Positions 1 to 44,545 of a stretch of 44,545 nt of DNA are shown here, piece after piece. This DNA comes from Escherichia phage 6948. Within the stretch, counting starts at the first letter, position 1, and the number at the start of each line of letters is the position of its first letter. Below the pieces are notes generated by a model. It had not been told where the DNA came from. It worked only from the letters and a program-made list of their open reading frames with translations, and made no database searches. Made by a program: the position numbers and the translations under genes. The stretch lies in sequence record OL362272.1. The stretch is one strand, 5' to 3'.

Positions 1-300
1 TTGAGCGTACACAATAAACATGCAGCTACAGAGGATGAGGTTGGCATTCTGCATGGTGCTATTACCAAAATCTTCAATAAGAAAGCACAGGCAATACTGG
101 ACACTATAGAAGAAGACCCTGATGCAGCATTACATTTAGTGTCTGGTAAGGATATTGGTGCGATGTGTAAGTGGGTTCTTGATAACGGCATTACCGCCAC
201 ACCTGCTGCACAGCAGGAAGAGTCCAAGTTATCTAAGCGCCTCAAGGCTATCCGAGAGGCATCCAGTGGTAAGATAATTCAATTCACTAAGGAGGATTGA
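1..300 (+). CDS. terminase small subunit, 3' portion (5' end lies outside the window)
   Basis: Open frame runs from window start to TGA at 298-300, overlapping the large-terminase ATG (ATGA). Assignment is by position immediately upstream of the large subunit as in T7 gene 18/19; no diagnostic motif recognised. Confidence 0.45.
   Translation: MSVHNKHAATEDEVGILHGAITKIFNKKAQAILDTIEEDPDAALHLVSGKDIGAMCKWVLDNGITATPAAQQEESKLSKRLKAIREASSGKIIQFTKED
92..114 (+). promoter_or_regulatory. phage-RNAP promoter (inside the small-terminase gene)
   Basis: CAATACTGGACACTATAGAAGAA; matches the window consensus ATTTACYGGACACTATAGAAG except at -17 to -14. Confidence 0.5.
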
Positions 301-2198
301 TGGCTAAGGCAAGAGAATCACAAGCGGAGGCTCTTGCCAGATGGGAGATGCTACAGGAGTTACAGCAGACCTTTCCTTACACAGCGGAAGGTTTGCTTCT
401 CTTTGCAGATACAGTTATTCATAACTTAATTGCAGGCAACCCTCATCTGATTCGTATGCAGGCTGATATCTTGAAGTTCCTATTTTACGGACACAAGTAC
501 CGCCTCATCGAAGCGCCTCGTGGTATCGCTAAGACAACACTATCAGCAATCTATACGGTATTCCGTATTATTCATGAACCGCATAAGCGTATCATGGTTG
601 TGTCCCAAAACGCCAAGCGAGCAGAGGAAATCGCAGGTTGGGTAGTTAAAATCTTCCGTGGCTTAGACTTTCTTGAGTTTATGCTGCCGGATATCTACGC
701 TGGGGATCGTGCATCCGTTAAGGCGTTTGAGATTCATTACACCCTACGTGGTAGTGATAAGTCTCCTTCTGTATCTTGTTACTCAATCGAAGCAGGTATG
801 CAGGGTGCTCGTGCTGATATTATTCTAGCGGATGACGTAGAGTCGATGCAGAACGCTCGTACGGCAGCGGGCCGTGCCTTGCTTGAGGAACTGACTAAGG
901 AGTTTGAATCTATCAACCAGTTTGGGGATATCATTTACCTTGGTACACCTCAGAACGTAAACTCTATCTACAACAACCTACCTGCTCGTGGTTACTCTGT
1001 TCGTATCTGGACTGCGCGTTACCCTTCAGTAGAGCAAGAGCAATGTTATGGCGACTTCCTTGCACCTATGATTGTTCAAGATATGAAGGACAACCCAGCA
1101 CTTCGCTCAGGGTACGGGTTGGATGGTAATAGTGGTGCACCTTGTGCCCCTGAAATGTATGATGATGAAGTTCTGATTGAGAAGGAAATCTCTCAGGGTG
1201 CTGCTAAGTTCCAGCTTCAGTTCATGCTTAACACTCGCATGATGGATGCTGACAGATACCCATTACGCCTGAACAATCTAATCTTCACCTCGTTTGGTAC
1301 AGAGGAAGTCCCTGTGATGCCTACGTGGAGTAATGATTCCATAAACATCATTGGTGATGCACCTAAGTATGGTAACAAGCCTACGGATTTCATGTACAGA
1401 CCTGTAGCTCGCCCATATGAATGGGGTGCTGTCTCCCGCAAGATTATGTATATTGACCCTGCGGGTGGCGGTAAGAATGGGGATGAGACGGGTGTGGCCA
1501 TCGTATTCCTGCACGGCACATTCATTTATGTGTATCAGTGCTTTGGTGTACCTGGCGGATACCGAGAATCGTCCCTGAATCGCATTGTGCAGGCCGCAAA
1601 GCAGGCGGGTGTTAAAGAGGTATTCATTGAGAAGAACTTTGGTCATGGCGCGTTTGAGGCGGTAATTAAGCCGTACTTTGAACGAGAGTGGCCTGTAACT
1701 CTGGAAGAAGATTACGCCACCGGACAGAAAGAATTGCGTATCATTGAGACGCTGGAGCCGCTCATGGCAGCCCATAGGCTTATCTTCAATGCAGAGATGG
1801 TGAAGTCAGACTTTGAGTCGGTACAGCACTATCCGCTTGAACTACGCATGTCCTACAGTCTTTTCAATCAAATGTCGAACATAACGATTGAGAAGAACAG
1901 CCTCCGGCACGATGACCGCCTAGACGCCCTGTATGGCGCTATCCGGCAATTAACTTCTCAGATAGACTATGACGAGGTTACACGGATTAATCGCCTCAGA
2001 GCGCAGGAGATGCGAGATTACATCCATGCTATGAACACACCTCATCTACGCAGGGCAATGCTATATGGGGATTACGGTACTGAGCGAAGAGTGACCAACA
2101 CTTCCGTAGCGATGCAGCAGCGAGTTTACGGGCAGAACTACCGAAATAAATCGGCAAGCAGAAATACACTTTCTGCAAGGATTTCAAGGACTTATTAA
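300..2198 (+). CDS. terminase large subunit (DNA maturase B)
   Basis: 632 aa; Walker A-like segment EAPRGIAKTT near the N-terminus, acidic nuclease-type segments (ILADDVES, MYIDPAGGG), size and position typical of T7 gp19-like terminases; RBS GGAGG before ATG 300. Confidence 0.9.
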   Translation: MAKARESQAEALARWEMLQELQQTFPYTAEGLLLFADTVIHNLIAGNPHLIRMQADILKFLFYGHKYRLIEAPRGIAKTTLSAIYTVFRIIHEPHKRIMVVSQNAKRAEEIAGWVVKIFRGLDFLEFMLPDIYAGDRASVKAFEIHYTLRGSDKSPSVSCYSIEAGMQGARADIILADDVESMQNARTAAGRALLEELTKEFESINQFGDIIYLGTPQNVNSIYNNLPARGYSVRIWTARYPSVEQEQCYGDFLAPMIVQDMKDNPALRSGYGLDGNSGAPCAPEMYDDEVLIEKEISQGAAKFQLQFMLNTRMMDADRYPLRLNNLIFTSFGTEEVPVMPTWSNDSINIIGDAPKYGNKPTDFMYRPVARPYEWGAVSRKIMYIDPAGGGKNGDETGVAIVFLHGTFIYVYQCFGVPGGYRESSLNRIVQAAKQAGVKEVFIEKNFGHGAFEAVIKPYFEREWPVTLEEDYATGQKELRIIETLEPLMAAHRLIFNAEMVKSDFESVQHYPLELRMSYSLFNQMSNITIEKNSLRHDDRLDALYGAIRQLTSQIDYDEVTRINRLRAQEMRDYIHAMNTPHLRRAMLYGDYGTERRVTNTSVAMQQRVYGQNYRNKSASRNTLSARISRTY

Positions 2199-2219
2199 TT
2201 ACTGGACACTATAGAAGGA
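2197..2219 (+). promoter_or_regulatory. phage-RNAP promoter after the terminase gene
   Basis: AATTACTGGACACTATAGAAGGA. Confidence 0.7.
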
Positions 2220-2362
2220 AGGCCCAGATAATAAGAGAAATAATAGGTAATATATAGGTTAACCTAGGTTATATAGGTATGCCTTAGTGTGGGTGTACTC
2301 CTGTACACCCTATTCATTACTACCTTACTACCTTACTATATTTACATAATAGGAGAGAGACA

Positions 2363-2641
2363 ATGGCTAATGATTATAGTAGTCAACCATTAACAGGTAA
2401 GTCTAAGAGAAAGCAGGTACAACCTGTAAGTGAAGAACTAATGCTTCCGGTAATCAAAAAAGAGGAAGCTAGTAAGAAAAGCAATGTCATTAATGATGCC
2501 ACCAAATCAGGTAAACAGAAAGGGGCCATGGTGTGCCTTGAAGTGGAAGGTGGTGTATTGAAGATTGCTATCGCGGTTGATGGCAAAGAAGATTCAGAGT
2601 GGAAGTTAGTAACAGTGGAACCAGCTGTTAACCCAGTTTAA
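2363..2641 (+). CDS. hypothetical protein, tandem paralog A
   Basis: 92 aa, RBS AGGAGAGAG upstream; shares the block SGKQKGAMVxLE...IAxA with the next ORF. Confidence 0.5.
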   Translation: MANDYSSQPLTGKSKRKQVQPVSEELMLPVIKKEEASKKSNVINDATKSGKQKGAMVCLEVEGGVLKIAIAVDGKEDSEWKLVTVEPAVNPV

Positions 2642-2659
2642 GATAAGGAGGAAGATTAC

Positions 2660-2950
2660 ATGGCTAAATATGGTACTACAGGTTCTGTTACTGGTCAAGC
2701 TTTTCGAGTAAAAGCAGTACAAACTATTGCAACGGCGATCCCGATGCCTGTTGTTAAAGAAGCAGACCTTAAGAAGAAAGACCACCCTATCAACATCAAA
2801 CATTTATCAGGTAAACAGAAAGGTGCAATGGTTGCTCTTGAGAAAACTGACACAACTCTGCATATTGCTGTTGCACGTGGCAGTGAACCAACAGACCCAT
2901 GGGATGTAACTGGTATGGAAGAGGACGCTGTTACTCCAGCAGGGGAATAA
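2660..2950 (+). CDS. hypothetical protein, tandem paralog B
   Basis: 96 aa, RBS AAGGAGG upstream; shares SGKQKGAMVALE...HIAVA block with 2363-2641. Confidence 0.5.
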   Translation: MAKYGTTGSVTGQAFRVKAVQTIATAIPMPVVKEADLKKKDHPINIKHLSGKQKGAMVALEKTDTTLHIAVARGSEPTDPWDVTGMEEDAVTPAGE

Positions 2951-2952
2951 TA

Positions 2953-3297
2953 ATGCTTAATAAATACTTCAAGCGTAAAGAGTTTGCTTGCCGTTGTGGG
3001 TGCGGTACATCCACTGTTGATGCTGAATTACTACAGGTAGTCACAGATGTGCGTGAGCACTTTGGTTCTCCTGTAGTTATCACTTCGGGTCACCGCTGTG
3101 CTAAGCACAATGCTAATGTAGGAGGAGCTAAGAACTCCATGCATCTTACTGGTAAGGCTGCTGACATTAAGGTGTCTGGTGTTGGCCCAATGGAGGTACG
3201 TGCATACCTCTGCAATAAATACCATGATAAGTACGGTATTGGTGCTTATCCTACTTTTACCCATATCGACGTTAGAGATAACAAAGCAAGATGGTAA
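2953..3297 (+). CDS. endolysin, peptidase M15-type (zinc D-Ala-D-Ala carboxypeptidase / L-Ala-D-Glu peptidase fold)
   Basis: 114 aa from ATG 2953 (MLNKYFKRKEF...); motifs SGHRCxxHN, MHLTGKAADI, FTHIDV match the His/Asp zinc site of M15 peptidases. Confidence 0.8.
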   Translation: MLNKYFKRKEFACRCGCGTSTVDAELLQVVTDVREHFGSPVVITSGHRCAKHNANVGGAKNSMHLTGKAADIKVSGVGPMEVRAYLCNKYHDKYGIGAYPTFTHIDVRDNKARW

Positions 3298-3405
3298 GAT
3301 GCATTGAATGGTGTGAACGCATGGTTGCTAAGGCTTCAGAGGAAGGTAATTATGAAGATTGGCAGAACTACTCAACTTTATTAGCACAATGGAAAGGGAG
3401 GTGCA

Positions 3406-3555
3406 ATGAAAAAGCTGTTCAAATCTAAGAAGGTTGTAGGTGCACTAGTTGCATTGGCAATTGCTCTTGTTTCTGTAGGTCTTGGTGTAGACCTTGGCTC
3501 TGGCACGGAATCCTCTGTGACAGATGTGGTCTGCCAAGTGATCACCTGTGAATAA
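3406..3555 (+). CDS. small single-TM membrane protein, possible lysis accessory
   Basis: 49 aa, RBS GGGAGG 8 nt upstream; basic N-terminus then hydrophobic helix VVGALVALAIALVSVGLGV; absent from the ORF track because <60 aa. Confidence 0.35.
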   Translation: MKKLFKSKKVVGALVALAIALVSVGLGVDLGSGTESSVTDVVCQVITCE

Positions 3556-3769
3556 GTTTCTAGAAGTTCTGGCAGGTCTTATTGGCCTGCTTGTCTCTGC
3601 TAAGAAGAAACAAGAAGAGAAGGAGGCACAAAGTGAAGCGAATCATGTTAGTGACAACCCTTCTGATTGGTTCGCTGACCACTTCCGGGTGTCAGCAGGC
3701 GTTACCAGAGAAAGCAATGGTGAAACCCCTGAGGCCGACGCTGACGGCAGTTTACGAGGTAGACGATAA
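3548..3769 (+). CDS. putative i-spanin (Rz-like)
   Basis: 73 aa, GTG start overlapping the previous stop; N-terminal hydrophobic helix FLEVLAGLIGLLVSA then charged region; the o-spanin-like frame is partly embedded in it. Short for an Rz, so tentative. Confidence 0.35.
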   Translation: MNKFLEVLAGLIGLLVSAKKKQEEKEAQSEANHVSDNPSDWFADHFRVSAGVTRESNGETPEADADGSLRGRR

Positions 3770-3842
3770 GGTCTGCTTTAGTAAGCCTGACGCTACAAAA
3801 CTTGGTTTGTACATTCTCTCGCTAGAACGCGGATACAATTAA
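3633..3842 (+). CDS. putative o-spanin (Rz1-like outer-membrane lipoprotein)
   Basis: GTG start with AGGAGG 8 nt upstream; signal peptide KRIMLVTTLLIGSLTTSGC with lipobox LTTSG|C, Pro-containing short mature part; overlapped arrangement with the preceding frame is typical of Rz/Rz1. Confidence 0.55.
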   Translation: MKRIMLVTTLLIGSLTTSGCQQALPEKAMVKPLRPTLTAVYEVDDKVCFSKPDATKLGLYILSLERGYN

Positions 3843-3871
3843 TACATAGCTTTATGTATCAGTGTCTTACG

Positions 3872-3894
3872 ATTTACTGGACACTATAGAAGAG
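3872..3894 (+). promoter_or_regulatory. phage-RNAP promoter upstream of tailspike 1
   Basis: ATTTACTGGACACTATAGAAGAG. Confidence 0.75.
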
Positions 3895-3973
3895 GTAAGA
3901 TAGCGCCGTTCTTTTGAGCGGCCTATTACTAGCCAATCTTCATAGGGAGGGTTGGAAAGTAATAGGAGATAGC

Positions 3974-5872
3974 ATGGCTAAATTAACCAAACCTAATACT
4001 GAAGGAATCTTGCATAAAGGACAATCTTTGTATGAGTACCTTGATGCGAGAGTTTTAACATCAAAGCCGTTTGGTGCTGCAGGTGACGCCACTACTGATG
4101 ATACGGAGGTTATAGCTGCTTCATTAAACTCTCAGAAAGCTGTCACAGTCTCAGACGGTGTATTCTCTAGCTCTGGTATTAATAGTAATTACTGTAACTT
4201 AGACGGCAGGGGTAGTGGCGTGCTAAGTCACCGTTCAAGTACAGGTAACTACTTAGTATTTAACAATCTACGTGCAGGTCGCTTAAGTAATATTACGGTA
4301 GAAAGTAATAAGGCGACTGATACAACTCAGGGACAGCAGGTATCCCTTGCTGGTGGAAGTGATGTTACTGTAAGTGACGTTAACTTCTCAAACGTTAAAG
4401 GTACTGGTTTCAGTTTAATCGCATACCCTAATGATGCGCCACCGGATGGACTTATGATTAAAGGCATTCGAGGTAGCTATTCCGGCTATGCTACTAATAA
4501 GGCAGCCGGATGCGTACTTGCTGACTCCTCAGTTAACTCCCTCATAGATAACGTCATTGCTAAGAACTACCCTCAGTTCGGAGCAGTAGAGTTGAAAGGT
4601 ACAGCCAGTTACAACATAGTCAGTAATGTTATAGGGGCAGATTGCCAGCATGTAACTTACAACGGCACTGAAGGGCCAATAGCTCCTTCTAATAACCTTA
4701 TCAATGGGGTGATGGCTAATAACCCTAAGTATGCAGCGGTTGTTGCAGGCAAAGGGAGTACTAACTTAATCTCAGACGTGCTCGTAGATTACTCAACTTC
4801 TGATGCTAGGCAGGCTCATGGTGTTACCGTAGAGGGATCTGATAACGTCATAAATAATGTGCTTATGTCAGGATGTGATGGTACTAACTCTTTAGGACAA
4901 GGGCAGACTGCTACAATTGCACGCTTTATAGGTACAGCTAATAACAACTATGCGTCTGTATTTCCTAGCTACAGTGCTACAGGTGTTATTACTTTCGAAT
5001 CCGGCTCTACCCGTAACTTCGTAGAGGTAAAGCACCCTGGCAGGAGAAACGACATTCTCAGTTCTGCTAGTACTATTGACGGTGCAGCTACTATTGACGG
5101 CACTAATAATAGTAACGTAGTGCACGCACCTGCCTTAGGGCAGTACATAGGTAGTATGTCAGGTAGGTTCGAATGGCGGATTAAGTCCATGTCACTCCCT
5201 TCAGGTGTTCTTACTTCTGCTGATAAGTACAGAATGCTTGGAGATGGTGCTGTGTCATTAGCTGTAGGTGGGGGCACTTCTTCTCAAGTTCGCCTATTTA
5301 CTTCTGATGGTACTTCTCGGACAGTGTCCATCACCAACGGTAACGTGCGTCTTTCTACCAGTAGCACAGGCTATTTGCAGTTAGGTGCTGATGCAATGAC
5401 CCCAGATAGTACTGGTACATACGCATTAGGTTCCGCCAGTCGAGCATGGTCTGGCGGTTTTACTCAAGCAGCATTCACTGTTACCTCAGATGCTCGGTGT
5501 AAAACAGAACCTCTTACTATCTCAGATGCATTACTAGATGCTTGGTCTGAAGTTGACTTTGTGCAGTTTCAGTATTTGGATCGTGTTGAGGAGAAGGGTG
5601 CAGACTCAGCTAGATGGCACTTCGGTATCATCGCTCAGCGAGCTAAGGATGCCTTCGAACGTCACGGTATAGATGCACATCGCTATGGCTTCTTGTGCTT
5701 CGACAGTTGGGATGATGTATACGAGGAAGATGCCAATGGCTCTCGTAAACTGATTACACCAGCAGGTTCCCGCTACGGTATTCGTTACGAGGAAGCACTG
5801 ATATTAGAGGCTGCGTTGATGCGGCGGACTATTAAGCGTATGCAGGAAGCACTAGCTTCCCTGCCTAAGTAA
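3974..5872 (+). CDS. tailspike 1: beta-helix capsule depolymerase with C-terminal intramolecular chaperone (peptidase S74-like) domain
   Basis: 632 aa from ATG 3974 (RBS AGGAG); Ser/Thr/Gly/Asn-rich beta-helix-like repeats; C-terminus TVTS-DARCK...LDAWSEVDFVQFQYLDR...WHFGIIAQ matches the autoproteolytic chaperone module of endosialidase/K5-lyase-type tailspikes. Confidence 0.85.
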   Translation: MAKLTKPNTEGILHKGQSLYEYLDARVLTSKPFGAAGDATTDDTEVIAASLNSQKAVTVSDGVFSSSGINSNYCNLDGRGSGVLSHRSSTGNYLVFNNLRAGRLSNITVESNKATDTTQGQQVSLAGGSDVTVSDVNFSNVKGTGFSLIAYPNDAPPDGLMIKGIRGSYSGYATNKAAGCVLADSSVNSLIDNVIAKNYPQFGAVELKGTASYNIVSNVIGADCQHVTYNGTEGPIAPSNNLINGVMANNPKYAAVVAGKGSTNLISDVLVDYSTSDARQAHGVTVEGSDNVINNVLMSGCDGTNSLGQGQTATIARFIGTANNNYASVFPSYSATGVITFESGSTRNFVEVKHPGRRNDILSSASTIDGAATIDGTNNSNVVHAPALGQYIGSMSGRFEWRIKSMSLPSGVLTSADKYRMLGDGAVSLAVGGGTSSQVRLFTSDGTSRTVSITNGNVRLSTSSTGYLQLGADAMTPDSTGTYALGSASRAWSGGFTQAAFTVTSDARCKTEPLTISDALLDAWSEVDFVQFQYLDRVEEKGADSARWHFGIIAQRAKDAFERHGIDAHRYGFLCFDSWDDVYEEDANGSRKLITPAGSRYGIRYEEALILEAALMRRTIKRMQEALASLPK

Positions 5873-5878
5873 GCAACA

Positions 5879-5901
5879 GGCAGTGCGTAAGCACTGCTTT
5901 T
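5879..5901 (+). terminator. intrinsic terminator between the tailspike genes
   Basis: Stem GGCAGTGC / GCACTGC(T), GTAA loop, then TTTT. Confidence 0.5.
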
Positions 5902-5958
5902 CACGCAACTTTTTCTTAAAGGTTATCATGGTGGTAGCCTTTCAGAAAAGGAGGTTAC

Positions 5959-7671
5959 ATGCTTCAAAGATTAAGTGCTTACTTGGTGAAGTACAAGAGT
6001 AAACTAACAGGTACTATTGAGCGCCTGCTATCTGATAAACTATCGGATACAATAGATGTTGCGGATTTTGGAGTTACTCCATCTTCCAATGACAACAGGC
6101 AAGCACTTCAAGCTGCGTTCAATGCAGTCAGAGTGTTAGGCGGTGGCACTGTATTAGTCACTAAAGCTGGAAAATACAAACTCAGTGGTACTGTTGAGAT
6201 ATTTGCTAATACACACTTCAAGGTGGCTAAAGGTGTAACATTTGTACGTGACTACGAAACAGGAGATACGCTATTCAGATTATCACAAGGGCAAGCTAGT
6301 AATGTAACAGTCAGTGGAGGTATCTATGAAGGCAATGGTCACACTAAGGGAGATACACCTTTTGTAGTATTTGCATCTACTAGTAATAATGATTTGAAGT
6401 TTGAAGGCATAACAGTTAACAATGTAGTGGACTACCACGCCATAGATTTAGCAGATTGGAACAACGTAGTTATTCGTGATTGTAAATTCCTAGGTTTTAA
6501 GAATACAGGCAGTCGTAACTTCTCAGAGGCTATACAGTTAGACCCAGGTCTTATTACAGTTGGTCACTATGTACAGTCAAGTGGTATGCTGGTGGAGAAT
6601 TGCTATGCTGGTCCAAACACAGAATCAGGGTTTGGAGGTTATGGTGCACTAATTGGAAATCACGCCTCAGCTTACGGTGTACAGGACAACAATATCCGTA
6701 TCTTGAATTGCACTACAGATGGTGCTCTCTTTGCAGGTGTACGTGTATTTAACTGGAAAAACTGGACAGTGCGTGGTTGCACATTTAGGAACTCTAATGC
6801 AAGAGGTGTCCATGTTACACCTGTCTCATCTCAGACTAAACCGCAGGGTACTCGACAAGGTAGTATTGTAGATTGCACTTTTGATGGCGTAAGGACACCA
6901 GTGCTAATTGCTGCACCATCTTGGCCTTTTACCGATATTAGTGACATTTGGCATGACCATATTGAAATTTCTAATAATACTATGATCCTCACAGAGGATG
7001 TATCCTATGGTGTAGATGCAAGGTGGTGTAAGAATTTAATTGTAAAAGGTAATACAGGCTCTGGTGGCTTAGGGTTAATCGGTTTACGCTTTGGGACAAA
7101 ATACCACATCGAAGGTAATACTTGGGAAAACGGAAGAGGTAGTGGGATTTGGTTAGGTGAGTCTGATGCTACTACATTCATTGGTACTGGTTTATCAGGA
7201 GAAGGTATACTTAGTCGTAATATCTTCTCTAAATTAGGGCAATATGGTATTCATGTAAACTGCAAGGCTAGCTGTCTAGTGATTAAAGCCAATAATATGA
7301 AGGAAGTATCTACAGCTGAAGCAGGTAGGCACTTCATTAGTATAGACACAGGGGCTAACAACATCCTAGTAGAAGGTAATATTGGAGTAGACGGAGAAAG
7401 CCCTAACAAGCCAAGCCTTGGTATTCGTGTTACTTCTTCTTGTTCCAATATTAAACTCATTGGCAATGATTGCTATGGCACACAGGCGCCTCAGAATAAC
7501 CAAGGAGTTGGTTCTAGTACGGTGATTGTTTATGGGCTAAATGGCAACCCTACAACTTTAGGCGTAGGTGCACCTGTAGGCTCTTTAGCAACTGATATCA
7601 ATGGTTCTGGTGGTAGTACATTGTACGTTAAAGAATCTGGTACATCTGCTCAAGGTTGGGTTGCAAAGTAG
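5959..7671 (+). CDS. tailspike 2: pectate-lyase-like right-handed beta-helix depolymerase
   Basis: 570 aa, RBS AAAGGAGG; N-terminal DVADFGVTPSSNDNRQALQAAF...GGGTVLV resembles the start of pectate-lyase-3/GH28-like phage depolymerases; repetitive NxxVxG/GN turns. Confidence 0.75.
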   Translation: MLQRLSAYLVKYKSKLTGTIERLLSDKLSDTIDVADFGVTPSSNDNRQALQAAFNAVRVLGGGTVLVTKAGKYKLSGTVEIFANTHFKVAKGVTFVRDYETGDTLFRLSQGQASNVTVSGGIYEGNGHTKGDTPFVVFASTSNNDLKFEGITVNNVVDYHAIDLADWNNVVIRDCKFLGFKNTGSRNFSEAIQLDPGLITVGHYVQSSGMLVENCYAGPNTESGFGGYGALIGNHASAYGVQDNNIRILNCTTDGALFAGVRVFNWKNWTVRGCTFRNSNARGVHVTPVSSQTKPQGTRQGSIVDCTFDGVRTPVLIAAPSWPFTDISDIWHDHIEISNNTMILTEDVSYGVDARWCKNLIVKGNTGSGGLGLIGLRFGTKYHIEGNTWENGRGSGIWLGESDATTFIGTGLSGEGILSRNIFSKLGQYGIHVNCKASCLVIKANNMKEVSTAEAGRHFISIDTGANNILVEGNIGVDGESPNKPSLGIRVTSSCSNIKLIGNDCYGTQAPQNNQGVGSSTVIVYGLNGNPTTLGVGAPVGSLATDINGSGGSTLYVKESGTSAQGWVAK

Positions 7672-7682
7672 TAGGAAGTTGA

Positions 7683-7832
7683 ATGCCATTAATCAAATCA
7701 GTTAAGCAAAGTGCTGTACGCCAGAACACAGAAGAACTTATTCAATCAGGACGTGACCCTAAGCAAGCCTATGCGATTGCCAAGGATGTACAACGTCGTG
7801 CTATGAAGAAACCTTCTGCATCTTCTGCGTAA
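7683..7832 (+). CDS. small hypothetical protein
   Basis: 49 aa basic peptide, RBS AGGAAG upstream; not in ORF track (<60 aa). Confidence 0.3.
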   Translation: MPLIKSVKQSAVRQNTEELIQSGRDPKQAYAIAKDVQRRAMKKPSASSA

Positions 7833-7902
7833 GCAGGTTAATATCTTAGTGTACACAAGGGCAGACCTAGGTTTGCTCTTAGTGTAATCCAAAGGAGGTA
7901 AC

Positions 7903-8031
7903 ATGCTGAAAGATGGTTGGGTTTCATATGACCCTACAGACCCTACGAATTGGCTACAGGTTATCGCTATAGCTTGTGCAGGTAGCCTATTGGCTGCCAT
8001 GATGTATTCATTATGGATGTACACAAAGTAA
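7903..8031 (+). CDS. small hydrophobic protein
   Basis: 42 aa, strong RBS AAAGGAGG 7 nt upstream; one predicted TM helix (LQVIAIACAGSLLAAMMYSLW). Confidence 0.35.
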   Translation: MLKDGWVSYDPTDPTNWLQVIAIACAGSLLAAMMYSLWMYTK

Positions 8032-8680
8032 CCAAAGTCAAAATTTTGATGTAGGCGTGTGTCAGCTCTCTCGCCCTCGCCCTCGCCGGGTTGCCCCCAT
8101 AGGGTGGCCTGAGGGAATCCGTCTTCGACGGGCAGGGCTGATGTACTCCTTGGATAGTACAAGGGGGGGCGGAGGGAACGCCTAGGGAGGCCCAGGAATG
8201 GCTTAGTGGTGGACAAGGTGATTACCTTAGTGAAGCCTCTTAGTGCAGTCCTGAGGCCATTCAGGGCCATTCCTGAGCGTTTGACAGGGTGGGAGGGTGT
8301 GGGCTATCTGTTCGTTTCGTTCACTCCGCTTGCGCTACGTTCACTCGCTCACGTGTACCTTAGGTTATTCCTTGATGGATAGCTTAGGTTAGCCTTAGTG
8401 GACTACCTTAGTTAAAGCCTTAGTGCTTCACTTAGTATCAGCTTAGTAGTGTGCCTTAGTAAGTCTTAGTGTCTTCTCTTAGTGATTGCACATGCAAGCA
8501 TGTAAGATGCCATTAGGTCGCGGTCGGTAGACCGCTAAAGAAGAAGTATAGTAATAAGATGCAGTAGGAGGAACACCAGAAACCTAGCCAACCTAGCCTA
8601 TCCTAGCTCTGTATCTATTGCTTTTCCTTAGTCTAACATGTGAGACAACCTAGATTTATCTTAGTGATGATATCTTAGTG

Positions 8681-8709
8681 TTGACAAGGCCATCTCAATA
8701 TAATACTAT
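8681..8709 (+). promoter_or_regulatory. candidate host sigma70 early promoter
   Basis: TTGACA (8681-8686), 17-nt spacer, TACTAT (8704-8709); upstream of the first early ORFs. Confidence 0.3.
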
Positions 8710-8781
8710 TCATCACGTAGGCAGCACTGAGGTGCTTAGTAGCCAGCTAGTAAGGCATACGAAGAGACTAGCGCTTACATT

Positions 8782-8794
8782 GCTCTTTAACAAT
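8782..8794 (+). promoter_or_regulatory. conserved early-region 13-mer GCTCTTTAACAAT (copy 1), candidate RNase III processing element
   Basis: Exact 13-mer occurs three times in the early region; the same motif sits just upstream of gene 0.3 in T7, as recalled. Confidence 0.3.
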
Positions 8795-8810
8795 TTGCTT
8801 AGTGTAACCT

Positions 8811-9032
8811 ATGTATGCCGTGGTTAATTACTTATTGAATGAGGGATTAACTATGACATTAAACAACCGTGAACTATCCGTTCTCTTCACTCTGTTGTGC
8901 TACATGATTCGTAACAACAAATTGCTTACAGATGACGAGTTGGCACTGTATCACCGCTTTCTTAACGAAGGTTGGACCGATACAGTTAATCAACACCGTA
9001 ACATGATAGATGAGTTGAGGGAGGGTAAATAA
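8811..9032 (+). CDS. early hypothetical protein
   Basis: ORF of 73 aa; an internal ATG at 8853 with GAGGGA upstream is an alternative start. Confidence 0.35.
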   Translation: MYAVVNYLLNEGLTMTLNNRELSVLFTLLCYMIRNNKLLTDDELALYHRFLNEGWTDTVNQHRNMIDELREGK

Positions 9033-9256
9033 TGTATCAACATGAGGTATTCTTTGAATCAGCTAGCGAAGCTATTCGCTTCTTTGAGGACATGCTGCGA
9101 AATGGTGTAGGTGTGCATGTACATAGCTTTCTACTAGATTATGACACTGAATATCACCGAGTTACCTTAGTATCTGAGTATGACAACCAAGTCATTACTG
9201 AGTATCTAGGCAGTGAAGATTACGATTACGATGAAGTAATCACGACAAATATCTAA
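9032..9256 (+). CDS. early hypothetical acidic protein
   Basis: 74 aa, RBS GAGGGAGGG; acidic, Tyr/Asp/Glu-rich C-terminus (SEDYDYDEV). Confidence 0.45.
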   Translation: MYQHEVFFESASEAIRFFEDMLRNGVGVHVHSFLLDYDTEYHRVTLVSEYDNQVITEYLGSEDYDYDEVITTNI

Positions 9257-9264
9257 ATTAACTG

Positions 9265-9293
9265 TTGACAGCCACGGCATACAAGGTTACATT
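9265..9293 (+). promoter_or_regulatory. candidate host sigma70 early promoter
   Basis: TTGACA (9265-9270), 17-nt spacer, TACATT (9288-9293). Confidence 0.3.
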
Positions 9294-9326
9294 AAGCATC
9301 AAGACGGCGACGTCTTTAAACATCCC

Positions 9327-9339
9327 GCTCTTTAACAAT
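9327..9339 (+). promoter_or_regulatory. conserved early-region 13-mer GCTCTTTAACAAT (copy 2)
   Basis: Exact repeat; preceded by palindrome AAGACGGCGACGTCTT (9301-9316). Confidence 0.3.
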
Positions 9340-9385
9340 ACGGTTTGTGTCTTGATAGGCTAACTAACTAACTAAGGTAATTATC

Positions 9386-9496
9386 ATGAAAGGTTTAATT
9401 TGTGTAGAACGTATGGTCAATGGTAAACTTGAAATATTACCACTGGAAAACCAATCTAGCTTCAAAGAGTGGTATGGCTGTTTCTCACTGATTTAA
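9386..9496 (+). CDS. small early hypothetical protein
   Basis: 36 aa; preceded by the multi-frame stop string TAACTAACTAACTAA and an A-rich RBS; flanked by inverted repeat CTTGATAGGC (9349) / GCCTATCAAG (9513). Confidence 0.25.
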   Translation: MKGLICVERMVNGKLEILPLENQSSFKEWYGCFSLI

Positions 9497-9538
9497 GGTA
9501 AAGGCTGGCACTAGTCAGCCTATCAAGGCGCAAACCAA

Positions 9539-9551
9539 GCTCTTTAACAAT
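9539..9551 (+). promoter_or_regulatory. conserved early-region 13-mer GCTCTTTAACAAT (copy 3), upstream of the Ocr-like gene
   Basis: Exact repeat about 95 nt upstream of the gene 0.3 start. Confidence 0.3.
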
Positions 9552-9647
9552 TTGGATGGTAGCTTCTTAGTCTGGATAGGTTAAACCTAGGGGATTCTCT
9601 TGAGTCTCCTATAATGTAACCTAACTAACTAAATGAGGATTAATAAC

Positions 9648-10001
9648 ATGGCTATGTCTAATATGACTTACTCTCAGGTTTACAACACCGCTCATGCTGC
9701 ATTAGTTGAACGTATCTGGAATGATGCTATTGATTGTATTGATAACGCACATGATGCAATCCATGATGCGGCGGATAGTGCTGTACCAATCTATTATGCT
9801 GACATCTTCTCCGTGATGGCGAGTGAAGGAATTGATCATTTCTTCGAAGACTCCGGCCTGATGCCAGACACTAAGGATGTAACCGTAGTATTGCAAGCCC
9901 GTATCTATGAGCAACTCACAATTGATCTATGGGAACGTGTTCAGTATATGATTGTTGAATACGTCAACTCCGCCGAATATTTAGAAGAAGAAGAGGAATA
10001 A
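9648..10001 (+). CDS. ocr: Ocr-like DNA mimic, anti-restriction protein (T7 gene 0.3 homologue)
   Basis: 117 aa starting MAMSNMTY..., contains [45 protein letters not shown] and a poly-Glu C-terminus, matching T7 Ocr as I recall it; RBS GAGGA. Confidence 0.85.
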
Positions 10002-10003
10002 GA

Positions 10004-10117
10004 ATGGAAAAGCTATACAACTTCATCTTTTCAGACGGTGTAACCCTGAAGTGTTCCCTGCGTTTCGCACAAATTCGTGAGGAAGTACTAGGCACTACAT
10101 ACAAACTATTTAGCTGA
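10004..10117 (+). CDS. small early hypothetical protein
   Basis: 37 aa; ATG 3 nt after the Ocr stop. Confidence 0.25.
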   Translation: MEKLYNFIFSDGVTLKCSLRFAQIREEVLGTTYKLFS

Positions 10118-10130
10118 CACTATAAGAGAA
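10106..10130 (+). promoter_or_regulatory. variant phage-RNAP promoter-like site in the early region
   Basis: TATTTAGCTGACACTATAAGAGAAG; closest in this window to the SP6 form ATTTAGGTGACACTATAG but the initiating G is displaced. Confidence 0.4.
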
Positions 10131-10193
10131 GGCTTAACAAGGCGTTGCTACGGTAGCGCCTGATTAAACTTTCACTTACTAGGAGTTAAGACT

Positions 10194-10421
10194 ATGGATT
10201 TAGATAGCATCATTATGGCATTTGCTCTTATTGGCTTAAGCTGGTGCTCCTATCACCTTTACCGTGAGTTCTTATTTGATAAAGCTAAACGCAAACTAAG
10301 AAAGGAAGGCGGCAATTACCTTTGTGTAAGAGGTGGGCTTGTAGAATACATTGCACCTAACGGCACGGAATGCGCCATTAGCAAAGATGCATTTATAGAA
10401 ACGTGGCATTACATCAAGTAA
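10194..10421 (+). CDS. early hypothetical membrane protein
   Basis: 75 aa, RBS TAGGAG; N-terminal hydrophobic helix IIMAFALIGLSW. Confidence 0.45.
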   Translation: MDLDSIIMAFALIGLSWCSYHLYREFLFDKAKRKLRKEGGNYLCVRGGLVEYIAPNGTECAISKDAFIETWHYIK

Positions 10422-10484
10422 CTAGCCTATAGCCTACCTGAGTGGGCTATGTGATATTTACTTACACTATATAAGGTGACTATT

Positions 10485-11408
10485 ATGACTACTGAAAACA
10501 TCCTCCTGTCTGTCCGTGAAGCTGCAACCGCTGAGATTAAGCAGCATTTGGATAATATCGGCACTTCTTACATCAAAGTTGGCGCTTGTCTGAATGAATT
10601 ACGCGGTGATTTCGAAGGTCAAAAAGACTTTTTAGCTTATGTAGAATCAGAGTTCGGCATCAAGAAAGCACAATGCTACAAGCTGATGAGTGTAGCCCGT
10701 GTCTTTGAAGGAGACGAACGCTTTAAAGGTGTGGCTATGCGTGTAATGCTGGCGCTTGTTCCTTTCGCTGATGAAAATATGATCATGGAGAAGGCCGCAG
10801 AACTCGCCGCAGAGGGCAAGCTGGACACTAACGCCGTAAACGCCCTGATTGATCCTAAGAAAGAGACAAAGGCCGAGACGGTACAACCTAAGGTTGAGTC
10901 GGTAAAACCGCAGGAGAACGCGACTGAGGCCGCAGAAACTATGCAAGGACATGCAACCTTTGAGGATTTCATATTAGAGAAGGCGAAAGAGGAGCTACAA
11001 AGTGTGCCGCCAGCAAGTGAGTCGGATGACGACAAATCAGCACCGTGGGAAGAGGAAAGCAAGCCGGAAGCGCCAAAGGCCGCGCCACTGGACAACACGG
11101 CTAACACCGAGAGTGCCGCTATTGCTGGCCTTCTGGCACAAATTAAAGCACTGACTGAGCAATTACAGGCAGCCAATGACCGCATCGCCTCCTTAAGTAG
11201 CGCACGCGAAAGCAAGAAGGCAGCCGCGCCTATGCTGCCGCAATTCAAATCTTCCTGCTTCTATGCTCGCTTAGGTTTAAGCGCTGAGGAGGCAACGAAG
11301 AAAACAGCAGTTAACAAGGCACGCCGCGAACTGGTTAAGCTAGGCTACGGCGAAGGCCATGAAGCATGGCCCTTAATCTCTGAGGCAGTAGAAGAATTAA
11401 CTAAGTAA
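10485..11408 (+). CDS. early hypothetical protein (gp0.7 slot; no kinase motifs seen)
   Basis: 307 aa from ATG 10485 (RBS AAGGTGA); structured N-terminal part followed by acidic/Ala-rich coiled-coil-like region. Confidence 0.55.
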   Translation: MTTENILLSVREAATAEIKQHLDNIGTSYIKVGACLNELRGDFEGQKDFLAYVESEFGIKKAQCYKLMSVARVFEGDERFKGVAMRVMLALVPFADENMIMEKAAELAAEGKLDTNAVNALIDPKKETKAETVQPKVESVKPQENATEAAETMQGHATFEDFILEKAKEELQSVPPASESDDDKSAPWEEESKPEAPKAAPLDNTANTESAAIAGLLAQIKALTEQLQAANDRIASLSSARESKKAAAPMLPQFKSSCFYARLGLSAEEATKKTAVNKARRELVKLGYGEGHEAWPLISEAVEELTK

Positions 11409-11471
11409 CCTTATCGGTGGCATCTTCTTAGGTGTCACCTATTAAGGTTTCTTTCACTAGGAGTAAACAAG

Positions 11472-14099
11472 ATGCAAGACCTACACGCTATTCAACTTCA
11501 ACTTGAAGAAGAAATGTTTAACGGCGGTATCCGTCGCTTTGAAGCGGACCAACAACGCCAGATTGCATCCGGTAATGAATCAGACACGGCATGGAATCGC
11601 CGCTTATTGTCCGAGTTAATCGCGCCAATGGCTGAAGGTATTCAGGCATACAAGGAAGAGTATGAAGGTAAAAGAGGCCGTGCACCGCGTGCATTAGCTT
11701 TCATTAACTGCGTAGAAAACGAAGTGGCAGCATATATCACGATGAAAATCGTTATGGATATGCTGAACACGGATGTAACCTTGCAGGCTATAGCCATGAA
11801 TGTAGCTGACCGCATTGAGGACCAAGTACGTTTTAGCAAGCTGGAAGGTCACGCCGCCAAATACTTTGAGAAAGTTAAGAAGTCACTTAAGGCAAGTAAG
11901 ACTAAATCATATCGCCATGCGCACAACGTAGCGGTCGTGGCTGAGAAGTCAGTAGCTGACCGTGACGCTGATTTCTCTCGCTGGGAGGCATGGCCTAAAG
12001 ACACCTTGCTGCAAATTGGGATGACCTTGCTTGAAATCTTAGAGAATAGCGTATTCTTCAACGGGCAACCTGTCTTCCTCCGCACCTTGCGCACTAATGG
12101 TGGCAAGCATGGTGTTTACTACTTACAGACCAGTGAGCACGTAGGGGAGTGGATTACAGCATTTAAAGAACATGTAGCGCAACTTAGTCCAGCCTATGCT
12201 CCTTGCGTCATCCCTCCGCGTCCGTGGGTATCACCTTTTAACGGCGGTTTCCACACTGAGAAAGTAGCAAGCCGTATTCGTCTGGTAAAAGGAAACCGCG
12301 AACACGTCCGCAAGCTGACCAAAAAGCAAATGCCAGCGGTTTACAAGGCTGTTAACGCTTTGCAGGCGACTAAGTGGCAGGTTAATAAAGAGGTTTTACA
12401 GGTTGTGGAGGACGTTATACGTCTAGACCTCGGCTATGGTGTACCTTCCTTTAAACCACTCATCGACCGTGAGAACAAGCCAGCTAATCCGGTGCCGTTA
12501 GAGTTCCAGCACCTGCGAGGCCGTGAACTGAAAGAAATGCTTACGCCGGAACAATGGCAAGCCTTTATCAACTGGAAAGGTGAATGTACTAAGCTGTACA
12601 CCGCTGAAACTAAGCGCGGAAGCAAATCGGCGGCAACCGTTCGCATGGTTGGTCAGGCCCGTAAATATAGCCAGTTCGACGCAATCTACTTCGTGTATGC
12701 ACTGGACAGCCGCAGCCGTGTATACGCGCAATCTAGCACGCTCTCGCCGCAATCAAACGACTTAGGCAAGGCATTGCTCCGTTTTACCGAAGGGCAGCGT
12801 CTTGATAGCGCTGAGGCGCTTAAGTGGTTTTTGGTGAACGGGGCGAATAACTGGGGTTGGGATAAGAAAACTTTTGACGTGCGCACCTCTAACGTGCTGG
12901 ATGGCGAATTTCAAGACATGTGCCGCGACATTGCAGCCGATCCGCTGACCTTCACTCAATGGGTAAATGCTGATTCCCCTTACGGCTTCCTTGCATGGTG
13001 CTTTGAATATGCGCGTTATCTGGATGCACTGGATGAAGGCACGCAAGACCAATTCATGACGCATCTACCCGTCCATCAAGACGGTAGTTGCTCTGGTATC
13101 CAGCACTATAGCGCGATGTTACGCGATGAAGTAGGTGCGAAAGCAGTAAACCTTAAGCCTTCTGACTTCCCTCAAGATATTTATGGCGCGGTTGCGCAGG
13201 TTGTTATCCAGAAGAATTACGCCTACATGAATGCAGACGATGCAGAGATTTTCACATCTGGAAGCGTCACACTTACAGGTGCAGAACTGCGTAGCATGGC
13301 TAGTGCGTGGGATATGATAGGAATCACTCGCGGATTGACCAAAAAGCCCGTAATGACACTACCTTATGGCAGCACACGTCTAACCTGCCGTGAATCAGTG
13401 ATTGATTATATCGTTGATTTGGAAGAAAAAGAGGCCCAACGAGCTATTGCGGAAGGGCGTACCGCCAATCCTGTACATCCTTTTGATAATGACCGTAAGG
13501 ACAGCCTGACACCTAGTGCAGCTTATAACTATATGACGGCTTTAATCTGGCCTTCTATTTCGGAAGTGGTTAAAGCTCCTATAGTGGCAATGAAAATGAT
13601 TCGTCAGCTTGCCCGTTTCGCAGCTAAAAGGAATGAAGGCTTAGAGTATACCTTGCCTACTGGCTTCATCTTGCAACAAAAGATTATGGCTACCGACATG
13701 CTACGCGTATCCACTTGCTTGATGGGTGAAATCAAGATGAGTCTACAGATTGAGACTGATGTAGTGGATGAAACGGCTATGATGGGCGCTGCTGCTCCTA
13801 ACTTTGTTCACGGGCATGATGCTAGTCATCTCATCCTGACTGTATGTGACCTCGTTGACAAGGGCATTACATCCATCGCAGTCATCCATGATTCTTTCGG
13901 TACTCACGCAGGCCGTACAGCCGATCTACGTGATAGTCTAAGGGCAGAAATGGTGAAGATGTATCAAGGCCGTAATGCCCTGCAAAGCCTGTTAGATGAG
14001 CATGAAGAACGCTGGTTAGTAGACACCGGAATCCAAGTGCCAGAGCAAGGAGAGTTTGACCTTAACGAAATCTTAGTATCTGACTATTGCTTCGCATAA
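11472..14099 (+). CDS. single-subunit DNA-directed RNA polymerase (SP6-type)
   Basis: 875 aa; motifs [31 protein letters not shown] and C-terminal ...YCFA typical of T7/SP6 RNAP; N-terminus [16 protein letters not shown] resembles SP6 RNAP as recalled. Confidence 0.95.
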
Positions 14100-14107
14100 T
14101 ATTAATA

Positions 14108-14138
14108 GGCCATTCCTTCGGGAGTGGCCTTTTCTTTT
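14108..14138 (+). terminator. intrinsic terminator after the RNAP gene (early terminator analogue)
   Basis: Stem GGCCATTCC / GGAGTGGCC with TTCG tetraloop followed by TTTTCTTTT. Confidence 0.6.
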
Positions 14139-14172
14139 ACCTACTACCGGTAACATTTCATTAACATAAAGT

Positions 14173-14188
14173 GTCTCACATGTGAGAC
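14173..14188. repeat. conserved palindrome GTCTCACATGTGAGAC (copy 1)
   Basis: Perfect 16-bp palindrome, 3 nt upstream of promoter 14191. Confidence 0.8.
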
Positions 14189-14190
14189 TT

Positions 14191-14213
14191 ATTTACCGGA
14201 CACTATAGGATAG
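14191..14213 (+). promoter_or_regulatory. phage-RNAP promoter downstream of the RNAP gene (first of a tandem pair)
   Basis: ATTTACCGGACACTATAGGATAG. Confidence 0.7.
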
Positions 14214-14353
14214 CCGTCGGAGACGGGAAAGAAAGGGAAGATAAAGGATATAAAGGAAGTAATAGGTATTAAAGGTTATATAGGTTATCTAGGAATACCT
14301 ATTACCTTCTTCCTTCCTCTTATTACCACTTAGAGGAAGGGCAGATCTAGGTT

Positions 14354-14369
14354 GTCTCACATGTGAGAC
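14354..14369. repeat. conserved palindrome GTCTCACATGTGAGAC (copy 2)
   Basis: Identical 16-mer, 5 nt upstream of promoter 14375. Confidence 0.8.
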
Positions 14370-14374
14370 TTCGT

Positions 14375-14397
14375 ATTTACCGGACAGTATAGATAAG
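14375..14397 (+). promoter_or_regulatory. variant phage-RNAP promoter (second of the tandem pair)
   Basis: ATTTACCGGACAGTATAGATAAG; C-to-G change at -5. Confidence 0.45.
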
Positions 14398-14422
14398 ACT
14401 AACTTACTTTGGAGATTTAACC

Positions 14423-14551
14423 ATGCGTAACTTTGAGAAGATGACCCGTAAAGCTAACCGTTTTGACATGGAAGAAGGGCAGACGAAAGGCAAGAAGCTG
14501 AATAAACCTGTCCGTGACCGTGCATCTAAACGCGCAGCATGGGAGTTCTGA
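14423..14551 (+). CDS. gp1.1-like small basic protein
   Basis: 42 aa MRNFEKMTRKANRF...LNKPVRDRASKRAAWEF; same length, start and position after RNAP as T7 gene 1.1. Confidence 0.6.
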   Translation: MRNFEKMTRKANRFDMEEGQTKGKKLNKPVRDRASKRAAWEF

Positions 14552-14554
14552 GTT

Positions 14555-14773
14555 ATGGCTAAATACAGAATCAAGACCTGTTTAAATAGTCACGGGCAAG
14601 AGTTCTACGTAGTGCAACGTAAAGTATTAGGCTTAATATGGGTCACTTGTATGATGCCTATTGGCTATACTGATACAGAGGCTATCTTCTGCACCGAAAG
14701 GGATGCAAAGAAGTTTATCTCTAAGCGTAGAAAAGCTGACTCTTACCAACCTAGAATTATTAAGGTGAACTAA
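14555..14773 (+). CDS. hypothetical protein
   Basis: 72 aa ORF, GGAG upstream; stop overlaps the primase/helicase start. Confidence 0.5.
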   Translation: MAKYRIKTCLNSHGQEFYVVQRKVLGLIWVTCMMPIGYTDTEAIFCTERDAKKFISKRRKADSYQPRIIKVN

Positions 14774-16761
14774 TGGCTATTATTAATAACATCCCGTGCC
14801 CTGCCTGCCAGAAGAATGGGCACGATAAATCAGGCAATCATCTCATGATATTTGATGATGGTGCTGGCTATTGTAACCGTGGTCACTTCCATGATAATGG
14901 GAAGCCCTATTACCATAAGCCAGAGGGTGGTATCGAGATAACCGAATTGCCTATTACTGGCAATATCAAATATACACCTTCTCAATTCAAAGAAATGGAG
15001 AAGGAAGGGAAGATAAGCGACCCTAAGCTACGCGCCATCGCTCTTGGTGGTATGCGTATGAAAGACCGTTGGGAGGTCATGAATGAGCAAGAAAGGGCAG
15101 ACCAAGAAGCAGAGTGGAAACTTGATGTTGAATGGTTCCTCACGCTTAAGCGTAAGAACCTTGTTTCCCGACACATTCGCGGCGACATTTGCGCATTGTA
15201 TGATGTACGTGTCGGACACGATGAAGAGGGTAGAGTCTCGCGGCATTACTATCCACGCTTCGAGAAAGGTGAGCTAGTAGGAGCTAAGTGTCGTACCTTA
15301 CCTAAAGATTTCAAGTTTGGACACTTAGGTAAACTCTTTGGTATGCAAGATCTTTTCGGTATGAATACTTTGTCTCACGTGTTAGACAAGGGGAGACGAA
15401 AGGATTGCTTGCTTATTGTAGGCGGTGAACTTGATGCACTAGCAGCGCAGCAGATGCTCCTTGATTCTGCCAAAGGTACTAAGTGGGAAGGTCAGCCATA
15501 CCATGTATGGTCTGTCAATAAAGGTGAGTCTTGCCTTGAAGAGATAGTGCAAAACCGTGAGCACATAGCCCAATTCAAGAAGATTATATGGGGCTTTGAT
15601 GGCGACGAGGTGGGGCAGAAGCAGAACCAACAAGCTGCTCGCCTGTTTCCTGGCAAATCCTACATCCTCGAATATCCATCTGGTTGCAAAGATGCTAACA
15701 AGGCATTGATGGCTGGCAAGGCTAAAGAGTTTGTAGATGCATGGTTTAATGCCAAGTCATCTGATGAAGTCTTTGGTAGCCAGATTAAATCTATCGCATC
15801 TCAAAGGGATAAGCTCAAGGCTGCACGTCCAGAGCAAGGACTATCATGGCCTTGGCCTAAGCTGAACAAGGTAACGCTAGGTATTCGTAAGAACCAACTT
15901 ATCATTGTAGGCGCAGGCTCTGGTGTAGGTAAGACTGAGTTCCTTCGTGAAGTAGTTAAGCACCTCATTGAAGAACACGGTGAATCTGTAGGCATCATTT
16001 CTACAGAAGACCCGATGGTCAAGGTGTCCCGTGCTTTTATCGGCAAGTGGATTGATAAGCGTATTGAGTTACCGCCAACCAACGACCCGAAAGAAGATGG
16101 ATACCGTGAGGTGTTCGACTACACCGAAGAAGAGGCTAACGCCGCCATTGATTATGTAGCTGATACAGGTAAGCTGTTTGTAGCTGACCTAGAGGGTGAC
16201 TATTCGATGGAAAAGGTAGAGCAAACTTGCCTAGAGTTTGAGGCTATGGGCATTTCTAATATCATCATTGATAACTTAACGGGGATTAAATTAGATGAGC
16301 GTGCTTTTGGTGGGAAGGTTGGTGCACTTGATGAATGCGTCAAGCGGATTGGTACTATCAAAGACCGACACCCGGTTACTATATTCCTTGTATCACACCT
16401 TACACGTCCTCCGGCAAACCGTACCCAACACGAAGAAGGTGGCGAGGTTATCCTTTCTGACTTCCGAGGTTCAGGCGCTATCGGATTCTGGGCATCTTAC
16501 GCCTTGGGGATTGAGCGTAATACAAGAGCTGAAACGCTTGACGAAAGGACTACCACGTACATCTCATGTGTCAAAGACCGCGACCAAGGTATCTGGACTG
16601 GAACCAAGGTCATGCTTAAGGGTGACATTCAAACCGGACGTTTAATGGAACCACAAGCCCGTACTAAGTCATTTGACACCGGCGAAGCAAGGCAACAAGA
16701 AGTACCGGATTTACCGGACACTATAGAAGAGACTAACTTCGATGAAGAAAGTGAGTTCTGA
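14773..16761 (+). CDS. bifunctional DNA primase/helicase (gp4-like)
   Basis: 662 aa; N-terminal zinc ribbon CPACQ...CNRGH, central TOPRIM-like region, Walker A GAGSGVGKT, Walker B IIIDNL; acidic C-terminus ending ...DEESEF. Confidence 0.9.
   Translation: MAIINNIPCPACQKNGHDKSGNHLMIFDDGAGYCNRGHFHDNGKPYYHKPEGGIEITELPITGNIKYTPSQFKEMEKEGKISDPKLRAIALGGMRMKDRWEVMNEQERADQEAEWKLDVEWFLTLKRKNLVSRHIRGDICALYDVRVGHDEEGRVSRHYYPRFEKGELVGAKCRTLPKDFKFGHLGKLFGMQDLFGMNTLSHVLDKGRRKDCLLIVGGELDALAAQQMLLDSAKGTKWEGQPYHVWSVNKGESCLEEIVQNREHIAQFKKIIWGFDGDEVGQKQNQQAARLFPGKSYILEYPSGCKDANKALMAGKAKEFVDAWFNAKSSDEVFGSQIKSIASQRDKLKAARPEQGLSWPWPKLNKVTLGIRKNQLIIVGAGSGVGKTEFLREVVKHLIEEHGESVGIISTEDPMVKVSRAFIGKWIDKRIELPPTNDPKEDGYREVFDYTEEEANAAIDYVADTGKLFVADLEGDYSMEKVEQTCLEFEAMGISNIIIDNLTGIKLDERAFGGKVGALDECVKRIGTIKDRHPVTIFLVSHLTRPPANRTQHEEGGEVILSDFRGSGAIGFWASYALGIERNTRAETLDERTTTYISCVKDRDQGIWTGTKVMLKGDIQTGRLMEPQARTKSFDTGEARQQEVPDLPDTIEETNFDEESEF
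16709..16731 (+). promoter_or_regulatory. phage-RNAP promoter inside the 3' end of the primase/helicase gene
   Basis: ATTTACCGGACACTATAGAAGAG. Confidence 0.7.
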
Positions 16762-16781
16762 TTAGTGTATTTATCAGGGCT

Positions 16782-16799
16782 TGTCTCACACGTGAGACA
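16782..16799. repeat. conserved palindrome family, TGTCTCACACGTGAGACA (copy 3)
   Basis: 7-bp arms TGTCTCA/TGAGACA with CACG centre; flanks extend the stem (GGGCTTG...CAGGCTC); after primase/helicase. Confidence 0.75.
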
Positions 16800-16837
16800 G
16801 GCTCTTATTAAGTACATTAAATAACTGGAGATTGATT

Positions 16838-17521
16838 ATGTATAAATTAGTATTGAATGTAGGTGATTATGTTCGTAACATCAATGTAACCTCACGTAGA
16901 TATCGTTGCCGTGGTACTGTGACTAATGTAAGTGAAAACAGCTACTATGTAGAATACAGTAATGGTATTAGACAGGCTTATCAAAAGGAATCAGCACATA
17001 ACTACCTTGAGAAGATTGGAGAGGTAAGCAATCAATGTAAGTGCGTACACGATGAGATTTGCGATAAGTGTGCCCGCCAGCTGCATAAAATGCTATTATA
17101 CCCTCTTCGCTATGGTGCTGGTGTTCAAACATTAGCAGAGGCATATGGCAAAAGTAAGACCACACTCAAGAAAGAGCGCCGCAATGTAATCACTGGTAAG
17201 ACTCAAAGTGAAATGATTAAACTATGTGGCACTGCATTAGGTGTTACGCAGTTTAATACTCGTTCATTGGGTAAATCCACAGGGCAAGCTATGGTAAAGA
17301 TTGGCGAAGCCATGATGCATCCAAATGTACCTGTACGAATCATGGATGTTGACCATGCAATCACAGAACACGGTACGCAACGACGTGTAATTAATAAGCA
17401 TTTTGCCGACACTATAGAAGGTATTATTCGTAAGCAAGAGTTGAAGGGTCTTCACATCTTAAATGGTGAAGAATTACTGTACCTACCTATCGTTACTGAA
17501 GAAACCTACGTGAATATCTAA
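16838..17521 (+). CDS. hypothetical protein
   Basis: 227 aa from ATG 16838 (GGAG 9 nt upstream); Cys cluster CKCVHDEICDKC. Confidence 0.5.
   Translation: MYKLVLNVGDYVRNINVTSRRYRCRGTVTNVSENSYYVEYSNGIRQAYQKESAHNYLEKIGEVSNQCKCVHDEICDKCARQLHKMLLYPLRYGAGVQTLAEAYGKSKTTLKKERRNVITGKTQSEMIKLCGTALGVTQFNTRSLGKSTGQAMVKIGEAMMHPNVPVRIMDVDHAITEHGTQRRVINKHFADTIEGIIRKQELKGLHILNGEELLYLPIVTEETYVNI
17400..17422 (+). promoter_or_regulatory. variant phage-RNAP promoter
   Basis: ATTTTGCCGACACTATAGAAGGT; upstream half diverges. Confidence 0.4.
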
Positions 17522-17531
17522 GGAGTTAATC

Positions 17532-17750
17532 ATGACTAAGGTATTAATTTATATGCGTGGACCTCATAAATGCTATGCAGTTGTAGCACCAAATGGCGTT
17601 AAGCCTTATCGTACTTCAAAAAGATTGGCACTAATAGGTGCTAGTAGTAGTGCAAGTTTCCAAATGGAACTTTTTGGTCATTGGACTGAAAGGCAATTCC
17701 GTGAGGATTTTAAAGTCATTGGCAGTTTCATGGTGAAATATGCAGAATAA
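17532..17750 (+). CDS. hypothetical protein
   Basis: 72 aa, RBS AAGGAG. Confidence 0.4.
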   Translation: MTKVLIYMRGPHKCYAVVAPNGVKPYRTSKRLALIGASSSASFQMELFGHWTERQFREDFKVIGSFMVKYAE

Positions 17751-17916
17751 ACATAGTCTTAGAATGTTCGATGGTCATGAAGACCTGCAAGCCAAGATTA
17801 CTAACCAAGCCTTCCTGTTCGCACAGTTAACTATGGCTGAGGCCAAGAAGAATAGTCTCACTCGTGAACAGGTTATCAAGGAAAGTGAAGTGAAACGTAA
17901 GATTCGCAGTCGATAA
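17740..17916 (+). CDS. small hypothetical protein
   Basis: 58 aa; followed directly by a hairpin plus T-tract. Confidence 0.25.
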   Translation: MQNKHSLRMFDGHEDLQAKITNQAFLFAQLTMAEAKKNSLTREQVIKESEVKRKIRSR

Positions 17917-17925
17917 GTCAAGGGT

Positions 17926-17943
17926 TGTCTCACGTGTGAGACA
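17926..17943. repeat. conserved palindrome family, TGTCTCACGTGTGAGACA (copy 4)
   Basis: Extended stem GGTTGTCTCA/TGAGACAGCC followed by TTTT, so also terminator-like. Confidence 0.75.
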
Positions 17944-17973
17944 GCCTTTTATCATGTTGATTGGAGGTGCATT

Positions 17974-18081
17974 ATGCCACGTGATTATGATTCTGATTGG
18001 GACTACTATGACTCAATGAATCCAAAACCAGAACGTTCAGATGATTACTACGAAACAGAGGCAATGTATGAAAACTATTAA
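17974..18081 (+). CDS. small acidic hypothetical protein
   Basis: 35 aa, RBS GGAGG; Asp/Tyr-rich. Confidence 0.2.
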   Translation: MPRDYDSDWDYYDSMNPKPERSDDYYETEAMYENY

Positions 18082-18286
18082 AGTCAGTAAGGTTTGCTCT
18101 TGCGGTAAAGGTTATCGCAGTCGTATTGATGGTAAGTGTGGACATTGTAGGTCTAAGAAAGAGGCTGCTTTGTTTGACAAGTACCACAATGAATTAGCCT
18201 ATAACTACCCACATCTAACACCTAATTCTTTATTAGGGCTTGGTTATAGGGCTAAATACTTTGGAGCAATCTATGAAATCAATTGA
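18068..18286 (+). CDS. small zinc-ribbon-like protein
   Basis: 72 aa from ATG 18068; CxCG...CGHC motif. Confidence 0.4.
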   Translation: MKTIKVSKVCSCGKGYRSRIDGKCGHCRSKKEAALFDKYHNELAYNYPHLTPNSLLGLGYRAKYFGAIYEIN

Positions 18287-20819
18287 TTGGAAGAAGGAGG
18301 CAGAAGGTCGTATCCTCGTGATGGATGCGGAAGCTAAAGGACTCCTTGACGCTATCCGATATGGACACCGTGAAGATGTGCATATCATTTGCTGCATGGA
18401 TTTGCTTACTACCGAGGAGTTTCTCTTCTTTGACCCGTATGAGATGCGTGACCCTGAAGCAAGAGAACGCCTGAAGGAATGGGAAGGTCATCAAGACGGA
18501 ACCTTGGTTGATGGTGTTAACTTCCTGAAGCATTGTGAAGCTATTGTGTCACAGAACTTCCTAGGGTATGACGGACTTCTCTTTGAGAAAGCATTCCCTG
18601 ATATTTGGAAAGGCTTTAACTATACCGAGAAGCGCGGTAAGGGCAGACTCCGTGCTGACCTGTGTCCGGTGCGAGTCATGGATACGCTGGTGATGAGTCG
18701 CCTGTTAAACCCCGATAGACGCCTTCCTCCGCAAGCATATGCCAAAGGTATGGGTAACGTCGCCCCTCACTCAATTGAGGCGCACGGCATCCGTATAGGT
18801 CGCTATAAACCGGAGAACGAGGACTGGTCTAAACTAACTGACCACATGGTTCACCGTGTACGTGAGGACGTGGCGATTGGTCGTGACTTGTTCCTCTGGC
18901 TCTTTAACGGGGAATGGATGGAGCACAAACGCCGTGGCGTGAATAAACGCACGGGCCTAGGCATTGAGACAGCCTTCCACATGGAGTCCATTGTGGCGCT
19001 GGAGATGAGCCGTCAGGCCGAGCGCGGGTTCCGTCTGGACATCGACAAGGCTTTGGCCCGATGCGAAGAATTGGACGCTAAGATTGATGAGACAGTCGCA
19101 GCGTTCCGCCCTCACATGCCTATGCGTATCAAGTCTAAACCTTTTAAACCGGAAGAAAAGAATGAAGTATGCCAACGCGCAAATGAGTATGGAGCTAGCA
19201 ACAATATACCTACTGTCCTTGACCCCTCACACTTTCTTCATGCCGAGAGACGAGGAGATCGCAAGACAGTATGGAGTGTCACTACTAAGTCTGGTGATTG
19301 GTCGGCTAGTGTCAAGAAAGACTTTCCTCACCTTAGAGGAAACCGTAATGACACGCCAAGCATCAAGTGGATTGGCGCTTACTCGCCTGTTACTTTCGAA
19401 GAGATTCCCTTGGGTAACAGGGATACAGTTAAGCAAGTGCTCTATGAGTATGGATGGAAAGGTGTTGAATTTAACGATACCGAGCAAGCTCATCTCGATG
19501 AGCACGGAGTGTTACCAAAACCTTGGAGTGGTAAGATAAATGAAAAGTCCCTCACTTTATGGCAAGAAAGAGCCGCACGTGAAGGTAAAACAGTCCCTGA
19601 TTGGTGCTTGGGTATCGCTGCATGGTACATACTCGTATCCCGTCGTGGTCAGATACTCAACCGTGGTGACGTTGAAGCCTTCAACGAGAAGGGAACGTGG
19701 CCCTCGCAGGCTGGTGTACGAAAGTGTCGCGGCCTTGTACCTGTAGCATTCAACAAGGAGCTAGGAATCAATGCGCAGCAATACTACGAGAGGTACGGAT
19801 GTTGGCCTACGTCTGACAAAGATGACGGAGAGTGGCGTGTTCCAGCTGTTGCTATTAGTATTGGCACTTCTACGTTCCGTATGCGTCATCGTAACGTGGT
19901 TAATATTCCTGCCCGTGGCTTGTATCCTTTACGTGATTTATTCATAGCAGGGAAAGGCAAGCTAATCCTTGGTTGTGACGGTGCAGGTCTTGAACTGCGT
20001 GTCCTGTCTCACTTCATGAATGACCCTGAGTACCAAGAGATTGTACTGCACGGTGATATTCATACGCATAACCAGATGAAGGCTGGTCTTCCTAAGCGTG
20101 ATATGGCGAAGACGTTTATATACGCCTTCCTCTATGGTTCTGGTATAGCCAACCTTGCAGCAGTCTGCGGTGTTACTGAGGAAGAAATGAAGGAAGTTGT
20201 GGCAAGATTCGAGATTGAACTACCGTCTCTTGCACGTCTTCGTGAGAATGTTATCGCACAAGGTAACAAGTTTGGCTACCTGCAAGCACCTGACGGGCAT
20301 TGGGGTCGCATCCGCATGTCTGGTGGTGAACTTAAAGAGCACACGATGCTTAACGTATTACTCCAGATGACTGGCTCTTTGTGTATGAAATATGCATTAG
20401 TCAAGGCATTTGCAGTAATGCGCAAGGAAGGTGTAGCTTTGGATGCTATGGGAAATCCTTGTGGTGTGGCTAACGTGCATGATGAAATCCAGATGGAAGT
20501 TCCTGAAGAGGAGGTCTTGTATCTTAACTACGACCTACCTTTCACCTTAGATGGGTTCGAAACAGAGAAGGCTGCTGTGAAAGCAGTTTTCGATGCAGAG
20601 GAGAAACGTGTTCATGTGGATTCTGAAGGACGTATGTGGTCTGCTGCAAACCTCGTTAGCGTTGATGCTGATGCTGGTGTATTGCATTGCCAGCGCCGTT
20701 ATCACCGTGCAGGTCATATCATTGCCGACGCCATGACTTGGGCAGGGCAGTATCTGAAGATGCGTTGCCCGATGGCAGGAGAATATAAGATTGGCGCAAG
20801 CTGGAAGGAAACACACTGA
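18273..20819 (+). CDS. DNA polymerase, family A
   Basis: 848 aa from ATG 18273 (GGAG upstream); motif A DGAGLELRV, motif B KTFIYAFLYGSG, motif C VHDEIQ; N-terminal exonuclease-like acidic residues. Confidence 0.9.
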   Translation: MKSIDWKKEAEGRILVMDAEAKGLLDAIRYGHREDVHIICCMDLLTTEEFLFFDPYEMRDPEARERLKEWEGHQDGTLVDGVNFLKHCEAIVSQNFLGYDGLLFEKAFPDIWKGFNYTEKRGKGRLRADLCPVRVMDTLVMSRLLNPDRRLPPQAYAKGMGNVAPHSIEAHGIRIGRYKPENEDWSKLTDHMVHRVREDVAIGRDLFLWLFNGEWMEHKRRGVNKRTGLGIETAFHMESIVALEMSRQAERGFRLDIDKALARCEELDAKIDETVAAFRPHMPMRIKSKPFKPEEKNEVCQRANEYGASNNIPTVLDPSHFLHAERRGDRKTVWSVTTKSGDWSASVKKDFPHLRGNRNDTPSIKWIGAYSPVTFEEIPLGNRDTVKQVLYEYGWKGVEFNDTEQAHLDEHGVLPKPWSGKINEKSLTLWQERAAREGKTVPDWCLGIAAWYILVSRRGQILNRGDVEAFNEKGTWPSQAGVRKCRGLVPVAFNKELGINAQQYYERYGCWPTSDKDDGEWRVPAVAISIGTSTFRMRHRNVVNIPARGLYPLRDLFIAGKGKLILGCDGAGLELRVLSHFMNDPEYQEIVLHGDIHTHNQMKAGLPKRDMAKTFIYAFLYGSGIANLAAVCGVTEEEMKEVVARFEIELPSLARLRENVIAQGNKFGYLQAPDGHWGRIRMSGGELKEHTMLNVLLQMTGSLCMKYALVKAFAVMRKEGVALDAMGNPCGVANVHDEIQMEVPEEEVLYLNYDLPFTLDGFETEKAAVKAVFDAEEKRVHVDSEGRMWSAANLVSVDADAGVLHCQRRYHRAGHIIADAMTWAGQYLKMRCPMAGEYKIGASWKETH

Positions 20820-20935
20820 TGGATAGGCTTGACATTATTTGCCTATTCTTCACTCTCTTTCTTACACTCCTTATGCTTGCTTGTTATGGGAGTATGAGAC
20901 TAGATATACCTGATGAAGAAGAGGGTTACGACTAA
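20819..20935 (+). CDS. small membrane protein
   Basis: 38 aa, ATGA overlap with the DNAP stop; hydrophobic helix. Confidence 0.25.
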   Translation: MDRLDIICLFFTLFLTLLMLACYGSMRLDIPDEEEGYD

Positions 20936-21033
20936 TGCAAACTGCTTTTATTATTCTTGGTATCATATTATTTATGGTAGTACTCTGGGCCTTCTCTGGC
21001 ATTGACCCAGATTGTGATGGTAACTACGACTGA
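20935..21033 (+). CDS. small membrane protein
   Basis: 32 aa, TAATG overlap; hydrophobic helix FIILGIILFMVVLWAF. Confidence 0.25.
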   Translation: MQTAFIILGIILFMVVLWAFSGIDPDCDGNYD

Positions 21034-21092
21034 GTTATACTCAAGGTCACTTACGAGTGGCCTTTATGAATAACTTAACTGGAGGAAATATA

Positions 21093-21650
21093 ATGAATGA
21101 ACTGAACACTAAGATGCTCAAGAAAGTTTATAATCTTGTATATAGTATCACGGGCCTACAATTCTACCCTGTAGGCGGTGCGGTTCGTGACACCCTGTAC
21201 GGATTAACACCTAAAGACTATGATATGGTGTTGCCTGTAGGGTCTATGGCAGATTCTCAGGCGCACGAAATCATGGAAAATATCTCTGAAGAGATGGCAA
21301 TTATGGGATTTAGTACCAAACTCTACCAATCATACGGTATCAATTTAGGTTATGAAATCAACCCTACCTCTTTTCAGGCTATGTTCCTTAGCTGCATGAA
21401 AGTGCAGATGCGTAATTGCCAACTTGATTTGCTTCTTTCTAAGGCTGAAACCATCCAAGATCATGTACGTAAGCACGATTGCAATATGAATATGGTGTGG
21501 TTCGATGGTAAAGATATCAAGTGGGAGCACGGCGGTGTTACTCCTTTCGTTCCTGTGTTAGAGTTCAACCCTGACGGATGTGATCGTCGCATTGCTTACA
21601 TGGACAAGAAGCGCCATGAACTTATCCGTCACAAATTAATGCATCTTTGA
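21093..21650 (+). CDS. polymerase-beta-superfamily nucleotidyltransferase, CCA-adding-enzyme/poly(A)-polymerase head-domain-like
   Basis: 185 aa from ATG 21093 (GGAGG 8 nt upstream); YPVGGAVRDTLYGLTPKDYDMVLPVG matches the GGxVRD...DxD signature of class II tRNA nucleotidyltransferases. Confidence 0.6.
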   Translation: MNELNTKMLKKVYNLVYSITGLQFYPVGGAVRDTLYGLTPKDYDMVLPVGSMADSQAHEIMENISEEMAIMGFSTKLYQSYGINLGYEINPTSFQAMFLSCMKVQMRNCQLDLLLSKAETIQDHVRKHDCNMNMVWFDGKDIKWEHGGVTPFVPVLEFNPDGCDRRIAYMDKKRHELIRHKLMHL

Positions 21651-21672
21651 TTTACCGGACACTATAGAAGGA
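21650..21672 (+). promoter_or_regulatory. phage-RNAP promoter
   Basis: ATTTACCGGACACTATAGAAGGA. Confidence 0.75.
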
Positions 21673-21736
21673 AGTCCTAGGTAATCTAGGTTTATAAGGT
21701 AGTATAGGTAATTAAGTAAATATAGGAGATATAAAC

Positions 21737-22114
21737 ATGTCTATGGTAACTACTCTGGTATTTGTAGCTCAATACTTTCGTGGTCTGGCTAATAAGTTCA
21801 AGTCCAAGGCTATCAAAGCTATTGAGTCTCGCATCGAGGCAGTACAGGCAGAGCAAGTTAAAGTTGAAGAACATCGTAGTTCTCAAATGATTGACTGCCA
21901 TAACCGCTACTATGCATCTCGTGATGACCTTAATGCACGCCAAGTCAAAGAGGTTGAAGAGATGCTGGCACGTCACCAGCAAGAGCGCGACAGCCTGAAA
22001 GCTGAATTTGAAGAGAACAAGGCATCCATCGCCCTTGTACATCAAGCCGCATCTGACAACCTGAAGAAAGAGATTGTTATGCTGGAAATTGAGTTAGACA
22101 ACCTGACCAAATAA
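21737..22114 (+). CDS. hypothetical coiled-coil protein
   Basis: 125 aa, RBS TAGGAG; heptad-like charged sequence. Confidence 0.5.
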   Translation: MSMVTTLVFVAQYFRGLANKFKSKAIKAIESRIEAVQAEQVKVEEHRSSQMIDCHNRYYASRDDLNARQVKEVEEMLARHQQERDSLKAEFEENKASIALVHQAASDNLKKEIVMLEIELDNLTK

Positions 22115-22135
22115 TTACTGGACACTATAGAACAA
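22113..22135 (+). promoter_or_regulatory. phage-RNAP promoter upstream of the SSB-like gene
   Basis: AATTACTGGACACTATAGAACAA. Confidence 0.7.
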
Positions 22136-22191
22136 TAGGTCGGCTTAGTTCGGCCTATGATTGTGTAGTGTAACAACAGGAGACTAAATAA

Positions 22192-22998
22192 ATGGCACGT
22201 GGTGATTTTGATTTTGGTGCTCAGGTTACTAAAGCTGAAGGTAAGGTTTTTAAGAACCCTGAAGTTGGCGATCATGAAGCAGTAATCTCTGGCATCATTC
22301 ATGTGGGTTCCTTCCAAGATATCTTTAAGAAAGGTAATACCACTGAAGTTAAGAAGCCAGCAAACTTTGTTCTTGTTAAGATTGTACTGATGGGTGACGA
22401 TGACAAGAACGAAGATGATTCTCGCATGGAACAGTGGATGGCTGTGCCTCTGAAGTCTGGTGACAAGGCAACCTTGACTAAGTTCCTGAATGCAGTTGAC
22501 CCTAAAGAGCTGCTTGGTGGTTTCGATGACTTCATCGGTGAATGCCTGACTGCAACTATGGTTGGCTCTGGCGACAAGAATGATGATGGTACTTTCAAGT
22601 ATGTTAACTGGAAAGGCTTTGGCGGTATGCCTGATAAGTTGAAGAAGCTTGTACTGGCTCAGGTAGAAGAGGAAGGTCTGTCTATGACAGGTCATATCAC
22701 CTTCGACAAGCTGACCAAAGAAATCCTTGATGACATTCCTGCTAACTTGGTGCGTCAATACTTCCTTAATGAAACACCTCGTGGTAAGAACCTGTCTGTT
22801 GCTGGTTCTCACGTAGAAGCAATCATTAAAGCTGCTCGTGAAGAAGACCCAGAGTGGAAGAAAGCCAAGAAGAAAGATGACGAGGATGCTACTCCAGCTA
22901 ATCGTAAATCTCTGGATACTGGAGAGTCTGTTCCACAGGAAGTACCTGAAGCAGAAGATACTCCTGCACCGGAGATGGATGAGGACGCGGAATATTAA
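22192..22998 (+). CDS. putative single-stranded DNA-binding protein (acidic C-terminal tail)
   Basis: 268 aa, RBS CAGGAG; position between DNAP and exonuclease; highly acidic C-terminus ending DEDAEY, like the gp2.5-type tail. No direct sequence similarity to T7 gp2.5 recognised. Confidence 0.5.
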   Translation: MARGDFDFGAQVTKAEGKVFKNPEVGDHEAVISGIIHVGSFQDIFKKGNTTEVKKPANFVLVKIVLMGDDDKNEDDSRMEQWMAVPLKSGDKATLTKFLNAVDPKELLGGFDDFIGECLTATMVGSGDKNDDGTFKYVNWKGFGGMPDKLKKLVLAQVEEEGLSMTGHITFDKLTKEILDDIPANLVRQYFLNETPRGKNLSVAGSHVEAIIKAAREEDPEWKKAKKKDDEDATPANRKSLDTGESVPQEVPEAEDTPAPEMDEDAEY

Positions 22999-23007
22999 GG
23001 AGAAAGG

Positions 23008-23226
23008 ATGAAAGTACAAATCGTAACCCTGCACTGCAAGAAAGGTATCACAACGCTAGGAGGTGGCACTTTTCACTCCTTCTCTGAAGGGGACACATAT
23101 GCTGACCTGCACTACATCTGGCGCGACGGACAGCACGTGGTGAACTACAGCGACCCAGCTACGGGGAAACGCCACGGCGTATCGCTTCCGGCGCATGACA
23201 TTGCTCAGGTGAACACAGTTTTATAA
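23008..23226 (+). CDS. hypothetical protein
   Basis: 72 aa, RBS AAGGAG. Confidence 0.4.
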   Translation: MKVQIVTLHCKKGITTLGGGTFHSFSEGDTYADLHYIWRDGQHVVNYSDPATGKRHGVSLPAHDIAQVNTVL

Positions 23227-23227
23227 A

Positions 23228-23243
23228 GTCTCACGTGTGAGAC
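23228..23243. repeat. conserved palindrome GTCTCACGTGTGAGAC (copy 5)
   Basis: Perfect 16-mer immediately after the 23226 stop and upstream of promoter 23259. Confidence 0.8.
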
Positions 23244-23258
23244 AAATCGGTGTCCGGT

Positions 23259-23281
23259 ATTTACTGGACACTATAGAAGAG
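23259..23281 (+). promoter_or_regulatory. phage-RNAP promoter upstream of the 123-aa acidic protein
   Basis: ATTTACTGGACACTATAGAAGAG. Confidence 0.75.
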
Positions 23282-23331
23282 AAGAATTTTAATCGGCGAT
23301 AATGCCATAACCAACAAAAGGAGAATTTAAT

Positions 23332-23703
23332 ATGTTCAAGATTGAAACTATCGTAAACCGTGTTGTTAAAGGTGCTGCTCTGGTATCCGTTGAGTCTTTC
23401 ATTATCGTCGATGAAGCTGATCAACTGGTAGCTGGTACTAAGGCTTACGATACCCGTGAAGAAGCTCAGGCTAAGATTGACAGCATGGGTAACTTCGCTG
23501 CTGGTCTGGAGTTCGCTCGTGCTTGCTTCCCTGAGCAGGCTGACAAAGCTCAGATTGGTAAGGCTAATATCGTAGCTGAATATCTGGATTGGGTAGCTGC
23601 TGGTAAACCAGTGAAAGAAGTTAAGGCTGCTGAAGAAGCTGAAGATCCAGCAGAAGAAGTAGCTGCACCGGAAACTCCGGTAAGTGAAGAAGAAGAGTTT
23701 TAA
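23332..23703 (+). CDS. hypothetical acidic protein with its own promoter and terminator
   Basis: 123 aa, RBS AAAGGAG; biased codon usage like the capsid gene; C-terminus ...EEVAAPETPVSEEEEF; flanked by promoter 23259-23281 and terminator 23710-23742. Confidence 0.6.
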   Translation: MFKIETIVNRVVKGAALVSVESFIIVDEADQLVAGTKAYDTREEAQAKIDSMGNFAAGLEFARACFPEQADKAQIGKANIVAEYLDWVAAGKPVKEVKAAEEAEDPAEEVAAPETPVSEEEEF

Positions 23704-23709
23704 TTGATG

Positions 23710-23742
23710 CCCTGTCTGCCTTAGTGTAGGCAGGGTCTTTTG
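23710..23742 (+). terminator. intrinsic terminator
   Basis: 10-bp stem CCCTGTCTGC / GTAGGCAGGG (two G-U pairs in RNA), loop CTTAGT, then TCTTTTG. Confidence 0.55.
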
Positions 23743-23767
23743 CGTAATAGTTATTGGAGAATGAATT

Positions 23768-24058
23768 ATGCCGACTATTGAAGAACGTTTCCTGATTCAC
23801 GTAGACTTCTCACCCATACATCTTGGTTATCTTATCAATATTCTCTTAGGAGAGGAGGTTTATCTACATAAGTATCTTCTACCTGAATATGTATGTTTTA
23901 GAGACAAGATACACCCTCTTACTTGGGCGAAAGAATGGCTGCGTGAACATGTGCTGAAGGAGTGGCCTACATGCGACCAAACTTCGACTTCGGAGCTACA
24001 GTATCGGAAGACAATAACCTGTTGCTGTGGCCAACTGAAGGTAATAGAATCGCTTTAA
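23768..24058 (+). CDS. hypothetical protein (overlaps exonuclease start)
   Basis: 96 aa, GGAG upstream; its 3' ~90 nt overlap the exonuclease frame, so extent is uncertain. Confidence 0.25.
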   Translation: MPTIEERFLIHVDFSPIHLGYLINILLGEEVYLHKYLLPEYVCFRDKIHPLTWAKEWLREHVLKEWPTCDQTSTSELQYRKTITCCCGQLKVIESL

Positions 24059-24999
24059 TAGATGCTGACATGTTACCCTACATCGTAGGTTATACAATCA
24101 GTGACATGACTTATGTACGAGCCACAACTCGTGTTAAGTCAGGACAAGTCCCATCAATCAAAGATACACCTGAGTGTAAGCAAGCGTGTGACCGTGTGAA
24201 CTCCTTGCTCAACTCTTGGGTGTATGCAGCAGAGTGTGATGCAGCTAAGTTATTCATGACGAAATCAGAAGCTAACTTCCGTGTTCGCCTAGCCTTCACC
24301 AAGCCTTATAAGGGTCAACGTAAGACCGAGAAGCCTCCGTTCTTCTATGAATTGCGGGAGCATCTCTTAGAGGTTCATGGTGCAATCTTGGCAGATGGAG
24401 AAGAGGCTGATGACCTCATGAGCATTGCACAATGGGACAGCCACCGCCGCTTCCAGCAAGATACAGGTAACGAGTTCCCTATCGGTAGTCCAGAGCATAA
24501 AGCATTCTCTGATACTTGCATCGTTTCCTTGGATAAGGATTTGATGATTGTTCCCGGTTGGCACCTTCAGCCGGGACAAGAGAAGAAATGGGTAGAGCCT
24601 ATGGGTTGGCTTGAGTTACGCCGTAAGGCTAATGGTCAGGTTAAAGACCTTAAAGGTGCTGGCCTCATGTTTCATTATGCACAGATGATTATCGGTGATG
24701 ATATTGATAACTATGCTGGCATACCTGGACGTGGTGCTAAATACGCCTATGATCTTCTCAAAGATTGTAAGACAGAGAAAGAGTTGTACATGGCAGTGCT
24801 TGGTGCTTACAAGGCTAAGTTCGGACATGGACAAGTTAAGATTAAGAATTACCGAGGTGGTTATCGTATCGGCAAGGCTTTTGACCTGATGCTCGAATGT
24901 GGTCGCCTAGCTCACATGGCAAGATTCAAAGGTGATATATGGCGAGCCGATAAGAACCCAATCTTGTGGGGAGATGATGCGGAATGGTTAGCAAATTAA
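23971..24999 (+). CDS. 5'-3' exonuclease (FEN-like, gp6-like)
   Basis: 342 aa from ATG 23971; ALIDADMLPYIVGY, SLDKDLMIVPGW and IGDDIDNYAGIPG resemble flap-endonuclease metal-binding motifs. Confidence 0.8.
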   Translation: MRPNFDFGATVSEDNNLLLWPTEGNRIALIDADMLPYIVGYTISDMTYVRATTRVKSGQVPSIKDTPECKQACDRVNSLLNSWVYAAECDAAKLFMTKSEANFRVRLAFTKPYKGQRKTEKPPFFYELREHLLEVHGAILADGEEADDLMSIAQWDSHRRFQQDTGNEFPIGSPEHKAFSDTCIVSLDKDLMIVPGWHLQPGQEKKWVEPMGWLELRRKANGQVKDLKGAGLMFHYAQMIIGDDIDNYAGIPGRGAKYAYDLLKDCKTEKELYMAVLGAYKAKFGHGQVKIKNYRGGYRIGKAFDLMLECGRLAHMARFKGDIWRADKNPILWGDDAEWLAN

Positions 25000-25394
25000 A
25001 ATCATCGGAGGTAGCAGCTTATAAGAGGGAATTGCTAGAGAAGCAAGGATGGAAGTGCCCCCTATGTGGCGGCAGTCTCAAGGCTGTTACTCCTATAAAC
25101 CGTGTACTTGACCATGACCATGAGACAGGATTCTGCCGTGCTGTTGTATGCCGAGGCTGCAATGGTGCAGAAGGAAAGATTAAGGGTGTTATCTCTGGTT
25201 ATGGTAAGGCTGGTAACAACCGTTACTTCCAGCTTCAATGGTTAGAGCGACTATATGAATACTGGAAGTTACATAGTACGCCTCAGACAGATAAGTTATA
25301 TCACAAACACCAAACGGAGGCAGAGAAGCGCGAGGCTAAGAACCGTAAGGCACGCCTTGCTTATGCAAGAAAGAAGGAGGTTAAAGTTGGGTAA
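24984..25394 (+). CDS. endonuclease VII-type Holliday junction resolvase
   Basis: 136 aa; CPLCGG...LDHDHETGFCRAVVCRGCNGAEGK matches the Endonuclease_7 zinc/HNH-like signature. Confidence 0.8.
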   Translation: MVSKLKSSEVAAYKRELLEKQGWKCPLCGGSLKAVTPINRVLDHDHETGFCRAVVCRGCNGAEGKIKGVISGYGKAGNNRYFQLQWLERLYEYWKLHSTPQTDKLYHKHQTEAEKREAKNRKARLAYARKKEVKVG

Positions 25395-26394
25395 GCTTCG
25401 CAGCTTGTACAAAGACTCCGAGGTACTTGATGCAATCGAGCAAGCTACCGACGAGAAAGGTAATGTTAATTACAATGAGATGGCACGTGTATTATCGTGT
25501 CACCCTGTGGGTAAGAAGATTACCCGCCAGTTGGCTCGATACTGGCATGGTCAATTCAAGAAGACCAAGAAGAATGGTGATTATTACCAGACCCTTCTGC
25601 AAGAAGATAAGCGTATCAAAGAAGAGCGTAAGCTCAGGACTCCTGACCGCTACGAGGATTTGGCTATTGTTCCATTGCCTGACTCGCCTCATCGAAGTGT
25701 ACTGGTGATACCTGATACTCATGCACCTTATGAGCACCCAGATACCCTAGAGTTCCTTGCAGCCGTGGCAGCACGTTACCGTCCAGACACAGTGGTACAC
25801 CTAGGAGATGAGGCAGACAAACATGCCTTGTCATTCCACGATTCGGACCCAAATCTGGATAGTGCTGGCATGGAGTTAGAGAAGGCTCGTATCTTCATGC
25901 ACAAATTGCACAAGATGTTCCCTGTGATGCGCCTGTGTCACTCCAACCACGGCTCTATGCACTTCCGTAAGGCAAGCGCCAAGGGCATCCCTGTGCAATA
26001 CCTGCGCACCTACCGTGAAGTTTTCTTCCCGCAGGGAGGTGGCGACCAGTGGGATTGGCAACATACGCACGTCCTTGAGTTGCCGAATGGTGAACAAGTG
26101 GCATTCAAGCATCAACCTGCTGGCTCTGTCCTAGCAGATGCAGCGCATGAGCGTATGAACCTTGTGTGTGGTCACTTGCACGGTAAGATGTCTGTGGAGT
26201 ACGCACGTAATACACATGAACAGTATTGGGCTGTGCAAGGTGGCTGCTTAATTGATGAGTCATCCCGTGCATTTGCCTATGGTCGTGAGTCTAAATACAA
26301 GCCAGCATTAGGTTGTGTGGTCATTCTGGAGGGTGTGCCTCACATTGTCCCGATGCAAACCAATAGCGACAACCGTTGGATTGGCAAGATTTAG
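25387..26394 (+). CDS. calcineurin-like metallophosphoesterase
   Basis: 335 aa from TTG 25387 with AGGAGG 7 nt upstream; motifs VIPDTHAPYEH (DxH), HLGDEAD (GDxxD), CHSNHG (GNH). Confidence 0.7.
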   Translation: MGKLRSLYKDSEVLDAIEQATDEKGNVNYNEMARVLSCHPVGKKITRQLARYWHGQFKKTKKNGDYYQTLLQEDKRIKEERKLRTPDRYEDLAIVPLPDSPHRSVLVIPDTHAPYEHPDTLEFLAAVAARYRPDTVVHLGDEADKHALSFHDSDPNLDSAGMELEKARIFMHKLHKMFPVMRLCHSNHGSMHFRKASAKGIPVQYLRTYREVFFPQGGGDQWDWQHTHVLELPNGEQVAFKHQPAGSVLADAAHERMNLVCGHLHGKMSVEYARNTHEQYWAVQGGCLIDESSRAFAYGRESKYKPALGCVVILEGVPHIVPMQTNSDNRWIGKI

Positions 26395-26411
26395 TTGACA
26401 CTATAGAACAA
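26389..26411 (+). promoter_or_regulatory. phage-RNAP promoter (most SP6-like copy)
   Basis: ATTTAGTTGACACTATAGAACAA. Confidence 0.65.
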
Positions 26412-26494
26412 AGGGCTAGGTAAGACTTTATCGGCTGGCGTATCCAAATGATATTGCACTAGCCCTTGATTGTATAGTGAATGGAGGATTCAAT

Positions 26495-26998
26495 ATGTCA
26501 CACTATGAATGTAAGAAGTGTCATAAGCGTTATGATTGCTGTACTTGTGGTCAAGAGAAAACATCTTTTAAAGTTGGAGACAAGGTATTTCGTAATGAAA
26601 AAGATTCGATTCCTTGGAATCAATTCTGCAAAGAAGCTGGTATTGACCCTGATAGCCCTGTAACCATAGATGATATTGATGGCATTAACTTGTGCTTTCG
26701 TGAGGTGAGGGGTACAGGTTGGGATTCCAAAAAATTCAAACTTGCATCTGATAAGTTAGACAACAATATGGTTACTAAGCCTAAGCACTACGAGTTCTTC
26801 GATGGGGTAGAGGCAATCACTATCATTGCTCGTAGTATGACCGAGAAGCAATTCGCTGGCTATTGCATGGGTAATGCTTTGAAATATCGTCTGCGCGCAG
26901 GTAAGAAGTTCAACACTGAAGAAGACCTGAAGAAAGCAGACTACTACAAAGAGCTATTCCAGAAGCATCGTCACGAATGTATTGATGAGGATATTTGA
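26495..26998 (+). CDS. gp1.7-like nucleotide kinase (DUF3310-type)
   Basis: 167 aa from ATG 26495 (GGAGG); KPKHYEFFDGVEAITIIARSMTEKQFAGYCMGNALKYRLRAGKK matches the conserved C-terminal block of T7 gp1.7 as I recall it; N-terminal Cys cluster. Confidence 0.6.
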   Translation: MSHYECKKCHKRYDCCTCGQEKTSFKVGDKVFRNEKDSIPWNQFCKEAGIDPDSPVTIDDIDGINLCFREVRGTGWDSKKFKLASDKLDNNMVTKPKHYEFFDGVEAITIIARSMTEKQFAGYCMGNALKYRLRAGKKFNTEEDLKKADYYKELFQKHRHECIDEDI

Positions 26999-26999
26999 T

Positions 27000-27947
27000 A
27001 TGAATATCTTTGAGTTCCTAGGTCTTCCAGAAGATCACCGCAATCACCCATTCATGCTGGTGAAGCATCGCGGTGAAGTTCCTGAGAAGAAATTAACTTT
27101 TCCATGTTATGCACAGGTGAAACGAGATGGAATATTCAGTGCTGTTGTGGTGCGTAATGATGGTGCTGTTGCCATCTTTGGTCGTACTGGTAAGAAGCTC
27201 GCAAATGTTGAATCCTTGGAAAAGACATTTAGTGTATTTCCTGTCGGGTTGTATCTTGGTGAGTTGCAATCTATGGCTGTTGATGTTTATCTTGAAGCTC
27301 TGTCAGGAGTGGTAAACCCTAATCGTACAGAGCCACTTGACTTCATAGGCCAGCAGATTAAAGACAACCTGTATATCGACTTCTTCGATATGTTAACTAT
27401 TAAGGCATTCCATGATGGATTCACTGATGTTTCTTATCTCAAACGTTACGATGCTTTACATCGTCGCATCGGCACTCATCTTAGCGGGTACAACGCTATT
27501 CTTCCTATTACTCCTTGCCATAATGAGCGAGAGGTTGAAGCGTTTGCTCAAGAGCAAATAGATGCAGGCAGAGAAGGTGCGGTATTTAAACTTGACGTGG
27601 AGTACGAAAGTGGGCACAAGGGCTATCGTCAAACGAAGATCGTTCGTATGGTATCTTATGACCTCACCTGCATTGGGTGGGAGGAAGGAAAAGGTAAGTA
27701 TAAAGGTAAAGTAGCTAATTTAATCTTTAAATGGAAAGGTGGTAAGTCCGTTAAGGCTATGCTGGGGCGTGGCTGGTCACATGAGGATGCAGCACAGATG
27801 TATCACGATATTAAGCACGGTGGCGAACTGAACGTCATTGGGAAGATCTTCGCTGTCAAGGCGTTGCAGGAATCTAGCAAGGGAGTCCTGAGACTTCCCA
27901 AGGTTTCTGAATTACGCCACGATAAGGAGGTTCCTGATGTTTATTGA
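27000..27947 (+). CDS. ATP-dependent DNA ligase
   Basis: 315 aa; adenylation motif I AQVKRDGIF (KxDG), motif EGAVFK, C-terminal LRLPKVSELRHDK. Confidence 0.85.
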   Translation: MNIFEFLGLPEDHRNHPFMLVKHRGEVPEKKLTFPCYAQVKRDGIFSAVVVRNDGAVAIFGRTGKKLANVESLEKTFSVFPVGLYLGELQSMAVDVYLEALSGVVNPNRTEPLDFIGQQIKDNLYIDFFDMLTIKAFHDGFTDVSYLKRYDALHRRIGTHLSGYNAILPITPCHNEREVEAFAQEQIDAGREGAVFKLDVEYESGHKGYRQTKIVRMVSYDLTCIGWEEGKGKYKGKVANLIFKWKGGKSVKAMLGRGWSHEDAAQMYHDIKHGGELNVIGKIFAVKALQESSKGVLRLPKVSELRHDKEVPDVY

Positions 27948-28062
27948 TTTGAACGAAAAACAGCTTGAATTGTTAATAGAAGCCATTGAGCAATACTATT
28001 ACATGTGGGGCTATCAGTCAGAAGAATTAGACTCCTTATATTCACAACTAAAAGGGGGTTAA
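27937..28062 (+). CDS. small hypothetical protein
   Basis: 41 aa, RBS AAGGAGG; overlaps the ligase stop. Confidence 0.25.
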   Translation: MFIDLNEKQLELLIEAIEQYYYMWGYQSEELDSLYSQLKGG

Positions 28063-28064
28063 TT

Positions 28065-28262
28065 ATGTCTTTTGATTCTATGAAGGCAACTCGTGCTGTT
28101 GAGGTAGCAGAGGCCATCTTCGAAACTCTATCCTGTGGCATGGAAGTGCCATATACTTTACTGGCTGATGCAGAAGAACTTGGTCTTTCTGTAGAAGCTA
28201 TCCAAGAGAAGGTTGACGAATTATATGGTACAGACGAAGAAGAAACCGACGATTTCATTTGA
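28065..28262 (+). CDS. small acidic hypothetical protein
   Basis: 65 aa, RBS AAAGGGGG; acidic C-terminus TDEEETDDFI. Confidence 0.4.
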   Translation: MSFDSMKATRAVEVAEAIFETLSCGMEVPYTLLADAEELGLSVEAIQEKVDELYGTDEEETDDFI

Positions 28263-28266
28263 AGGA

Positions 28267-28395
28267 ATGGAGATGCTTGAGATGATTCTCAAGCCTTCTT
28301 CTCCTAAGGTGACTAAGACTCATGAAGAGTTAATCGTTGATGAGGTTAAGCGTTACATCATGGATTGTGTCAGAGCACAACTGGTGATCCAATGA
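28267..28395 (+). CDS. small hypothetical protein
   Basis: 42 aa; stop overlaps the GNAT start (ATGA). Confidence 0.3.
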   Translation: MEMLEMILKPSSPKVTKTHEELIVDEVKRYIMDCVRAQLVIQ

Positions 28396-28853
28396 TACGT
28401 CCAGCTTCCTTCCTAGATATTCCTGAGATTATAAACCTTGGGAATAAATATGTGGAAGAGGAAGTCAAGGTTGTAGCCCACCACTCAGCCTCATGGAATG
28501 CAGAACAAAGTGCACATAACCTTTGTGCATCTCTTAGTAGAGAAGATTTATTCCTATGGGTTGCTGTAGATGAAGGGCAGATTGTAGGGTTCCTGTGGGC
28601 TGGCTATCACGAGTTGGCCCCTTGGACACCTGTAAGAGTTGCCTCTGACATTCTCTTTTATATTATACCAGAGAGGCGAGGAACACTTCTTGGTATGCGT
28701 CTCATCAAAGCCCTAAAGCAATGGGCTAGTGATAATGAATGCTCTGAGGTTCGCCTGTCTATCGCCTCTGGTATTAATGAAGAACGTGTCGGACGTATGT
28801 ATAAGCGACTTGGCTTTGAACCGTTTGGCACTGTGTATAACATGAAGTTCTAA
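28392..28853 (+). CDS. GNAT-family N-acetyltransferase
   Basis: 153 aa; acetyl-CoA-binding motif A IPERRGTLLGMRLIKAL and C-terminal KRLGFEP, typical GNAT fold signature. Confidence 0.7.
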   Translation: MIRPASFLDIPEIINLGNKYVEEEVKVVAHHSASWNAEQSAHNLCASLSREDLFLWVAVDEGQIVGFLWAGYHELAPWTPVRVASDILFYIIPERRGTLLGMRLIKALKQWASDNECSEVRLSIASGINEERVGRMYKRLGFEPFGTVYNMKF

Positions 28854-28862
28854 GGAGATAAC

Positions 28863-29072
28863 ATGGGTGTTGTAAAGAAAGCATTTAAGGCTATCGGTCT
28901 TGCTCAAGATGCACCACGTATTGAAGCCAAAGTACCAGCACAGCAGCTTGAGCGTAAACCTGAGACTGAAGCTGAAGATATTCAAATTGGTGCAGGTGGT
29001 GATGATGCGACTGCATCTGCAAAAGGTAAGCGCGGCCTTGTCCGTCCGGTGGCTTCTAGCTTGAAGGTGTGA
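28863..29072 (+). CDS. small virion-associated protein (gp6.7-like), tentative
   Basis: 69 aa, RBS AAGGAG, low-complexity basic/Ala-rich; immediately upstream of portal. Confidence 0.4.
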   Translation: MGVVKKAFKAIGLAQDAPRIEAKVPAQQLERKPETEAEDIQIGAGGDDATASAKGKRGLVRPVASSLKV

Positions 29073-29073
29073 T

Positions 29074-30624
29074 ATGAAACAGAGCACAGATTTGGAGTAT
29101 GGAGGTAAGAGATCTAAGATACCTAAGCTATGGGAGAAGTTCTCCACTAAACGTAGCTCTTTCCTTGATAGGGCGAAGCATTACTCCAAATTAACCTTGC
29201 CCTATCTGATGAATGACAAAGGTGATAACGAGACTTCGCAGAATGGATGGCAAGGTGTAGGTGCTCAGGCAACTAATCATCTAGCCAACAAGCTAGCGCA
29301 AGTACTATTCCCTGCACAGCGTTCCTTCTTCCGTGTAGACTTAACTGCACAAGGTGAGAAGGTTCTTAATCAGCGTGGCCTGAAGAAGACAGAGCTAGCT
29401 ACCATCTTCGCTCAAGTGGAAACACGGGCAATGAAAGAGTTAGAGCAACGTCAATTCCGGCCTGCTGTAGTAGAAGCATTTAAGCATCTTATTGTTGCTG
29501 GCAGCTGTATGCTATACAAGCCGAGCAAAGGTGCAATCAGTGCTATCCCAATGCATCACTACGTAGTTAACCGTGATACCAATGGCGACCTGTTAGACAT
29601 TATCTTGCTACAAGAGAAAGCCTTACGTACCTTTGACCCAGCTACACGTGCTGTAGTAGAGGTTGGCCTGAAAGGTAAGAAGTGCAAAGAAGATGACAGC
29701 GTTAAGCTGTACACACATGCTAAGTATCTTGGTGATGGATTTTGGGAACTCAAGCAATCTGCTGATGATATCCCTGTGGGTAAGGTGAGTAAAATCAAAT
29801 CAGAAAAGCTACCTTTCATCCCATTAACTTGGAAGCGAAGCTATGGTGAGGATTGGGGTCGCCCTCTTGCAGAGGATTACTCCGGTGATTTATTCGTTAT
29901 CCAATTCTTATCTGAAGCGGTTGCCCGTGGTGCTGCGCTGATGGCAGATATCAAGTACCTGATTCGTCCGGGTGCTCAAACTGATGTTGACCACTTTGTT
30001 AACTCTGGCACTGGTGAGGTTATCACTGGTGTAGAAGAAGACATCCATATTGTACAGTTAGGTAAGTATGCAGACCTCACACCTATTAGCGCGGTTCTAG
30101 AGGTATACACTCGCCGTATCGGTGTTGTCTTCATGATGGAGACAATGACACGCCGTGACGCCGAACGTGTTACTGCTGTAGAAATCCAGCGAGATGCGTT
30201 AGAGATTGAGCAGAACATGGGTGGTGTATACTCCCTCTTTGCTACTACTATGCAATCGCCAGTAGCGATGTGGGGTCTGCTGGAGGCAGGGGAGTCCTTC
30301 ACTAGTGACCTAGTGGACCCTGTGATTATTACAGGTATTGAAGCTTTAGGACGCATGGCTGAGTTGGATAAACTGGCTAACTTTGCTCAGTATATGTCAC
30401 TGCCATTACAATGGCCTGAGCCTGTCCTAGCTGCTGTGAAATGGCCTGACTATATGGATTGGGTGCGTGGTCAAATCTCTGCTGAACTGCCGTTCCTTAA
30501 ATCAGCTGAAGAGATGGCACAAGAACAGGAAGCACAGATGCAAGCACAGCAAGCACAGATGCTTGAAGAAGGTGTGGCTAAGGCCGTGCCGGGTGTAATT
30601 CAACAAGAACTTAAGGAGGCGTAA
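29074..30624 (+). CDS. portal (head-tail connector) protein
   Basis: 516 aa; position and size; segment WQGVGAQATNHLANKLAQVLFP resembles the T7 gp8 N-terminal region. Confidence 0.85.
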   Translation: MKQSTDLEYGGKRSKIPKLWEKFSTKRSSFLDRAKHYSKLTLPYLMNDKGDNETSQNGWQGVGAQATNHLANKLAQVLFPAQRSFFRVDLTAQGEKVLNQRGLKKTELATIFAQVETRAMKELEQRQFRPAVVEAFKHLIVAGSCMLYKPSKGAISAIPMHHYVVNRDTNGDLLDIILLQEKALRTFDPATRAVVEVGLKGKKCKEDDSVKLYTHAKYLGDGFWELKQSADDIPVGKVSKIKSEKLPFIPLTWKRSYGEDWGRPLAEDYSGDLFVIQFLSEAVARGAALMADIKYLIRPGAQTDVDHFVNSGTGEVITGVEEDIHIVQLGKYADLTPISAVLEVYTRRIGVVFMMETMTRRDAERVTAVEIQRDALEIEQNMGGVYSLFATTMQSPVAMWGLLEAGESFTSDLVDPVIITGIEALGRMAELDKLANFAQYMSLPLQWPEPVLAAVKWPDYMDWVRGQISAELPFLKSAEEMAQEQEAQMQAQQAQMLEEGVAKAVPGVIQQELKEA

Positions 30625-31544
30625 TGTCTTTCTCATTTACTGAACCGTCAACCACTCACCCTACTACTGAAGAGGTTCCGGTAGAAACCAAGGAGGTAAC
30701 AACTGATGCTGCTACTACTGATGCTACTGCTGACGCTGGCACTGCTGTACAAGATGACAATGCTGGTGCACAACCTACTGAAGACACCGGAGGAGAAGCT
30801 TCTGGACAGCCTTCAGAAAAAGGAGACAATGGCGGAGAGAATGGTGAATCTAAGCCAGATGATACCGCGACCGACACTGAGGAAGTGCAATACTTCTTCG
30901 GAGAACATGAAGTAACAATAGACATCCCACAGGATGTAACTGACAGCCTTAAAGAGAAAGGCATTGATGCCAAGCAGGTTGCCAAGGAACTATATTCCAA
31001 AGGTGGCAAGTTTGAACTGTCAGATGCAACCAAGCAGAAATTGTATGATGCTTTTGGCAAGTTTGCGGTAGATGCTTACCTGTCAGGTCTTAAGGCTCAA
31101 AATGAAGCCTTCTTCCTGAAAGAAGCCAACGCAGCTAAAGAGTTGGAAGCAGTTAACACCCAACGATTCTCTGATGTTTCTAAGGAAATTGGTGGCGAAG
31201 AAGGTTGGTCCCGTCTTGAGGAGTGGGCGCTTGAAACGCTATCCGATGACGAACTCACGGCATTCAATGCTGTGATGGAGTCTGGCAACCAGTACCTCCA
31301 GCAGTACGCTGTGCGTGAACTGGAGAGCCGCCGTAAGGCTGCACAGGGTGATGATAGGCCATCCCTGATTGAGCCATCAGCACCTGCTAAGGCTAATGAA
31401 GAGAATGGCCCACTGACGCGAGATCAGTACGTTCAAGCAATCGCAACTCTTAGCCAGAAGTACGGCAATGACCGTAAAGCTATGGCAGAAGCTCAAGCTA
31501 AACTGGACGCCCGTCGCCGTGCTGGCATGGCTCGCGGTATCTAA
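30624..31544 (+). CDS. capsid assembly scaffolding protein
   Basis: 306 aa, acidic low-complexity N-terminus, helical C-terminus; between portal and capsid. Confidence 0.7.
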   Translation: MSFSFTEPSTTHPTTEEVPVETKEVTTDAATTDATADAGTAVQDDNAGAQPTEDTGGEASGQPSEKGDNGGENGESKPDDTATDTEEVQYFFGEHEVTIDIPQDVTDSLKEKGIDAKQVAKELYSKGGKFELSDATKQKLYDAFGKFAVDAYLSGLKAQNEAFFLKEANAAKELEAVNTQRFSDVSKEIGGEEGWSRLEEWALETLSDDELTAFNAVMESGNQYLQQYAVRELESRRKAAQGDDRPSLIEPSAPAKANEENGPLTRDQYVQAIATLSQKYGNDRKAMAEAQAKLDARRRAGMARGI

Positions 31545-31550
31545 TTCAGT

Positions 31551-31573
31551 ATTTACTGGACACTATAGAAGGG
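31551..31573 (+). promoter_or_regulatory. phage-RNAP promoter upstream of the major capsid gene
   Basis: ATTTACTGGACACTATAGAAGGG, followed by strong RBS. Confidence 0.8.
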
Positions 31574-31623
31574 AGAAAAGTTCTCCCTAGTTATCAATTT
31601 GATTTATAAGGAGATTATAATAC

Positions 31624-32832
31624 ATGTCTACACCGAATACTCTGACTAACGTTGCTGTATCTGCATCCGGTGAGGTTGACAGCCTTCTCATTGAGAAGTT
31701 TAATGGTAAGGTCAATGAGCAGTACCTGAAAGGTGAGAACATTCTGTCCTACTTTGATGTACAAACTGTTACTGGCACTAACACAGTGAGCAACAAATAT
31801 TTGGGCGAAACTGAGTTGCAGGTGCTAGCACCGGGTCAGTCTCCTAATGCCACCCCTACTCAGGCGGATAAAAACCAGTTGGTAATTGATACCACTGTCA
31901 TTGCTCGTAACACTGTGGCTCACATCCACGATGTACAAGGTGACATCGATAGCCTGAAACCAAAATTGGCTATGAACCAAGCCAAGCAACTGAAACGTCT
32001 GGAAGACCAGATGGCAATTCAGCAGATGCTGTTAGGCGGTATTGCTAACACCAAGGCCAAACGTAACAAGCCGCGTGTTAAAGGGCATGGCTTCTCTATC
32101 AACGTTAACGTAACTGAGAGTGAAGCACTGGCTAACCCTCAGTATGTTATGGCTGCGGTAGAGTATGCTCTGGAGCAACAGCTTGAGCAGGAAGTGGATA
32201 TCTCTGATGTAGCTATCATGATGCCGTGGAAGTTCTTCAATGCTCTGCGTGATGCAGACCGAATTGTAGATAAGACTTACACTATCAGCCAGTCTGGTGC
32301 AACCATTAATGGCTTCGTTCTCTCTTCTTATAACTGCCCTGTGATCCCGTCTAACCGATTCCCTACCTTCGCTCAGAATCAGGCTCACCACCTGTTGTCT
32401 AATGAAGATAACGGCTATCGTTATGACCCTATCGCAGAGATGAATGGTGCAGTTGCTGTTCTGTTCACTGCCGACGCACTGCTGGTGGGTCGTACCATTG
32501 AAGTGACTGGTGACATCTTCTATGAGAAGAAAGAGAAGACTTATTACATTGACACCTTCATGGCTGAGGGTGCAATCCCTGACCGTTGGGAAGCAGTGTC
32601 TGTAGTTACCACTAAACGTAATGCAACTACTGGTGCTGCTGAAGGTGCTGGTGATGATCACGCAACCGTACTGGCTCGTGCACAGCGTAAGGCTGTATAT
32701 GTCAAAACCGAAGGTGCTGCGGCTGCATTCTCTGCTGCCCCAGCAGGTATCCAAGCGGAAGACCTTGTAGCGGCGGTACGTGCTGTAATGGCAAATGACA
32801 TCAAGCCGACTGCAATGAAACCTGCTGAGTAA
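31624..32832 (+). CDS. major capsid protein
   Basis: 402 aa; strong promoter (31551-31573) and RBS AAGGAG; highly biased codon usage; followed by a terminator. Confidence 0.85.
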   Translation: MSTPNTLTNVAVSASGEVDSLLIEKFNGKVNEQYLKGENILSYFDVQTVTGTNTVSNKYLGETELQVLAPGQSPNATPTQADKNQLVIDTTVIARNTVAHIHDVQGDIDSLKPKLAMNQAKQLKRLEDQMAIQQMLLGGIANTKAKRNKPRVKGHGFSINVNVTESEALANPQYVMAAVEYALEQQLEQEVDISDVAIMMPWKFFNALRDADRIVDKTYTISQSGATINGFVLSSYNCPVIPSNRFPTFAQNQAHHLLSNEDNGYRYDPIAEMNGAVAVLFTADALLVGRTIEVTGDIFYEKKEKTYYIDTFMAEGAIPDRWEAVSVVTTKRNATTGAAEGAGDDHATVLARAQRKAVYVKTEGAAAAFSAAPAGIQAEDLVAAVRAVMANDIKPTAMKPAE

Positions 32833-32840
32833 TACCTATG

Positions 32841-32875
32841 CCCTATCTACCTTGCGTAGGTAGGGTTCTTTTTGT
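32841..32875 (+). terminator. intrinsic terminator after the capsid gene
   Basis: 10-bp stem CCCTATCTAC / GTAGGTAGGG, loop CTTGC, then TTCTTTTTG; near-identical architecture to the 23710 terminator. Confidence 0.6.
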
Positions 32876-32886
32876 TAGGAGGATTC

Positions 32887-33624
32887 ATGCCTGTTATTAA
32901 ACAACAAAGTTACACTGGCTATACTGTCTCAGATGTAGCCTTTCAAGTGATTGATAGTAAGCTGGAGGCTGTTAACCTTTGTATGCGAGCCATTGGTCGT
33001 GAGGGTGTGGATTCTCTCGACTCAGGCGACCTTGATGCTGAAGATGCTAGCAAAATGATTGATATCGTCTCCCAACGTTTCCAATACAACAAAGGCGGTG
33101 GCTGGTGGTTCAATCGTGAACCTAACTGGCAGCTTGCACCAGACACGAACGGTGAGATTAACTTGCCTAATAACTGCCTAGCTGTATTGCAGTGCTACGC
33201 ATTGGGTGAGAAGAAAGTGCCTATGACTATGCGTGCAGGTAAGCTCTACTCTACTTGGAGTCACACCTTTGATATGCGTAAGCATGTTAATGCTAATGGT
33301 ATGATTCGTCTTACCTTACTCACCTTACTACCCTACGAGCATTTACCTACAAGTGTAATGCAGGCTATTGCCTATCAAGCTGCTGTAGAGTTTATTGTGT
33401 CTAAGGATGCAGATCAGACTAAGCTAGCCACTGCGCAGCAGATAGCCACTCAGCTTCTTATGGATGTACAATCTGAGCAAATGTCACAGAAGCGATTAAA
33501 CATGCTGGTACATAACCCCACTCAGCGTCAGTTTGGTATCATGGCTGGTGGCTCTCAGAATGTGCCTGCTTACTCTCATTCACCTTATGAGAGTTGGGCG
33601 CTCCGTCCGTGGGAGGATCGTTAA
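32887..33624 (+). CDS. tail tubular protein A (gp11-like)
   Basis: 245 aa from ATG 32887 (AGGAGG); position after capsid. Confidence 0.7.
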   Translation: MPVIKQQSYTGYTVSDVAFQVIDSKLEAVNLCMRAIGREGVDSLDSGDLDAEDASKMIDIVSQRFQYNKGGGWWFNREPNWQLAPDTNGEINLPNNCLAVLQCYALGEKKVPMTMRAGKLYSTWSHTFDMRKHVNANGMIRLTLLTLLPYEHLPTSVMQAIAYQAAVEFIVSKDADQTKLATAQQIATQLLMDVQSEQMSQKRLNMLVHNPTQRQFGIMAGGSQNVPAYSHSPYESWALRPWEDR

Positions 33625-36026
33625 TGGAAGTACAAGGTTCATTAGGTAGACAAATCCAAGGGATTAGCCAGCAGCCGCCAGCGGTACGCTTGGATGGTCA
33701 GTGCACAGCTATGGTTAATATGATACCTGATGTAGTGAATGGTACTCAATCACGAATGGGTACAACTCATATTGCAAAGATACTTGATGCTGGGACTGAT
33801 GACATGGCTATTCATCATTATCGCAGAGGTGATGGTGATGAAGAGTATTTCTTCACGTTGAAGAAAGGACAAGTTCCTGAGATATTTGATAAGTATGGGC
33901 GCAAATGTAATGTGACTTCACAAGATGCACCTATGACCTACCTCTCTGAGGTTGTTAATCCAAGGGAAGATGTACAATTCATGACGATAGCTGATGTTAC
34001 TTTCATGCTTAATCGTAGGAAAGTAGTTAAAGCTAGTAACAGGAAGTCACCTAAAGTTGGAAACAAAGCCATTGTGTTTTGTGCGTATGGTCAATATGGT
34101 ACATCTTATTCCATTGTAATTAATGGGACCAACGCTGCTAGTTTTAAAACACCGGATGGTGGAAGTGCAGACCATGTTGAACAAATTCGAACTGAACGTA
34201 TCACTTCTGAATTGTACTCTAAGTTGCAGCAATGGAGCGGTGTGAGTGACTATGAAATACAAAGAGACGGTACTAGTATATTTATCGAGAGACGGGATGG
34301 TGCTAGCTTTACAATAACAACCACCGATGGTGCAAAAGGTAAGGACTTAGTGGCTATCAAGAATAAAGTTAGCTCTACTGACCTACTCCCTTCTCGTGCG
34401 CCTGCTGGTTATAAAGTACAAGTGTGGCCTACTGGCAGCAAACCTGAGTCTCGTTACTGGCTGCAAGCTGAGCCTAAAGAGGGAAACCTTGTGTCTTGGA
34501 AAGAAACAATAGCTGCTGATGTATTACTTGGGTTTGATAAAGGCACAATGCCTTACATTATTGAACGTACAGATATCATCAACGGCATAGCTCAATTCAA
34601 GATAAGACAAGGTGATTGGGAAGATCGTAAAGTAGGGGATGACTTGACTAACCCTATGCCCTCTTTTATTGATGAGGAAGTACCCCAGACAATAGGTGGA
34701 ATGTTCATGGTGCAGAACCGCCTATGCTTTACAGCAGGTGAAGCGGTTATTGCTTCTCGTACATCCTACTTCTTCGATTTCTTTCGTTATACGGTTATCT
34801 CTGCATTGGCAACTGACCCCTTTGATATTTTCTCAGATGCTAGTGAAGTCTACCAGCTAAAACATGCAGTGACCTTAGATGGCGCTACCGTGTTGTTCTC
34901 TGATAAGTCACAATTCATACTGCCAGGCGATAAGCCTTTAGAGAAGTCAAATGCACTGCTTAAGCCTGTTACAACATTTGAAGTGAACAATAAAGTGAAG
35001 CCAGTAGTAACTGGTGAATCGGTAATGTTTGCCACTAATGATGGTTCTTACTCTGGTGTACGAGAGTTCTATACAGACTCTTATAGTGACACTAAGAAGG
35101 CACAAGCAATCACAAGTCATGTGAATAAACTCATCGAAGGTAACATTACCAACATGGCAGCAAGCACCAATGTCAACAGGTTACTTGTCACTACCGATAA
35201 GTATCGTAACATAATCTACTGCTACGATTGGTTATGGCAAGGAACAGACCGTGTACAATCAGCATGGCATGTATGGAAGTGGCCTATAGGTACAAAGGTG
35301 CGAGGTATGTTTTATTCTGGTGAATTACTTTACCTGCTCCTTGAGCGAGGAGATGGCGTGTATCTGGAGAAGATGGACATGGGTGATGCACTAACCTATG
35401 GTTTGAATGACCGCATCAGAATGGATAGGCAAGCAGAGTTAGTCTTCAAGCATTTCAAAGCAGAAGATGAATGGGTATCTGAGCCGCTCCCTTGGGTTCC
35501 TACTAACCCAGAACTTTTAGATTGCATCTTAATCGAGGGTTGGGATTCATATATTGGCGGCTCTTTCTTATTCAAGTACAACCCTAGTGACAATACTTTG
35601 TCTACAACCTTTGATATGTATGATGACAGCCATGTAAAAGCGAAGGTTATTGTTGGTCAGATTTACCCTCAAGAGTTTGAACCTACGCCTGTGGTTATCA
35701 GAGACAATCAAGACCGTGTATCCTACATTGATGTACCAGTTGTAGGATTGGTTCACCTTAATCTTGACATGTACCCCGATTTCTCCGTAGAAGTTAAGAA
35801 TGTGAAGAGTGGTAAAGTACGTAGAGTATTAGCGTCAAACCGTATAGGTGGTGCTCTCAATAATACAGTAGGCTATGTTGAACCGAGAGAAGGTGTCTTC
35901 AGATTTCCACTGAGAGCTAAGAGCACGGATGTTGTTTATCGTATTATTGTAGAGTCACCTCACACATTCCAGCTTCGTGATATTGAGTGGGAAGGGAGCT
36001 ACAATCCAACCAAAAGGAGGGTCTAA
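33624..36026 (+). CDS. tail tubular protein B (gp12-like)
   Basis: 800 aa; N-terminal QGISQQP segment resembles the T7 gp12 N-terminus; size and position. Confidence 0.8.
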   Translation: MEVQGSLGRQIQGISQQPPAVRLDGQCTAMVNMIPDVVNGTQSRMGTTHIAKILDAGTDDMAIHHYRRGDGDEEYFFTLKKGQVPEIFDKYGRKCNVTSQDAPMTYLSEVVNPREDVQFMTIADVTFMLNRRKVVKASNRKSPKVGNKAIVFCAYGQYGTSYSIVINGTNAASFKTPDGGSADHVEQIRTERITSELYSKLQQWSGVSDYEIQRDGTSIFIERRDGASFTITTTDGAKGKDLVAIKNKVSSTDLLPSRAPAGYKVQVWPTGSKPESRYWLQAEPKEGNLVSWKETIAADVLLGFDKGTMPYIIERTDIINGIAQFKIRQGDWEDRKVGDDLTNPMPSFIDEEVPQTIGGMFMVQNRLCFTAGEAVIASRTSYFFDFFRYTVISALATDPFDIFSDASEVYQLKHAVTLDGATVLFSDKSQFILPGDKPLEKSNALLKPVTTFEVNNKVKPVVTGESVMFATNDGSYSGVREFYTDSYSDTKKAQAITSHVNKLIEGNITNMAASTNVNRLLVTTDKYRNIIYCYDWLWQGTDRVQSAWHVWKWPIGTKVRGMFYSGELLYLLLERGDGVYLEKMDMGDALTYGLNDRIRMDRQAELVFKHFKAEDEWVSEPLPWVPTNPELLDCILIEGWDSYIGGSFLFKYNPSDNTLSTTFDMYDDSHVKAKVIVGQIYPQEFEPTPVVIRDNQDRVSYIDVPVVGLVHLNLDMYPDFSVEVKNVKSGKVRRVLASNRIGGALNNTVGYVEPREGVFRFPLRAKSTDVVYRIIVESPHTFQLRDIEWEGSYNPTKRRV

Positions 36027-36748
36027 TGGCTATAGGTTCAGCCGTTATGGCTGGTATGTCTTCTATTGGTAGCATGTTTGCAGGCAGTGGTGCAGCAGCC
36101 GCTGCTGGAGGTGCTGCCGCAGGTGGCGGAGGTTTGCTAGGTTCACTAGGTGGATTCCTAAGTGGCTCTACTGCTGGTTTCTCTAATGCTGGCCTTCTTG
36201 GTGCTGGCCTTCAAGGGTTAGGCTTGATTGGTGATCTATTTGGTGGAAGTGATGAAGCCAAGGCGATGAAGAAAGCACAAGAAGAGCAATGGCGGCAGCA
36301 GCTTATTGCTACACAAGAGGCGTACAAGACAGTGGCAGACGCAGAACGTTCTGCTGCTAAACAATATCATGCAGATGCAATCAGTAATCAGGCTTCACTG
36401 CTACAGCAGCGAGCACAGGTTGCATTACTTGCTGGGGCTACTGGTACTGGTGGTAATTCTGTGTCCTCTATGCTTAATGACTTAGCAGCAGATGGCGGCA
36501 GGAACCAGAGTACTATCATTGATAACTATGAGAATCAGAAGATTAATTTCACCAACCAGCTTAAGTCTATCCAACGTGGTGGTCAGATGCAGATGCGTGA
36601 GTTTAAGAAGCCTTCTGCTATGAATACCTTGGTTAAAGGTATTCCAAGTCTGGCATCTGCCTATGTAACTGGTAGTAAGTCTGGCAAGGCATTGGGTAAA
36701 GCCTTAACTGATTCTCGCACATATTCATCTGGAACAAGAGGTATTTAA
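36026..36748 (+). CDS. internal virion protein A (Gly/Ala-rich)
   Basis: 240 aa, RBS AAAGGAGGG; Gly/Ala-rich N-terminus; first of three ejection-protein genes. Confidence 0.6.
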   Translation: MAIGSAVMAGMSSIGSMFAGSGAAAAAGGAAAGGGGLLGSLGGFLSGSTAGFSNAGLLGAGLQGLGLIGDLFGGSDEAKAMKKAQEEQWRQQLIATQEAYKTVADAERSAAKQYHADAISNQASLLQQRAQVALLAGATGTGGNSVSSMLNDLAADGGRNQSTIIDNYENQKINFTNQLKSIQRGGQMQMREFKKPSAMNTLVKGIPSLASAYVTGSKSGKALGKALTDSRTYSSGTRGI

Positions 36749-39696
36749 TGGCAATTGAGCGACAAGCAGTACAAGGTCTGCCACAAGTGCAGGCCACTTC
36801 TCCTAATGTCATGACCTTTGCACCTCAACAAGTGGGAGGTGTGGAGGCTGGCGTGGCTTCTACCTCCGGTAGTAGGTTTATCGAAGACCTTATTCGTGCA
36901 GCAAGCAGCGTGGCTGATGTTACCACTGGTATCCTTAATCAGAAGATTGAGGAAGATAAGGTTGTTCAAATGGAACGGGCATATAACGGATTAATGCCTT
37001 CTGAGGATGCAACTCGTGGTGGCGCTCGTGCTAACATGCTTGTCAAAGCTCAACTGCTAGCTAATGATGAAGCAGCACGAATGAAAGACATGGCTACTCG
37101 TTTCCAAGGGACGGATGACGAGTGGACACAACTTATGGTTGACTCTCGTAATGAGATGCAGAATAAGCTGTTCCAGCAATACCCTGAGTTGCAAGGTGAC
37201 AAAGATACTATGCGTATGGTCACTAATGTCTTCCAAGAACAGCAGCCTCAGATTTGGGCTACACGAACCCAGCATAAACTTGACCGTGAACAAGCAGACC
37301 GTGAGGATACCTTTGACGGGCGAGTGGCTTCTACTTGGGATTCTAATATTGACCCTGAAGCCTCTGGCTATGCTTTACAGGAACGAATCCGCGAAGGTCT
37401 TACTCAAGGATTACTACCTGAACAGATGCACAAGAAGTTAGTCCAGCGAGCAATTTCACTTGCACAAGGCGGTGATGTTAGCATGGCTGAAGCCCTGAAG
37501 TATGTGAAGGACGATAAGGGTGTTTCTGTTTATGCTAAGAATCCACAGCTTATCACAGCCATCACTAGTGGTAATGCAGTTTGGGCTAGGAATAATGTAG
37601 CTGATGTAACTCGTATGTCTTTCGAAGTTAAAGAATCCTACCTTGCAGGTGATTTAACTGATGAAGAATTGTTGGAACGAGCACAGCACATTAATAATCT
37701 GACAGGTAACTCTGTCTTCTCTAATCCAGAGCTAGAGGCACTGATGCGCCAACGGGCTAAGCAGAATGCAGAGCTAGGTGCAATGCAGGATATGCGACGT
37801 GAGCTTTACTCCGACCGCCTGACTGGCTTCCAAGGTAAGACTGATAAAGAGAAGAAGGCTTACATTGATGTTATCAAACAGGATAGCCAACTTTATGCAG
37901 ACCAGCAAATCAAACAACGTGGCTTGGACCCTTACAGTCAAGAGGCTGAAGCTATTCGTGGTGCAGTGGAAGTGCAGCGCCTGCAATTCATGAACTCCAA
38001 AGGCTTAGTGGATGATACCTTTGAGTCTCGTATCAAAGCCATGGAATCTATGCTATCGCCTGAGCACTTTGCCAAGGGCGAACCACAGGAGTTGATGACT
38101 ATTCGCCAGTTGTGGGAACAGTTGCCAGAAGAGAGCCGAGGTGTCTTTGGTGACACGGTGAATGGCTACATGGATAACTACAACACTGCACTACAAATGG
38201 GAGAGACACCTTTGCAGGCTGCAAGGTTTGCGCGTGAAGCACAGCAGAAATTCTCTCGTACTGAGAAGGAAACCAAGAAGTTCAACTCAGCTATTGGAGA
38301 TGCACTGGATGAGGTATCTGGTGCTGGCTGGTTTGATGGTAAAACCGAAGTGTCAGACTTAGGTAAAGCTATTGCGGAAGAAGAGTTACGAGCTAAGGCC
38401 AATATGTTGTGGTCTAGTGGTATGCGTAACATGGATTCTATCAAGAAGGCTTTAATTACTTGGGGCAATAAACGCTACACTCAAACAGAGGATGCAAAGA
38501 CTTCCGGTGGCTATTTCATTAAAGGTGATTACACTTCTGCATCTGATATGCTTATGTCAGTTGGGAAAGGCGTAAACCCTACTGATGTACCTCTGGCGCT
38601 TGGTAGGTATGTAGAAACACAGATGCCAGAATTGAAGAAGGAGCTTCAAGAGTGGGAAACTAAAGATGATATATACATTGATTACAATGAACAGAAAGGT
38701 ACTTTCGTGATTCGTGCTGGTGCAGCAGGTCGCCCTCTTTCTGGAGTAATCCCTGTAACCTCTTTAGATACCACTTCACTACTAGATTCTGCCTATCAGA
38801 AGAAAGTAGAGGAACGAGATAAAGGCGAGTATGTTCACCCTTATCGTACAGATATTGGTGCACAAGAGCCTATGCCAGCTAAACCAACTGCCAAAGATAT
38901 TGGTAAATTTGGACTAGCTAACTTCCTCATGTCTTCTGCTTTTGCTTCTGGTGAGAATCTGCCTTCTAACTTCGAGATTAACTATCGAGGTAATATGCAA
39001 CAATTCTATGACAAGCTAGCTATGGATGAGAATAAAGATAAAGTTGGCTTTAATAAGGCAACTGGAACCTTTACTCCATATAAAGATGCCCACGGTGAGT
39101 CTATCGGTTACGGTCATTTCTTAACGGAAGAAGAGAAGCGAAACGGGTATATTAAGATTGGTGATGAACTAGTTCCCTATCGAGGGTCTATGTCTCAGCT
39201 TACAGAGAGCAAGGCTCGCGCTCTTATGGAGCAAGATGCCAAGAAGCATGTGCCTCCTACTCGTGACTGGAAGATTCCGTTTGACCAGATGCATCCTGCA
39301 CAGCAACGTGGCTTGATGGATTTAACCTACAATTTAGGTAAAGGTGGAATCCAGAACTCACCGCGTGCTCTTGCTGCATTCAAAGCTGGTAAGCTTACGG
39401 AAGGCTTTATCGAAATGCTGGGCACTGCATCAAGTGAAGGTAAGCGTATTCCTGGCCTACTGAAGCGACGCGCTGAGGCATACAATATGGCATCTGCTGG
39501 TGGTGTGCCTAAGATTACCGAAGTGGAGACTCGTGAAGATGGCTCCATGTGGGTTAGGTTTGGTGGACCTATGCCAGCAGGTTCTGTCTCGGCATGGACT
39601 CATAAACGTATTGGCGCGGATGGTTGGTATCAGGTTTATGAGGCTGCACCTACCAAGTTAGCTAAAGGTTCTAAGGTAGGTAAATTTAAGTTGTAG
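36748..39696 (+). CDS. internal virion protein B with lysozyme-like (T4-lysozyme-type) domain
   Basis: 982 aa; C-terminal region contains GYGHFLTEEEK...LMDLTYNLG resembling T4 lysozyme GIGHLLT...AINMVFQMG. Confidence 0.75.
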   Translation: MAIERQAVQGLPQVQATSPNVMTFAPQQVGGVEAGVASTSGSRFIEDLIRAASSVADVTTGILNQKIEEDKVVQMERAYNGLMPSEDATRGGARANMLVKAQLLANDEAARMKDMATRFQGTDDEWTQLMVDSRNEMQNKLFQQYPELQGDKDTMRMVTNVFQEQQPQIWATRTQHKLDREQADREDTFDGRVASTWDSNIDPEASGYALQERIREGLTQGLLPEQMHKKLVQRAISLAQGGDVSMAEALKYVKDDKGVSVYAKNPQLITAITSGNAVWARNNVADVTRMSFEVKESYLAGDLTDEELLERAQHINNLTGNSVFSNPELEALMRQRAKQNAELGAMQDMRRELYSDRLTGFQGKTDKEKKAYIDVIKQDSQLYADQQIKQRGLDPYSQEAEAIRGAVEVQRLQFMNSKGLVDDTFESRIKAMESMLSPEHFAKGEPQELMTIRQLWEQLPEESRGVFGDTVNGYMDNYNTALQMGETPLQAARFAREAQQKFSRTEKETKKFNSAIGDALDEVSGAGWFDGKTEVSDLGKAIAEEELRAKANMLWSSGMRNMDSIKKALITWGNKRYTQTEDAKTSGGYFIKGDYTSASDMLMSVGKGVNPTDVPLALGRYVETQMPELKKELQEWETKDDIYIDYNEQKGTFVIRAGAAGRPLSGVIPVTSLDTTSLLDSAYQKKVEERDKGEYVHPYRTDIGAQEPMPAKPTAKDIGKFGLANFLMSSAFASGENLPSNFEINYRGNMQQFYDKLAMDENKDKVGFNKATGTFTPYKDAHGESIGYGHFLTEEEKRNGYIKIGDELVPYRGSMSQLTESKARALMEQDAKKHVPPTRDWKIPFDQMHPAQQRGLMDLTYNLGKGGIQNSPRALAAFKAGKLTEGFIEMLGTASSEGKRIPGLLKRRAEAYNMASAGGVPKITEVETREDGSMWVRFGGPMPAGSVSAWTHKRIGADGWYQVYEAAPTKLAKGSKVGKFKL

Positions 39697-39712
39697 TATC
39701 TAACTCAAGGCT

Positions 39713-39730
39713 TGTCTCACATGTGAGACA
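39713..39730. repeat. conserved palindrome family, TGTCTCACATGTGAGACA (copy 6)
   Basis: Between internal virion proteins B and D; extended stem GGCTTG.../...CAGGTC, then TCTTTAT. Confidence 0.75.
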
Positions 39731-39760
39731 GGTCTTTATGATAGGCACTATGGAGGAATT

Positions 39761-42700
39761 ATGGAACAAGACATTAAGACTAATTGGGCTGGATATGTCC
39801 AGTCTACTCCTGAGCCGTTTTCTATTGAGGCGGCTCCGGTATCGGCTCCTACGATACGCCAGCGTAATGAGTTACAAGAGCAAGTTCTTGAAGCTAAAGC
39901 TGATGCTGATATCTTAGGTGCTGTAGGTGCTGCCTTCCAGAATGAGTGGTTGGCATTCGGAGGCAAGCGGTGGTATGACCGTGCCACTGCTGATTTCACA
40001 CCTCAACCAGACTTCGAGATACAACCTGAGCAACGTGAAGCACTACGTTTCAAATATGGTACAGATATGATGCAGACAATCACTGAGGGTGTTCGTTCTG
40101 AGGATGAATTGAACTTCCGTATTCAGAATGCTGATGAAGACCTTGAGCGCAATAAGCGCATTGCTCAGGCTGGCTGGGTTGGCTCTGTGGCGACGATTGG
40201 CGCTGCTGTGCTTGACCCTGTGGGATGGGTTGCCTCTATTCCAACCGGTGGTGCCGCTAAAGTTGGACTCGTAGGCCGTGCTGTGCGTGGCGCTATCGCC
40301 GCTGGCGTAAGTAATGCCGCTATTGAATCCGTATTGGTCCAAGGTGACATGACTCGTGATTTAGATGACATTATGGTAGCACTAGGCTCCGGTATGGCTA
40401 TGGGTGGCGTTATTGGAGCTGTAGCGCGTGGTCGGGCCACTAAGCTCAGTGAGCAAGGAGATGACAGGGCTGCGAGCATTGTGCGCAGTGCAGACGCAGG
40501 GGACCGCTATGTGCGTGCTGTTGCTGATGACAGTATCGGTGCGATGCGTGTTAAGGGCGAAGAGGTACTCACTGAGGGCGCATTTGATATATCTAGTAAA
40601 GGCGAAGACTTGCTGAAAACATTGCAGAGGGAGGGAAACTCTATTGATATGACCCCTCGCCGCTGGGCCGGAACCATGTCTGCCCTTGGGACTGTCGTGC
40701 ACTCCTCTCATGATGCTAGTGTTCGTGGCCTCGGTGCTCGCCTGTTTGAGTCTCCGCAAGGTTTAGGTATGCAAAAGGCATCTGCCAGTCTTATGCAGAA
40801 TACCAACTTGAATCGACTGAAGTCTGCTGATATGAACCGTTTCAATGACGGGTTTGACTTATGGCTCAAAGAAAATAATATCAATCCAGTTGCAGGCCAT
40901 ACTAACTCTCACTATGTGCAGCAATATAATGAGAAGGTATGGGAAGCTGTACGCATCGGTATGGATGAGTCTACGCCTAAGTCTATCCGTATGGCAGCAG
41001 AGGGGCAGCAAGCTATGTACCGAGAAGCCTTAGCTTTAAGGAAGCGCTCCGGTGAAGCTGGCTTTGAAAACATTAAAGCAGATAGTAAGTATATGCCTGA
41101 TATCTTTGACACTATGAAAGCTCGCCGTCAATTTGATAGGATAGGAAAGGATATAGATAAAGAAGATATCATTGAGTTATTCTCTCGTGCTTATCAGAAC
41201 GGCGCTCGTAAAATTCCAAAAGAAGTAGCGGATGAAATTGCACGAGCACAAGTAAACCGTGTTGTGGATGCCACTCTGACAGGACGTATGAGTTTCGAAA
41301 AGGCTATGTCTGGTCAGACTAAAGCCGAGTATGAAGCAATAATGCGCAAGGCAGGCTTCAGTGATGAAGAAATTGAAAAGATGGTAGAAGCTCTGGATAA
41401 CAAAGAAACCAGAGATAACATCTCTAACCGAGCTAAAATGAGTTTAGGACTAGATGTTACTCAAGAATACAATGGTATTCGTATGCGTGACTTCATGAAT
41501 ACCAACGTGGAAGAGCTAACAGATAACTATATGAAGGAGGCAGCAGGTGGCGCTGCATTGGCCCGTCAAGGATTCTCTACCTATCAGGCTGCACTTAATG
41601 CAATTGACCTTGTAGAGCGAAATGCACGAAACGCGGCTAAGGATAGCAAGGCTAGCTTAGCACTAGATGAAGAGATTCGTCAAATGCGAGAAGGGCTTCG
41701 CTTGATTATGGGTAAATCTATCGATGTAGACCCACAGGCTTTGTCTACTAAAATGCTGCGACGTGGTCGTGACATTACAGGTGTGCTTCGCTTAGGTCAG
41801 ATGGGCTTCGCACAGCTAGGCGAACTTGCTAACTTCATGGGTGAGTTTGGTATTGCTGCAACCACTATAGCTTTAGGTAAGCAATTCCGCTTTACATCTA
41901 AGGCTTTGCGGAGCGGTGATGGCTTCTTTCGAGATAAGAACTTGGCAGAAGTAGAGAGAATGGTAGGTTACATTGGTGAGGATAACTGGCTAACAACCAA
42001 GGGTGCACGTCCAGATGAGTTTGGTGATGTAACCACAGTAAAAGGAATGATGGCTCACTTTGACCAATCCATGAACTCAATACGTCGTGCTCAGACCAAC
42101 CTATCACTTTTCCGCATGGCACAGGGTTCTCTGGAGCGAATGACCAATAGGCAAATAGCTTTGTCTTTCATTGACCACCTTGAAGGCAAGAAGATTATTC
42201 CTCAGAAGAAACTGGAGGAACTTGGTCTTACTCAGGAGTTCATGACTAATCTACAGAAGCACTATGATGCTAACTCTAAAGGTTCTGGCTTGCTTGGCTT
42301 TGATACAATGCCTTATGCCATGGGTGAAACTTTAGCTAATGCTATTCGTCGTAAGTCAGGTCTAATTATCCAACGTAACTTCATCGGTGATGAAGGTATC
42401 TGGATGAACAAAGCACTAGGTAAGACATTTGCACAGCTTAAGTCATTCTCTCTTGTATCTGGTGAGAAGCAATTTGGTCGAGGGATTCGCCACGATAAAA
42501 TTGGTCTTGCTAAGAAGACAGCTTACGGGTTTGCTTTGGGTTCAATAGTGTATGCGGCAAAAGCCTATGTGAACTCTATTGGGCGAGAAGACCAAGATGA
42601 ATATTTGGAAGAGAAGTTATCTCCTAAAGGGTTGGCCTTTGGTGCAATGGGTATGATGAGTACAACTGCTGTATTTAGTCTAGGTGGAGATTTCTTAGGT

Positions 42701-42958
42701 GGCCTAGGTGTTCTACCTTCTGAGTTAGTACAATCCCGTTATGAGGCTGGCTTTCAGACTAAGGGTTTGATAGACCAAATACCACTAGTAGGTGTTGGTC
42801 AAGATGCATATCGTTTAGCAGATTCTATAACTAAATATGCAGAGGGTGATACAGAAGGTGTAGATGTGGCACGTAGGGCTTTACGCTTAGTGCCTCTAAC
42901 TAATGTAATAGGAATCCAGAACGCATTGCGTTATGGCTTAGATGAACTGGAGGATTGA
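39761..42958 (+). CDS. internal virion protein D (large ejection/core protein)
   Basis: 1065 aa; largest structural gene, positioned as T7 gp16. Confidence 0.7.
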   Translation: MEQDIKTNWAGYVQSTPEPFSIEAAPVSAPTIRQRNELQEQVLEAKADADILGAVGAAFQNEWLAFGGKRWYDRATADFTPQPDFEIQPEQREALRFKYGTDMMQTITEGVRSEDELNFRIQNADEDLERNKRIAQAGWVGSVATIGAAVLDPVGWVASIPTGGAAKVGLVGRAVRGAIAAGVSNAAIESVLVQGDMTRDLDDIMVALGSGMAMGGVIGAVARGRATKLSEQGDDRAASIVRSADAGDRYVRAVADDSIGAMRVKGEEVLTEGAFDISSKGEDLLKTLQREGNSIDMTPRRWAGTMSALGTVVHSSHDASVRGLGARLFESPQGLGMQKASASLMQNTNLNRLKSADMNRFNDGFDLWLKENNINPVAGHTNSHYVQQYNEKVWEAVRIGMDESTPKSIRMAAEGQQAMYREALALRKRSGEAGFENIKADSKYMPDIFDTMKARRQFDRIGKDIDKEDIIELFSRAYQNGARKIPKEVADEIARAQVNRVVDATLTGRMSFEKAMSGQTKAEYEAIMRKAGFSDEEIEKMVEALDNKETRDNISNRAKMSLGLDVTQEYNGIRMRDFMNTNVEELTDNYMKEAAGGAALARQGFSTYQAALNAIDLVERNARNAAKDSKASLALDEEIRQMREGLRLIMGKSIDVDPQALSTKMLRRGRDITGVLRLGQMGFAQLGELANFMGEFGIAATTIALGKQFRFTSKALRSGDGFFRDKNLAEVERMVGYIGEDNWLTTKGARPDEFGDVTTVKGMMAHFDQSMNSIRRAQTNLSLFRMAQGSLERMTNRQIALSFIDHLEGKKIIPQKKLEELGLTQEFMTNLQKHYDANSKGSGLLGFDTMPYAMGETLANAIRRKSGLIIQRNFIGDEGIWMNKALGKTFAQLKSFSLVSGEKQFGRGIRHDKIGLAKKTAYGFALGSIVYAAKAYVNSIGREDQDEYLEEKLSPKGLAFGAMGMMSTTAVFSLGGDFLGGLGVLPSELVQSRYEAGFQTKGLIDQIPLVGVGQDAYRLADSITKYAEGDTEGVDVARRALRLVPLTNVIGIQNALRYGLDELED

Positions 42959-43920
42959 TGAGTTATACTTTCACAGAACATATAGCCAACGGTACGCAAG
43001 TAACCTATCCCTTTAGATTTGCTGGCAGGGATAAAGGCTATCTTCGTGCCTCAGATGTGATAGTGGAATCTCTTCAAGGTAACACTTGGATTGAGGTTAC
43101 ATCTGGCTGGCAACTAACTGGCACGCACCAGATTACTTTTGATGTAGCACCAGTTGCAGGTTTGAAGTTCCGTATTCGAAGGGAAGTACAAAAGGAGTAT
43201 CCATACGCTGAGTTTGACCGTGGTGTTACCTTGGATATGAAGTCTTTAAATGGTTCTTTCATTCATATACTGGAGATTACACAGGAGTTACTTGACGGGT
43301 TTTATCCAGAAGGATACTTCATTAAACAGAATGTAAGCTGGGGCGGCAATAAGATTACTGATTTGGCTGATGGCACAAATCCGGGAGATGCAGTAAATAA
43401 AGGGCAGCTTGATGCCATCGACAAGAAGCATACAGATTGGAACGCCAAACAGGACATTGAGATTGCTGGCCTTAAGGCTGGTATGACTTCTGGTATTGCG
43501 CACAGAACTGTTCCTTGGTACACGATAGCCAAAGGTGGTGAGATTTCCGTAAAACCACCTTATGAATTTCAAGATGCACTAGTTTTCCTTAATGGGGTGT
43601 TGCAGCACCAAATTGTAGGCGCATACTCTATAAGCAACAACACTATCACTTTCGCAGAGCCGCTTGTGGCTGGTACAGAGGTGTATGTGCTGATTGGTAG
43701 TCGTGTGGCTACATCTGAACCTAATATTCAGTTAGAGTTGAACTTTGACTTAGTAGAAGGCCAACAAGTAGTACAGATTGGCTCTGCATTTAAGTACATT
43801 GAGGTCTACCTTGATGGATTATTACAACCTAAACTTGCTTATCAGGTAGACGGTGACATTGTTACTTTCTCAGAGGGAGTGCCAGAATGCCGGATGACTG
43901 CTAAGATTATCACAGCATAA
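42958..43920 (+). CDS. tail-fibre adaptor protein (T7 gp17 N-terminal-domain-like)
   Basis: 320 aa; short tail-fibre-like protein lacking a receptor-binding distal domain, consistent with an adaptor that docks separate tailspikes. Confidence 0.65.
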   Translation: MSYTFTEHIANGTQVTYPFRFAGRDKGYLRASDVIVESLQGNTWIEVTSGWQLTGTHQITFDVAPVAGLKFRIRREVQKEYPYAEFDRGVTLDMKSLNGSFIHILEITQELLDGFYPEGYFIKQNVSWGGNKITDLADGTNPGDAVNKGQLDAIDKKHTDWNAKQDIEIAGLKAGMTSGIAHRTVPWYTIAKGGEISVKPPYEFQDALVFLNGVLQHQIVGAYSISNNTITFAEPLVAGTEVYVLIGSRVATSEPNIQLELNFDLVEGQQVVQIGSAFKYIEVYLDGLLQPKLAYQVDGDIVTFSEGVPECRMTAKIITA

Positions 43921-43929
43921 GGAGGTAGG

Positions 43930-44154
43930 ATGATTAACTCCGAACTGGTAGATAGTGGTGTGAAGCTTGCGCCACCTGCACTCGTATCAGGTGGGTACTT
44001 CCTCGGTATCAGTTGGGATAACTGGCTCGTAATTATGACCCTTATTTACACAGTAATGCAAATGGGTTGGTTTATTTATGAGAAAGTCCAGACTATAAAG
44101 AAGAGGAGAAAAGCTAAATGTACTCAGAAGTTGAAAGAGCAGGGTACATCATAA
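43930..44154 (+). CDS. holin (gp17.5-like)
   Basis: 74 aa, RBS AAGGAGG; one TM helix (WLVIMTLIYTVMQMGWFIY) and basic C-terminus KKRRKAK; position after the fibre adaptor. Confidence 0.6.
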   Translation: MINSELVDSGVKLAPPALVSGGYFLGISWDNWLVIMTLIYTVMQMGWFIYEKVQTIKKRRKAKCTQKLKEQGTS

Positions 44155-44545
44155 GAGAAGATGGTGTTATCTTGAGCAAGAAGGGACAACCGATGGTTGG
44201 TGCTATTCGTGAAAGAGGATACCGCACAGTAACATTAAGGATAGATAATAAATCCAAGACTTATAAAGTACACAGGTTGATTGCATGGAAGCATGTGCCG
44301 AACCCTCATAACTATAAGGTTGTTAACCATAAAGACCGCAACCCATCTAATTGCCATAAAGATAACCTAGAGTGGTGCACTCAACAGGAAAACACTATAC
44401 ATGCACACTATGGTTGTCTTGACATACAAGATAAAATAGATGAAGCCAAAGCATTAAGAAGCCAAGGCTGGTCTTATCCTAAAATCGGTAAATACTTTGG
44501 GTTAGACCATAAGACTGTTTGGTATTGGATTAATGGGAGAAGAAC
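44118..44545 (+). CDS. HNH homing endonuclease (3' end outside the window)
   Basis: ATG 44118, open to window end; HRLIAW...VNHKDRNPSNCHKDNLEWCTQQENTIH is an HNH-type motif; start overlaps the holin 3' end in another frame. Confidence 0.7.
   Translation, partial: MYSEVERAGYIIREDGVILSKKGQPMVGAIRERGYRTVTLRIDNKSKTYKVHRLIAWKHVPNPHNYKVVNHKDRNPSNCHKDNLEWCTQQENTIHAHYGCLDIQDKIDEAKALRSQGWSYPKIGKYFGLDHKTVWYWINGRR

Follow-up and report, generated by a model that had tools for sequence, protein, structure and literature searches.

The RNA polymerases (RNAPs) of phages K1E and K1-5 already serve as expression tools, that of K1E explicitly with its cognate promoter (PMC6412113 and PMC12400119), and in the C3P3 system K1E RNAP and a K1E promoter taken from the capsid gene were used experimentally to drive expression (PMC6412113). 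With regard to specificity, PMC11880802 treats a "K1E cluster" and an "SP6 cluster" as separate, defined at T7 RNAP positions 748, 756, and 758, and has T7 N748 and T3 D749 reading promoter positions -11/-10 (cf. the 1CEZ structure). Further, a metagenome-derived enzyme, RNAP No. 2049, has been characterized in vitro with the cognate promoter TATTTACTGGACACTATAG, which is K1E-type by consensus, and gave a 3.5% signal on the SP6 promoter versus about 2% on its own consensus (PMC13029058). Two other papers (PMC4837284 and PMC4640515) contain nothing specific to these promoters, and the GenBank records of K1E, K1-5, and SP6 carry CDS annotation only, without promoter features. The promoter–polymerase pair considered here is already described and in use as an expression tool, and is not new.

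The window (the whole stretch of DNA analyzed, 44,545 nucleotides of Escherichia phage 6948, OL362272.1) is a circularly permuted Vectrevirus genome of the K1E/K1-5 group, about 96–98% identical to deposited phages. Its putative promoters are syntenic, site for site, with those of the K1E and K1-5 genomes, where 13 sites of nearly identical sequence occur in the same number, in the same order, and at the same gene junctions, and the capsid-gene site matches that of K1E across the 23 bases compared. Differences from these phages are at strain level only (the window has different tailspike genes and carries one additional nucleotidyltransferase gene); among the promoters, the gene 15 site has C at -11 in the window and T in K1E, with the reverse at the gene 41 site.

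A scan of the whole window with ATTTACYGGACACTATAGAAG at up to three mismatches returned 12 sites, every one on the + strand (all promoter rows of Table 1 except that at 10108), against a chance expectation of 0.00 and not a single match in any shuffle. The 12-member repeated set claimed by the first-pass annotation is hence real, and a 13th, degenerate copy implied by its text completes the set when the site at 10108-10128 (ATTTAGCTGACACTATAAGAG, four mismatches, A at +1) is counted. All 13 are co-oriented with the genes, 11 being intergenic or overlapping a stop codon and two intragenic, so that a motif of ~20–23 bp recurs in one orientation, mostly at gene starts, as in T7-type promoter sets.

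Table 1. Putative promoters (with predicted start positions), polymerase features, and hairpins in the window
Feature	Positions	Strand	Predicted +1	Context and remarks
Promoter CAATACTGGACACTATAGAAGAA	92..114	+	109	Within small-terminase gene, 191 nt upstream of large-terminase start; syntenic with K1E 37182, K1-5 35488
Promoter AATTACTGG...	2197..2219	+	2214	Overlaps terL stop codon, upstream of gene 41; syntenic with K1E 40033, K1-5 37593
Consensus promoter	3872..3894	+	3889	Upstream of first tailspike gene (3914-5872); syntenic with K1E 41717, K1-5 39265, SP6 39910
Degenerate promoter-like site ATTTAGCTGACACTATAAGAG	10108..10130	+	10125 (A)	Upstream of genes 5, 6, and RNAP gene
Single-subunit RNAP gene, 875 aa	11472..14099	+		Pfam RNA_pol 4.3e-89, RPOL_N 1.5e-31
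Specificity-loop homologue, residues 738-769	13683..13778	+		Alignment to T7 and SP6 RNAP
Strong hairpin with T-run	14107..14130	+		Directly after RNAP gene; 10-bp stem, 6 GC pairs, TTTCTTTT tail
Promoter ATTTACCGGACACTATAGGATAG	14191..14213	+	14208	First of two sites after RNAP gene
Degenerate promoter ATTTACCGGACAGTATAGATAAG	14375..14397	+	14392	Upstream of gene 8
Consensus promoter	16709..16731	+	16726	End of primase/helicase gene, upstream of gene 10
Variant promoter ATTTTGCCGACACTATAGAAGGT	17400..17422	+	17417	Inside gene 10, upstream of gene 10.5
Consensus promoter	21650..21672	+	21667	Upstream of gene 15
Promoter AATTACTGG...AAC	22113..22135	+	22130	Overlaps gene 15 stop codon, upstream of gene 16
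Consensus promoter	23259..23281	+	23276	Upstream of gene 18
Variant promoter ATTTAGTTGACACTATAGAAC	26389..26411	+	26406	One base from SP6 consensus; upstream of gene 23
Consensus promoter	31551..31573	+	31568	Upstream of major capsid gene (31624-32832)
Terminator-like hairpin with T-run	32840..32866	+		After major capsid gene; 11-bp stem, TCTTTTTGTT tail

Numbered by the SP6 convention, in which +1 is the G of TATAG, the sites are invariant at -9 to -6 and -4 to -1 (13/13) and nearly so at -5 (12/13), and combine the core CACTATAG (-7 to +1) with an AT-rich block at -17 to -13 (ATTTA in 9/13), as expected of the SP6 subgroup of T7-type promoters. The first-pass annotation had set the shared core at -7 to +1 and the distinguishing block at -12 to -8, labels that are off by one to two bases: GACACTATAG occupies -9 to +1, and the block (ACYGG versus AGGTG in SP6) occupies -13 to -9, the bases that truly differ from SP6 within it being -12, -11, and -10. 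Its description of this block as mostly ACTGG was likewise overstated, given that the -12 to -9 tetramers are CTGG in six sites, CCGG in four, and other sequences in three. The C-Y-G-G of the K1E/K1-5 class is found at -12 to -9, with C-12 in 10/13 sites, Y-11 in 13/13, and G-10 in 10/13. The signature of the SP6 (Zindervirus) class, namely GGTG or GGGG at -12 to -9, G-11, and Arg at the T7 N748 equivalent, is absent from the window, where no site (0/13) has G at -11.

Even the deviant copies recur in related genomes. The degenerate 14375 site, read correctly as such by the first-pass annotation (ACAGTATAG), has its CAGTATAGATA variant at the same position in K1E, K1-5, and a Proteus phage, while the TATAAGAG variant at 10108 is retained at the same position in K1E, K1-5, SP6 (GAT in the SP6 record), and more distant relatives. 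The 26389 copy, also rightly singled out as closer to SP6 (AGTTG), has the same sequence in K1E and K1-5, and its SP6 counterpart is ATTTAAGTG.

The window encodes its own candidate enzyme for these sites, an RNAP that gives full-length matches to T7 RNAP structures at about 1e-111, which places it in the T7 family, and that is 98–99% identical to the K1E/K1-5 RNAPs and 86% identical to that of SP6; the phages collection contains no RNAP at 90% to 95% identity to it. In the specificity loop, R745, S747, K755, and S757 are the equivalents of T7 R746, N748, R756, and Q758, and an ungapped alignment from a conserved GF motif places S747 (codon 13710-13712) on T7 N748, where SP6 has Arg746. The alignment with SP6 and T7 that had been proposed as a check thus bears out a difference at this position, and S747 is the sole non-conservative loop difference from SP6 RNAP. 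The loop is identical to that of K1-5, K1E differs at one residue just outside it, and Ser at the T7 N748 equivalent marks it as K1E-type.

Comparison with more distant phages places these differences in context. SP6 has a common layout with the window (ATTTA at -17 to -13 and GACACTATAGAAG at -9 to +4) and about 12–13 sites at homologous gene junctions, but has G, G, and K at -12, -11, and -10 where the window has C, Y, and G, together with Arg746 in place of Ser747. Other Molineuxvirinae (Erwinia phiEa100/Era103, Proteus, and Klebsiella phages) carry about 7–12 co-oriented copies per genome of a 20–23 bp motif ending in TATAGAAG, and in each, as in the window, the RNAP gene region is preceded by a degenerate copy, but they differ in a lineage-specific -12 to -5 block and in the residues at the T7 748, 756, and 758 equivalents. 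By analogy, the loop position and promoter positions appear to be the same as in the T7/T3 switch (T7 N748 versus T3 D749), though the residues are Asn/Asp there versus Ser/Arg here, and the bases also differ.

Across 16 loci (12 Ser-type and four Arg-type), C or T occupied -11 in 90/92 sites of the Ser-type loci, in which the CYGG pattern of the window was repeated, and G occupied it in 36/37 sites of the Arg-type, SP6-like loci, a covariation among close relatives that is partly shared ancestry. Erwinia phage phiEa100 provides an independent pairing of Ser at the 748 equivalent, as in the window, with C-12 C-11. To judge from the sequences compared, the -11 base is a near-perfect discriminator between K1E- and SP6-type promoters, with Ser747 versus Arg as its counterpart in the protein. 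We infer the assignment of Ser or Arg to the -11 base from homology and covariation, because K1E- and SP6-type enzymes are reported to break T7-derived recognition rules, which their residues did not obey when grafted into T7 RNAP (PMC11880802).

Together, we put at roughly 0.93 the probability that the 13 sites, with the predicted starts of Table 1, serve a K1E/K1-5-like E. coli podophage as its middle and late promoters, read by the T7-type single-subunit RNAP that it encodes. The early region (about 8.6–14.1 kb), which contains sigma-70-like promoters at 8681 and 9265, would presumably be transcribed by host RNA polymerase up to the hairpin after the RNAP gene, likely the early terminator. 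Initiation by the newly made phage RNAP would be at the G of each TATAG, with rightward transcription through the genes for replication, structure, packaging, and tailspikes. The specificity hairpin would contact the C, Y, and G at -12, -11, and -10 (G, G, and K in SP6), and with Ser747 in place of the SP6 Arg at the T7 Asn748 position, specificity would differ from that of SP6, chiefly at -11. Both the positions of transcription starts in this genome and the extent of cross-recognition are what we infer from sequence. The first-pass suggestion of an RNAP with altered specificity therefore stands in part: the specificity region does differ from that of SP6, with Ser747 versus Arg and the -11 covariation, but the set matches K1E/K1-5 site for site and is neither distinct nor new.

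An alternative that we regard as unlikely is that the window RNAP and SP6 RNAP are cleanly orthogonal, neither using the other's promoter. Such a separation would fit the -11 base, which splits the two groups almost fully and matches Ser/Arg at the T7 N748 equivalent, and T7 and T3 promoter specificity is reportedly set apart by an analogous single-residue change (Raskin et al. 1992). However, RNAP No. 2049, K1E-type by consensus, is stronger on the SP6 promoter than on its own (PMC13029058), near- or exact SP6-type sites are retained in Ser-type genomes (26389 in the window and an exact one at 2709 in phage L009), and SP6 itself has C at -12 in two of its sites and G at -10 in several. Because a published K1E-promoter-type enzyme also transcribes from the SP6 promoter (PMC13029058), there is reason to doubt strict orthogonality in one direction at least, and because of that activity, the near-SP6 26389 site, and the L009 site, cross-use between K1E-type and SP6-type promoters is likely. 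With respect to the orthogonal RNAP–promoter pair suggested in the first pass, specificity relative to SP6 is probably overlapping rather than cleanly orthogonal. As for the L009 site, co-transfer with an SP6 tailspike was considered and rejected, as the downstream protein is without similarity to SP6 gp46.

Cross-activity in one direction (PMC13029058), and the several bases tolerated at -12 and -10 in both genomes, might instead be taken to mean that there is no functional change in specificity and that the bases at -12 to -10 have drifted neutrally, with both enzymes tolerating them equally. We consider this improbable, and distinctly more so than clean orthogonality, as -11 is almost invariant within each lineage at the roughly 13 independent sites of each of many genomes, a near-invariance that points to selection on this base by the resident enzyme. 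In addition, the only non-conservative loop change falls on a known specificity position, and the distant phiEa100 lineage repeats the pairing of Ser with CC.

The T7 primary origin consists of two promoters after gene 1. The 14191 and 14375 sites are placed like that origin and have an AT-rich stretch between them, so by analogy they may double as an origin. A main role other than that of promoters (for instance in replication initiation, packaging, or RNA processing) is nevertheless very improbable for these repeats, given that -9 to +4 is identical to the experimentally defined SP6 promoter, that the sites lie at gene starts genome-wide and are all co-oriented, and that the identical K1E sequence acts as a promoter in a heterologous system (PMC6412113).

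Separately from the phage genomes, about 10% of complete E. coli genomes were observed to have, in lambdoid prophages, an exact 21-base copy of the K1E-type promoter, which lies upstream of iss/bor. Ahead of this copy is a 16-bp palindrome of the kind seen at the phage promoter, and after it come a strong ribosome-binding site and a 40-codon ORF that is intact in every case, the module measuring roughly 230 bp in all. At the homologous locus of Shigella phage SfIV, the promoter is of the SP6 type. The exact 21-mer had 0 matches in species-representative genomes, the 40-aa prophage peptide had no Pfam hit, and a literature search on the palindrome and prophage element sequences found nothing. 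Speculatively, and with the odds clearly against it, the element might be a cassette turned on by the RNAP of an invading SP6/K1E-like phage, with a trap, exclusion, or hitch-hiking function, such host-borne copies helping to drive the divergence of K1E- from SP6-type promoters.

For the promoter set itself, the import is small, as the pair is published, present in public genome records, and used in expression systems. What the present analysis adds is the -11 discriminator, the matching Ser747/Arg difference, and the caution that clean orthogonality to SP6 is not to be assumed. The prophage-borne promoter copy, which lies outside the promoter finding itself, is the only item here with the potential for something new.

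The genome is that of a podophage, complete and circularly permuted, with its first base within the small-terminase gene and all genes on the + strand, and it is 96–98% identical, over nearly the full length, to deposited Vectrevirus Escherichia phages including 6949, EEc2, EC120, K1E, and vB_EcoP_B. Searching it for ATTTACYGGACACTATAGAAG with ≤3 mismatches yielded 12 matches, exclusively on the + strand, versus none in 100 dinucleotide-preserving shuffles serving as control, and a thirteenth + strand site (ATTTAGCTGACACTATAAGAG, at 10108) was gained by permitting 1 mismatch in the 10-base core GACACTATAG. With +1 assigned to the G of TATAG (SP6 convention), this core spans -9 to +1. Position counts showed -9 to -6 and -4 to -1 to be invariant in all 13 sites, with C at -5 in 12/13, G at -10 in 10/13, C (10) or G (3) at -12, and T (7) or C (6), never a purine, at -11; the bases differing from the SP6 promoter are -12, -11, and -10. 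The first-pass annotation, which proposed a twelve-member set with altered specificity, had located the sites correctly and rightly described the 26389 copy as closer to SP6 and the 14375 and 10106 copies as degenerate; its position labels were shifted relative to the convention used here.

Coordinates of promoters and other features in the window and in compared loci (promoter sites by start; all but 10108 are ATTTACYGGACACTATAGAAG matches; gene contexts from K1E proteins mapped onto the window)
Feature	Location	Strand	Context
Promoter site	92	+	inside terS, ahead of terL
Promoter site	2197	+	at terL stop, ahead of gene 41
Promoter site	3872	+	ahead of tailspike genes
Promoter site	10108	+	ahead of genes 5, 6 and RNAP gene
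Two promoter sites	14191, 14375	+	after RNAP gene and its terminator hairpin
Promoter site	16709	+	end of primase/helicase gene
Promoter site	17400	+	inside gene 10
Promoter sites	21650, 22113, 23259, 26389	+	ahead of genes 15, 16, 18, 23 respectively
Promoter site	31551	+	ahead of major capsid gene
Sigma-70-like promoters	8681, 9265		
Terminator-like hairpin	14107-14130		after RNAP gene
Terminator-like hairpin	32840-32866		after capsid gene
RNAP gene	11472-14099	+	
Large-terminase gene	297-2198	+	uninterrupted
Tailspike gene	3914-5872	+	652-aa protein
Second tailspike gene	5959-7671	+	570-aa protein
Nucleotidyltransferase-like gene	21057-21650	+	197 aa, just before gene 15 promoter
AT-rich stretch	14208-14375		between both post-RNAP promoters
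Palindrome copies	8631-8646, 14173-14188, 14354-14369, 15372-15387		
Palindrome copies, continued	16783-16798, 17927-17942, 23228-23243, 39714-39729		
+1A site	10108-10130		window
+1A site	2779		K1E
+1A site	2014		K1-5
+1A site	2104		SP6
+1A site	8729		L013
+1A site	2126		L014
+1A site	11205		L068
Prophage element	3925-4157		L072, IMG/VR prophage contig
Prophage element	about 6026-6258		L198, E. coli M217, NZ_AP019189
Homologous locus	about 520-760		L199, Shigella phage SfIV

The sigma-70-like promoters fit an early region transcribed by the host polymerase, and the layout of promoters, terminators, and early region is the standard T7-group transcription plan. Several gene-content features were also observed. 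The first tailspike carries a C-terminal Peptidase_S74 chaperone domain and the second is a beta-helix protein. The K1E endosialidase is not among them, similarity to it amounting to just 32% identity across the C-terminal chaperone part; the region is 98–99% identical to phages EEc2, Sem1-4, and 6949. K1E lacks the extra nucleotidyltransferase-like gene (PHROG 1614), and in K1E a homing-endonuclease gene divides the large-terminase gene, uninterrupted in the window, into 40A and 40B. The AT-rich stretch contains purine-/pyrimidine-skewed runs (GGAAAGAAAGGGAAGATAAAGGATATAAAGGAAG ... CCTTCTTCCTTCCTCTT) and sits where T7 has its primary replication origin; it may have an origin function.

When K1E, K1-5, and SP6 genomes were scanned in the same way, K1E and K1-5 presented a counterpart of every window site at the same gene junction, identical or one base off, and this match extended to the two degenerate sites and the AGTTG site. 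The encoded enzyme belongs to the T7 family of single-subunit RNA polymerases (Pfam RNA_pol, 4.3e-89; T7 RNAP structures, ~1e-111) with 98%, 99%, and 86% identity to those of K1E, K1-5, and SP6, respectively. The C3P3-G1 expression system is built around the K1E RNAP, reported as 85% identical to SP6 RNAP, and a K1E promoter from the capsid gene (PMC6412113), and a vaccine platform has set K1E and K1-5 polymerases against SP6 (PMC12400119). Genome mining in 2025 assigned K1E and SP6 to different RNAP-promoter specificity clusters, based on T7 positions 748, 756, and 758, both departing from T7-derived rules (PMC11880802), and a 2026 study characterised an RNAP with the optimised promoter TATTTACTGGACACTATAGGAGGA (PMC13029058). 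Given these four reports, the promoter class, the enzyme, and the tool use are all already published. The window sites are thus the promoter set already known from phages of the K1E/K1-5 type, and the polymerase that reads them is likewise of a known type; the earlier interpretation was partly right, and not new.

The HMMER alignment of window and T7 RNAPs runs without gaps from the conserved GF motif across the specificity hairpin, pairing T7 R746, N748, R756, and Q758 with window R745, S747, K755, and S757. Within loop residues 738-769, window and SP6 differ at six positions, of which five are conservative and the sixth is S747, an Arg in SP6; the loop comparison suggested by the first-pass annotation thus places a difference at the N748 equivalent, a position that in T7 reads -11/-10 and distinguishes T7 from T3 (established; summarised in PMC11880802). 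The covariation comparison drew on IMG/VR RNAP loci, taken with 10-kb flanks, together with K1E, K1-5, and SP6. Loci with an LRVS loop (n=12) had C or T at -11 in 90/92 promoter sites, and those with an LRVR loop (n=4; SP6-like, 85–86% identity) had G in 36/37; -9 was G in every site of both groups, while -12 and -10 overlapped between them. Covariation among such close relatives is inflated by shared ancestry, and the phages collection contained no RNAPs 90–95% identical to that of the window. Erwinia phage phiEa100 combines a Ser at the 748-equivalent with CC at -12/-11, an independent repeat of the pairing. In more distant relatives, de novo repeat finding showed a -12 to -5 block particular to each lineage, alongside lineage-specific residues at the three key loop positions (the T7 748, 756, and 758 equivalents). 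The promoter consensus likewise differs between these more distant Molineuxvirinae lineages: L013 ATTTGTGTTGCACTATAG, L014 ATTTAGGGGCTACTATAG, L067 AATTAAAGACCACTATAG, L068 TAATAGTGGCGAGTATAG, and L069 AATAACCACCCAGTATAG.

Strict orthogonality to SP6, implied by the earlier suggestion of an orthogonal pair, is doubtful on account of cross-use in vitro and mixed site types in genomes. An RNAP classed as K1E-type by its cognate promoter consensus produced a normalised signal of 3.5% from the SP6 promoter versus ~2% from its own consensus, a cross-activity that concerns this enzyme on the SP6 promoter only (PMC13029058). The 26389 site, one base from the SP6 consensus, is kept in the window and its relatives, and in the SP6 genome -12 is C at two sites and -10 is G at several. 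Locus L009, whose Ser-type RNAP is K1E-like (97% identical), carries an exact SP6-type promoter ATTTAGGTGACACTATAGAAG (2709-2729) ahead of its tailspike gene, with intergenic flanks conserved between SP6 and K1-5; the L009 tailspike itself has no relation to SP6 gp46. A shifted but overlapping specificity, centred on -11, is the best reading.

Some 1.1-1.4 kb ahead of the RNAP gene lies a promoter-like site in which A replaces G at +1; most copies read TATAAGAG, and the SP6 record and L068 show GAT following TATAA. The deviation is shared by lineages whose specificity blocks differ completely. Conservation this wide suggests a promoter that is weak by design, or initiates differently, and would feed back on RNAP gene expression.

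A 16-bp palindrome, GTCTCAC(A/G)(T/C)GTGAGAC, occurs in 8 window copies versus 0.03 expected (≤2 mismatches), 7/8 of them intergenic, and lies 2, 5, and 15 bases upstream of promoters 14191, 14375, and 23259. It is conserved in K1E and K1-5, and SP6 has GTCTAAC..GTTGGAC, with one G-U pair if acting as RNA. The arm covariation and possible G-U pair make a hairpin likelier than a protein-binding site; none of the papers searched contained the palindrome sequence.

When IMG/VR was scanned for the exact promoter 21-mer, the matches comprised the Vectrevirus contigs that were expected and ~65 prophage-like contigs sharing one locus; the exact SP6 21-mer was confined to SP6-like contigs. In these lambdoid prophages, which carry the exact K1E-type 21-mer ATTTACTGGACACTATAGAAG, the first strand encodes terL, terS, and HNH, and the other strand bears a window-family palindrome, 14 bases, and the exact K1E-type consensus, followed by a ~50-nt leader, a strong RBS AAGGAGGT, and a 40-codon ORF; iss/bor comes next, and then lysis genes on the first strand. 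Promoter and ORF precede iss/bor and run antisense to the late operon of the prophage. A 78-bp query of palindrome plus promoter matched 535/5426 complete E. coli genomes (403 at ≥99% identity), with no annotated feature at the element in the genomes matched; phage lambda is without it. At the homologous SfIV locus the sequence is ATTTAGGTGACACTTTAGAAG, with an SP6-type specificity block, and a flank-anchored scan recovered several promoter variants and compensatory changes in the palindrome arms. The ORF is intact in all ~95 loci. Its conservation may be explained by an overlap of its C-terminal half with the 3' end of Rz, or what is left of it, on the opposite strand; public records of the peptide say only "hypothetical", and none of the papers searched contained the element sequences. 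One possibility is a cassette driven by an invading phage's RNAP, and another is a recombination relic. The promoter set itself is of low interest; the prophage-borne promoter copy merits a separate look.

What the first reader, a model, noticed from the sequence alone, without database searches (positions are those of the whole stretch)
2363..2950. Tandem pair of paralogous small genes between terminase and endolysin
Two adjacent ORFs (92 and 96 aa), each with a strong RBS and preceded by a phage promoter, share a conserved core (SGKQKGAMVxLE ... IAxA) but diverge elsewhere. This looks like a local duplication followed by divergence, as seen in accessory or host-interaction loci. No function is assignable from sequence.
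Basis: seen in the sequence. Interest (0 to 1): 0.55.

Follow-up and report, generated by a model that had tools for sequence, protein, structure and literature searches.

The report
Paired virion-anchor genes after the terminase
The two small neighbouring genes are real, anciently duplicated copies (K1-5 genes 41 and 42) of an uncharacterised phage domain that in related phages carries knobs, fibres and Ig-like domains, so they are most likely small proteins on the outside of the virus particle, not the "acetyl-CoA acetyltransferase" that databases call them.

Summary
ORFs 2363-2641 (92 aa) and 2660-2950 (96 aa) are full-length paralogs (38% identity, E 2e-15, shuffle z = 21). They lie between the large terminase and an M15 endolysin, behind one consensus phage promoter.

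The window is a K1-5-like Vectrevirus, and these are K1-5 genes 41 and 42. The database label "acetyl-CoA acetyltransferase" has no support.

The domain has no Pfam family and no solved structure. It is widespread in T7-type phages and almost always sits in the slot just after the terminase. It occurs as 1-4 separate genes, or as one gene with three tandem copies that AlphaFold2 packs into a compact body (pTM 0.81). In relatives the same domain carries an Ig-like domain, an Sf6-type needle knob or a phi29 head-fibre segment.

The duplication is older than the SP6-like genera, and both copies are under purifying selection.

My best reading is small oligomeric, probably trimeric, virion-surface proteins, most likely capsid decoration "bases" that lack a distal domain. 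Phage PhiM1 keeps its two cryo-EM-proven, unrelated decoration genes in the same slot. This function is inferred; I found no virion proteomics or structure for it. It is moderately interesting: a probable new family of a known kind.

The parts
2198..2217 (+). SP6/K1-5-type phage RNA polymerase promoter (attactgGACACTATAGAAG) that drives the gene pair.
   Evidence: The core is an exact match and one of 8 exact copies in the window. With up to 2 mismatches there are 15 matches, against 1.4 expected by chance. The extended sequence matches the promoters in front of the capsid gene (31559) and the tailspike gene (3880).
2291..2310 (+). An 8-bp G+C-rich hairpin (GGGTGTAC-TCCT-GTACACCC) in the 5' leader. 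Its role is unknown; it could be a processing or stability element, or a weak terminator.
   Evidence: The terminator-like scan found it. The homologous site in MK373773 is annotated as a putative terminator. No U-run follows it, and the leader as a whole is not unusually stable (z = 0.48).
2351..2355 (+). Shine-Dalgarno sequence AGGAG for gene 41.
   Evidence: Read directly from the sequence.
2363..2641 (+). Gene 1 of the pair, the K1-5 gp41 orthologue (92 aa, 9.9 kDa, no transmembrane segment): one copy of the uncharacterised domain.
   Evidence: ORF. phrog_2725 hit, E = 2.7e-37. 98 homologues, nearly all on contigs of about 44 kb. dN/dS of 0.35-0.56 for comparisons with dS >= 0.1. Physical properties.
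2645..2651 (+). Shine-Dalgarno sequence AAGGAGG for gene 42.
   Evidence: Read directly from the sequence.
2660..2950 (+). Gene 2 of the pair, the K1-5 gp42 orthologue (96 aa, 10.2 kDa): the second, diverged copy of the same domain.
   Evidence: ORF. phrog_2725 hit, E = 3.5e-46. 106 homologues. dN/dS of 0.24-0.56 for comparisons with dS >= 0.1. AF2 model is a small alpha/beta fold with pLDDT 71.5 and a low-confidence but conserved N-terminal arm.

Best explanation
**Proposal.** gp41 and gp42 are two anciently diverged copies of a small (about 90 aa) virion-anchoring domain. They are made late and in quantity from their own consensus phage promoter.

**Proposed mechanism.**
- The conserved core (N45, SGKQKGAMV, IAxA, W81) folds into a small beta-rich module.
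- Three such modules assemble into a compact body. They would be three gp41/gp42 chains here, as homotrimers or a mixed trimer, and one chain with three repeats in other phages.
- The conserved but intrinsically flexible N-terminal arm (TG-x3-R-x-K ... P30) and the C-terminal (V/I)TP tail hold this body on the outside of the particle. The capsid shell is the most likely site, as for decoration proteins.
- In relatives the same base carries a distal knob, fibre or Ig-like domain. The K1-5 versions are bare bases. Their likely role is to stabilise or coat the capsid, possibly at two different classes of site.

**Shown:** paralogy, late-gene context, conservation, family architectures, the compact AF2 model and the conserved gene slot.

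**Inferred:** oligomeric state, presence in the virion, attachment site and role.
For: 1. **Fusion partners.** In relatives the domain sits N-terminal to, or surrounds, modules that to my knowledge are known almost only from exposed virion proteins:
   - Ig_3/I-set: P0281, and the 178-aa protein of Klebsiella phage PA45-9. PHROGs matches include Hoc-like head decoration (5e-24) and major tail protein.
   - Sf6-type tail needle knob: P0272 at 1.7e-30, and P0337 (Ralstonia phage Reminis) at 5e-43.
   - phi29-type head fibre: P0314 at 5e-6, plus PHROGs head-fibre families.
   - BFVD also lists a 558-aa SGNH-esterase protein and a protein annotated as tail fibre among structural relatives.
2. **The knob is an insertion.** Knob-bearing members still end in the family's ...ITPV tail. 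Both termini therefore belong to the base.
3. **A three-domain unit.**
   - At least 23 proteins of about 260-300 aa consist of three detectable tandem copies.
   - AF2 gives P0206 a pLDDT of 84 and a pTM of 0.81, which means a defined inter-domain packing.
   - These fused genes occupy the same post-terminase slot in T7-like metagenomic phages.
4. **A conserved but disordered arm.** T11, G12, R16 and K18 are invariant or nearly so, yet residues 1-15 have pLDDT below 50. This is typical of an arm that orders on a partner, as I recall for the N-terminus of lambda gpD (from memory).
5. **Expression signals.** The pair has an exact consensus late promoter of the same form as those in front of the capsid and tailspike genes, plus strong ribosome-binding sites.
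6. **Positional analogy.** In Pectobacterium phage PhiM1, the two genes directly after the large terminase and before the lysis genes encode the cryo-EM-proven capsid decoration proteins alpha-claw and alpha-paw (PDB 8VB0; PMC11440229). They too are a short/long paralogous pair.
7. **Variable copy number and distal domains** within one genus. This is as expected for an accessory surface module.
Against: - The window's own proteins lack any distal domain, so the fusion argument is by homology only.
- PhiM1's decoration proteins are not homologous to this family (hhalign probability below 1%), so the synteny argument is analogy only.
- The single-domain AF2 model is only moderate (pLDDT 71.5).
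- The three-fold arrangement is inferred from pTM and from the architecture. I did not inspect coordinates.
- Capsid versus tail attachment is unresolved. In Ralstonia phage Reminis the knob-bearing paralog lies next to the tailspike gene.
- As I recall, low-resolution K1E/K1-5 reconstructions did not report capsid decorations. This is from memory and I could not check it.
Confidence: 0.55

Rival explanations
1. The proteins are on the virion but on the tail or neck rather than the capsid. The domain would be an N-terminal anchor for accessory side fibres or knobs on the tail, and gp41/gp42 would be stub versions that fill those sites.
Confidence: 0.15
2. The proteins are non-structural late proteins that act inside the cell. 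They could be an assembly or packaging helper linked to the terminase, a lysis-timing factor linked to the adjacent lysis cassette, or a small oligomeric anti-defence "sponge".
For: The genes lie between the terminase and the lysis genes. No virion evidence exists. One metagenomic relative, P0344, joins the domain to an Acb2/Tad1 hairpin domain (7.8e-11). The proteins are small and probably oligomeric, with conserved basic residues.
Against: Ig-like, knob and head-fibre partners make little sense for an intracellular factor. There is no transmembrane segment or signal peptide. There is no PADLOC hit. The Acb2/Tad1 fusion is a single case on a 2.6-kb contig and lacks the family's C-terminal tail. 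The gene is expressed from a late promoter rather than an early one.
Confidence: 0.2
3. They are acetyl-CoA acetyltransferases (thiolases), as annotated in RefSeq, PHROGs and many GenBank records.
For: Only the label itself supports this: phrog_2725, and the product names in the K1-5, SP6, PP1 and other records.
Against: The proteins are 92-96 aa, whereas thiolases are about 390 aa (from memory). No Pfam family of any kind hits at E <= 10. No NCBIfam hit comes near its cutoff. No PDB match exists by sequence or fold. The label looks like an early weak-similarity call that was then propagated.
Confidence: 0.01

Closest known systems
Escherichia phage K1-5 genes 41 and 42 (YP_654142, YP_654143), with K1E gp41/gp42 and SP6 gp42/gp43/gp44 (42.3); PHROGs family phrog_2725
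   Same: These are orthologues. The region is 95.5% identical in nucleotides to K1-5 and has the same order: terminase, 41, 42, endolysin. Both window proteins hit phrog_2725 at 1e-37 and 1e-46.
   Different: Nothing material differs. These entries have no experimentally known function and carry an unsupported enzyme name.
Pectobacterium phage PhiM1 capsid decoration proteins alpha-claw (gp44, 62 aa) and alpha-paw (gp43, 179 aa), PDB 8VB0
   Same: They occupy the same genomic slot, directly after the large terminase and before the lysis genes, in an Autographiviridae genome. They are likewise a pair of adjacent paralogs that share a binding motif, one minimal and one with a distal extension (PMC11440229).
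   Different: There is no sequence or profile similarity. The PhiM1 proteins are helix-turn-helix dimers at two-fold axes. The present domain is predicted to be beta-rich and apparently works in threes.
Decoration or head-fibre proteins built from a capsid-binding base plus a distal module: phi29 gp8.5, T5 pb10, T4 Hoc, phage L Dec, lambda gpD
   Same: The architectural logic is shared: a small anchor with an optional Ig-like, fibre or knob domain, as in pb10, Hoc and gp8.5. A flexible arm that orders on binding is recalled for gpD, and trimeric units for gpD, Dec and gp8.5 (from memory; review PMC7602432 was listed but not read). One relative, P0314, carries a phi29 head-fibre segment.
Sf6-type tail needle knob (Pfam PF16532)
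   Same: This module is found inserted into relatives of the domain: P0272, and P0337 from Ralstonia phage Reminis.
   Different: The window's proteins have no knob. In Sf6 the knob sits on a gp26-type needle, which is absent here (from memory).

Membership tests
phrog_2725 / K1-5 gp41-gp42 family (uncharacterised) | A significant full-length profile match. | tested here: met
   E = 2.7e-37 for gp41 and 3.5e-46 for gp42. The exhaustive HMM search found 232 relatives at E <= 1e-3.
phrog_2725 / K1-5 gp41-gp42 family (uncharacterised) | Conserved positions T11, G12, R16, P30, SGKQ, A56, A72, W81 and the C-terminal TP. | tested here: met
   These positions are invariant or nearly so in the 25-sequence alignment A1, and both window proteins have them.
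Acetyl-CoA acetyltransferase (thiolase) | The thiolase N- and C-terminal domains (about 390 aa) with catalytic Cys and His residues. | tested here: not met
   The proteins are 92-96 aa. No Pfam hit of any kind at E <= 10, no NCBIfam hit near its cutoff, and no PDB match.
Capsid decoration proteins (functional class) | Bound to the outside of the mature capsid in defined stoichiometry. | not testable with these tools
   This needs virion proteomics or cryo-EM. I found neither in the searchable literature.
Capsid decoration proteins (functional class) | A late-expressed, accessory, copy-number-variable gene in the structural or late module. | tested here: met
   Consensus late promoter. 1-4 copies among relatives. 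A third paralog is present in about 30 related genomes and absent from the window.
PhiM1/HRP29 alpha-claw decoration family | A helix-turn-helix alpha-claw motif, detectable as homology to PDB 8VB0 chains H and J. | tested here: not met
   hhalign probability below 1%. The AF2 models are mainly beta. Only the genomic position is shared.
phi29 head fibre (PF11133) | A match to the gp8.5 profile. | tested here: not met
   The window proteins give no hit. Only the relative P0314 matches, and only over the C-terminal positions 223-273 of the profile.
Ig-like (Hoc/pb10-type) decoration | Presence of an Ig-like domain. | tested here: not met
   The domain is absent from gp41 and gp42. It is present in the paralog of Klebsiella phage PA45-9 and in P0281.

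The most novel reading that the evidence does not exclude
The gp41/gp42 domain would define a previously unrecognised, widespread family of three-fold virion (probably capsid) anchors in T7-type phages. It could be built from three separate chains, including mixed gp41/gp42 trimers, or from one chain with three repeats, and would serve as a plug-in base for swappable knobs, fibres and Ig-like adhesins. If so, K1-5 and SP6 capsids are decorated after all. These phages would then carry a second, head-borne layer of host or environment binding, and would offer a natural display scaffold.
Probability: 0.4. Interest if true: 0.6.

Novelty: new variant of a known kind. Interest (0 to 1): 0.42.

Why it matters
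K1-5, K1E and SP6 are model and therapeutic capsule-targeting phages, yet two conserved, strongly expressed late genes in them still carry a wrong enzyme name. If the proteins are virion-surface anchors, several things follow.

- A new structural family is added to the short list of known decoration or fibre bases.
- A variable locus next to the lysis genes is explained across the SP6-like Molineuxvirinae and other T7-type phages sampled.
- Some relatives would appear to carry extra adhesin or knob modules that could affect host range or persistence.
- The base could serve as a small, high-copy handle for phage display or engineering.

At the least, the "acetyl-CoA acetyltransferase" annotation in RefSeq and PHROGs should be dropped.

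Tried and rejected
- **Thiolase annotation.** Rejected: no Pfam, NCBIfam or PDB support, and the size is wrong.
- **GroES or IF-5A likeness.** NCBIfam gave E of 0.02-0.07, far below the cutoffs. I treated this as noise.
- **Stop-codon read-through producing a gp41-gp42 fusion.** The genes are in the same frame in the window, K1-5, K1E and UAB_Phi78, with spacers of 18, 18, 12 and 15 nt. In a wider sample only 20 of 42 adjacent pairs are in frame, with spacers of 9-23 nt or overlaps. Rejected.
- **Homology to the PhiM1 decoration proteins.** None found.
- **C-terminal domains of the ~235-aa third paralogs.** No Pfam or PDB match.
- **Defence or anti-defence models.** No PADLOC hit.
- **Literature.** Nine full-text searches and several papers gave no functional, proteomic or structural data on these genes. 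One search was badly framed and wasted. The SP6 genome paper was not held.
- **Locus retrieval.** The search for related loci failed with the three-domain alignment or protein. tblastn with P0301 found nothing.
- **Leader RNA.** It is not unusually structured.

Full report
**What the window is.** The 771-nt region around the finding is 95-97% identical to Vectrevirus genomes, including Escherichia phage K1-5 (Autographiviridae, Molineuxvirinae). It is present in 67 phage records, and 63 of them cover at least 80% of it. The window is a circularly permuted K1-5-like genome. In K1-5 the two ORFs are genes 41 and 42 (YP_654142/3), lying between the large terminase and the endolysin.

**Checking the observation.**
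- ORFs 2363-2641 (92 aa) and 2660-2950 (96 aa) exist as described.
- They align end to end: 38% identity, E = 2e-15. The local score is 131, against 26.8 +/- 4.9 for 2000 shuffles (z = 21).
- Upstream is the T7-type large terminase (297-2198). Downstream is a Peptidase_M15_3 endolysin (2953-3297).
- Both genes have good Shine-Dalgarno sequences.
- One consensus phage promoter (core 2205-2217) precedes the pair. The 18-nt spacer between the genes holds no promoter.
- That promoter has the same extended form as the ones directly upstream of the major capsid gene (31559, before ORF 31624-32832) and of the first tailspike gene (3880).
- An 8-bp hairpin at 2291-2310 lies in the leader. It is annotated as a putative terminator in MK373773, but no U-run follows it and the leader is not unusually stable.

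**Are they real genes?**
- Each has about 100 cluster-level homologues, nearly all on contigs of about 44 kb.
- Across K1-5, K1E, UAB_Phi78, KAW1A4500 and Ro_P3a, comparisons with dS >= 0.1 give dN/dS of 0.35-0.56 for gene 41 and 0.24-0.56 for gene 42. Very close pairs are uninformative. Selection is purifying but fairly relaxed.
- Changes concentrate in residues about 31-44, 59-67 and the C-terminal third. The N-terminal arm and the SGKQKGAMV / IAxA / W81 core are fixed.
- The proteins are hydrophilic, about 10 kDa, and have no transmembrane segment.

**The database label is wrong.** Both proteins fall in phrog_2725, named "acetyl-CoA acetyltransferase". RefSeq and many GenBank records repeat that name, and it is already present in the SP6 record AY288927. 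No Pfam model of any kind hits at E <= 10. NCBIfam gives only sub-threshold noise. No PDB sequence matches. A 92-96-aa protein cannot be a thiolase.

**The wider family.** A profile built from 25 gp41/gp42 homologues was searched against 1.84 billion representative proteins and found 232 relatives at E <= 1e-3. Among the best 150 hits there are:
- 83 single-domain proteins of about 90 aa.
- 23 proteins of about 260-300 aa with three detectable tandem copies that fill the whole chain, plus others of similar length in which only two copies were detected.
- About 20 proteins with one N-terminal copy plus extra sequence.

The extra sequence is informative:
- Ig_3/I-set domains: P0281 and a 178-aa protein of Klebsiella phage PA45-9. 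PHROGs matches include Hoc-like head decoration and major-tail Ig families.
- The Sf6-type tail needle knob: P0272 at 1.7e-30 and P0337 at 5e-43.
- A phi29 head-fibre segment: P0314.
- Unclassified domains of about 150 aa, in at least two classes.

BFVD adds relatives in Proteus, Aeromonas, Vibrio, Erwinia, Pseudomonas and Marinomonas phages. These include a 558-aa SGNH-esterase protein and one protein annotated as tail fibre. Knob-bearing members still end with the family's ...ITPV tail, so the knob is inserted inside the domain rather than appended.

**Position in genomes.** Wherever enough context was available, the family sits directly after the large terminase and usually before the lysis genes:

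| Phage or contig | Arrangement after the large terminase |
|---|---|
| K1-5-like phages | 2 genes |
| SP6 | 3 genes (gp42, gp43, and a shortened gp44) |
| Pectobacterium PP1 | 3 genes |
| Klebsiella PA45-9 | 4 genes (88, 88, 178 with Ig, 238 aa) |
| Metagenomic T7-like contigs L007, L009 | one fused three-domain gene |
| L042 | the head-fibre-like member, then a lysozyme |
| L044 | three paralogs (one of 438 aa), a 214-aa gene, then an M15 endolysin |
| Ralstonia phage Reminis | a 92-aa member, then lysis genes and a tailspike, then the knob-bearing member |

About 30 Molineuxvirinae genomes carry a third paralog of 225-245 aa between gene 42 and the endolysin. They include Vectrevirus relatives 90% identical to the window. 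The window lacks this gene. The window contains only the two copies.

**Age of the duplication.** A neighbour-joining tree of 42 domains groups the first genes together (window gp41, SP6 gp42, PP1 gp43, PA45-9 gene 1). It also groups the gp42-type genes together (window gp42, SP6 gp43, PP1 gp45, PA45-9 genes 2 and 4). In the fused proteins, repeats 1, 2 and 3 each group across proteins. Support is modest for the Molineuxvirinae clades (33-60%) and higher for several repeat clades (74-100%). The pattern argues that the duplication predates the SP6-like genera. It is not a recent local event.

**Structure.**
- AF2 on gp42 with the 25-sequence alignment gives a small alpha/beta module (pLDDT 71.5). 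Residues 1-15 have pLDDT below 50 even though they contain invariant positions.
- AF2 on the three-domain protein P0206 gives pLDDT 84.2 and pTM 0.81. The three modules are therefore placed confidently against one another, and the linkers have lower confidence.
- The fold therefore has no solved relative. No deposited phage structure contains it.

**A positional analogue with experimental proof.** In Pectobacterium phage PhiM1 (Autographiviridae, Corkvirinae), the two genes directly after the large terminase and before the lysis genes are PhiM1_47 (62 aa) and PhiM1_48 (179 aa). They are identical to PDB 8VB0 chains H ("alpha-claw decoration protein gp44") and J ("alpha-paw decoration protein gp43"). 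The paper describes them as paralogs that share a capsid-binding motif, one minimal and one with a fibre-like extension (PMC11440229). They are not homologous to the present family. The parallel is in position and logic only.

**Interpretation.**
- The domain is best explained as a virion-surface anchor that works in threes, with optional distal modules. The evidence is the combination of late, promoter-driven expression, a conserved flexible arm, a unit of three modules, swappable distal domains (Ig, knob, head fibre), copy-number variation, and a slot that holds decoration genes in another T7-type phage.
- gp41 and gp42 are then bare bases, most likely capsid decoration proteins (confidence about 0.55).
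- A tail or neck location is the main structural alternative (0.15).
- An intracellular late function remains possible because there is no direct virion evidence (0.2). One metagenomic fusion to an Acb2/Tad1 hairpin domain hints at it. The other fusion partners argue against it, as do the late promoter and the absence of PADLOC hits.

**Limits.**
- No proteomic, genetic or structural data on these proteins were found in the searchable literature.
- The oligomeric state, the site of attachment and the division of labour between the two paralogs are all inferences.
- I could not inspect model coordinates or run multimer predictions.

**Verdict.** The genes themselves are already in databases (K1-5 gp41/gp42). 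What is new is the reading of the family as a probable new kind of virion anchor or decoration domain, and the rejection of the enzyme label. Interest is moderate.

Noticed in passing
window 2363-2950; also K1-5 NC_008152 37756-38343, SP6 AY288927 37921-38534, phrog_2725: The product name "acetyl-CoA acetyltransferase" is spread across RefSeq, GenBank and PHROGs for these ~95-aa proteins. Nothing in the sequence supports it. It appears already in the SP6 record.
   Followed up: yes
window 2218-2362: The 150-nt leader between the promoter and gene 41 contains AT-rich ATAGGT-type repeats (about 2233-2280) and an 8-bp G+C hairpin (2291-2310). The hairpin is annotated as a putative terminator in MK373773. 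No U-run follows it, and the overall fold is not unusual (z = 0.48). It might be a processing or stability element.
   Followed up: partly
window 5959-7671: The second tailspike is a 570-aa right-handed beta-helix protein (Pfam Beta_helix). It is not the 811-aa endosialidase that K1-5 has at this position. This phage probably targets a different capsule from K1.
   Followed up: partly
L013 2219-2932 (Raoultella phage vB_Ro_P3a); L016 794-1471 (vB_EcoP_KAW1A4500): Close Vectrevirus relatives carry a third paralog (225-237 aa: the domain plus an unclassified C-terminal domain, phrog_32357) between gene 42 and the endolysin. About 30 phage records have one. The window and K1-5 do not.
   Followed up: partly
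L007 10879-11144 and L008 7800-8065: In a metagenomic T7-like phage, the fused three-domain gene is followed by what looks like a fourth copy split across two reading frames. This could be a frameshifted pseudogene, an assembly error or a programmed shift. It was seen in two samples.
   Followed up: no
L039 114-482 (protein P0344): One metagenomic protein joins the domain to an Acb2/Tad1 hairpin domain (Pfam 7.8e-11), a module known from anti-CBASS and anti-Thoeris sponges. It is on a single 2.6-kb contig and lacks the family's C-terminal ITP tail, so it may be a recombinant or an artefact.
   Followed up: partly
window 2639-2659: Genes 41 and 42 are in the same reading frame, separated by TAA plus six codons, so tblastn aligns straight through the stop. 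The frame is kept in K1-5, K1E and UAB_Phi78 despite spacers of 18, 12 and 15 nt, but in only 20 of 42 adjacent pairs in a wider sample. There is no good evidence for read-through.
   Followed up: yes
window 2899-3297: The mechanical ORF list gives a 132-aa endolysin ORF that overlaps gene 42. The K1-5 annotation and the Pfam match fit a start at 2953, which gives 114 aa, two bases after the gene 42 stop.
   Followed up: partly
L007 12141-12410: The same metagenomic phage encodes a Tad2-like (anti-Thoeris) protein about 1.3 kb downstream of the three-domain gene.
   Followed up: no

What the first reader, a model, noticed from the sequence alone, without database searches (positions are those of the whole stretch)
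2953..3842. Split lysis cassette: endolysin and spanins after terminase, holin 41 kb away
An M15 peptidase endolysin, a 49-aa single-TM protein and an overlapped Rz/Rz1-like pair sit after the terminase gene, while the holin-like gene is at 43930. The o-spanin candidate has a clean lipobox (LTTSG|C). The 49-aa membrane protein could be a second holin/antiholin or a pinholin-like element. The endolysin has no signal sequence, so it probably depends on the distant holin.
Basis: partly seen in the sequence, partly recalled or inferred. Interest (0 to 1): 0.4.

Follow-up and report, generated by a model that had tools for sequence, protein, structure and literature searches.

The report
Standard K1-5-type phage lysis genes
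This is the ordinary, already catalogued set of host-lysis genes of a K1-5/SP6-like E. coli phage; the "41 kb" gap to the holin arises only because the genome is written starting at the terminase gene, and the real open point is which tiny protein partners the outer-membrane lipoprotein.

Summary
The ORFs are real and sit where stated. They are an M15 peptidase endolysin (2953-3297), a 49-aa single-TM protein (3406-3555), a 73-aa ORF (3548-3769) and a 69-aa lipoprotein that overlaps it by 137 nt (3633-3842, lipobox TSG|C).

The window is a whole Vectrevirus (K1-5-like) genome written starting at terS. In the native order the T7-type holin (43930-44154) lies 3,343 nt upstream of the endolysin, not 41 kb. 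The order is holin, HNH, terS, terL, two paralogues, endolysin.

This separated layout is conserved and published for SP6-like phages. Kongari 2018 lists the 49-aa and 69-aa proteins as a "separated" spanin pair, flagged "too small / too short". For UAB_Phi78 the same paper uses the 73-aa homologue as an overlapped i-spanin.

My comparisons show the 73-aa ORF is a genuine conserved gene. It has coding periodicity and ATG starts in distant relatives. However, its hydrophobic helix is too short for a conserved TMD and its C-terminal tail is unconstrained, so it is a poor Rz. The 49-aa protein is a robust type-II membrane protein with a conserved CxxxxC tail, and it is the better lipoprotein partner.

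None of these proteins has been tested experimentally. Low novelty.

The parts
43930..44154 (+). T7-type (gp17.5-like) holin, 74 aa. In the native gene order it lies 3,343 nt upstream of the endolysin.
   Evidence: Pfam Phage_holin_2_2 E 5.6e-19 and phrog_920. The position is the same in K1-5, LL11, SP6 and EC120. The C-terminus differs from K1-5 and SP6 from about residue 46.
2200..2217 (+). K1-5-type phage RNA-polymerase promoter core, immediately after the terL stop codon. It heads the block that runs from the two paralogues through the endolysin to the lipoprotein.
   Evidence: Exact match to TACTGGACACTATAGAAG. There are 10 matches in the window against 0.05 expected by chance.
2953..3297 (+). 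Endolysin: a zinc peptidase of the M15_3 family, 114 aa, with no signal or SAR sequence.
   Evidence: Pfam PF08291 E 3e-33 over the full profile; phrog_894 E 3e-45. Weak PDB match to the 1lbu zinc D-Ala-D-Ala carboxypeptidase, E 7e-5. KD19 maximum is 0.71.
3291..3428 (+). p45: a small conserved ORF of 45 aa with a CxxWC motif. It overlaps the endolysin stop by 7 nt and the p49 start by 23 nt. Its function is unknown.
   Evidence: phrog_1312 E 4e-18. It is syntenic in 31 of the 33 comparison loci; Klebsiella L031 and L032 gave no tblastn match although their records annotate an ORF in that slot, and PP1 (L033) lacks it. Codon-position entropy is 0.62/0.46/1.00. LL11 and L009 carry in-frame stops.
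3406..3555 (+). p49: a type-II (N-in, C-out) single-TMD protein. It has a basic N-terminus MKKLFKSKK, a 19-residue TMD, and an approximately 21-residue periplasmic tail ending VTDVVCQVITCE. It is the best i-spanin candidate.
   Evidence: KD19 is at least 1.94 in 97 of 97 family members, and 87 of 97 have two Cys in the tail. Coding periodicity is 0.46/0.32/1.18. It is listed as the K1-5/K1E/SP6 i-spanin, marked 'Too small?', in the Kongari 2018 supplement. PHROG and RefSeq label it 'holin'.
3548..3769 (+). p73: a conserved gene that starts with GTG inside the last codons of p49, has no SD, and is probably translationally coupled to p49. It consists of a hydrophobic N-terminal helix, a charged helix, a DNPxDWFxDHFRV motif, and an unconstrained tail. 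Its role is unknown.
   Evidence: phrog_9219 E 2e-31. The stretch 3556-3632 shows codon periodicity 0.63/0.26/1.02, p=4e-5. Distant relatives have ATG starts. From 3693 onward, periodicity follows only the p69 frame, and stop positions vary, giving 61-73 aa. AF2 predicts helix 3-35, helix 38-45 and a disordered tail.
3633..3842 (+). [quoted passage not shown] Signal peptide MKRIMLVTTLLIGSLTTSG|C; the mature protein is 50 aa, made of a flexible Pro-rich linker and a beta-beta-alpha mini-domain with one Cys.
   Evidence: phrog_8971 'Rz-like spanin' E 2e-38. Lipobox in 69 of 77 members, D never at +2, and one extra Cys in 68 of the 69 lipobox-bearing members (two in the other). AF2 pLDDT is 93-96 for residues 40-65. 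Listed as the K1-5 o-spanin in Kongari 2018.
3875..3892 (+). K1-5-type phage promoter core that closes the block, upstream of the tailspike gene.
   Evidence: Exact match.

Best explanation
The region is the normal late lysis block of a Vectrevirus (K1-5-like Autographiviridae) genome.

Gene order:
- A T7-type holin lies just upstream of the terminase genes.
- After terL and a phage promoter come two small paralogues, then a tightly overlapping run of five genes: endolysin, p45, p49, p73 and p69.

Inferred mechanism, from what is known of the families:
- The holin opens the inner membrane at a set time.
- This releases the cytoplasmic, signal-less M15 zinc peptidase, which cuts peptidoglycan cross-links.
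- The outer membrane is then breached by a very small spanin-like pair. One member is p49, anchored in the inner membrane with a roughly 21-residue Cys-bearing periplasmic tail. The other is the 50-residue mature lipoprotein p69, tethered to the outer membrane.

Status of the remaining genes:
- p73 is a genuine, translationally coupled gene whose conserved motif is encoded in the same DNA as the p69 signal peptide.
- p73 does not look like an integral inner-membrane spanin subunit, and its role is unknown.

Shown here: gene identities, true gene order, conservation, coding status, lipobox, and hydropathy consistent with a TMD.
Inferred only: all functional steps involving p49, p73 and p69.
For: Genome identity and gene order:
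- Megablast gives 93-98% identity to K1-5-like phages.
- The annotated order in K1-5, LL11, SP6 and EC120 is holin, terS, terL, two paralogues, endolysin, 49 aa, lipoprotein.
- EC120 is contiguous across the window junction, and the native genome end maps to window 8306.

Families: M15_3 at E 3e-33; T7 holin at E 5.6e-19; PHROG families for every small ORF.

Synteny:
- p49, p73 and p69 are all present in 32 of the 33 comparison loci, spanning Vectrevirus, Zindervirus, Acadevirus and Klebsiella phages. The exception, Pectobacterium PP1 (L033), has only a p49-like ORF.
- They are also kept in six further phages: ECBP5, PP99, Reminis, JSF38, an Edwardsiella phage and Nufs112. In these the endolysin gene is a different, longer one; it is annotated as a lytic murein transglycosylase in three of the six records.

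p49 compared with p73:
- p49 has a TMD in 97 of 97 family members and a CxxxxC tail in 87 of 97.
- p73 reaches the KD19 threshold in only 3 of 69 members, has no Cys, and has an unconstrained tail.
- p69 carries one conserved extra Cys.
- The ICP3/VP4 vibriophage 'i-spanin' resembles p49 by eye, including the basic N-terminus, the GVDL motif and the CxxxxC tail. It is followed directly by an unrelated lipoprotein, with no p73.

Literature:
- Kongari 2018 lists p49 and p69 as a separated spanin pair.
- Lee 2015 describes the 'separated position' of lysis genes as conserved in SP6-like phages.
Against: - p49 and p69 together offer only about 71 periplasmic residues and have no predicted coiled coil. 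The curators themselves marked them 'Too small?' and 'Too short'.
- The same census chose the p73 homologue as the i-spanin in UAB_Phi78.
- The overlapped p73/p69 gene layout is the classic Rz/Rz1 layout.
- RefSeq and PHROGs label p49 'holin'.
- Pectobacterium phage PP1 keeps a p49-like gene that lacks Cys, and has no p69.
- I found no experiment on any of these three proteins.
Confidence: 0.6

Rival explanations
1. p73 and p69 are the real two-component spanin, an overlapped Rz/Rz1-type pair. p49 would then be something else.
For: - The 137-nt out-of-frame overlap is the typical spanin gene architecture. Kongari 2018 counts 228 overlapped and 182 embedded systems among 528 two-component ones.
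- The same census used the p73 homologue as the UAB_Phi78 i-spanin.
- The authors of Pantoea phage Nufs112 annotate the pair as Rz-like and Rz1-like.
- p73 has an N-terminal hydrophobic helix followed by a charged helix.
- By the same crude dG scale, the accepted T7 i-spanin is also marginal at +4.3.
Against: - The apolar run is only 6-12 residues in most family members and is interrupted by D, K, R or E in the Proteus, Gajwadongvirus and Edwardsiella homologues.
- KD19 reaches 1.6 in only 3 of 69 members, and dG is +6.5 to +11.3 kcal/mol.
- The C-terminal third is the end that contacts the o-spanin in lambda Rz. Here it shows no constraint in the p73 frame and is cut by stops at different places.
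- p73 has no periplasmic Cys, although p69 keeps one.
- No family member longer than 77 aa looks like a full-length Rz.
Confidence: 0.2
2. p49 is a second holin, pinholin or antiholin that tunes lysis timing, and p69 acts alone or with another partner.
For: - phrog_4712 and RefSeq name it 'holin'.
- It is a single TMD rich in small-xxx-small motifs, with a highly basic cytoplasmic N-terminus.
- A p49-like gene persists in PP1 without p69.
Against: - The 'holin' name is annotation only, and no test was found.
- A canonical T7-type holin is already present.
- The most conserved part of p49 is the periplasmic CxxxxC tail, not the TMD.
- p49 is followed by an OM lipoprotein gene in both the SP6-like phages and the ICP3-like vibriophages.
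Confidence: 0.12
3. p49, p73 and p69 work as one three-part module that disrupts the outer membrane by a route other than a periplasm-spanning coiled-coil bridge.
For: - All three are kept together, overlapping or coupled, across several genera, and even when the endolysin gene differs.
- The pair alone is flagged as too short.
- The p73 motif and the p69 signal peptide share DNA that is constrained at all three codon positions, with mean entropy 0.355 against 0.64-0.79 in the adjacent p73-only and tail/linker stretches (the p69 domain stretch is 0.43).
Against: - Linkage of overlapping genes is partly automatic.
- ICP3-type phages have a p49 homologue and a lipoprotein without p73.
- There is no direct evidence of any interaction.
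Confidence: 0.08

Closest known systems
Lysis genes of coliphage K1-5, K1E and Salmonella phage SP6 (genes 43-45 in K1-5; holin upstream of terS)
   Same: The gene order and spacing are the same. Protein identities to K1-5 are about 88% for the endolysin, 98% for p49, 97% for p73 and 99% for p69.
   Different: This genome carries an HNH endonuclease between the holin and terS, and the holin has a different C-terminus of 74 aa against 64 aa. The endolysin allele is mosaic: 98% identity to L006 but 86-88% to K1-5 and EC120.
Lambda Rz/Rz1 and T7 gp18.5/gp18.7 two-component spanins
   Same: There is an inner-membrane partner and an OM lipoprotein encoded next to the endolysin. The lipoprotein has a lipobox, no Asp at +2, and a conserved periplasmic Cys. 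An out-of-frame overlapping gene pair (p73/p69) is present.
   Different: The periplasmic parts are far shorter: 21 + 50 residues, against roughly 130 + 40 in lambda by my recollection. No coiled coil is predicted. The overlapping partner (p73) lacks a convincing TMD. No sequence or Pfam similarity was found.
T7 lysis gene layout (holin 17.5 before gene 18)
   Same: The holin belongs to the same Pfam family and sits immediately before the small terminase gene, apart from the peptidoglycan hydrolase (T7 gene order from general knowledge).
   Different: In T7 the spanins lie between the terminase genes and the amidase is a class II gene. Here the endolysin is an M15 peptidase, and it and the spanin candidates follow terL.
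ICP3/VP4 vibriophage 'separated' mini-spanins (Kongari 2018)
   Same: The 47-aa i-spanin candidate MWYKKKRFVAAIVTAALVALGALAGVDLSG...ACGIVECVQ resembles p49 by eye, and is also flagged 'Too small?'.
   Different: The downstream lipoprotein is unrelated to p69 and has no extra Cys. There is no p73 equivalent.

Membership tests
Peptidase M15_3 phage endolysin | Full-length match to the Pfam PF08291 profile above the gathering score | tested here: met
   114.6 bits against a 23.2-bit cut-off, covering profile positions 1-108 of 108.
Peptidase M15_3 phage endolysin | Peptidoglycan-cleaving activity and bond specificity | not testable with these tools
   Only a weak sequence link to the 1lbu zinc D-Ala-D-Ala carboxypeptidase, E 7e-5.
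Canonical (holin-dependent) endolysin, as opposed to SAR or secreted | No N-terminal signal or SAR hydrophobic segment | tested here: met
   Maximum KD19 is 0.71. The N-terminus MLNKYFKRKEFACRCG is polar.
T7-type holin (Phage_holin_2_2) | Profile match above the gathering score, and position before terS | tested here: met
   68 bits against a 25.4-bit cut-off. Same position as in K1-5, SP6 and LL11.
o-spanin (OM lipoprotein subunit) | Signal peptide with a lipobox, Cys at +1, and no Asp at +2 (so Lol sorting goes to the OM) | tested here: met
   TSG|C with Q at +2. A lipobox is present in 69 of 77 family members, and D never occurs at +2.
o-spanin (OM lipoprotein subunit) | Encoded in the lysis cassette next to, or overlapping, an i-spanin gene | tested here: met
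   It lies 77 nt after p49 and overlaps p73 by 137 nt. The endolysin is 336 nt upstream.
o-spanin (OM lipoprotein subunit) | Required for outer-membrane disruption; complex formation with the i-spanin | not testable with these tools
   No experimental report was found.
i-spanin - candidate p49 | N-terminal TMD with N-in, C-out topology | tested here: met
   KD19 is 2.64, dG is -1.2 kcal/mol, and there are five Lys before the TMD. A TMD is present in 97 of 97 relatives. The topology is inferred from the positive-inside rule.
i-spanin - candidate p49 | Periplasmic domain long enough, typically helical or coiled-coil, to reach the o-spanin across the periplasm | tested here: not met
   The tail is about 21 residues. 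The total with p69 is 71 residues, flagged 'Too short' by the curators.
i-spanin - candidate p73 | N-terminal TMD | tested here: not met
   KD19 reaches 1.6 in only 3 of 69 members. The apolar run is 6-12 residues in most members. dG is +6.5 to +11.3 kcal/mol. These are crude scales; TMHMM and Phobius were not available.
i-spanin - candidate p73 | Conserved C-terminal end that contacts the o-spanin | tested here: not met
   There is no purifying-selection signal in the p73 frame from 3693 onward, and stop positions vary.
Holin / pinholin - candidate p49 | Membrane-permeabilising or lysis-timing activity | not testable with these tools
   Only database labels support this (phrog_4712, RefSeq 'holin').

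The most novel reading that the evidence does not exclude
The conserved p49-p73-p69 trio may be a distinct, minimal outer-membrane-disruption system. The inner-membrane and lipoprotein parts are too short to form a classical periplasm-spanning coiled-coil spanin. A third, dual-coded, non-membrane-spanning protein (p73) would be an obligatory component or regulator.
Probability: 0.15. Interest if true: 0.55.

Novelty: already known. Interest (0 to 1): 0.2.

Why it matters
The finding as stated does not matter much. The arrangement is the published norm for SP6/K1-5-like phages, and its striking element, the 41 kb gap, is an artefact.

The residual value is practical.
- Public annotation of these three small genes is contradictory. 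p49 is called 'holin' in RefSeq, 'i-spanin' in LL11, Premi and SP6, or hypothetical.
- The SP6 record puts the 'o-spanin' label on the p73 homologue rather than on the lipoprotein.
- K1-5-like phages are used in phage therapy and as depolymerase sources, so a correct lysis-gene map is useful.
- Whether a 21 + 50-residue pair can act as a spanin is an open question. The spanin curators raised it themselves, and it could be tested easily in E. coli.

Tried and rejected
- Pfam gave nothing for p45, p49, p73 or p69 at E < 0.1.
- Profile searches of 5.8 billion proteins with p73, p69 and p49 alignments found only same-sized relatives. The complete contigs among them are about 44-46 kb, i.e. phage-genome-sized. 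No longer Rz-like relative turned up, and no functional names beyond 'O-spanin'.
- A Foldseek search of the p69 model against viral structures hit only its own family.
- A PDB sequence search with the endolysin gave only a weak hit to 1lbu.
- Five literature searches found no experimental work on K1-5 or SP6 genes 44 and 45. The only functional study, on KBNP1315, tested the holin and a secreted endolysin described as related to a soluble lytic transglycosylase, not the small proteins.
- I could not run a complex prediction for p49, p73 and p69.
- I considered a u-spanin reading for p69. I rejected it because the C-terminal hydrophobic stretch LGLYILSL is only 8 residues and is predicted as part of a small beta-beta-alpha domain.
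- The sigma-70 promoter and terminator scan was at background level.

Full report
**What the window is.**
- Megablast of 2600-4000 finds 117 phage records. The best are 93-98% identical Escherichia phages of the genus Vectrevirus (K1-5, LL11, VEc3, 6949).
- The window is about one genome length, 44,545 bp.
- It starts exactly at the small terminase gene. Window 1-300 is Pfam DNA_Packaging_2 at E 3e-16, and 297-2198 is the T7-type large terminase.
- Phage EC120 (ON185580.1) is colinear across the window's end-to-start junction. EC120 34900-35743 matches window 43702-44545 at 99.5%, and 35744-36044 matches window 1-301.
- The right physical ends of the K1-5 and EC120 records both map to window about 8306.
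- So the window is a rotated copy of a linear genome, and its ends are not biological ends.

**The 41 kb.**
- In native order the genes run: tail fibre; holin (43930-44154); HNH endonuclease (44118-44545 plus 1-4); terS; terL; promoter; two paralogues; endolysin.
- The holin stop is 3,343 nt from the endolysin start.
- K1-5, LL11 and SP6 show the same order without the HNH gene. EC120 carries this HNH ORF, unannotated, plus a second HNH between terS and terL.
- Lee et al. 2015 (PMC4640515) already describe the 'separated position' of holin, endolysin, Rz and Rz1 as conserved among SP6-like phages.
- The cassette is therefore split only by the terminase genes, much as the T7 holin sits before gene 18. 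This is a known family trait.

**Transcription context.**
- The K1-5-type promoter core TACTGGACACTATAGAAG occurs 10 times, against 0.05 expected by chance.
- Three of these are at 95, at 2200 (two bases after the terL stop) and at 3875.
- The genes from 2363 to 3842 therefore lie between two phage promoters.

**The proteins.**
- The endolysin (2953-3297) matches Peptidase_M15_3 over the whole profile, E 3e-33. It has no hydrophobic N-terminus.
- ORF 43930-44154 is a T7-family holin, E 5.6e-19.
- Four small ORFs follow the endolysin and overlap one another:
  - p45, 3291-3428
  - p49, 3406-3555
  - p73, 3548-3769
  - p69, 3633-3842
- Each has its own PHROG family.
- p69 starts at a GTG 6 nt after AGGAGG. 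SP6 has ATG at the same place.

**Are they real genes?**
- I compared 33 loci: GenBank relatives plus 21 IMG/VR loci. All four ORFs are syntenic in Vectrevirus, Zindervirus, Acadevirus and Klebsiella phages.
- p49, p73 and p69 are all present in 32 of the 33; Pectobacterium PP1 has only a p49-like ORF. tblastn found no p45 match in PP1 or in two Klebsiella loci, although those two records annotate an ORF in that slot.
- The four ORFs are also kept in ECBP5, PP99, Ralstonia phage Reminis, Vibrio phage JSF38, an Edwardsiella phage and Pantoea phage Nufs112. In these the gene in the endolysin position is a different, longer one. It is annotated as a lytic murein transglycosylase in three of the six records.
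- Column entropy by codon position across 31 distinct sequences shows coding periodicity:

| Region | Codon positions 1 / 2 / 3 | Source |
|---|---|---|
| p49 | 0.46 / 0.32 / 1.18 | |
| p69-only part | 0.37 / 0.08 / 0.82 | |
| p45 | 0.62 / 0.46 / 1.00 | |
| 3556-3632 ('intergenic'), p73 frame | 0.63 / 0.26 / 1.02 | |

- For the 3556-3632 stretch, the Mann-Whitney p is 4e-5 in the p73 frame and non-significant in the other two frames.
- Distant relatives start p73 with an ATG abutting the p49 stop.
- So p73 is a genuine gene.
- Where the p73 motif DNPxDWFxDHFRV shares DNA with the p69 signal peptide (3633-3692), all three codon positions are constrained. Mean entropy there is 0.355, against 0.64-0.79 in the adjacent p73-only and tail/linker stretches; the p69 domain stretch is 0.43.
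- From 3693 onward the periodicity follows only the p69 frame (p = 0.004), and p73 stop codons wander, giving 61-73 aa.

**Which protein partners the lipoprotein?**
- p69 has a lipobox in 69 of 77 family members. Seven of the others are gene calls truncated at an internal Met and one (P0145) is an aberrant 120-aa call. Asp never occurs at +2, and 68 of the 69 lipobox-bearing members have one further Cys (one has two).
- AF2 predicts for p69 a flexible linker and a confident beta-beta-alpha mini-domain, pLDDT 93-96.
- p49 has a strong TMD in 97 of 97 relatives. Its basic N-terminus implies an N-in orientation. Its conserved tail ends in CxxxxC in 87 of 97.
- p73 reaches the usual hydropathy threshold in only 3 of 69 relatives, and its apolar run is 6-12 residues in most.
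- Homologues of p73 carry D, K, R or E inside that run, for example LLEVLAILLRAIER.
- p73 has no Cys, and AF2 gives one long helix, a short helix and a disordered tail.
- These are crude scales. My from-memory T7 gp18.5 N-terminus also scores marginally (+4.3), so the TMD test for p73 is negative but not final.

**Literature.**
- Kongari et al. 2018 (PMC6139136) list K1-5, K1E and SP6 as 'separated' two-component spanins.
- Their i-spanin is the 49-aa gene 44 ('Too small? ... only 20 pp residues'). Their o-spanin is the 69-aa protein. The total of 71 periplasmic residues is marked 'Too short'.
- In the same paper, UAB_Phi78 is scored 'overlapped', with a 69-aa i-spanin, which is the p73 homologue.
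- The LL11 announcement reports 'a separated spanin pair'.
- The ICP3/VP4 vibriophage 47-aa 'i-spanin' in that supplement resembles p49 by eye. It is followed by an unrelated lipoprotein and no p73.
- Public labels disagree. RefSeq calls p49 'holin'. The SP6 record AY288927.2 puts 'o-spanin' on the p73 homologue and leaves the true lipoprotein ORF unannotated.
- I found no experimental test of p49, p73 or p69. KBNP1315 work covered only the holin and a secreted endolysin described as related to a soluble lytic transglycosylase.

**Verdict.**
- The sequence features are real, but the headline is an artefact and the arrangement is already catalogued.
- The most likely working model has three steps:
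  1. The T7-type holin releases the cytoplasmic M15 endolysin.
  2. The endolysin degrades peptidoglycan.
  3. p49 and p69 act as an unusually small spanin-like pair.
- p73 is a conserved, probably translationally coupled accessory of unknown role.
- The alternative, that p73/p69 is the overlapped Rz/Rz1 equivalent, is weaker but not excluded.
- Interest is low. The only open question, whether so short a pair can work as a spanin and what p73 does, was raised by the spanin curators in 2018 and needs bench work.

Noticed in passing
window 44118-44545 continuing into 1-4: A 143-aa HNH_3 homing-endonuclease ORF (Pfam E 5e-9, plus an HTH) is inserted between the holin and terS. It overlaps the holin 3' end by 37 nt. 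The holin here is 74 aa, with a C-terminus unlike the 64-65-aa K1-5 and SP6 holins from about residue 46. EC120 and ULINTec4 share the insertion; K1-5 and SP6 lack it.
   Followed up: partly
window 2363-2641 and 2660-2950: Two tandem paralogous small genes (92 and 96 aa) carry the database label 'acetyl-CoA acetyltransferase' (phrog_2725). They have no Pfam match at all, and the name looks like propagated misannotation. Relatives have two to four copies.
   Followed up: partly
window 3291-3428: p45 is a small conserved ORF with a CxxWC motif, wedged between the endolysin and p49 and overlapping both. It shows coding periodicity, yet it carries in-frame stop codons in LL11 and in one IMG/VR genome (L009). 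It may be dispensable, or those may be sequencing errors.
   Followed up: partly
window 95, 2200, 3875, 16712, 21653, 22116, 23262, 31554 (and weaker matches at 14194, 26392): Ten copies of the K1-5-type phage RNA-polymerase promoter core TACTGGACACTATAGAAG, against 0.05 expected by chance. One lies inside terS. A stem-loop at 2291-2310 follows the promoter at 2200.
   Followed up: no
window 3974-5872 and 5959-7671: Two tailspike genes follow the lysis block. The first has a C-terminal Peptidase_S74 intramolecular chaperone domain; LL11 annotates its counterpart as identical to K5 lyase. The second is a right-handed beta-helix protein. This is the dual-tailspike arrangement typical of K1-5-like phages.
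   Followed up: no
L004 (SP6 AY288927.2) 4826-5023 versus 4890-5099: The current SP6 GenBank record labels the p73 homologue (gene 48) as 'o-spanin'. The ORF that actually encodes the lipoprotein (MKQIWLAMTLLIGSLTISGC...) is not annotated.
   Followed up: yes
L033 (Pectobacterium phage PP1) 1370-1486 and 1855-1992: PP1 keeps a p49-like 45-aa gene without the two Cys and has no p73 or p69. A different, very small lipoprotein ORF (MRKIILALALCFSLSG|C..., mature about 22 aa) lies just upstream of its endolysin and is unannotated.
   Followed up: no
L003 (EC120) compared with window 2953-3842: The lysis block is mosaic. EC120 is 99.5% identical to the window across the holin region, and its p49 is identical. 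Its endolysin is only 86% identical in protein and its p69 90%. An IMG/VR fragment (L006) has a 98% identical endolysin.
   Followed up: no

What the first reader, a model, noticed from the sequence alone, without database searches (positions are those of the whole stretch)
3974..7671. Two different beta-helix tailspikes at the genome end, docked via a separate adaptor
Tailspike 1 has a beta-helix body plus a C-terminal auto-cleaving chaperone domain (TVTS/DARCK...); the Ser at about 5486 is the predicted cleavage site. Tailspike 2 is a pectate-lyase-like beta-helix without that domain. Together with the short gp17-like adaptor (42958-43920), this is the SP6/K1-5-type arrangement that lets one virion carry two depolymerase specificities. 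Which glycans they cut cannot be read from sequence.
Basis: partly seen in the sequence, partly recalled or inferred. Interest (0 to 1): 0.5.

Follow-up and report, generated by a model that had tools for sequence, protein, structure and literature searches.

The report
K1-5-type phage with swapped second tailspike
This is the well-known two-tailspike host-recognition module of K1-5-like coliphages: the first spike is the already solved K5 capsule lyase, and the second is an uncharacterised beta-helix spike that published host-range data suggest targets the E. coli K2 capsule.

Summary
The window is a circularly permuted Vectrevirus (K1-5-like) genome.

- **Tailspike 1 (3974-5872):** 624/632 residues identical to K1-5 gp46, the K5 lyase KflA (PDB 2X3H). 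It carries a Peptidase_S74 chaperone domain. The Ser505 codon is exactly 5486-5488, in the motif T|SDARCK.
- **Adaptor (42958-43920):** 316/320 identical to K1-5 gp37.

So the SP6/K1-5 reading holds. The claim that the glycans cannot be read from sequence is half wrong, because spike 1 cuts K5 heparosan.

For spike 2 there is no biochemistry. Two phage groups in the Gaborieau collection share it as their only common receptor-binding protein. One group was isolated on a K2 strain. The other lyses 7 of 8 non-O6 K2 strains, against about 30 of 372 other strains. I read it as a K2-capsule tailspike with confidence about 0.6.

At least 17 GenBank phages carry this same gene pair. Verdict: an ordinary new member of a known system, with one useful lead.

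The parts
3873..3895 (+). SP6/K1-5-type phage RNA polymerase promoter (ATTTACTGGACACTATAGAAGAG) in front of the tailspike genes
   Evidence: Sequence read. The core ACTGGACACTATAGAAG occurs 10 times on the + strand against 0.09 expected; one copy is at 3876-3892.
3974..5872 (+). Tailspike 1 = K5 lyase (KflA / K1-5 gp46), 632 aa precursor
   Evidence: 624/632 identical to K1-5 gp46, annotated 'K5 lyase'. PDB 2X3H 'K5 LYASE' covers residues 1-505 with E = 0. phrog_14895 matches full length.
3974..3994 (+). N-terminal docking heptapeptide MAKLTKP
   Evidence: Translation. The peptide is named as the gp37-binding element of K1-5 gp46 in PMC6872550. In PDB 9VVR the lyase body from residue 31 onward is fused to a different N-terminal part of about 240 residues.
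5486..5488 (+). Ser505 codon (TCA): predicted catalytic and scissile serine of the self-cleaving chaperone; Lys510 lies five residues later
   Evidence: DNA read. The Pfam S74 hit starts at residue 505. The same Thr|Ser...Lys(+5) arrangement is described for T5 pb1, Thr1263-Ser1264 with Lys1269 (PMC4690869).
5486..5869 (+). C-terminal intramolecular chaperone domain (Peptidase_S74), residues 505-632, predicted to be released after trimer folding
   Evidence: PF13884, 53.3 bits. Solved chaperone domains 3GUD and 3GW6 align to this stretch.
5876..5897 (+). GC-rich hairpin (GCAGTGC-GTAA-GCACTGC, then TTTT) just after the tailspike 1 stop: possible partial terminator
   Evidence: Sequence. The scan finds the stem at 5880-5897. 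Phage LL11 annotates a terminator at the equivalent place. No phage promoter lies between the two tailspike genes.
5959..7671 (+). Tailspike 2, 570 aa: LL11-type right-handed beta-helix tailspike, probable K2-capsule specificity
5959..5991 (+). N-terminal docking undecapeptide MLQRLSAYLVK
   Evidence: 7 of 11 identical to the K1-5 gp47 peptide MIQRLGSSLVK (PMC6872550). The first 39 residues are conserved in 103 phage records that carry different spike bodies.
6013..7666 (+). Exchanged cassette: the tailspike 2 body that replaces the K1-5 endosialidase body
   Evidence: K1-5 DNA aligns up to window 6012 and resumes at 7666. Beyond about residue 38 the proteins are unrelated.
42958..43920 (+). 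Adaptor (K1-5 gp37 orthologue), 320 aa: T7 gp17-like N-terminal tail-binding domain and no receptor-binding domain
   Evidence: 316/320 identical to K1-5 gp37. PF03906 at residues 3-153. PDB 7Y22 'tail adaptor protein', E = 1.8e-81.
8071..8306 (.). Collapsed direct terminal repeat, marking the physical genome ends
   Evidence: The K1-5 right end maps to 8306 and its left end to 8071.

Best explanation
This is the receptor-recognition module of a K1-5-like podophage (genus Vectrevirus).

By analogy with K1-5, a short adaptor protein (gp37 orthologue, 42958-43920) binds the tail through its T7 gp17-like N-terminus. It offers two docking sites. Tailspike 1 docks through its first seven residues (MAKLTKP) and tailspike 2 through its first eleven (MLQRLSAYLVK). 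Each of the six tail positions therefore carries both spikes.

Tailspike 1 is the K5 lyase KflA. It is a trimeric single-stranded beta-helix that cleaves K5 heparosan by beta-elimination. Its C-terminal 128 residues are an intramolecular chaperone that drives trimer folding and then cuts itself off at Thr504|Ser505, with Ser505 activated by Lys510.

Tailspike 2 is a cassette that replaces the K1-5 endosialidase. It is a beta-helix of the PfbA-like family and has a conserved His/acid centre (H160, D163, E190, Q193, D195, H235). It most likely recognises, and probably degrades, the E. coli K2 capsule. If so, the virion has K5 plus K2 tropism instead of K5 plus K1.

Both genes are transcribed from the phage promoter at 3873-3895. 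Tailspike 2 is reached by read-through of a hairpin.

Shown here: the sequence identities, domains, motifs, fold and gene order. Inferred: assembly on the virion (from K1-5), self-cleavage (from homologues), the K2 target (from host-range correlation) and catalysis by tailspike 2. Confidence in the architecture and the identity of tailspike 1 is about 0.95. Confidence in the K2 assignment is about 0.6.
For: **Genome identity.** The window matches Vectrevirus records at 96-99%.

**Adaptor.** 316/320 identical to K1-5 gp37. It matches the solved 'tail adaptor protein' 7Y22 at E = 1.8e-81.

**Tailspike 1.** 624/632 identical to K1-5 K5 lyase. It matches PDB 2X3H. The S74 domain and the T|SDARCK motif are present, with the mechanism described for T5 pb1 and K1F (PMC4690869).

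**Docking peptides.** They are as published for K1-5 (PMC6872550). The tailspike 2 N-terminus is conserved in 103 phages with unrelated spike bodies.

**Cassette boundaries.** Window 6012 and 7666.

**K2 inference.**
- LI10_P3 and LI10_P5 (K5 lyase plus this tailspike 2 at 99%) were isolated on strain LI10, typed O25:H4, capsule K2.
- The T147 Vectreviruses share only tailspike 2 with them. Their first spike is different. It is related to the fibre of phiEB49, a phage that needs the O6 antigen.
- These T147 phages lyse LI10 (scores 3,1,2,1) and ECOR-66, typed O4:K2 (3,4,0,4). They also lyse five more non-O6 K2 strains weakly.
- Vectreviruses without tailspike 2 (T205, PDP21, DIJ06, T145, AL505 phages) score 0 on the 8 non-O6 K2 strains.
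- Overall, 7 of 8 non-O6 K2 strains are lysed against about 30 of 372 non-O6 non-K2 strains (Fisher p = 3.6e-7).
- A further phage carrying the same gene pair, KMB47, lists the K2 strain CFT073 as its host.
Against: - No biochemical test exists for tailspike 2. The K2 link is a correlation in one data set.
- Five of the seven positive K2 strains score only 1, meaning lysis at the highest titre. One K2 strain (NILS75) is not lysed at all.
- The same phages also give scores of 1-2 on several K5 and K7 strains although they lack K5 lyase. Low scores are therefore not specific.
- The matrix columns for the LI10 phages themselves were truncated in the stored file and I could not read them.
- The K types in that study are genotype calls, not serology.
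- The tailspike 2 gene of KMB47 carries a 55-nt insertion that breaks the frame in the deposited record. Its K2 host is therefore weak support.
- The nearest solved relative, PfbA, showed no enzymatic activity.
- A 48%-identical homologue sits in P22-like prophages, and phages of that type usually target O-antigens (my own knowledge). It is found in 24 complete E. coli genomes, three of them titled O25b:H4-ST131.
Confidence: 0.78

Rival explanations
1. Tailspike 2 targets a surface glycan other than K2, for example an O-antigen such as O25b or another group 2 capsule. On this view the K2 correlation reflects shared lineage or general permissiveness of the lysed strains.
For: The closest non-Vectrevirus relatives with full-length similarity sit on P22-type head-binding domains in prophages. 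That prophage gene is found in 24 complete E. coli genomes, three of them titled O25b:H4-ST131, and P22-like spikes usually cut O-antigens (my own knowledge). LI10 itself is O25:H4 ST131. Two O25:H4 strains typed as capsule cluster '5' also score 0,1,0,1. Most K2 scores are only 1.
Against: The lysed K2 strains carry O25, O4, O1, O75, O107 and O-negative types and belong to five or more sequence types. O25 strains without a K2 locus are not lysed: ECOR-52, ECOR-54, LM33 and NILS19 all score 0. The prophage homologue is only 48% identical, a distance at which I would not assume the same specificity.
Confidence: 0.2
2. Tailspike 2 binds its glycan but does not cleave it. It would be an adhesin-type spike, like its structural relative PfbA, and the phage would pass the capsule by other means.
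For: The nearest solved structure, PfbA, has the same conserved centre. Its authors found no lyase or hydrolase activity and no obvious catalytic machinery.
Against: In tailspike 2 and its phage relatives, the positions that are Gln296 and Glu333 in PfbA are acidic (D163, D195), next to invariant H160, E190 and H235. These are kept from Bacillus, Streptomyces and Mammaliicoccus phages through to coliphages, which looks like an active site. From my own knowledge, most characterised beta-helix tailspikes that act on capsules are enzymes.
Confidence: 0.12
3. The two spikes do not widen host range. Instead they act one after the other on a single host, with one stripping the capsule and the other cutting the O-antigen beneath it.
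For: Capsule can mask the O-antigen: in CFT073 the K2 capsule hinders O6-dependent phages (PMC12488582). Sister phages from strain T147 (O6:K5) combine an O6-family spike with tailspike 2.
Against: If tailspike 2 is K2-specific, the two targets (K5 and K2) are alternative group 2 capsules, and each strain in the table carries a single ABC capsule type. K1-5 itself plates on K1 and on K5 strains separately (PMC6872550). Phages with K5 lyase and unrelated second spikes infect K5 strains of many O types.
Confidence: 0.07

Closest known systems
Escherichia phage K1-5 gp37 / gp46 / gp47 (adaptor, K5 lyase, K1 endosialidase); also K1E and Salmonella phage SP6
   Same: Same genus, gene order and phage promoter. 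Adaptor 99% and K5 lyase 99% identical. Same N-terminal docking peptides. Both tailspike genes lie next to the right terminal repeat.
   Different: The body of the second spike is a 570-aa beta-helix rather than an 811-aa beta-propeller endosialidase. It has no self-cleaving chaperone domain. The predicted tropism is K5 plus K2 rather than K5 plus K1.
Escherichia phages LL11, EEc2, Sem1-3, 6949, EC120, vB_EcoP-101101UKE1 and LI10_P3/P5 (Vectrevirus)
   Same: The same pair of tailspike genes at 96-99% DNA identity. EEc2 tailspike 2 is 100% identical in protein.
   Different: Essentially nothing in this module. LL11 has an extra HNH endonuclease gene downstream. In these records the second spike is annotated only as 'tail spike protein' or 'hypothetical protein'.
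KflA, K5 lyase of coliphage K5A (PDB 2X3H), and the gp17-fused form in PDB 9VVR
   Same: Tailspike 1 residues 1-505 match 2X3H at E = 0. The lyase body plus chaperone match 9VVR from residue 31.
   Different: In 9VVR, and in Kayfunavirus records at 92-94% identity, the same lyase body is fused to a different N-terminal part of about 240 residues instead of the 7-residue docking peptide.
PfbA of Streptococcus pneumoniae (PDB 3ZPP, 4MR0) and tailspikes of Gram-positive phages (SPO1 gp18.3, Karezi pre-neck appendage, phiSASD1 gp39)
   Different: Only 21-29% identical, and over the first half of the helix only for most phage hits. They have different N- and C-terminal modules and different hosts. 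PfbA has no demonstrated enzyme activity.

Membership tests
K1-5/SP6-type adaptor-mediated dual tailspike system | Short adaptor of about 300 aa with a T7 gp17-like N-terminal tail-binding domain and no receptor-binding domain | tested here: met
   320 aa; PF03906 at residues 3-153; 316/320 identical to K1-5 gp37; matches the solved 'tail adaptor protein' 7Y22.
K1-5/SP6-type adaptor-mediated dual tailspike system | First spike starts with the conserved heptapeptide MAKLTKP | tested here: met
   Exact match at 3974-3994. The peptide is as given in PMC6872550.
K1-5/SP6-type adaptor-mediated dual tailspike system | Second spike starts with the conserved undecapeptide (MIQRLGSSLVK in K1-5) | tested here: met
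   MLQRLSAYLVK, 7 of 11 identical. The N-terminal 39 residues find 103 phage records, including the K1E and K1-5-type endosialidases.
K1-5/SP6-type adaptor-mediated dual tailspike system | Both spikes physically present on each adaptor of the virion | not testable with these tools
   Known for K1-5 from cryo-EM, as summarised in PMC6872550. Here it is inferred from 99% identity of the adaptor.
K5 lyase (KflA) | Sequence identity with the characterised, crystallised enzyme over the whole beta-helix lyase body | tested here: met
   E = 0 to 2X3H over residues 1-505. 99% identical to K1-5 gp46 and 98% to the phage K5 record Y10025 'K5 lyase'.
K5 lyase (KflA) | Beta-eliminative cleavage of K5 heparosan | not testable with these tools
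   Requires an enzyme assay. Eight substitutions separate this protein from K1-5 gp46.
Peptidase S74 intramolecular chaperone (CIMCD) | Pfam PF13884 above the gathering score at the C-terminus | tested here: met
   53.3 bits against a cut-off of 22, residues 505-565. Absent from tailspike 2.
Peptidase S74 intramolecular chaperone (CIMCD) | Catalytic Ser with Lys five residues downstream, preceded by Thr | tested here: met
   T504-S505-D-A-R-C-K510. This matches T5 pb1 T1263-S1264...K1269 (PMC4690869).
Peptidase S74 intramolecular chaperone (CIMCD) | Actual self-cleavage and release of the domain | not testable with these tools
   The 2X3H chain ends at residue 505, which is consistent with maturation there. 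Cleavage was not shown for this protein.
Pectate lyase-like enzymes (Pfam PF12708) | Match to the family profile | tested here: not met
   Tailspike 2 hits only PF13229 and PF05048 at E <= 0.01. More distant relatives (P0009-P0016, SPO1 gp18.3, Karezi) do hit PF12708.
Pectate lyase-like enzymes (Pfam PF12708) | Right-handed parallel beta-helix fold | tested here: met
Pectate lyase-like enzymes (Pfam PF12708) | Lyase catalytic machinery (metal site plus Arg/Lys base) and a uronic-acid substrate | tested here: inconclusive
   The conserved centre is His plus acidic residues. The top structural neighbours mix hydrolases, lyases and epimerases. If the target is K2, which has no uronic acid by my own knowledge, beta-elimination of the pectate-lyase type would not apply.
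PfbA-like beta-helix family | Significant sequence and structure similarity, including the conserved groove centre (PfbA H293, Q296, Q331, E333, H377) | tested here: met

The most novel reading that the evidence does not exclude
Tailspike 2 would be the first identified depolymerase for the E. coli K2 capsule, a galactosyl-glycerol-phosphate 'teichoic acid-like' polymer. It would belong to a PfbA-like beta-helix family whose other phage members sit on phages of Bacillus, Staphylococcus/Mammaliicoccus, Streptomyces and Arthrobacter. On this reading the family is a teichoic-acid-directed enzyme class that crossed into coliphages, with the conserved His/Asp/Glu centre cutting the polymer, possibly at the phosphodiester bond rather than a glycosidic bond.
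Probability: 0.25. Interest if true: 0.6.

Novelty: new member of a known kind. Interest (0 to 1): 0.3.

Why it matters
The module itself is textbook K1-5 biology and already sits in at least 17 public phage genomes, so it changes nothing conceptually.

The useful part is the lead on the second spike. K2 is one of the capsules of extra-intestinal pathogenic E. coli, including the reference strain CFT073 and some ST131 strains. A recent list of E. coli capsules with known phage depolymerases does not include K2 (PMC12488582).

If tailspike 2 is confirmed as K2-specific, it would give three things:
- a typing and therapeutic reagent for K2 strains;
- an explanation for the host range of a whole group of Vectreviruses;
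- a first function for the PfbA-like beta-helix family.

Tried and rejected
1. **KMB47 host as proof of K2 specificity: downgraded.** Its host is CFT073 (K2), but the record has a 55-nt insertion near the 5' end of tailspike 2 that splits the gene.

2. **Tailspike 2 = O6-antigen spike: considered seriously, then rejected.** Phages from strain T147 lyse many O6 strains, including uncapsulated ones. But the T147 Vectreviruses do not carry K5 lyase. They carry a different first spike. It is 43% identical to the fibre of the O6-restricted Kayfunavirus T147_P5 and 32% identical to phiEB49 gp24, and phiEB49 needs the O6 antigen. That spike accounts for the O6 set.

3. **Tailspike 2 = O25 spike: rejected.** O25 strains without a K2 locus score 0.

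4. **DNA search for tailspike 2 in 5,426 complete E. coli genomes:** no match.

5. **Literature searches** for LL11, KMB47, EEc2, Sem1, LI10_P3, 9VVR and 7Y22 found no paper on this protein.

6. **'Glycerophosphoryl diester phosphodiesterase' annotation** on the Mammaliicoccus phage homologue: Pfam finds no such domain, so I do not use it as evidence.

7. **Fold comparison** cannot separate hydrolase from lyase. The neighbours include both, plus epimerases.

8. **LI10-phage columns of the interaction matrix** were truncated in the stored file.


Full report
**What the window is.** The 3.8 kb around the finding matches 101 phage records. Seventeen of them match over the full length at 96-99% identity, all K1-5-like podophages of the genus Vectrevirus: EEc2, LI10P3, Sem1-3, 6949, LL11 and others. 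K1-5 itself matches only the first 56% of the query, that is tailspike 1 and the first 54 bases of tailspike 2. The window is a circularly permuted complete genome. The K1-5 right end maps to window 8306 and its left end to 8071, so the direct terminal repeat is collapsed at 8071-8306.

**Tailspike 1 (3974-5872).**
- The 632-aa product is 624/632 identical to K1-5 gp46, annotated K5 lyase.
- It matches the crystal structure of K5 lyase KflA (2X3H) at E = 0 over residues 1-505.
- Pfam places Peptidase_S74 ('chaperone of endosialidase') at residues 505-565, 53.3 bits against a cut-off of 22. The isolated chaperone domains of phi29-type and K1F proteins (3GUD, 3GW6) align to the same stretch.
- Reading the DNA, codon 505 is TCA at 5486-5488 within V-T-S-D-A-R-C-K. 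This is the Thr|Ser...Lys(+5) arrangement described for T5 pb1, where the Thr1263-Ser1264 bond is cut and Ser1264 is activated by Lys1269, and for K1F (PMC4690869).
Cleavage itself remains inferred.

**The substrate of tailspike 1 can be read from the sequence.** By near-identity with the characterised enzyme, it is K5 heparosan.

**The N-terminus is a separate module.** In the solved spike 9VVR the same lyase body from residue 31 onward is attached to a different N-terminal part of about 240 residues. Kayfunavirus records at 92-94% identity also carry the body. Here the N-terminus is only the heptapeptide MAKLTKP, which the literature names as the gp37-binding element of K1-5 gp46 (PMC6872550).

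**The adaptor (42958-43920).** It is 316/320 identical to K1-5 gp37. It has the T7 tail-fibre N-terminal domain at residues 3-153. It matches a solved 'tail adaptor protein' (7Y22) at E = 1.8e-81.

**Tailspike 2 (5959-7671): what it is.**
- It occupies the place of the K1-5 endosialidase gp47.
- It is similar to gp47 only over the first 38 or so residues. These comprise the docking undecapeptide (MLQRLSAYLVK against MIQRLGSSLVK) followed by a ...DKL..D....DFG stretch that the homologues on other anchors also have just before the helix.
- Those 39 residues recur in 103 phage records whose spike bodies differ: endosialidases, 'pectate lyase' proteins, and Klebsiella and Edwardsiella phage spikes.
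- K1-5 DNA homology stops at window 6012 and resumes at 7666. The body is therefore a clean cassette exchange.

**Tailspike 2: fold.**
- Pfam finds only Beta_helix and NosD. There is no S74 domain and no PF12708 hit.
- An AlphaFold2 model built on nine homologues has pLDDT 82 and pTM 0.86 and is almost entirely beta strands.
- The fold claim is confirmed. 'Pectate-lyase-like' is true only as a fold label.

**Tailspike 2: family.**
- At 45-51% identity the same body sits on P22-type head-binding domains and on CBA120/G7C-type N-termini, in prophages and metagenomic phage contigs.
- One such gene is the gp9-position spike of a P22-like prophage. It is present in 24 complete E. coli genomes, three of them titled O25b:H4-ST131.
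- Beyond enterobacteria, the detectable relatives are spikes of Gram-positive phages: SPO1 gp18.3, Bacillus pumilus siphophages, the Karezi pre-neck appendage, and Streptomyces, Arthrobacter and Mammaliicoccus phages.
- A small set of residues is kept across all of them: H160, an acidic residue at 163, E190, Q193, D195 (Ser in the Mammaliicoccus phage protein) and H235.
- In the PfbA alignment these positions fall on H293, Q296, Q331, E333 and H377. That is the conserved 'putative active centre' described for PfbA, for which no activity could be shown (PMC3718772).
- I read this as a probable active site. That is inference.

**What tailspike 2 probably recognises.** No paper I could find characterises it. 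The supplementary tables of Gaborieau et al. (bioRxiv 10.1101/2023.11.22.567924) allow an indirect test, because two groups of their Vectreviruses carry this protein.

- **LI10 phages.** LI10_P3 and LI10_P5 carry K5 lyase plus tailspike 2 (98-99% identical). They were isolated on strain LI10, typed ST131 O25:H4 with a K2 capsule locus. K5 lyase cannot explain growth on that host.
- **T147 phages.** T147_P1, P7, P9 and P10 carry tailspike 2 (97% identical) but not K5 lyase. Their first spike is a different 630-aa protein that starts MARLTRP.
- **The T147 first spike explains the O6 strains.** It is 43% identical to the fibre of Kayfunavirus T147_P5 and 32% identical to gp24 of phiEB49. phiEB49 needs the O6 antigen (PMC12488582). 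T147_P5 and the T147 Vectreviruses both lyse O6 strains: T147, ECOR-10, ECOR-43_A, ECOR-56, IAI57, IAI75, IAI82, 536, AN17 and LF31.
- **What remains is specific to the tailspike 2 carriers, and it is K2.** Scores are in the order P1, P10, P7, P9:

| Strain | Type | Scores |
|---|---|---|
| LI10 | O25:K2 | 3,1,2,1 |
| ECOR-66 | O4:K2 | 3,4,0,4 |
| ECOR-46 | K2 | 0,1,0,1 |
| IAI67 | K2 | 0,1,0,1 |
| NILS42 | K2 | 0,1,0,1 |
| NILS58 | K2 | 0,1,0,1 |
| NILS73 | K2 | 0,1,0,1 |
| NILS75 | K2 | 0,0,0,0 |

- **Controls.** Vectreviruses lacking tailspike 2 (T205_P4/5, PDP21 phages, DIJ06_P1, T145_P2, AL505_P3) score 0 on all eight non-O6 K2 strains. T147_P5 scores 0, or 1 on ECOR-66.
- **Counts.** Among non-O6 strains, 7 of 8 K2 strains are lysed against about 30 of 372 others (Fisher p = 3.6e-7). 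For scores of 3 or more it is 2 of 8 against 1 of 372, and that one is the rough laboratory strain BL21.

**Caveats on the K2 inference.**
- Most K2 scores are 1.
- The same phages give scores of 1-2 on some K5 and K7 strains.
- The K types are genotype calls.
- I could not see the LI10-phage columns, because the file is truncated.
- The extra clue from phage KMB47 (host CFT073, K2) is weakened by a frame-breaking 55-nt insertion in its tailspike 2 gene.

I put the K2 assignment at about 0.6.

**A more novel reading.** K2 was described as 'a teichoic acid-like polymer' (Jann et al. 1980, cited in PMC13171606). The family's other phage members infect Gram-positive hosts. I have not tested whether those spikes act on teichoic acids. 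The match is suggestive and is the basis of the novel case. It is not evidence of mechanism.

**Expression.** An SP6/K1-5-type promoter lies at 3873-3895, one of ten copies of the core motif against 0.09 expected. No such promoter lies between the two spike genes. A GC hairpin followed by TTTT sits at 5876-5897, where LL11 annotates a terminator. Tailspike 2 is therefore probably made by read-through. Whether the hairpin sets the ratio of the two proteins is speculation.

**Verdict.**
- The first spike is a known, solved enzyme.
- The second is a known but uncharacterised gene present in about 20 deposited genomes.
- The arrangement is a new member of a known kind and of low surprise.
- The one thing worth following is that the second spike is probably the missing K2-capsule tailspike, from a beta-helix family with no assigned activity.

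Noticed in passing
window 96-112, 2201-2217, 3876-3892, 14195-14211, 16713-16729, 21654-21670, 22117-22133, 23263-23279, 26393-26409, 31555-31571: Ten + strand copies of the SP6/K1-5-type phage promoter core ACTGGACACTATAGAAG with 0-3 mismatches, against 0.09 expected by chance. They give a promoter map of the whole genome.
   Followed up: partly
window 8071-8306: The left and right ends of K1-5 overlap here, so the direct terminal repeat of about 236 bp has been collapsed by a circular assembly. The 174-aa minus-strand ORF at 7746-8270 runs through this end region and is probably spurious.
   Followed up: partly
L008 (OZ035733.1, Vectrevirus T147P9) 1136-3028: Sister phages from strain T147 carry a different first spike in the same slot. 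It is 630 aa with docking peptide MARLTRP. It is 43% identical to the fibre of Kayfunavirus T147P5 and 32% to phiEB49 gp24, and phiEB49 needs the O6 antigen. Both slots of the adaptor are therefore exchanged independently in nature.
   Followed up: partly
L006 (OR424385.1, phage vB-Eco-KMB47) about 2585-2640: A 55-nt insertion that partly repeats neighbouring sequence near the 5' end of tailspike 2 breaks the reading frame. The record annotates two fragments. It could be an assembly error or a real inactivation.
   Followed up: partly
window 7849-8069 versus L002 (LL11) 5449-5981: LL11 has an HNH endonuclease gene downstream of tailspike 2 that this genome lacks.
   Followed up: no
window 2363-2641 and 2660-2950: Two adjacent small ORFs (92 and 96 aa) look like paralogues: both contain ...SGKQKGAMV.LE......L.IA.A.... 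They lie where K1-5 has gp41 and gp42. LL11 labels the equivalent genes 'acetyl-CoA acetyltransferase; most likely a duplication region'. That product name looks unfounded for proteins this small.
   Followed up: no
Gaborieau interaction matrix, column T147_P1: T147_P1, but not its sisters P7, P9 and P10, gives weak scores (1-2) on many K1 strains (ECOR-36, IAI35, 38, 39, 46, 59, 65, 69 and others). It is not among the phages described as carrying an endosialidase, and I did not check its genome for one. This could be cross-contamination with a K1 phage or a real minor activity.
   Followed up: no
L011 (OP913465.1, Mammaliicoccus phage PMS2) 1043-3844: A 933-aa virion protein annotated 'glycerophosphoryl diester phosphodiesterase' contains the tailspike 2-like beta-helix region. 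Pfam finds no phosphodiesterase domain in it at E <= 0.001.
   Followed up: partly

What the first reader, a model, noticed from the sequence alone, without database searches (positions are those of the whole stretch)
7850..8815. Genome terminus: heptamer-repeat arrays flanking a GC-rich block, implying a permuted assembly
About 19 CTTAGT(G) repeats and a GC-rich, inverted-repeat-containing block (8040-8350) lie in the only long non-coding stretch, between the last late genes and the first early genes. T7-like genomes have short-repeat arrays next to their direct terminal repeats at the concatemer junction. The physical ends and terminal repeat therefore probably lie within roughly 8040-8700, and the window starts mid-genome in the small-terminase gene.
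Basis: partly seen in the sequence, partly recalled or inferred. Interest (0 to 1): 0.5.

Follow-up and report, generated by a model that had tools for sequence, protein, structure and literature searches.

The report
Collapsed terminal repeat of K1-5-like phage
This stretch is where the two ends of a K1-5/SP6-like (T7-supergroup) phage chromosome meet, with the terminal repeat present once because the assembly was circularised; it is a well-known feature and only the job of its short repeats is still unclear.

Summary
There are 18 exact CTTAGT copies on the + strand between 7845 and 8803, against about 0.4 expected and none on the - strand, plus two CTTAGG variants. The 61% G+C block is the G+C-richest stretch of the genome.

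The window is a complete Vectrevirus genome, about 98% identical to phage 6949. It is circularly closed and rotated to begin at the first codon of the small-terminase gene.

Phage K1-5 has an exact 234-bp direct terminal repeat. Its left end maps to window 8071 and its repeat ends at 8306. SP6, K1E, phD2B and several other linear records give 8067-8071 and 8305-8306. The window holds one copy only, so this is a concatemer junction with the repeat collapsed.

Two boundary modules are nearly invariant from E. coli to Klebsiella and Lelliottia phages, while the repeat interior diverges. The right boundary coincides with ATCTGTT, the T7 RNA polymerase class II pause core, placed as in T7.

The repeat layout mirrors T7: two copies upstream, three inside the repeat, and an array just after it. 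Repeat cores are conserved (86% against 40% for spacers in distant relatives).

Nothing here is new; the function of the short repeats remains open. Interest is low.

The parts
7683..7832 (+). Homologue of K1-5 gene 48 (49 aa), the second-to-last late gene. Context only.
   Evidence: phrog_2423, E = 1e-23. Same length and position as K1-5 gene 48.
7845..7883 (+). Two upstream CTTAGTG copies (7845-7850 and 7878-7883). They are the counterpart of the two T7 copies upstream of the right terminal repeat.
   Evidence: Same two copies at the same offsets in K1-5, K1E, SP6 and GRNsp03.
7903..8031 (+). Homologue of K1-5 gene 49 (42 aa, hydrophobic, preceded by AGGAGG). It is the last gene before the repeat and lies inside the finding's coordinates.
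   Evidence: Read directly. The K1-5 right end carries the same ORF. No Pfam or PHROG hit.
8040..8070 (+). Conserved module just outside the left-end cut: AAAATTTTGATGTAGGCGTGTGTCAGCTCTC.
   Evidence: Nearly invariant in 10 Molineuxvirinae genomes, including Salmonella, Citrobacter and Klebsiella phages. Blastn hits to Klebsiella, Proteus and Lelliottia phages are confined to 8040-8115. Also present in phD2B and K22PH164C1.
8071..8306 (.). Equivalent of the direct terminal repeat (236 bp, 61% G+C), present once. The left boundary could be 8067, 8069 or 8071, because the relatives' ends differ in 2-nt steps within CTCTCTC. The right boundary is 8305/8306.
   Evidence: K1-5 exact 234-bp repeat: base 1 = 8071, last base = 8306. 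SP6, K1E, EEc2/EEc4, VEc3, Mt1B1_P10, AAPEc6 and Sem2 agree. Single copy in the window.
8070..8104 (+). Conserved module just inside the left end: (CTCGCC)x3, then GGGTTG, then CCCCCATAGGG. The CCCCCATAGGG motif starts 24 nt from the end. T7 has CCCCCATAGGGGG starting 26 nt from its left end.
   Evidence: TRF, alignment, T7 left end.
8202..8244 (+). Three CTTAGTG copies inside the repeat (8202, 8226, 8239).
   Evidence: T7 also has three CCTAAAG copies inside its repeat.
8281..8318 (+). Conserved right-boundary module: TTGACAGGGTGGGAGGGTGTGGGCTA | TCTGTTCGTTTC.
   Evidence: 85% identity to distant relatives, against 36% for the adjacent repeat interior. GTGGGCTATCTGTT is invariant in the 10 aligned genomes.
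8306..8312 (+). ATCTGTT, the core of the class II pause/termination signal of T7-type RNA polymerases (the 'CJ' site). It straddles the right boundary of the repeat and is preceded by T, as the signal requires.
   Evidence: Only + strand copy in the window. In T7 it sits at 161-167, directly after the 160-bp repeat. Present at the same place in SP6, K1E, K1-5, phD2B, IME184 and others. Signal properties from 10.1101/2021.01.11.426313 and 10.64898/2026.02.12.705533.
8359..8483 (+). Tight array of 10 short repeats: 8 CTTAGT and 2 CTTAGG, all in one orientation. The eight exact copies are spaced 10-13 bp apart (mean 12). This is the counterpart of the T7 array next to its left repeat.
   Evidence: Core columns 94% identical against 64% for spacers; 86% against 40% in distant relatives (alignment).
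8520..8535 (+). Conserved small hairpin GCGGTC-GGTA-GACCGC. Function unknown.
   Evidence: RNA fold of 8484-8560 gives z = -2.55. Identical in the Klebsiella phages and in PST_H2.
8627..8803 (+). Five scattered CTTAGT copies (8627, 8660, 8674, 8735, 8798). Two of them abut the -35 hexamer of the first early promoter.
   Evidence: family D15.
8681..8709 (+). First host-type (sigma-70) early promoter candidate: TTGACA, 17 nt, TACTAT.
   Evidence: 10 of 12 matches. It is a consensus match only.
8782..8794 (+). GCTCTTTAACAAT, identical to the E. coli rrn boxA antitermination element, in the leader of gene 1. Two more copies lie at 9327 and 9539.
   Evidence: Three copies against 0.13 expected. rrnB boxA sequence in PMC2176067 and PMC2724277. 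Conserved in K1-5, SP6, K1E and IME184.
8853..9032 (+). Homologue of K1-5 gene 1, the first early gene. It marks the right limit of the non-coding region.
   Evidence: phrog_9275, E = 3e-39. K1-5 gene 1 lies at 781-960.
1..300 (+). Small-terminase gene (99 aa, homologue of K1-5 gene 39). The window begins at its first codon.
   Evidence: PF11123 E = 3e-16 and phrog_891 E = 1e-25. Closure of the circle shown.

Best explanation
The region is the concatemer junction of a Vectrevirus (K1-5/SP6-like, T7-supergroup) phage.

Layout. The right unique end (genes 48 and 49) is followed by a single copy of the roughly 236-bp direct terminal repeat (8071-8306). After it comes the left unique end: the short-repeat array, host-type early promoters with boxA leaders, and gene 1. 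In virions the repeat should be present at both ends, giving DNA of about 44.78 kb. The assembly collapsed it to one copy, closed the circle and was rotated to start at the small-terminase gene.

Mechanism, inferred from T7/T3 biology.
- Replication yields head-to-tail concatemers with one repeat per junction.
- The T7-type terminase (window 1-300 and 297-2198) makes sequence-specific cuts at the two conserved boundary modules (about 8040-8104 and 8281-8318).
- The repeat is duplicated by DNA synthesis, so each genome receives two copies.
- Phage RNA polymerase arriving from the late genes pauses at ATCTGTT (8306-8312), exactly at the right boundary. This helps to start maturation there.

Short repeats. 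The one-orientation CTTAGTG copies are most likely binding or positioning sites for a phage-encoded packaging or maturation factor. The small terminase is the obvious candidate. In the packaging direction assumed for T7 (right end first), the array would be met just before the terminal cut. This last step is the least certain.
For: Shown here:
- K1-5 has an exact 234-bp terminal repeat. Its base 1 aligns to window 8071 and its last base to 8306. The K1-5 right end plus left end reproduces the window's order, gene 49 - repeat - array.
- SP6, K1E and phD2B repeats begin and end at the same conserved sequences. At least eight linear database records start at 8067-8071 or stop at 8305-8306.
- There is one repeat copy in the window, and the circle closes.
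- The window encodes T7-type terminase subunits and RNA polymerase.
- The boundary modules are conserved while the repeat interior diverges.
- ATCTGTT sits at the boundary as in T7.
- No phage promoter lies in 3890-10110, and no convincing terminator lies between the late promoter at 3875 and the repeat. Late transcripts should therefore reach it.
- The repeat layout matches T7, and the repeat cores are under purifying selection.

From the literature:
- Concatemers carry one repeat and the second is synthesised. Short-read assemblers drop one copy and place the repeat mid-contig (PMC10438801; PMC5923468).
- ATCTGTT is the class II signal found at the T7 concatemer junction.
- The terminal repeat of an SP6-like phage was confirmed with Bal31 digestion and run-off sequencing (PMC4837284).
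Against: - No reads or virion DNA are available, so the ends of this particular phage are inferred, not observed.
- Published ends of relatives differ by 2-4 nt at the left. The UAB_Phi78 record annotates its repeat about 15 nt further left and ending about 10 nt earlier. Single-nucleotide precision is therefore not warranted.
- The roles of the polymerase pause and of the short repeats are extrapolated from T7. To my knowledge they have not been tested in any SP6/K1-5-like phage.
- More distant relatives keep the cut-site modules but change the repeat motif: CCATAGTG in K22PH164C1, CATGATG in phD2B. Whatever reads the repeats is therefore not the same specificity that reads the cut sites.
- K22PH164C1 has ATCTGTC rather than ATCTGTT.
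Confidence: 0.93

Rival explanations
1. The short-repeat array and the G+C-rich block form a replication origin. The CTTAGT copies would be iterons for an initiator protein.
For: The repeats are direct, in one orientation, at roughly helical spacing and in a non-coding region. In T7, secondary origins lie near both genome ends (own knowledge).
Against: T7-type origins depend on a phage promoter followed by an A+T-rich stretch. No phage promoter lies between 3890 and 10110. The block is G+C-rich. The genome boundaries of relatives map exactly onto the block.
Confidence: 0.04
2. The short repeats are regulatory sites for early transcription or for genome entry, not packaging signals. For example, they could bind a host or ejected phage protein at the leading end of the DNA. 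This reading is compatible with the terminus interpretation.
For: Two copies abut the -35 hexamer of the first early promoter. 7841-7863 resembles 8670-8692 (families D7 and D15). The array lies in the first 420 bp of the end that, in T7, enters the cell first (own knowledge). Heptamer-like sequences also surround the T7 early promoters.
Against: Copies also lie inside the repeat and upstream of it at the right genome end, far from any early promoter. No candidate binding protein is known.
Confidence: 0.15
3. The short repeats have no sequence-specific reader. They would be a by-product of slippage or gene conversion at the genome end, or act only through DNA shape.
For: The motif differs between genera while the array persists. 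Copy number varies between relatives. To my knowledge no function has been assigned to the T7 arrays.
Against: In relatives with about 25% overall divergence here, core positions are 86% identical against 40% for spacers, and individual copies stay at fixed positions. That pattern indicates selection on the cores rather than recent amplification.
Confidence: 0.15
4. The region encodes proteins: the ORFs at 8057-8185, 8206-8382 and 8678-8827 on the + strand, or 7746-8270 on the - strand.
For: The ORFs exist. Some deposited relatives annotate 'hypothetical proteins' over the repeat.
Against: All have GTG starts or lie on the strand opposite to every real gene. The repeat interior shows many indels and low identity between relatives, while the non-coding boundary modules are conserved. 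K1-5 and SP6 annotate no gene here.
Confidence: 0.02

Closest known systems
Direct terminal repeat and concatemer junction of phage K1-5 (AY370674), with those of SP6 and K1E
   Same: Same element. 7600-9300 is 92% identical to K1-5 over the aligned part. The boundary sequences, the three internal repeat copies, the post-repeat array, the promoters, boxA and the flanking genes 48/49 and 1/2 all match.
   Different: The window carries one copy instead of two, because it is a circularised and rotated assembly. It is 236 bp against 234 bp, with a few substitutions in the interior. SP6 (174 bp) and K1E (288 bp) differ mainly in the repeat interior.
Phage T7 concatemer junction: 160-bp terminal repeat, flanking arrays of CCTAAAG short repeats, and the CJ class II pause site
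   Same: Same architecture. Two repeat copies lie upstream, three inside the repeat and an array just after it, all in one orientation with 12-13-bp spacing. ATCTGTT sits at the right boundary. CCCCCATAGGG lies about 25 nt from the left end. The terminase and RNA polymerase are homologous.
   Different: The repeat motif differs (CCTTAGTG against CCTAAAG), and apart from the short motifs the sequences are unrelated. The window has no phage promoters next to the junction, whereas T7 has phiOR and phiOL. The repeat ends one base later relative to ATCTGTT.
Phage lambda cos site (cosQ-cosN-cosB)
   Same: A working analogy only. A terminase cut site is accompanied by short accessory sites that position terminase or trigger the terminal cut (own knowledge).
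   Different: Lambda makes cohesive ends rather than a duplicated terminal repeat. There is no sequence or protein-family relationship, and no RNA polymerase pause is involved. This is not a membership claim.

Membership tests
T7-supergroup genome terminus (short exact direct terminal repeat at a concatemer junction) | Virion DNA carries the same 150-300-bp sequence at both ends | not testable with these tools
   Only one assembled copy is present and no reads are available. Relatives do show it: K1-5 234 bp, SP6 174 bp, K1E 288 bp and T7 160 bp, all exact.
T7-supergroup genome terminus (short exact direct terminal repeat at a concatemer junction) | The sequence is homologous to, and co-linear with, the terminal repeats of relatives that are deposited as linear genomes with a terminal repeat (confirmed experimentally for the SP6 group) | tested here: met
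   K1-5 bases 1-234 align to window 8071-8306. The boundary sequences are identical in K1-5, SP6, K1E and phD2B.
T7-supergroup genome terminus (short exact direct terminal repeat at a concatemer junction) | It lies between the last late gene and the first early gene of a co-linear, single-strand gene map | tested here: met
   Tail-spike genes and the gene 48 and 49 homologues lie upstream. Host-type promoters and the gene 1 and 2 homologues lie downstream.
T7-supergroup genome terminus (short exact direct terminal repeat at a concatemer junction) | T7-type small and large terminase subunits are encoded | tested here: met
   PF11123 (E = 3e-16) and PF22530 (E = 2e-35). PHROG terminase families score up to E = 9e-241.
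T7-supergroup genome terminus (short exact direct terminal repeat at a concatemer junction) | A single-subunit phage RNA polymerase is encoded, and its class II pause core ATCTGTT sits at the right boundary of the repeat | tested here: met
   RNA polymerase at 11472-14099 (PF00940, PF14700). ATCTGTT at 8306-8312 is the only + strand copy. T7 has it at 161-167. Pausing itself was not tested.
T7-supergroup genome terminus (short exact direct terminal repeat at a concatemer junction) | Arrays of one-orientation short repeats lie next to and within the repeat | tested here: met
   18 CTTAGT copies on the + strand and none on the - strand, P about 1e-23. The layout parallels T7.
Headful (pac-type, circularly permuted) packaging | P22/T4-type terminase and no fixed ends in relatives | tested here: not met
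   The terminase is T7-type. Many relatives share the same fixed ends.
rrn-type boxA antitermination element (noticed in passing) | Sequence TGCTCTTTAACAA in a transcribed leader downstream of a host-type promoter | tested here: met
   Exact match at 8781-8794, 72 nt after the -10 hexamer of the promoter at 8681-8709. Further copies lie at 9327 and 9539. Binding of Nus factors was not tested.

The most novel reading that the evidence does not exclude
The one-orientation CTTAGTG arrays, and their CCTAAAG, CCATAGTG and CATGATG counterparts in other Autographiviridae, could be a co-evolving protein-binding array that controls the end of packaging or the duplication of the terminal repeat. For example, it could be a wrap site for the small-terminase ring that halts the motor just before the terminal cut, as cosQ does in lambda. 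That would give a function to repeats first described, as I recall, in the 1983 T7 genome sequence and, to my knowledge, never assigned a function.
Probability: 0.25. Interest if true: 0.5.

Novelty: already known. Interest (0 to 1): 0.15.

Why it matters
Practical value. The deposited orientation hides the true chromosome ends. The virion DNA should run from about 8071, through the window end and start, to 8306. It should carry a second 236-bp repeat and total about 44.78 kb. This matters for annotation, for comparative genomics and for any engineering or rebooting of the phage.

Biological value. There is nothing new at the level of kind. The comparison does define two short boundary modules conserved across Molineuxvirinae. 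It also shows selection on the short-repeat cores while the motif changes between genera. That makes the old question of what these repeats do easy to test in a K1-5-like phage.

Tried and rejected
- Rfam scan of 7600-9700 at E up to 1: no match.
- Coding potential of the region: only unconserved GTG-start or antisense ORFs.
- Intrinsic terminators in 7600-9800: none. Between the late promoter at 3875 and the repeat: none convincing.
- Phage promoters next to the junction, as T7 has with phiOR and phiOL: none. The nearest are at 3875 and 10111.
- Structure of the repeat as single-stranded DNA: only weakly better than shuffles, z = -2.3 and -1.8. I therefore do not claim a specific hairpin intermediate.
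- RNA folds around the three GCTCTTTAACAAT copies, to test for RNase III-type hairpins: not better than shuffles. The motif turned out to be boxA instead.
- Whether small-terminase divergence tracks the repeat motif: 79% identity in SP6 and Klebsiella phages with CTTAGT, 70% in phD2B with CATGATG, 67% in K22PH164C1 with CCATAGTG. There are too few motif classes to conclude anything.
- Literature: the primary papers on the SP6 and K1-5 genomes are not in the held library. Searches for the T7 short-repeat arrays returned nothing useful. Statements about T7 packaging direction, hairpin intermediates and the in vivo role of the pause site therefore rest on my own knowledge.
- UAB_Phi78: its annotated repeat is shifted about 15 nt relative to SP6, and the current record lacks the right copy. 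I treat this as imprecision, not as a different terminus.
Full report
**What is in the sequence**

The window reads like a T7-supergroup phage. All long ORFs lie on the + strand. It encodes a single-subunit RNA polymerase at 11472-14099, a T7-type small terminase at 1-300 and a large terminase at 297-2198.

Between 7845 and 8803 there are 18 exact CTTAGT copies, all on the + strand and none on the - strand. The density elsewhere in the window predicts 0.41 copies, which gives a Poisson P of about 1e-23. Twelve copies continue with G. Two CTTAGG variants lie at 8359 and 8383.

The copies are distributed as follows:
- two upstream (7845, 7878);
- three inside the G+C-rich block (8202, 8226, 8239);
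- a tight array of ten at 8359-8483, whose eight exact CTTAGT copies are spaced 10-13 bp apart (TRF period 23-24);
- five scattered among the early promoter region (8627-8803).

The block at 8071-8306 is 61% G+C against 45.1% for the genome. The G+C-richest 236-bp window of the whole sequence starts at 8070. Inverted repeats exist but are modest. Single-strand folding is only slightly better than shuffles.

Two corrections to the observation:
- 7903-8031 is a real small gene, the homologue of K1-5 gene 49. The non-coding stretch is therefore 8032-8852.
- The ORFs inside that stretch are unconserved GTG-start or antisense frames.

**Identity of the genome and its orientation**

Megablast places the window in the genus Vectrevirus. 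It is about 98% identical to Escherichia phage 6949 and 96-97% identical to EEc2, EEc4 and several 'Vectrevirus' records.

Joining the window end to its start gives an uninterrupted alignment to K1-5 across the join. The window is therefore a closed, complete genome.

Position 1 is the first codon of the small-terminase gene, which is 99 aa like K1-5 gene 39. Several database records are oriented the same way, with the small terminase at 1-297, 1-288 or 30-326. The 'permutation' is thus a circularised assembly rotated by convention.

**Mapping the physical ends by homology**

The K1-5 record (AY370674) is linear and carries an exact 234-bp direct terminal repeat.
- Its base 1 (TCGCCCTCGCC...) aligns to window 8071.
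- The last base of its repeat (...GTGGGCTA) aligns to window 8306.
- Its right unique end (gene 49 ... AAAATTTTGATGTAGGCGTGTGTCAGCTCTC) matches the window up to 8070.
- Its left unique continuation (TCTGTTC...) matches the window from 8307.

SP6 (174 bp), K1E (288 bp) and Lelliottia phage phD2B (262 bp, annotated) have repeats that begin and end in the same sequences. The left ends differ in 2-nt steps inside CTCTCTC, equivalent to window 8067, 8069 or 8071. The right end always falls after the A of CTATCTGTT.

Other linear records start at 8069-8070 (EEc2, EEc4, VEc3, Mt1B1_P10) or stop at 8305-8306 (AAPEc6, Sem2).

For the SP6-like phage UAB_Phi78, terminal repeats were demonstrated with Bal31 digestion and run-off sequencing (PMC4837284). 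Its current record places the boundaries 10-15 nt differently and lacks the right copy. I therefore do not claim single-base precision.

The repeat sequence occurs once in the window. This is what is expected when an assembler collapses the two terminal copies. [quoted passage not shown]

**Anatomy from comparison**

I aligned the junctions of ten Molineuxvirinae: Vectrevirus, Zindervirus and unclassified Klebsiella phages. The alignment shows two nearly invariant modules separated by a fast-evolving interior.
- The left module spans the left cut: AAAATTTTGATRTAGGCGTGTGTCAGCTCTC | TCGCCCTCGCCCTCGCCGGGTTGYCCCCATAGGG (8040-8104). It is the only part of the region that blastn still finds in Klebsiella, Proteus and Lelliottia phages.
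- The right module is TTGACAGGGTGKGAGGGYGTGGGCTA | TCTGTTCGTTT (8281-8318). It is 85% identical to the four most distant genomes, against 36% for the adjacent interior.

ATCTGTT at 8306-8312 is the only + strand copy in the window. It is the strictly conserved core of the class II pause/termination signal of T7 RNA polymerase, whose natural example is the T7 concatemer junction site. In T7 it lies at 161-167, directly after the 160-bp repeat. Here it is preceded by T, which satisfies the stated context rule.

A second motif is shared with T7. CCCCCATAGGG starts 24 nt from the left end here, and CCCCCATAGGGGG starts 26 nt from the left end in T7.

**The short repeats**

Relative to ATCTGTT, the copies lie at:
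- window: -461, -428 | -104, -80, -67 | +88 to +172 (array), then scattered;
- T7 (CCTAAAG): -266, -237 | -143, -119, -100 | +15 to +172.

All copies are in one orientation in both phages. K1-5, K1E, SP6, GRNsp03, CrRp3, IME184 and K44PH129C1 show the same plan with CTTAGT.

Within the array, core columns are 94% identical to the window against 64% for spacers. In the four distant genomes the figures are 86% and 40% (Mann-Whitney P about 1e-9). One caveat applies: the cores help to anchor the alignment, which inflates the contrast somewhat.

More distant relatives keep the boundary modules but use another motif:
- CCATAGTG in Klebsiella phage K22PH164C1, which also has CCTGTGGATAAC repeats inside its repeat and ATCTGTC at the boundary;
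- CATGATG in phD2B.

The arrays are therefore maintained by selection, but their sequence co-evolves with something other than the cut-site specificity.

**How it most likely works**

Shown here:
- the position and single copy of the repeat;
- the conserved boundary modules;
- the pause core at the boundary;
- the T7-type packaging and transcription genes;
- selection on the repeat cores;
- no phage promoter between 3890 and 10110, and no convincing terminator between the late promoter at 3875 and the repeat, so late transcripts should run into the junction.

Inferred from T7/T3 biology (literature, and my own knowledge of the T7 packaging literature):
- Concatemers carry one repeat per junction.
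- Terminase cuts at the two boundaries and the repeat is duplicated by DNA synthesis.
- RNA polymerase paused at the junction site promotes maturation.
- Packaging runs from the right end to the left end. The motor therefore meets the array just before the terminal cut at the left end.

I propose that the array binds or positions a phage packaging factor, most plausibly the small-terminase oligomer. I give this last step only about 0.25-0.3.

Rivals:
- A replication origin is unlikely, because there is no phage promoter and the block is G+C-rich.
- An entry or early-transcription role is compatible with the terminus reading.
- 'No specific reader' cannot be excluded.

**The right third of the finding**

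8600-8815 is the early control region rather than the terminus. It contains a sigma-70-type promoter candidate at 8681-8709. It also contains, at 8782-8794, a 13-mer identical to the E. coli rrn boxA antitermination element. The 13-mer recurs at 9327 and 9539 (three copies against 0.13 expected; boxA sequence). It is conserved in K1-5, SP6, K1E and a Klebsiella phage.

**Comparison with what is known, and verdict**

This is the same element as the terminal repeat and concatemer junction of K1-5, SP6 and K1E, and it has the same architecture as the T7 junction. All defining features that can be tested on sequence are met. The presence of two copies on virion DNA cannot be tested here.

The feature is already known. 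The only open biology is the function of the short repeats. Interest is 0.15.

Noticed in passing
window 8782-8794, 9327-9339, 9539-9551 (+ strand): There are three exact copies of GCTCTTTAACAAT (0.13 expected by chance). The sequence is identical to the E. coli rrn boxA antitermination element. The first two lie shortly downstream of sigma-70-like promoters at 8681-8709 and 9265-9293. The copies are conserved in K1-5 (3), Mt1B1_P10 (3), SP6 (2), K1E and Klebsiella phage IME184. This suggests that host Nus factors make early host-polymerase transcription resistant to termination.
   Followed up: partly
window about 44080-44545, running into position 3: An ORF with an HNH_3 endonuclease domain plus a helix-turn-helix lies in a roughly 509-bp insertion relative to K1-5, between the gene 38 (holin) and gene 39 (small terminase) homologues. 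Its stop codon spans the window's end and start (..AC|TTGA), overlapping the TTG start of the small-terminase gene. It is probably a homing endonuclease.
   Followed up: partly
window 1-3; database records: The window begins exactly at the first codon of the small-terminase gene. Several public Molineuxvirinae records are rotated the same way, with the small terminase at 1-297, 1-288, 1-282 or 30-326. In all of them the true terminal repeat lies about 8 kb into the record and is unannotated.
   Followed up: yes
window 8520-8535: The small hairpin GCGGTC-GGTA-GACCGC, within AAGATGCCATTAGGTCGCGGTCGGTAGACCGCTAAAG, is conserved almost unchanged in Klebsiella phages IME184 and K44PH129C1 and in Salmonella phage PST_H2. 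The fold of 8484-8560 has z = -2.55. Its function is unknown.
   Followed up: partly
window 8581-8607: A second short tandem repeat, AACCTAGCC in about 2.8 copies (CCTAGC cores), lies between the CTTAGT array and the first early promoter.
   Followed up: no
window 7841-7863 and 8670-8692: The sequence around the first upstream repeat copy (ATATCTTAGTGTACACAAGGGCA) is 87% identical to the -35 region of the first early promoter (ATATCTTAGTGTTGACAAGGCCA). It may be a decayed duplicate of the promoter region at the opposite genome end.
   Followed up: no
window 8282-8287: A perfect TTGACA hexamer is conserved in nearly all relatives 18 bp upstream of the repeat's right boundary. No acceptable -10 hexamer follows in the scan. 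A 2026 preprint reports that the T7 junction site can act as an E. coli promoter, through a different motif that is not conserved here.
   Followed up: partly
loci L021 (Klebsiella phage K22PH164C1) and L019/L020 (Lelliottia phage phD2B): Distant Molineuxvirinae keep the two cut-site modules but replace CTTAGTG by CCATAGTG (K22PH164C1) or CATGATG (phD2B). K22PH164C1 also has about eight CTGTGGRTA repeats and long G runs inside its repeat, and ATCTGTC instead of ATCTGTT at the boundary.
   Followed up: partly
locus L017/L018 (UAB_Phi78, GU595417.2): The current record annotates its terminal repeat at 1-180, starting about 15 nt before the SP6-type left end and stopping about 10 nt before the conserved right boundary. 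The record no longer carries the right-hand copy. The deposited ends are probably imprecise.
   Followed up: partly
window 95, 2200, 3875, 14194, 16712, 21653, 22116, 23262, 31554 and others (+ strand): Twelve phage-promoter-like sites (TACYGGACACTATAG and close variants) lie on the + strand, against about 1 expected. None lies between 3890 and 10110. Unlike T7, this phage therefore has no phage promoter adjacent to either side of the junction.
   Followed up: partly
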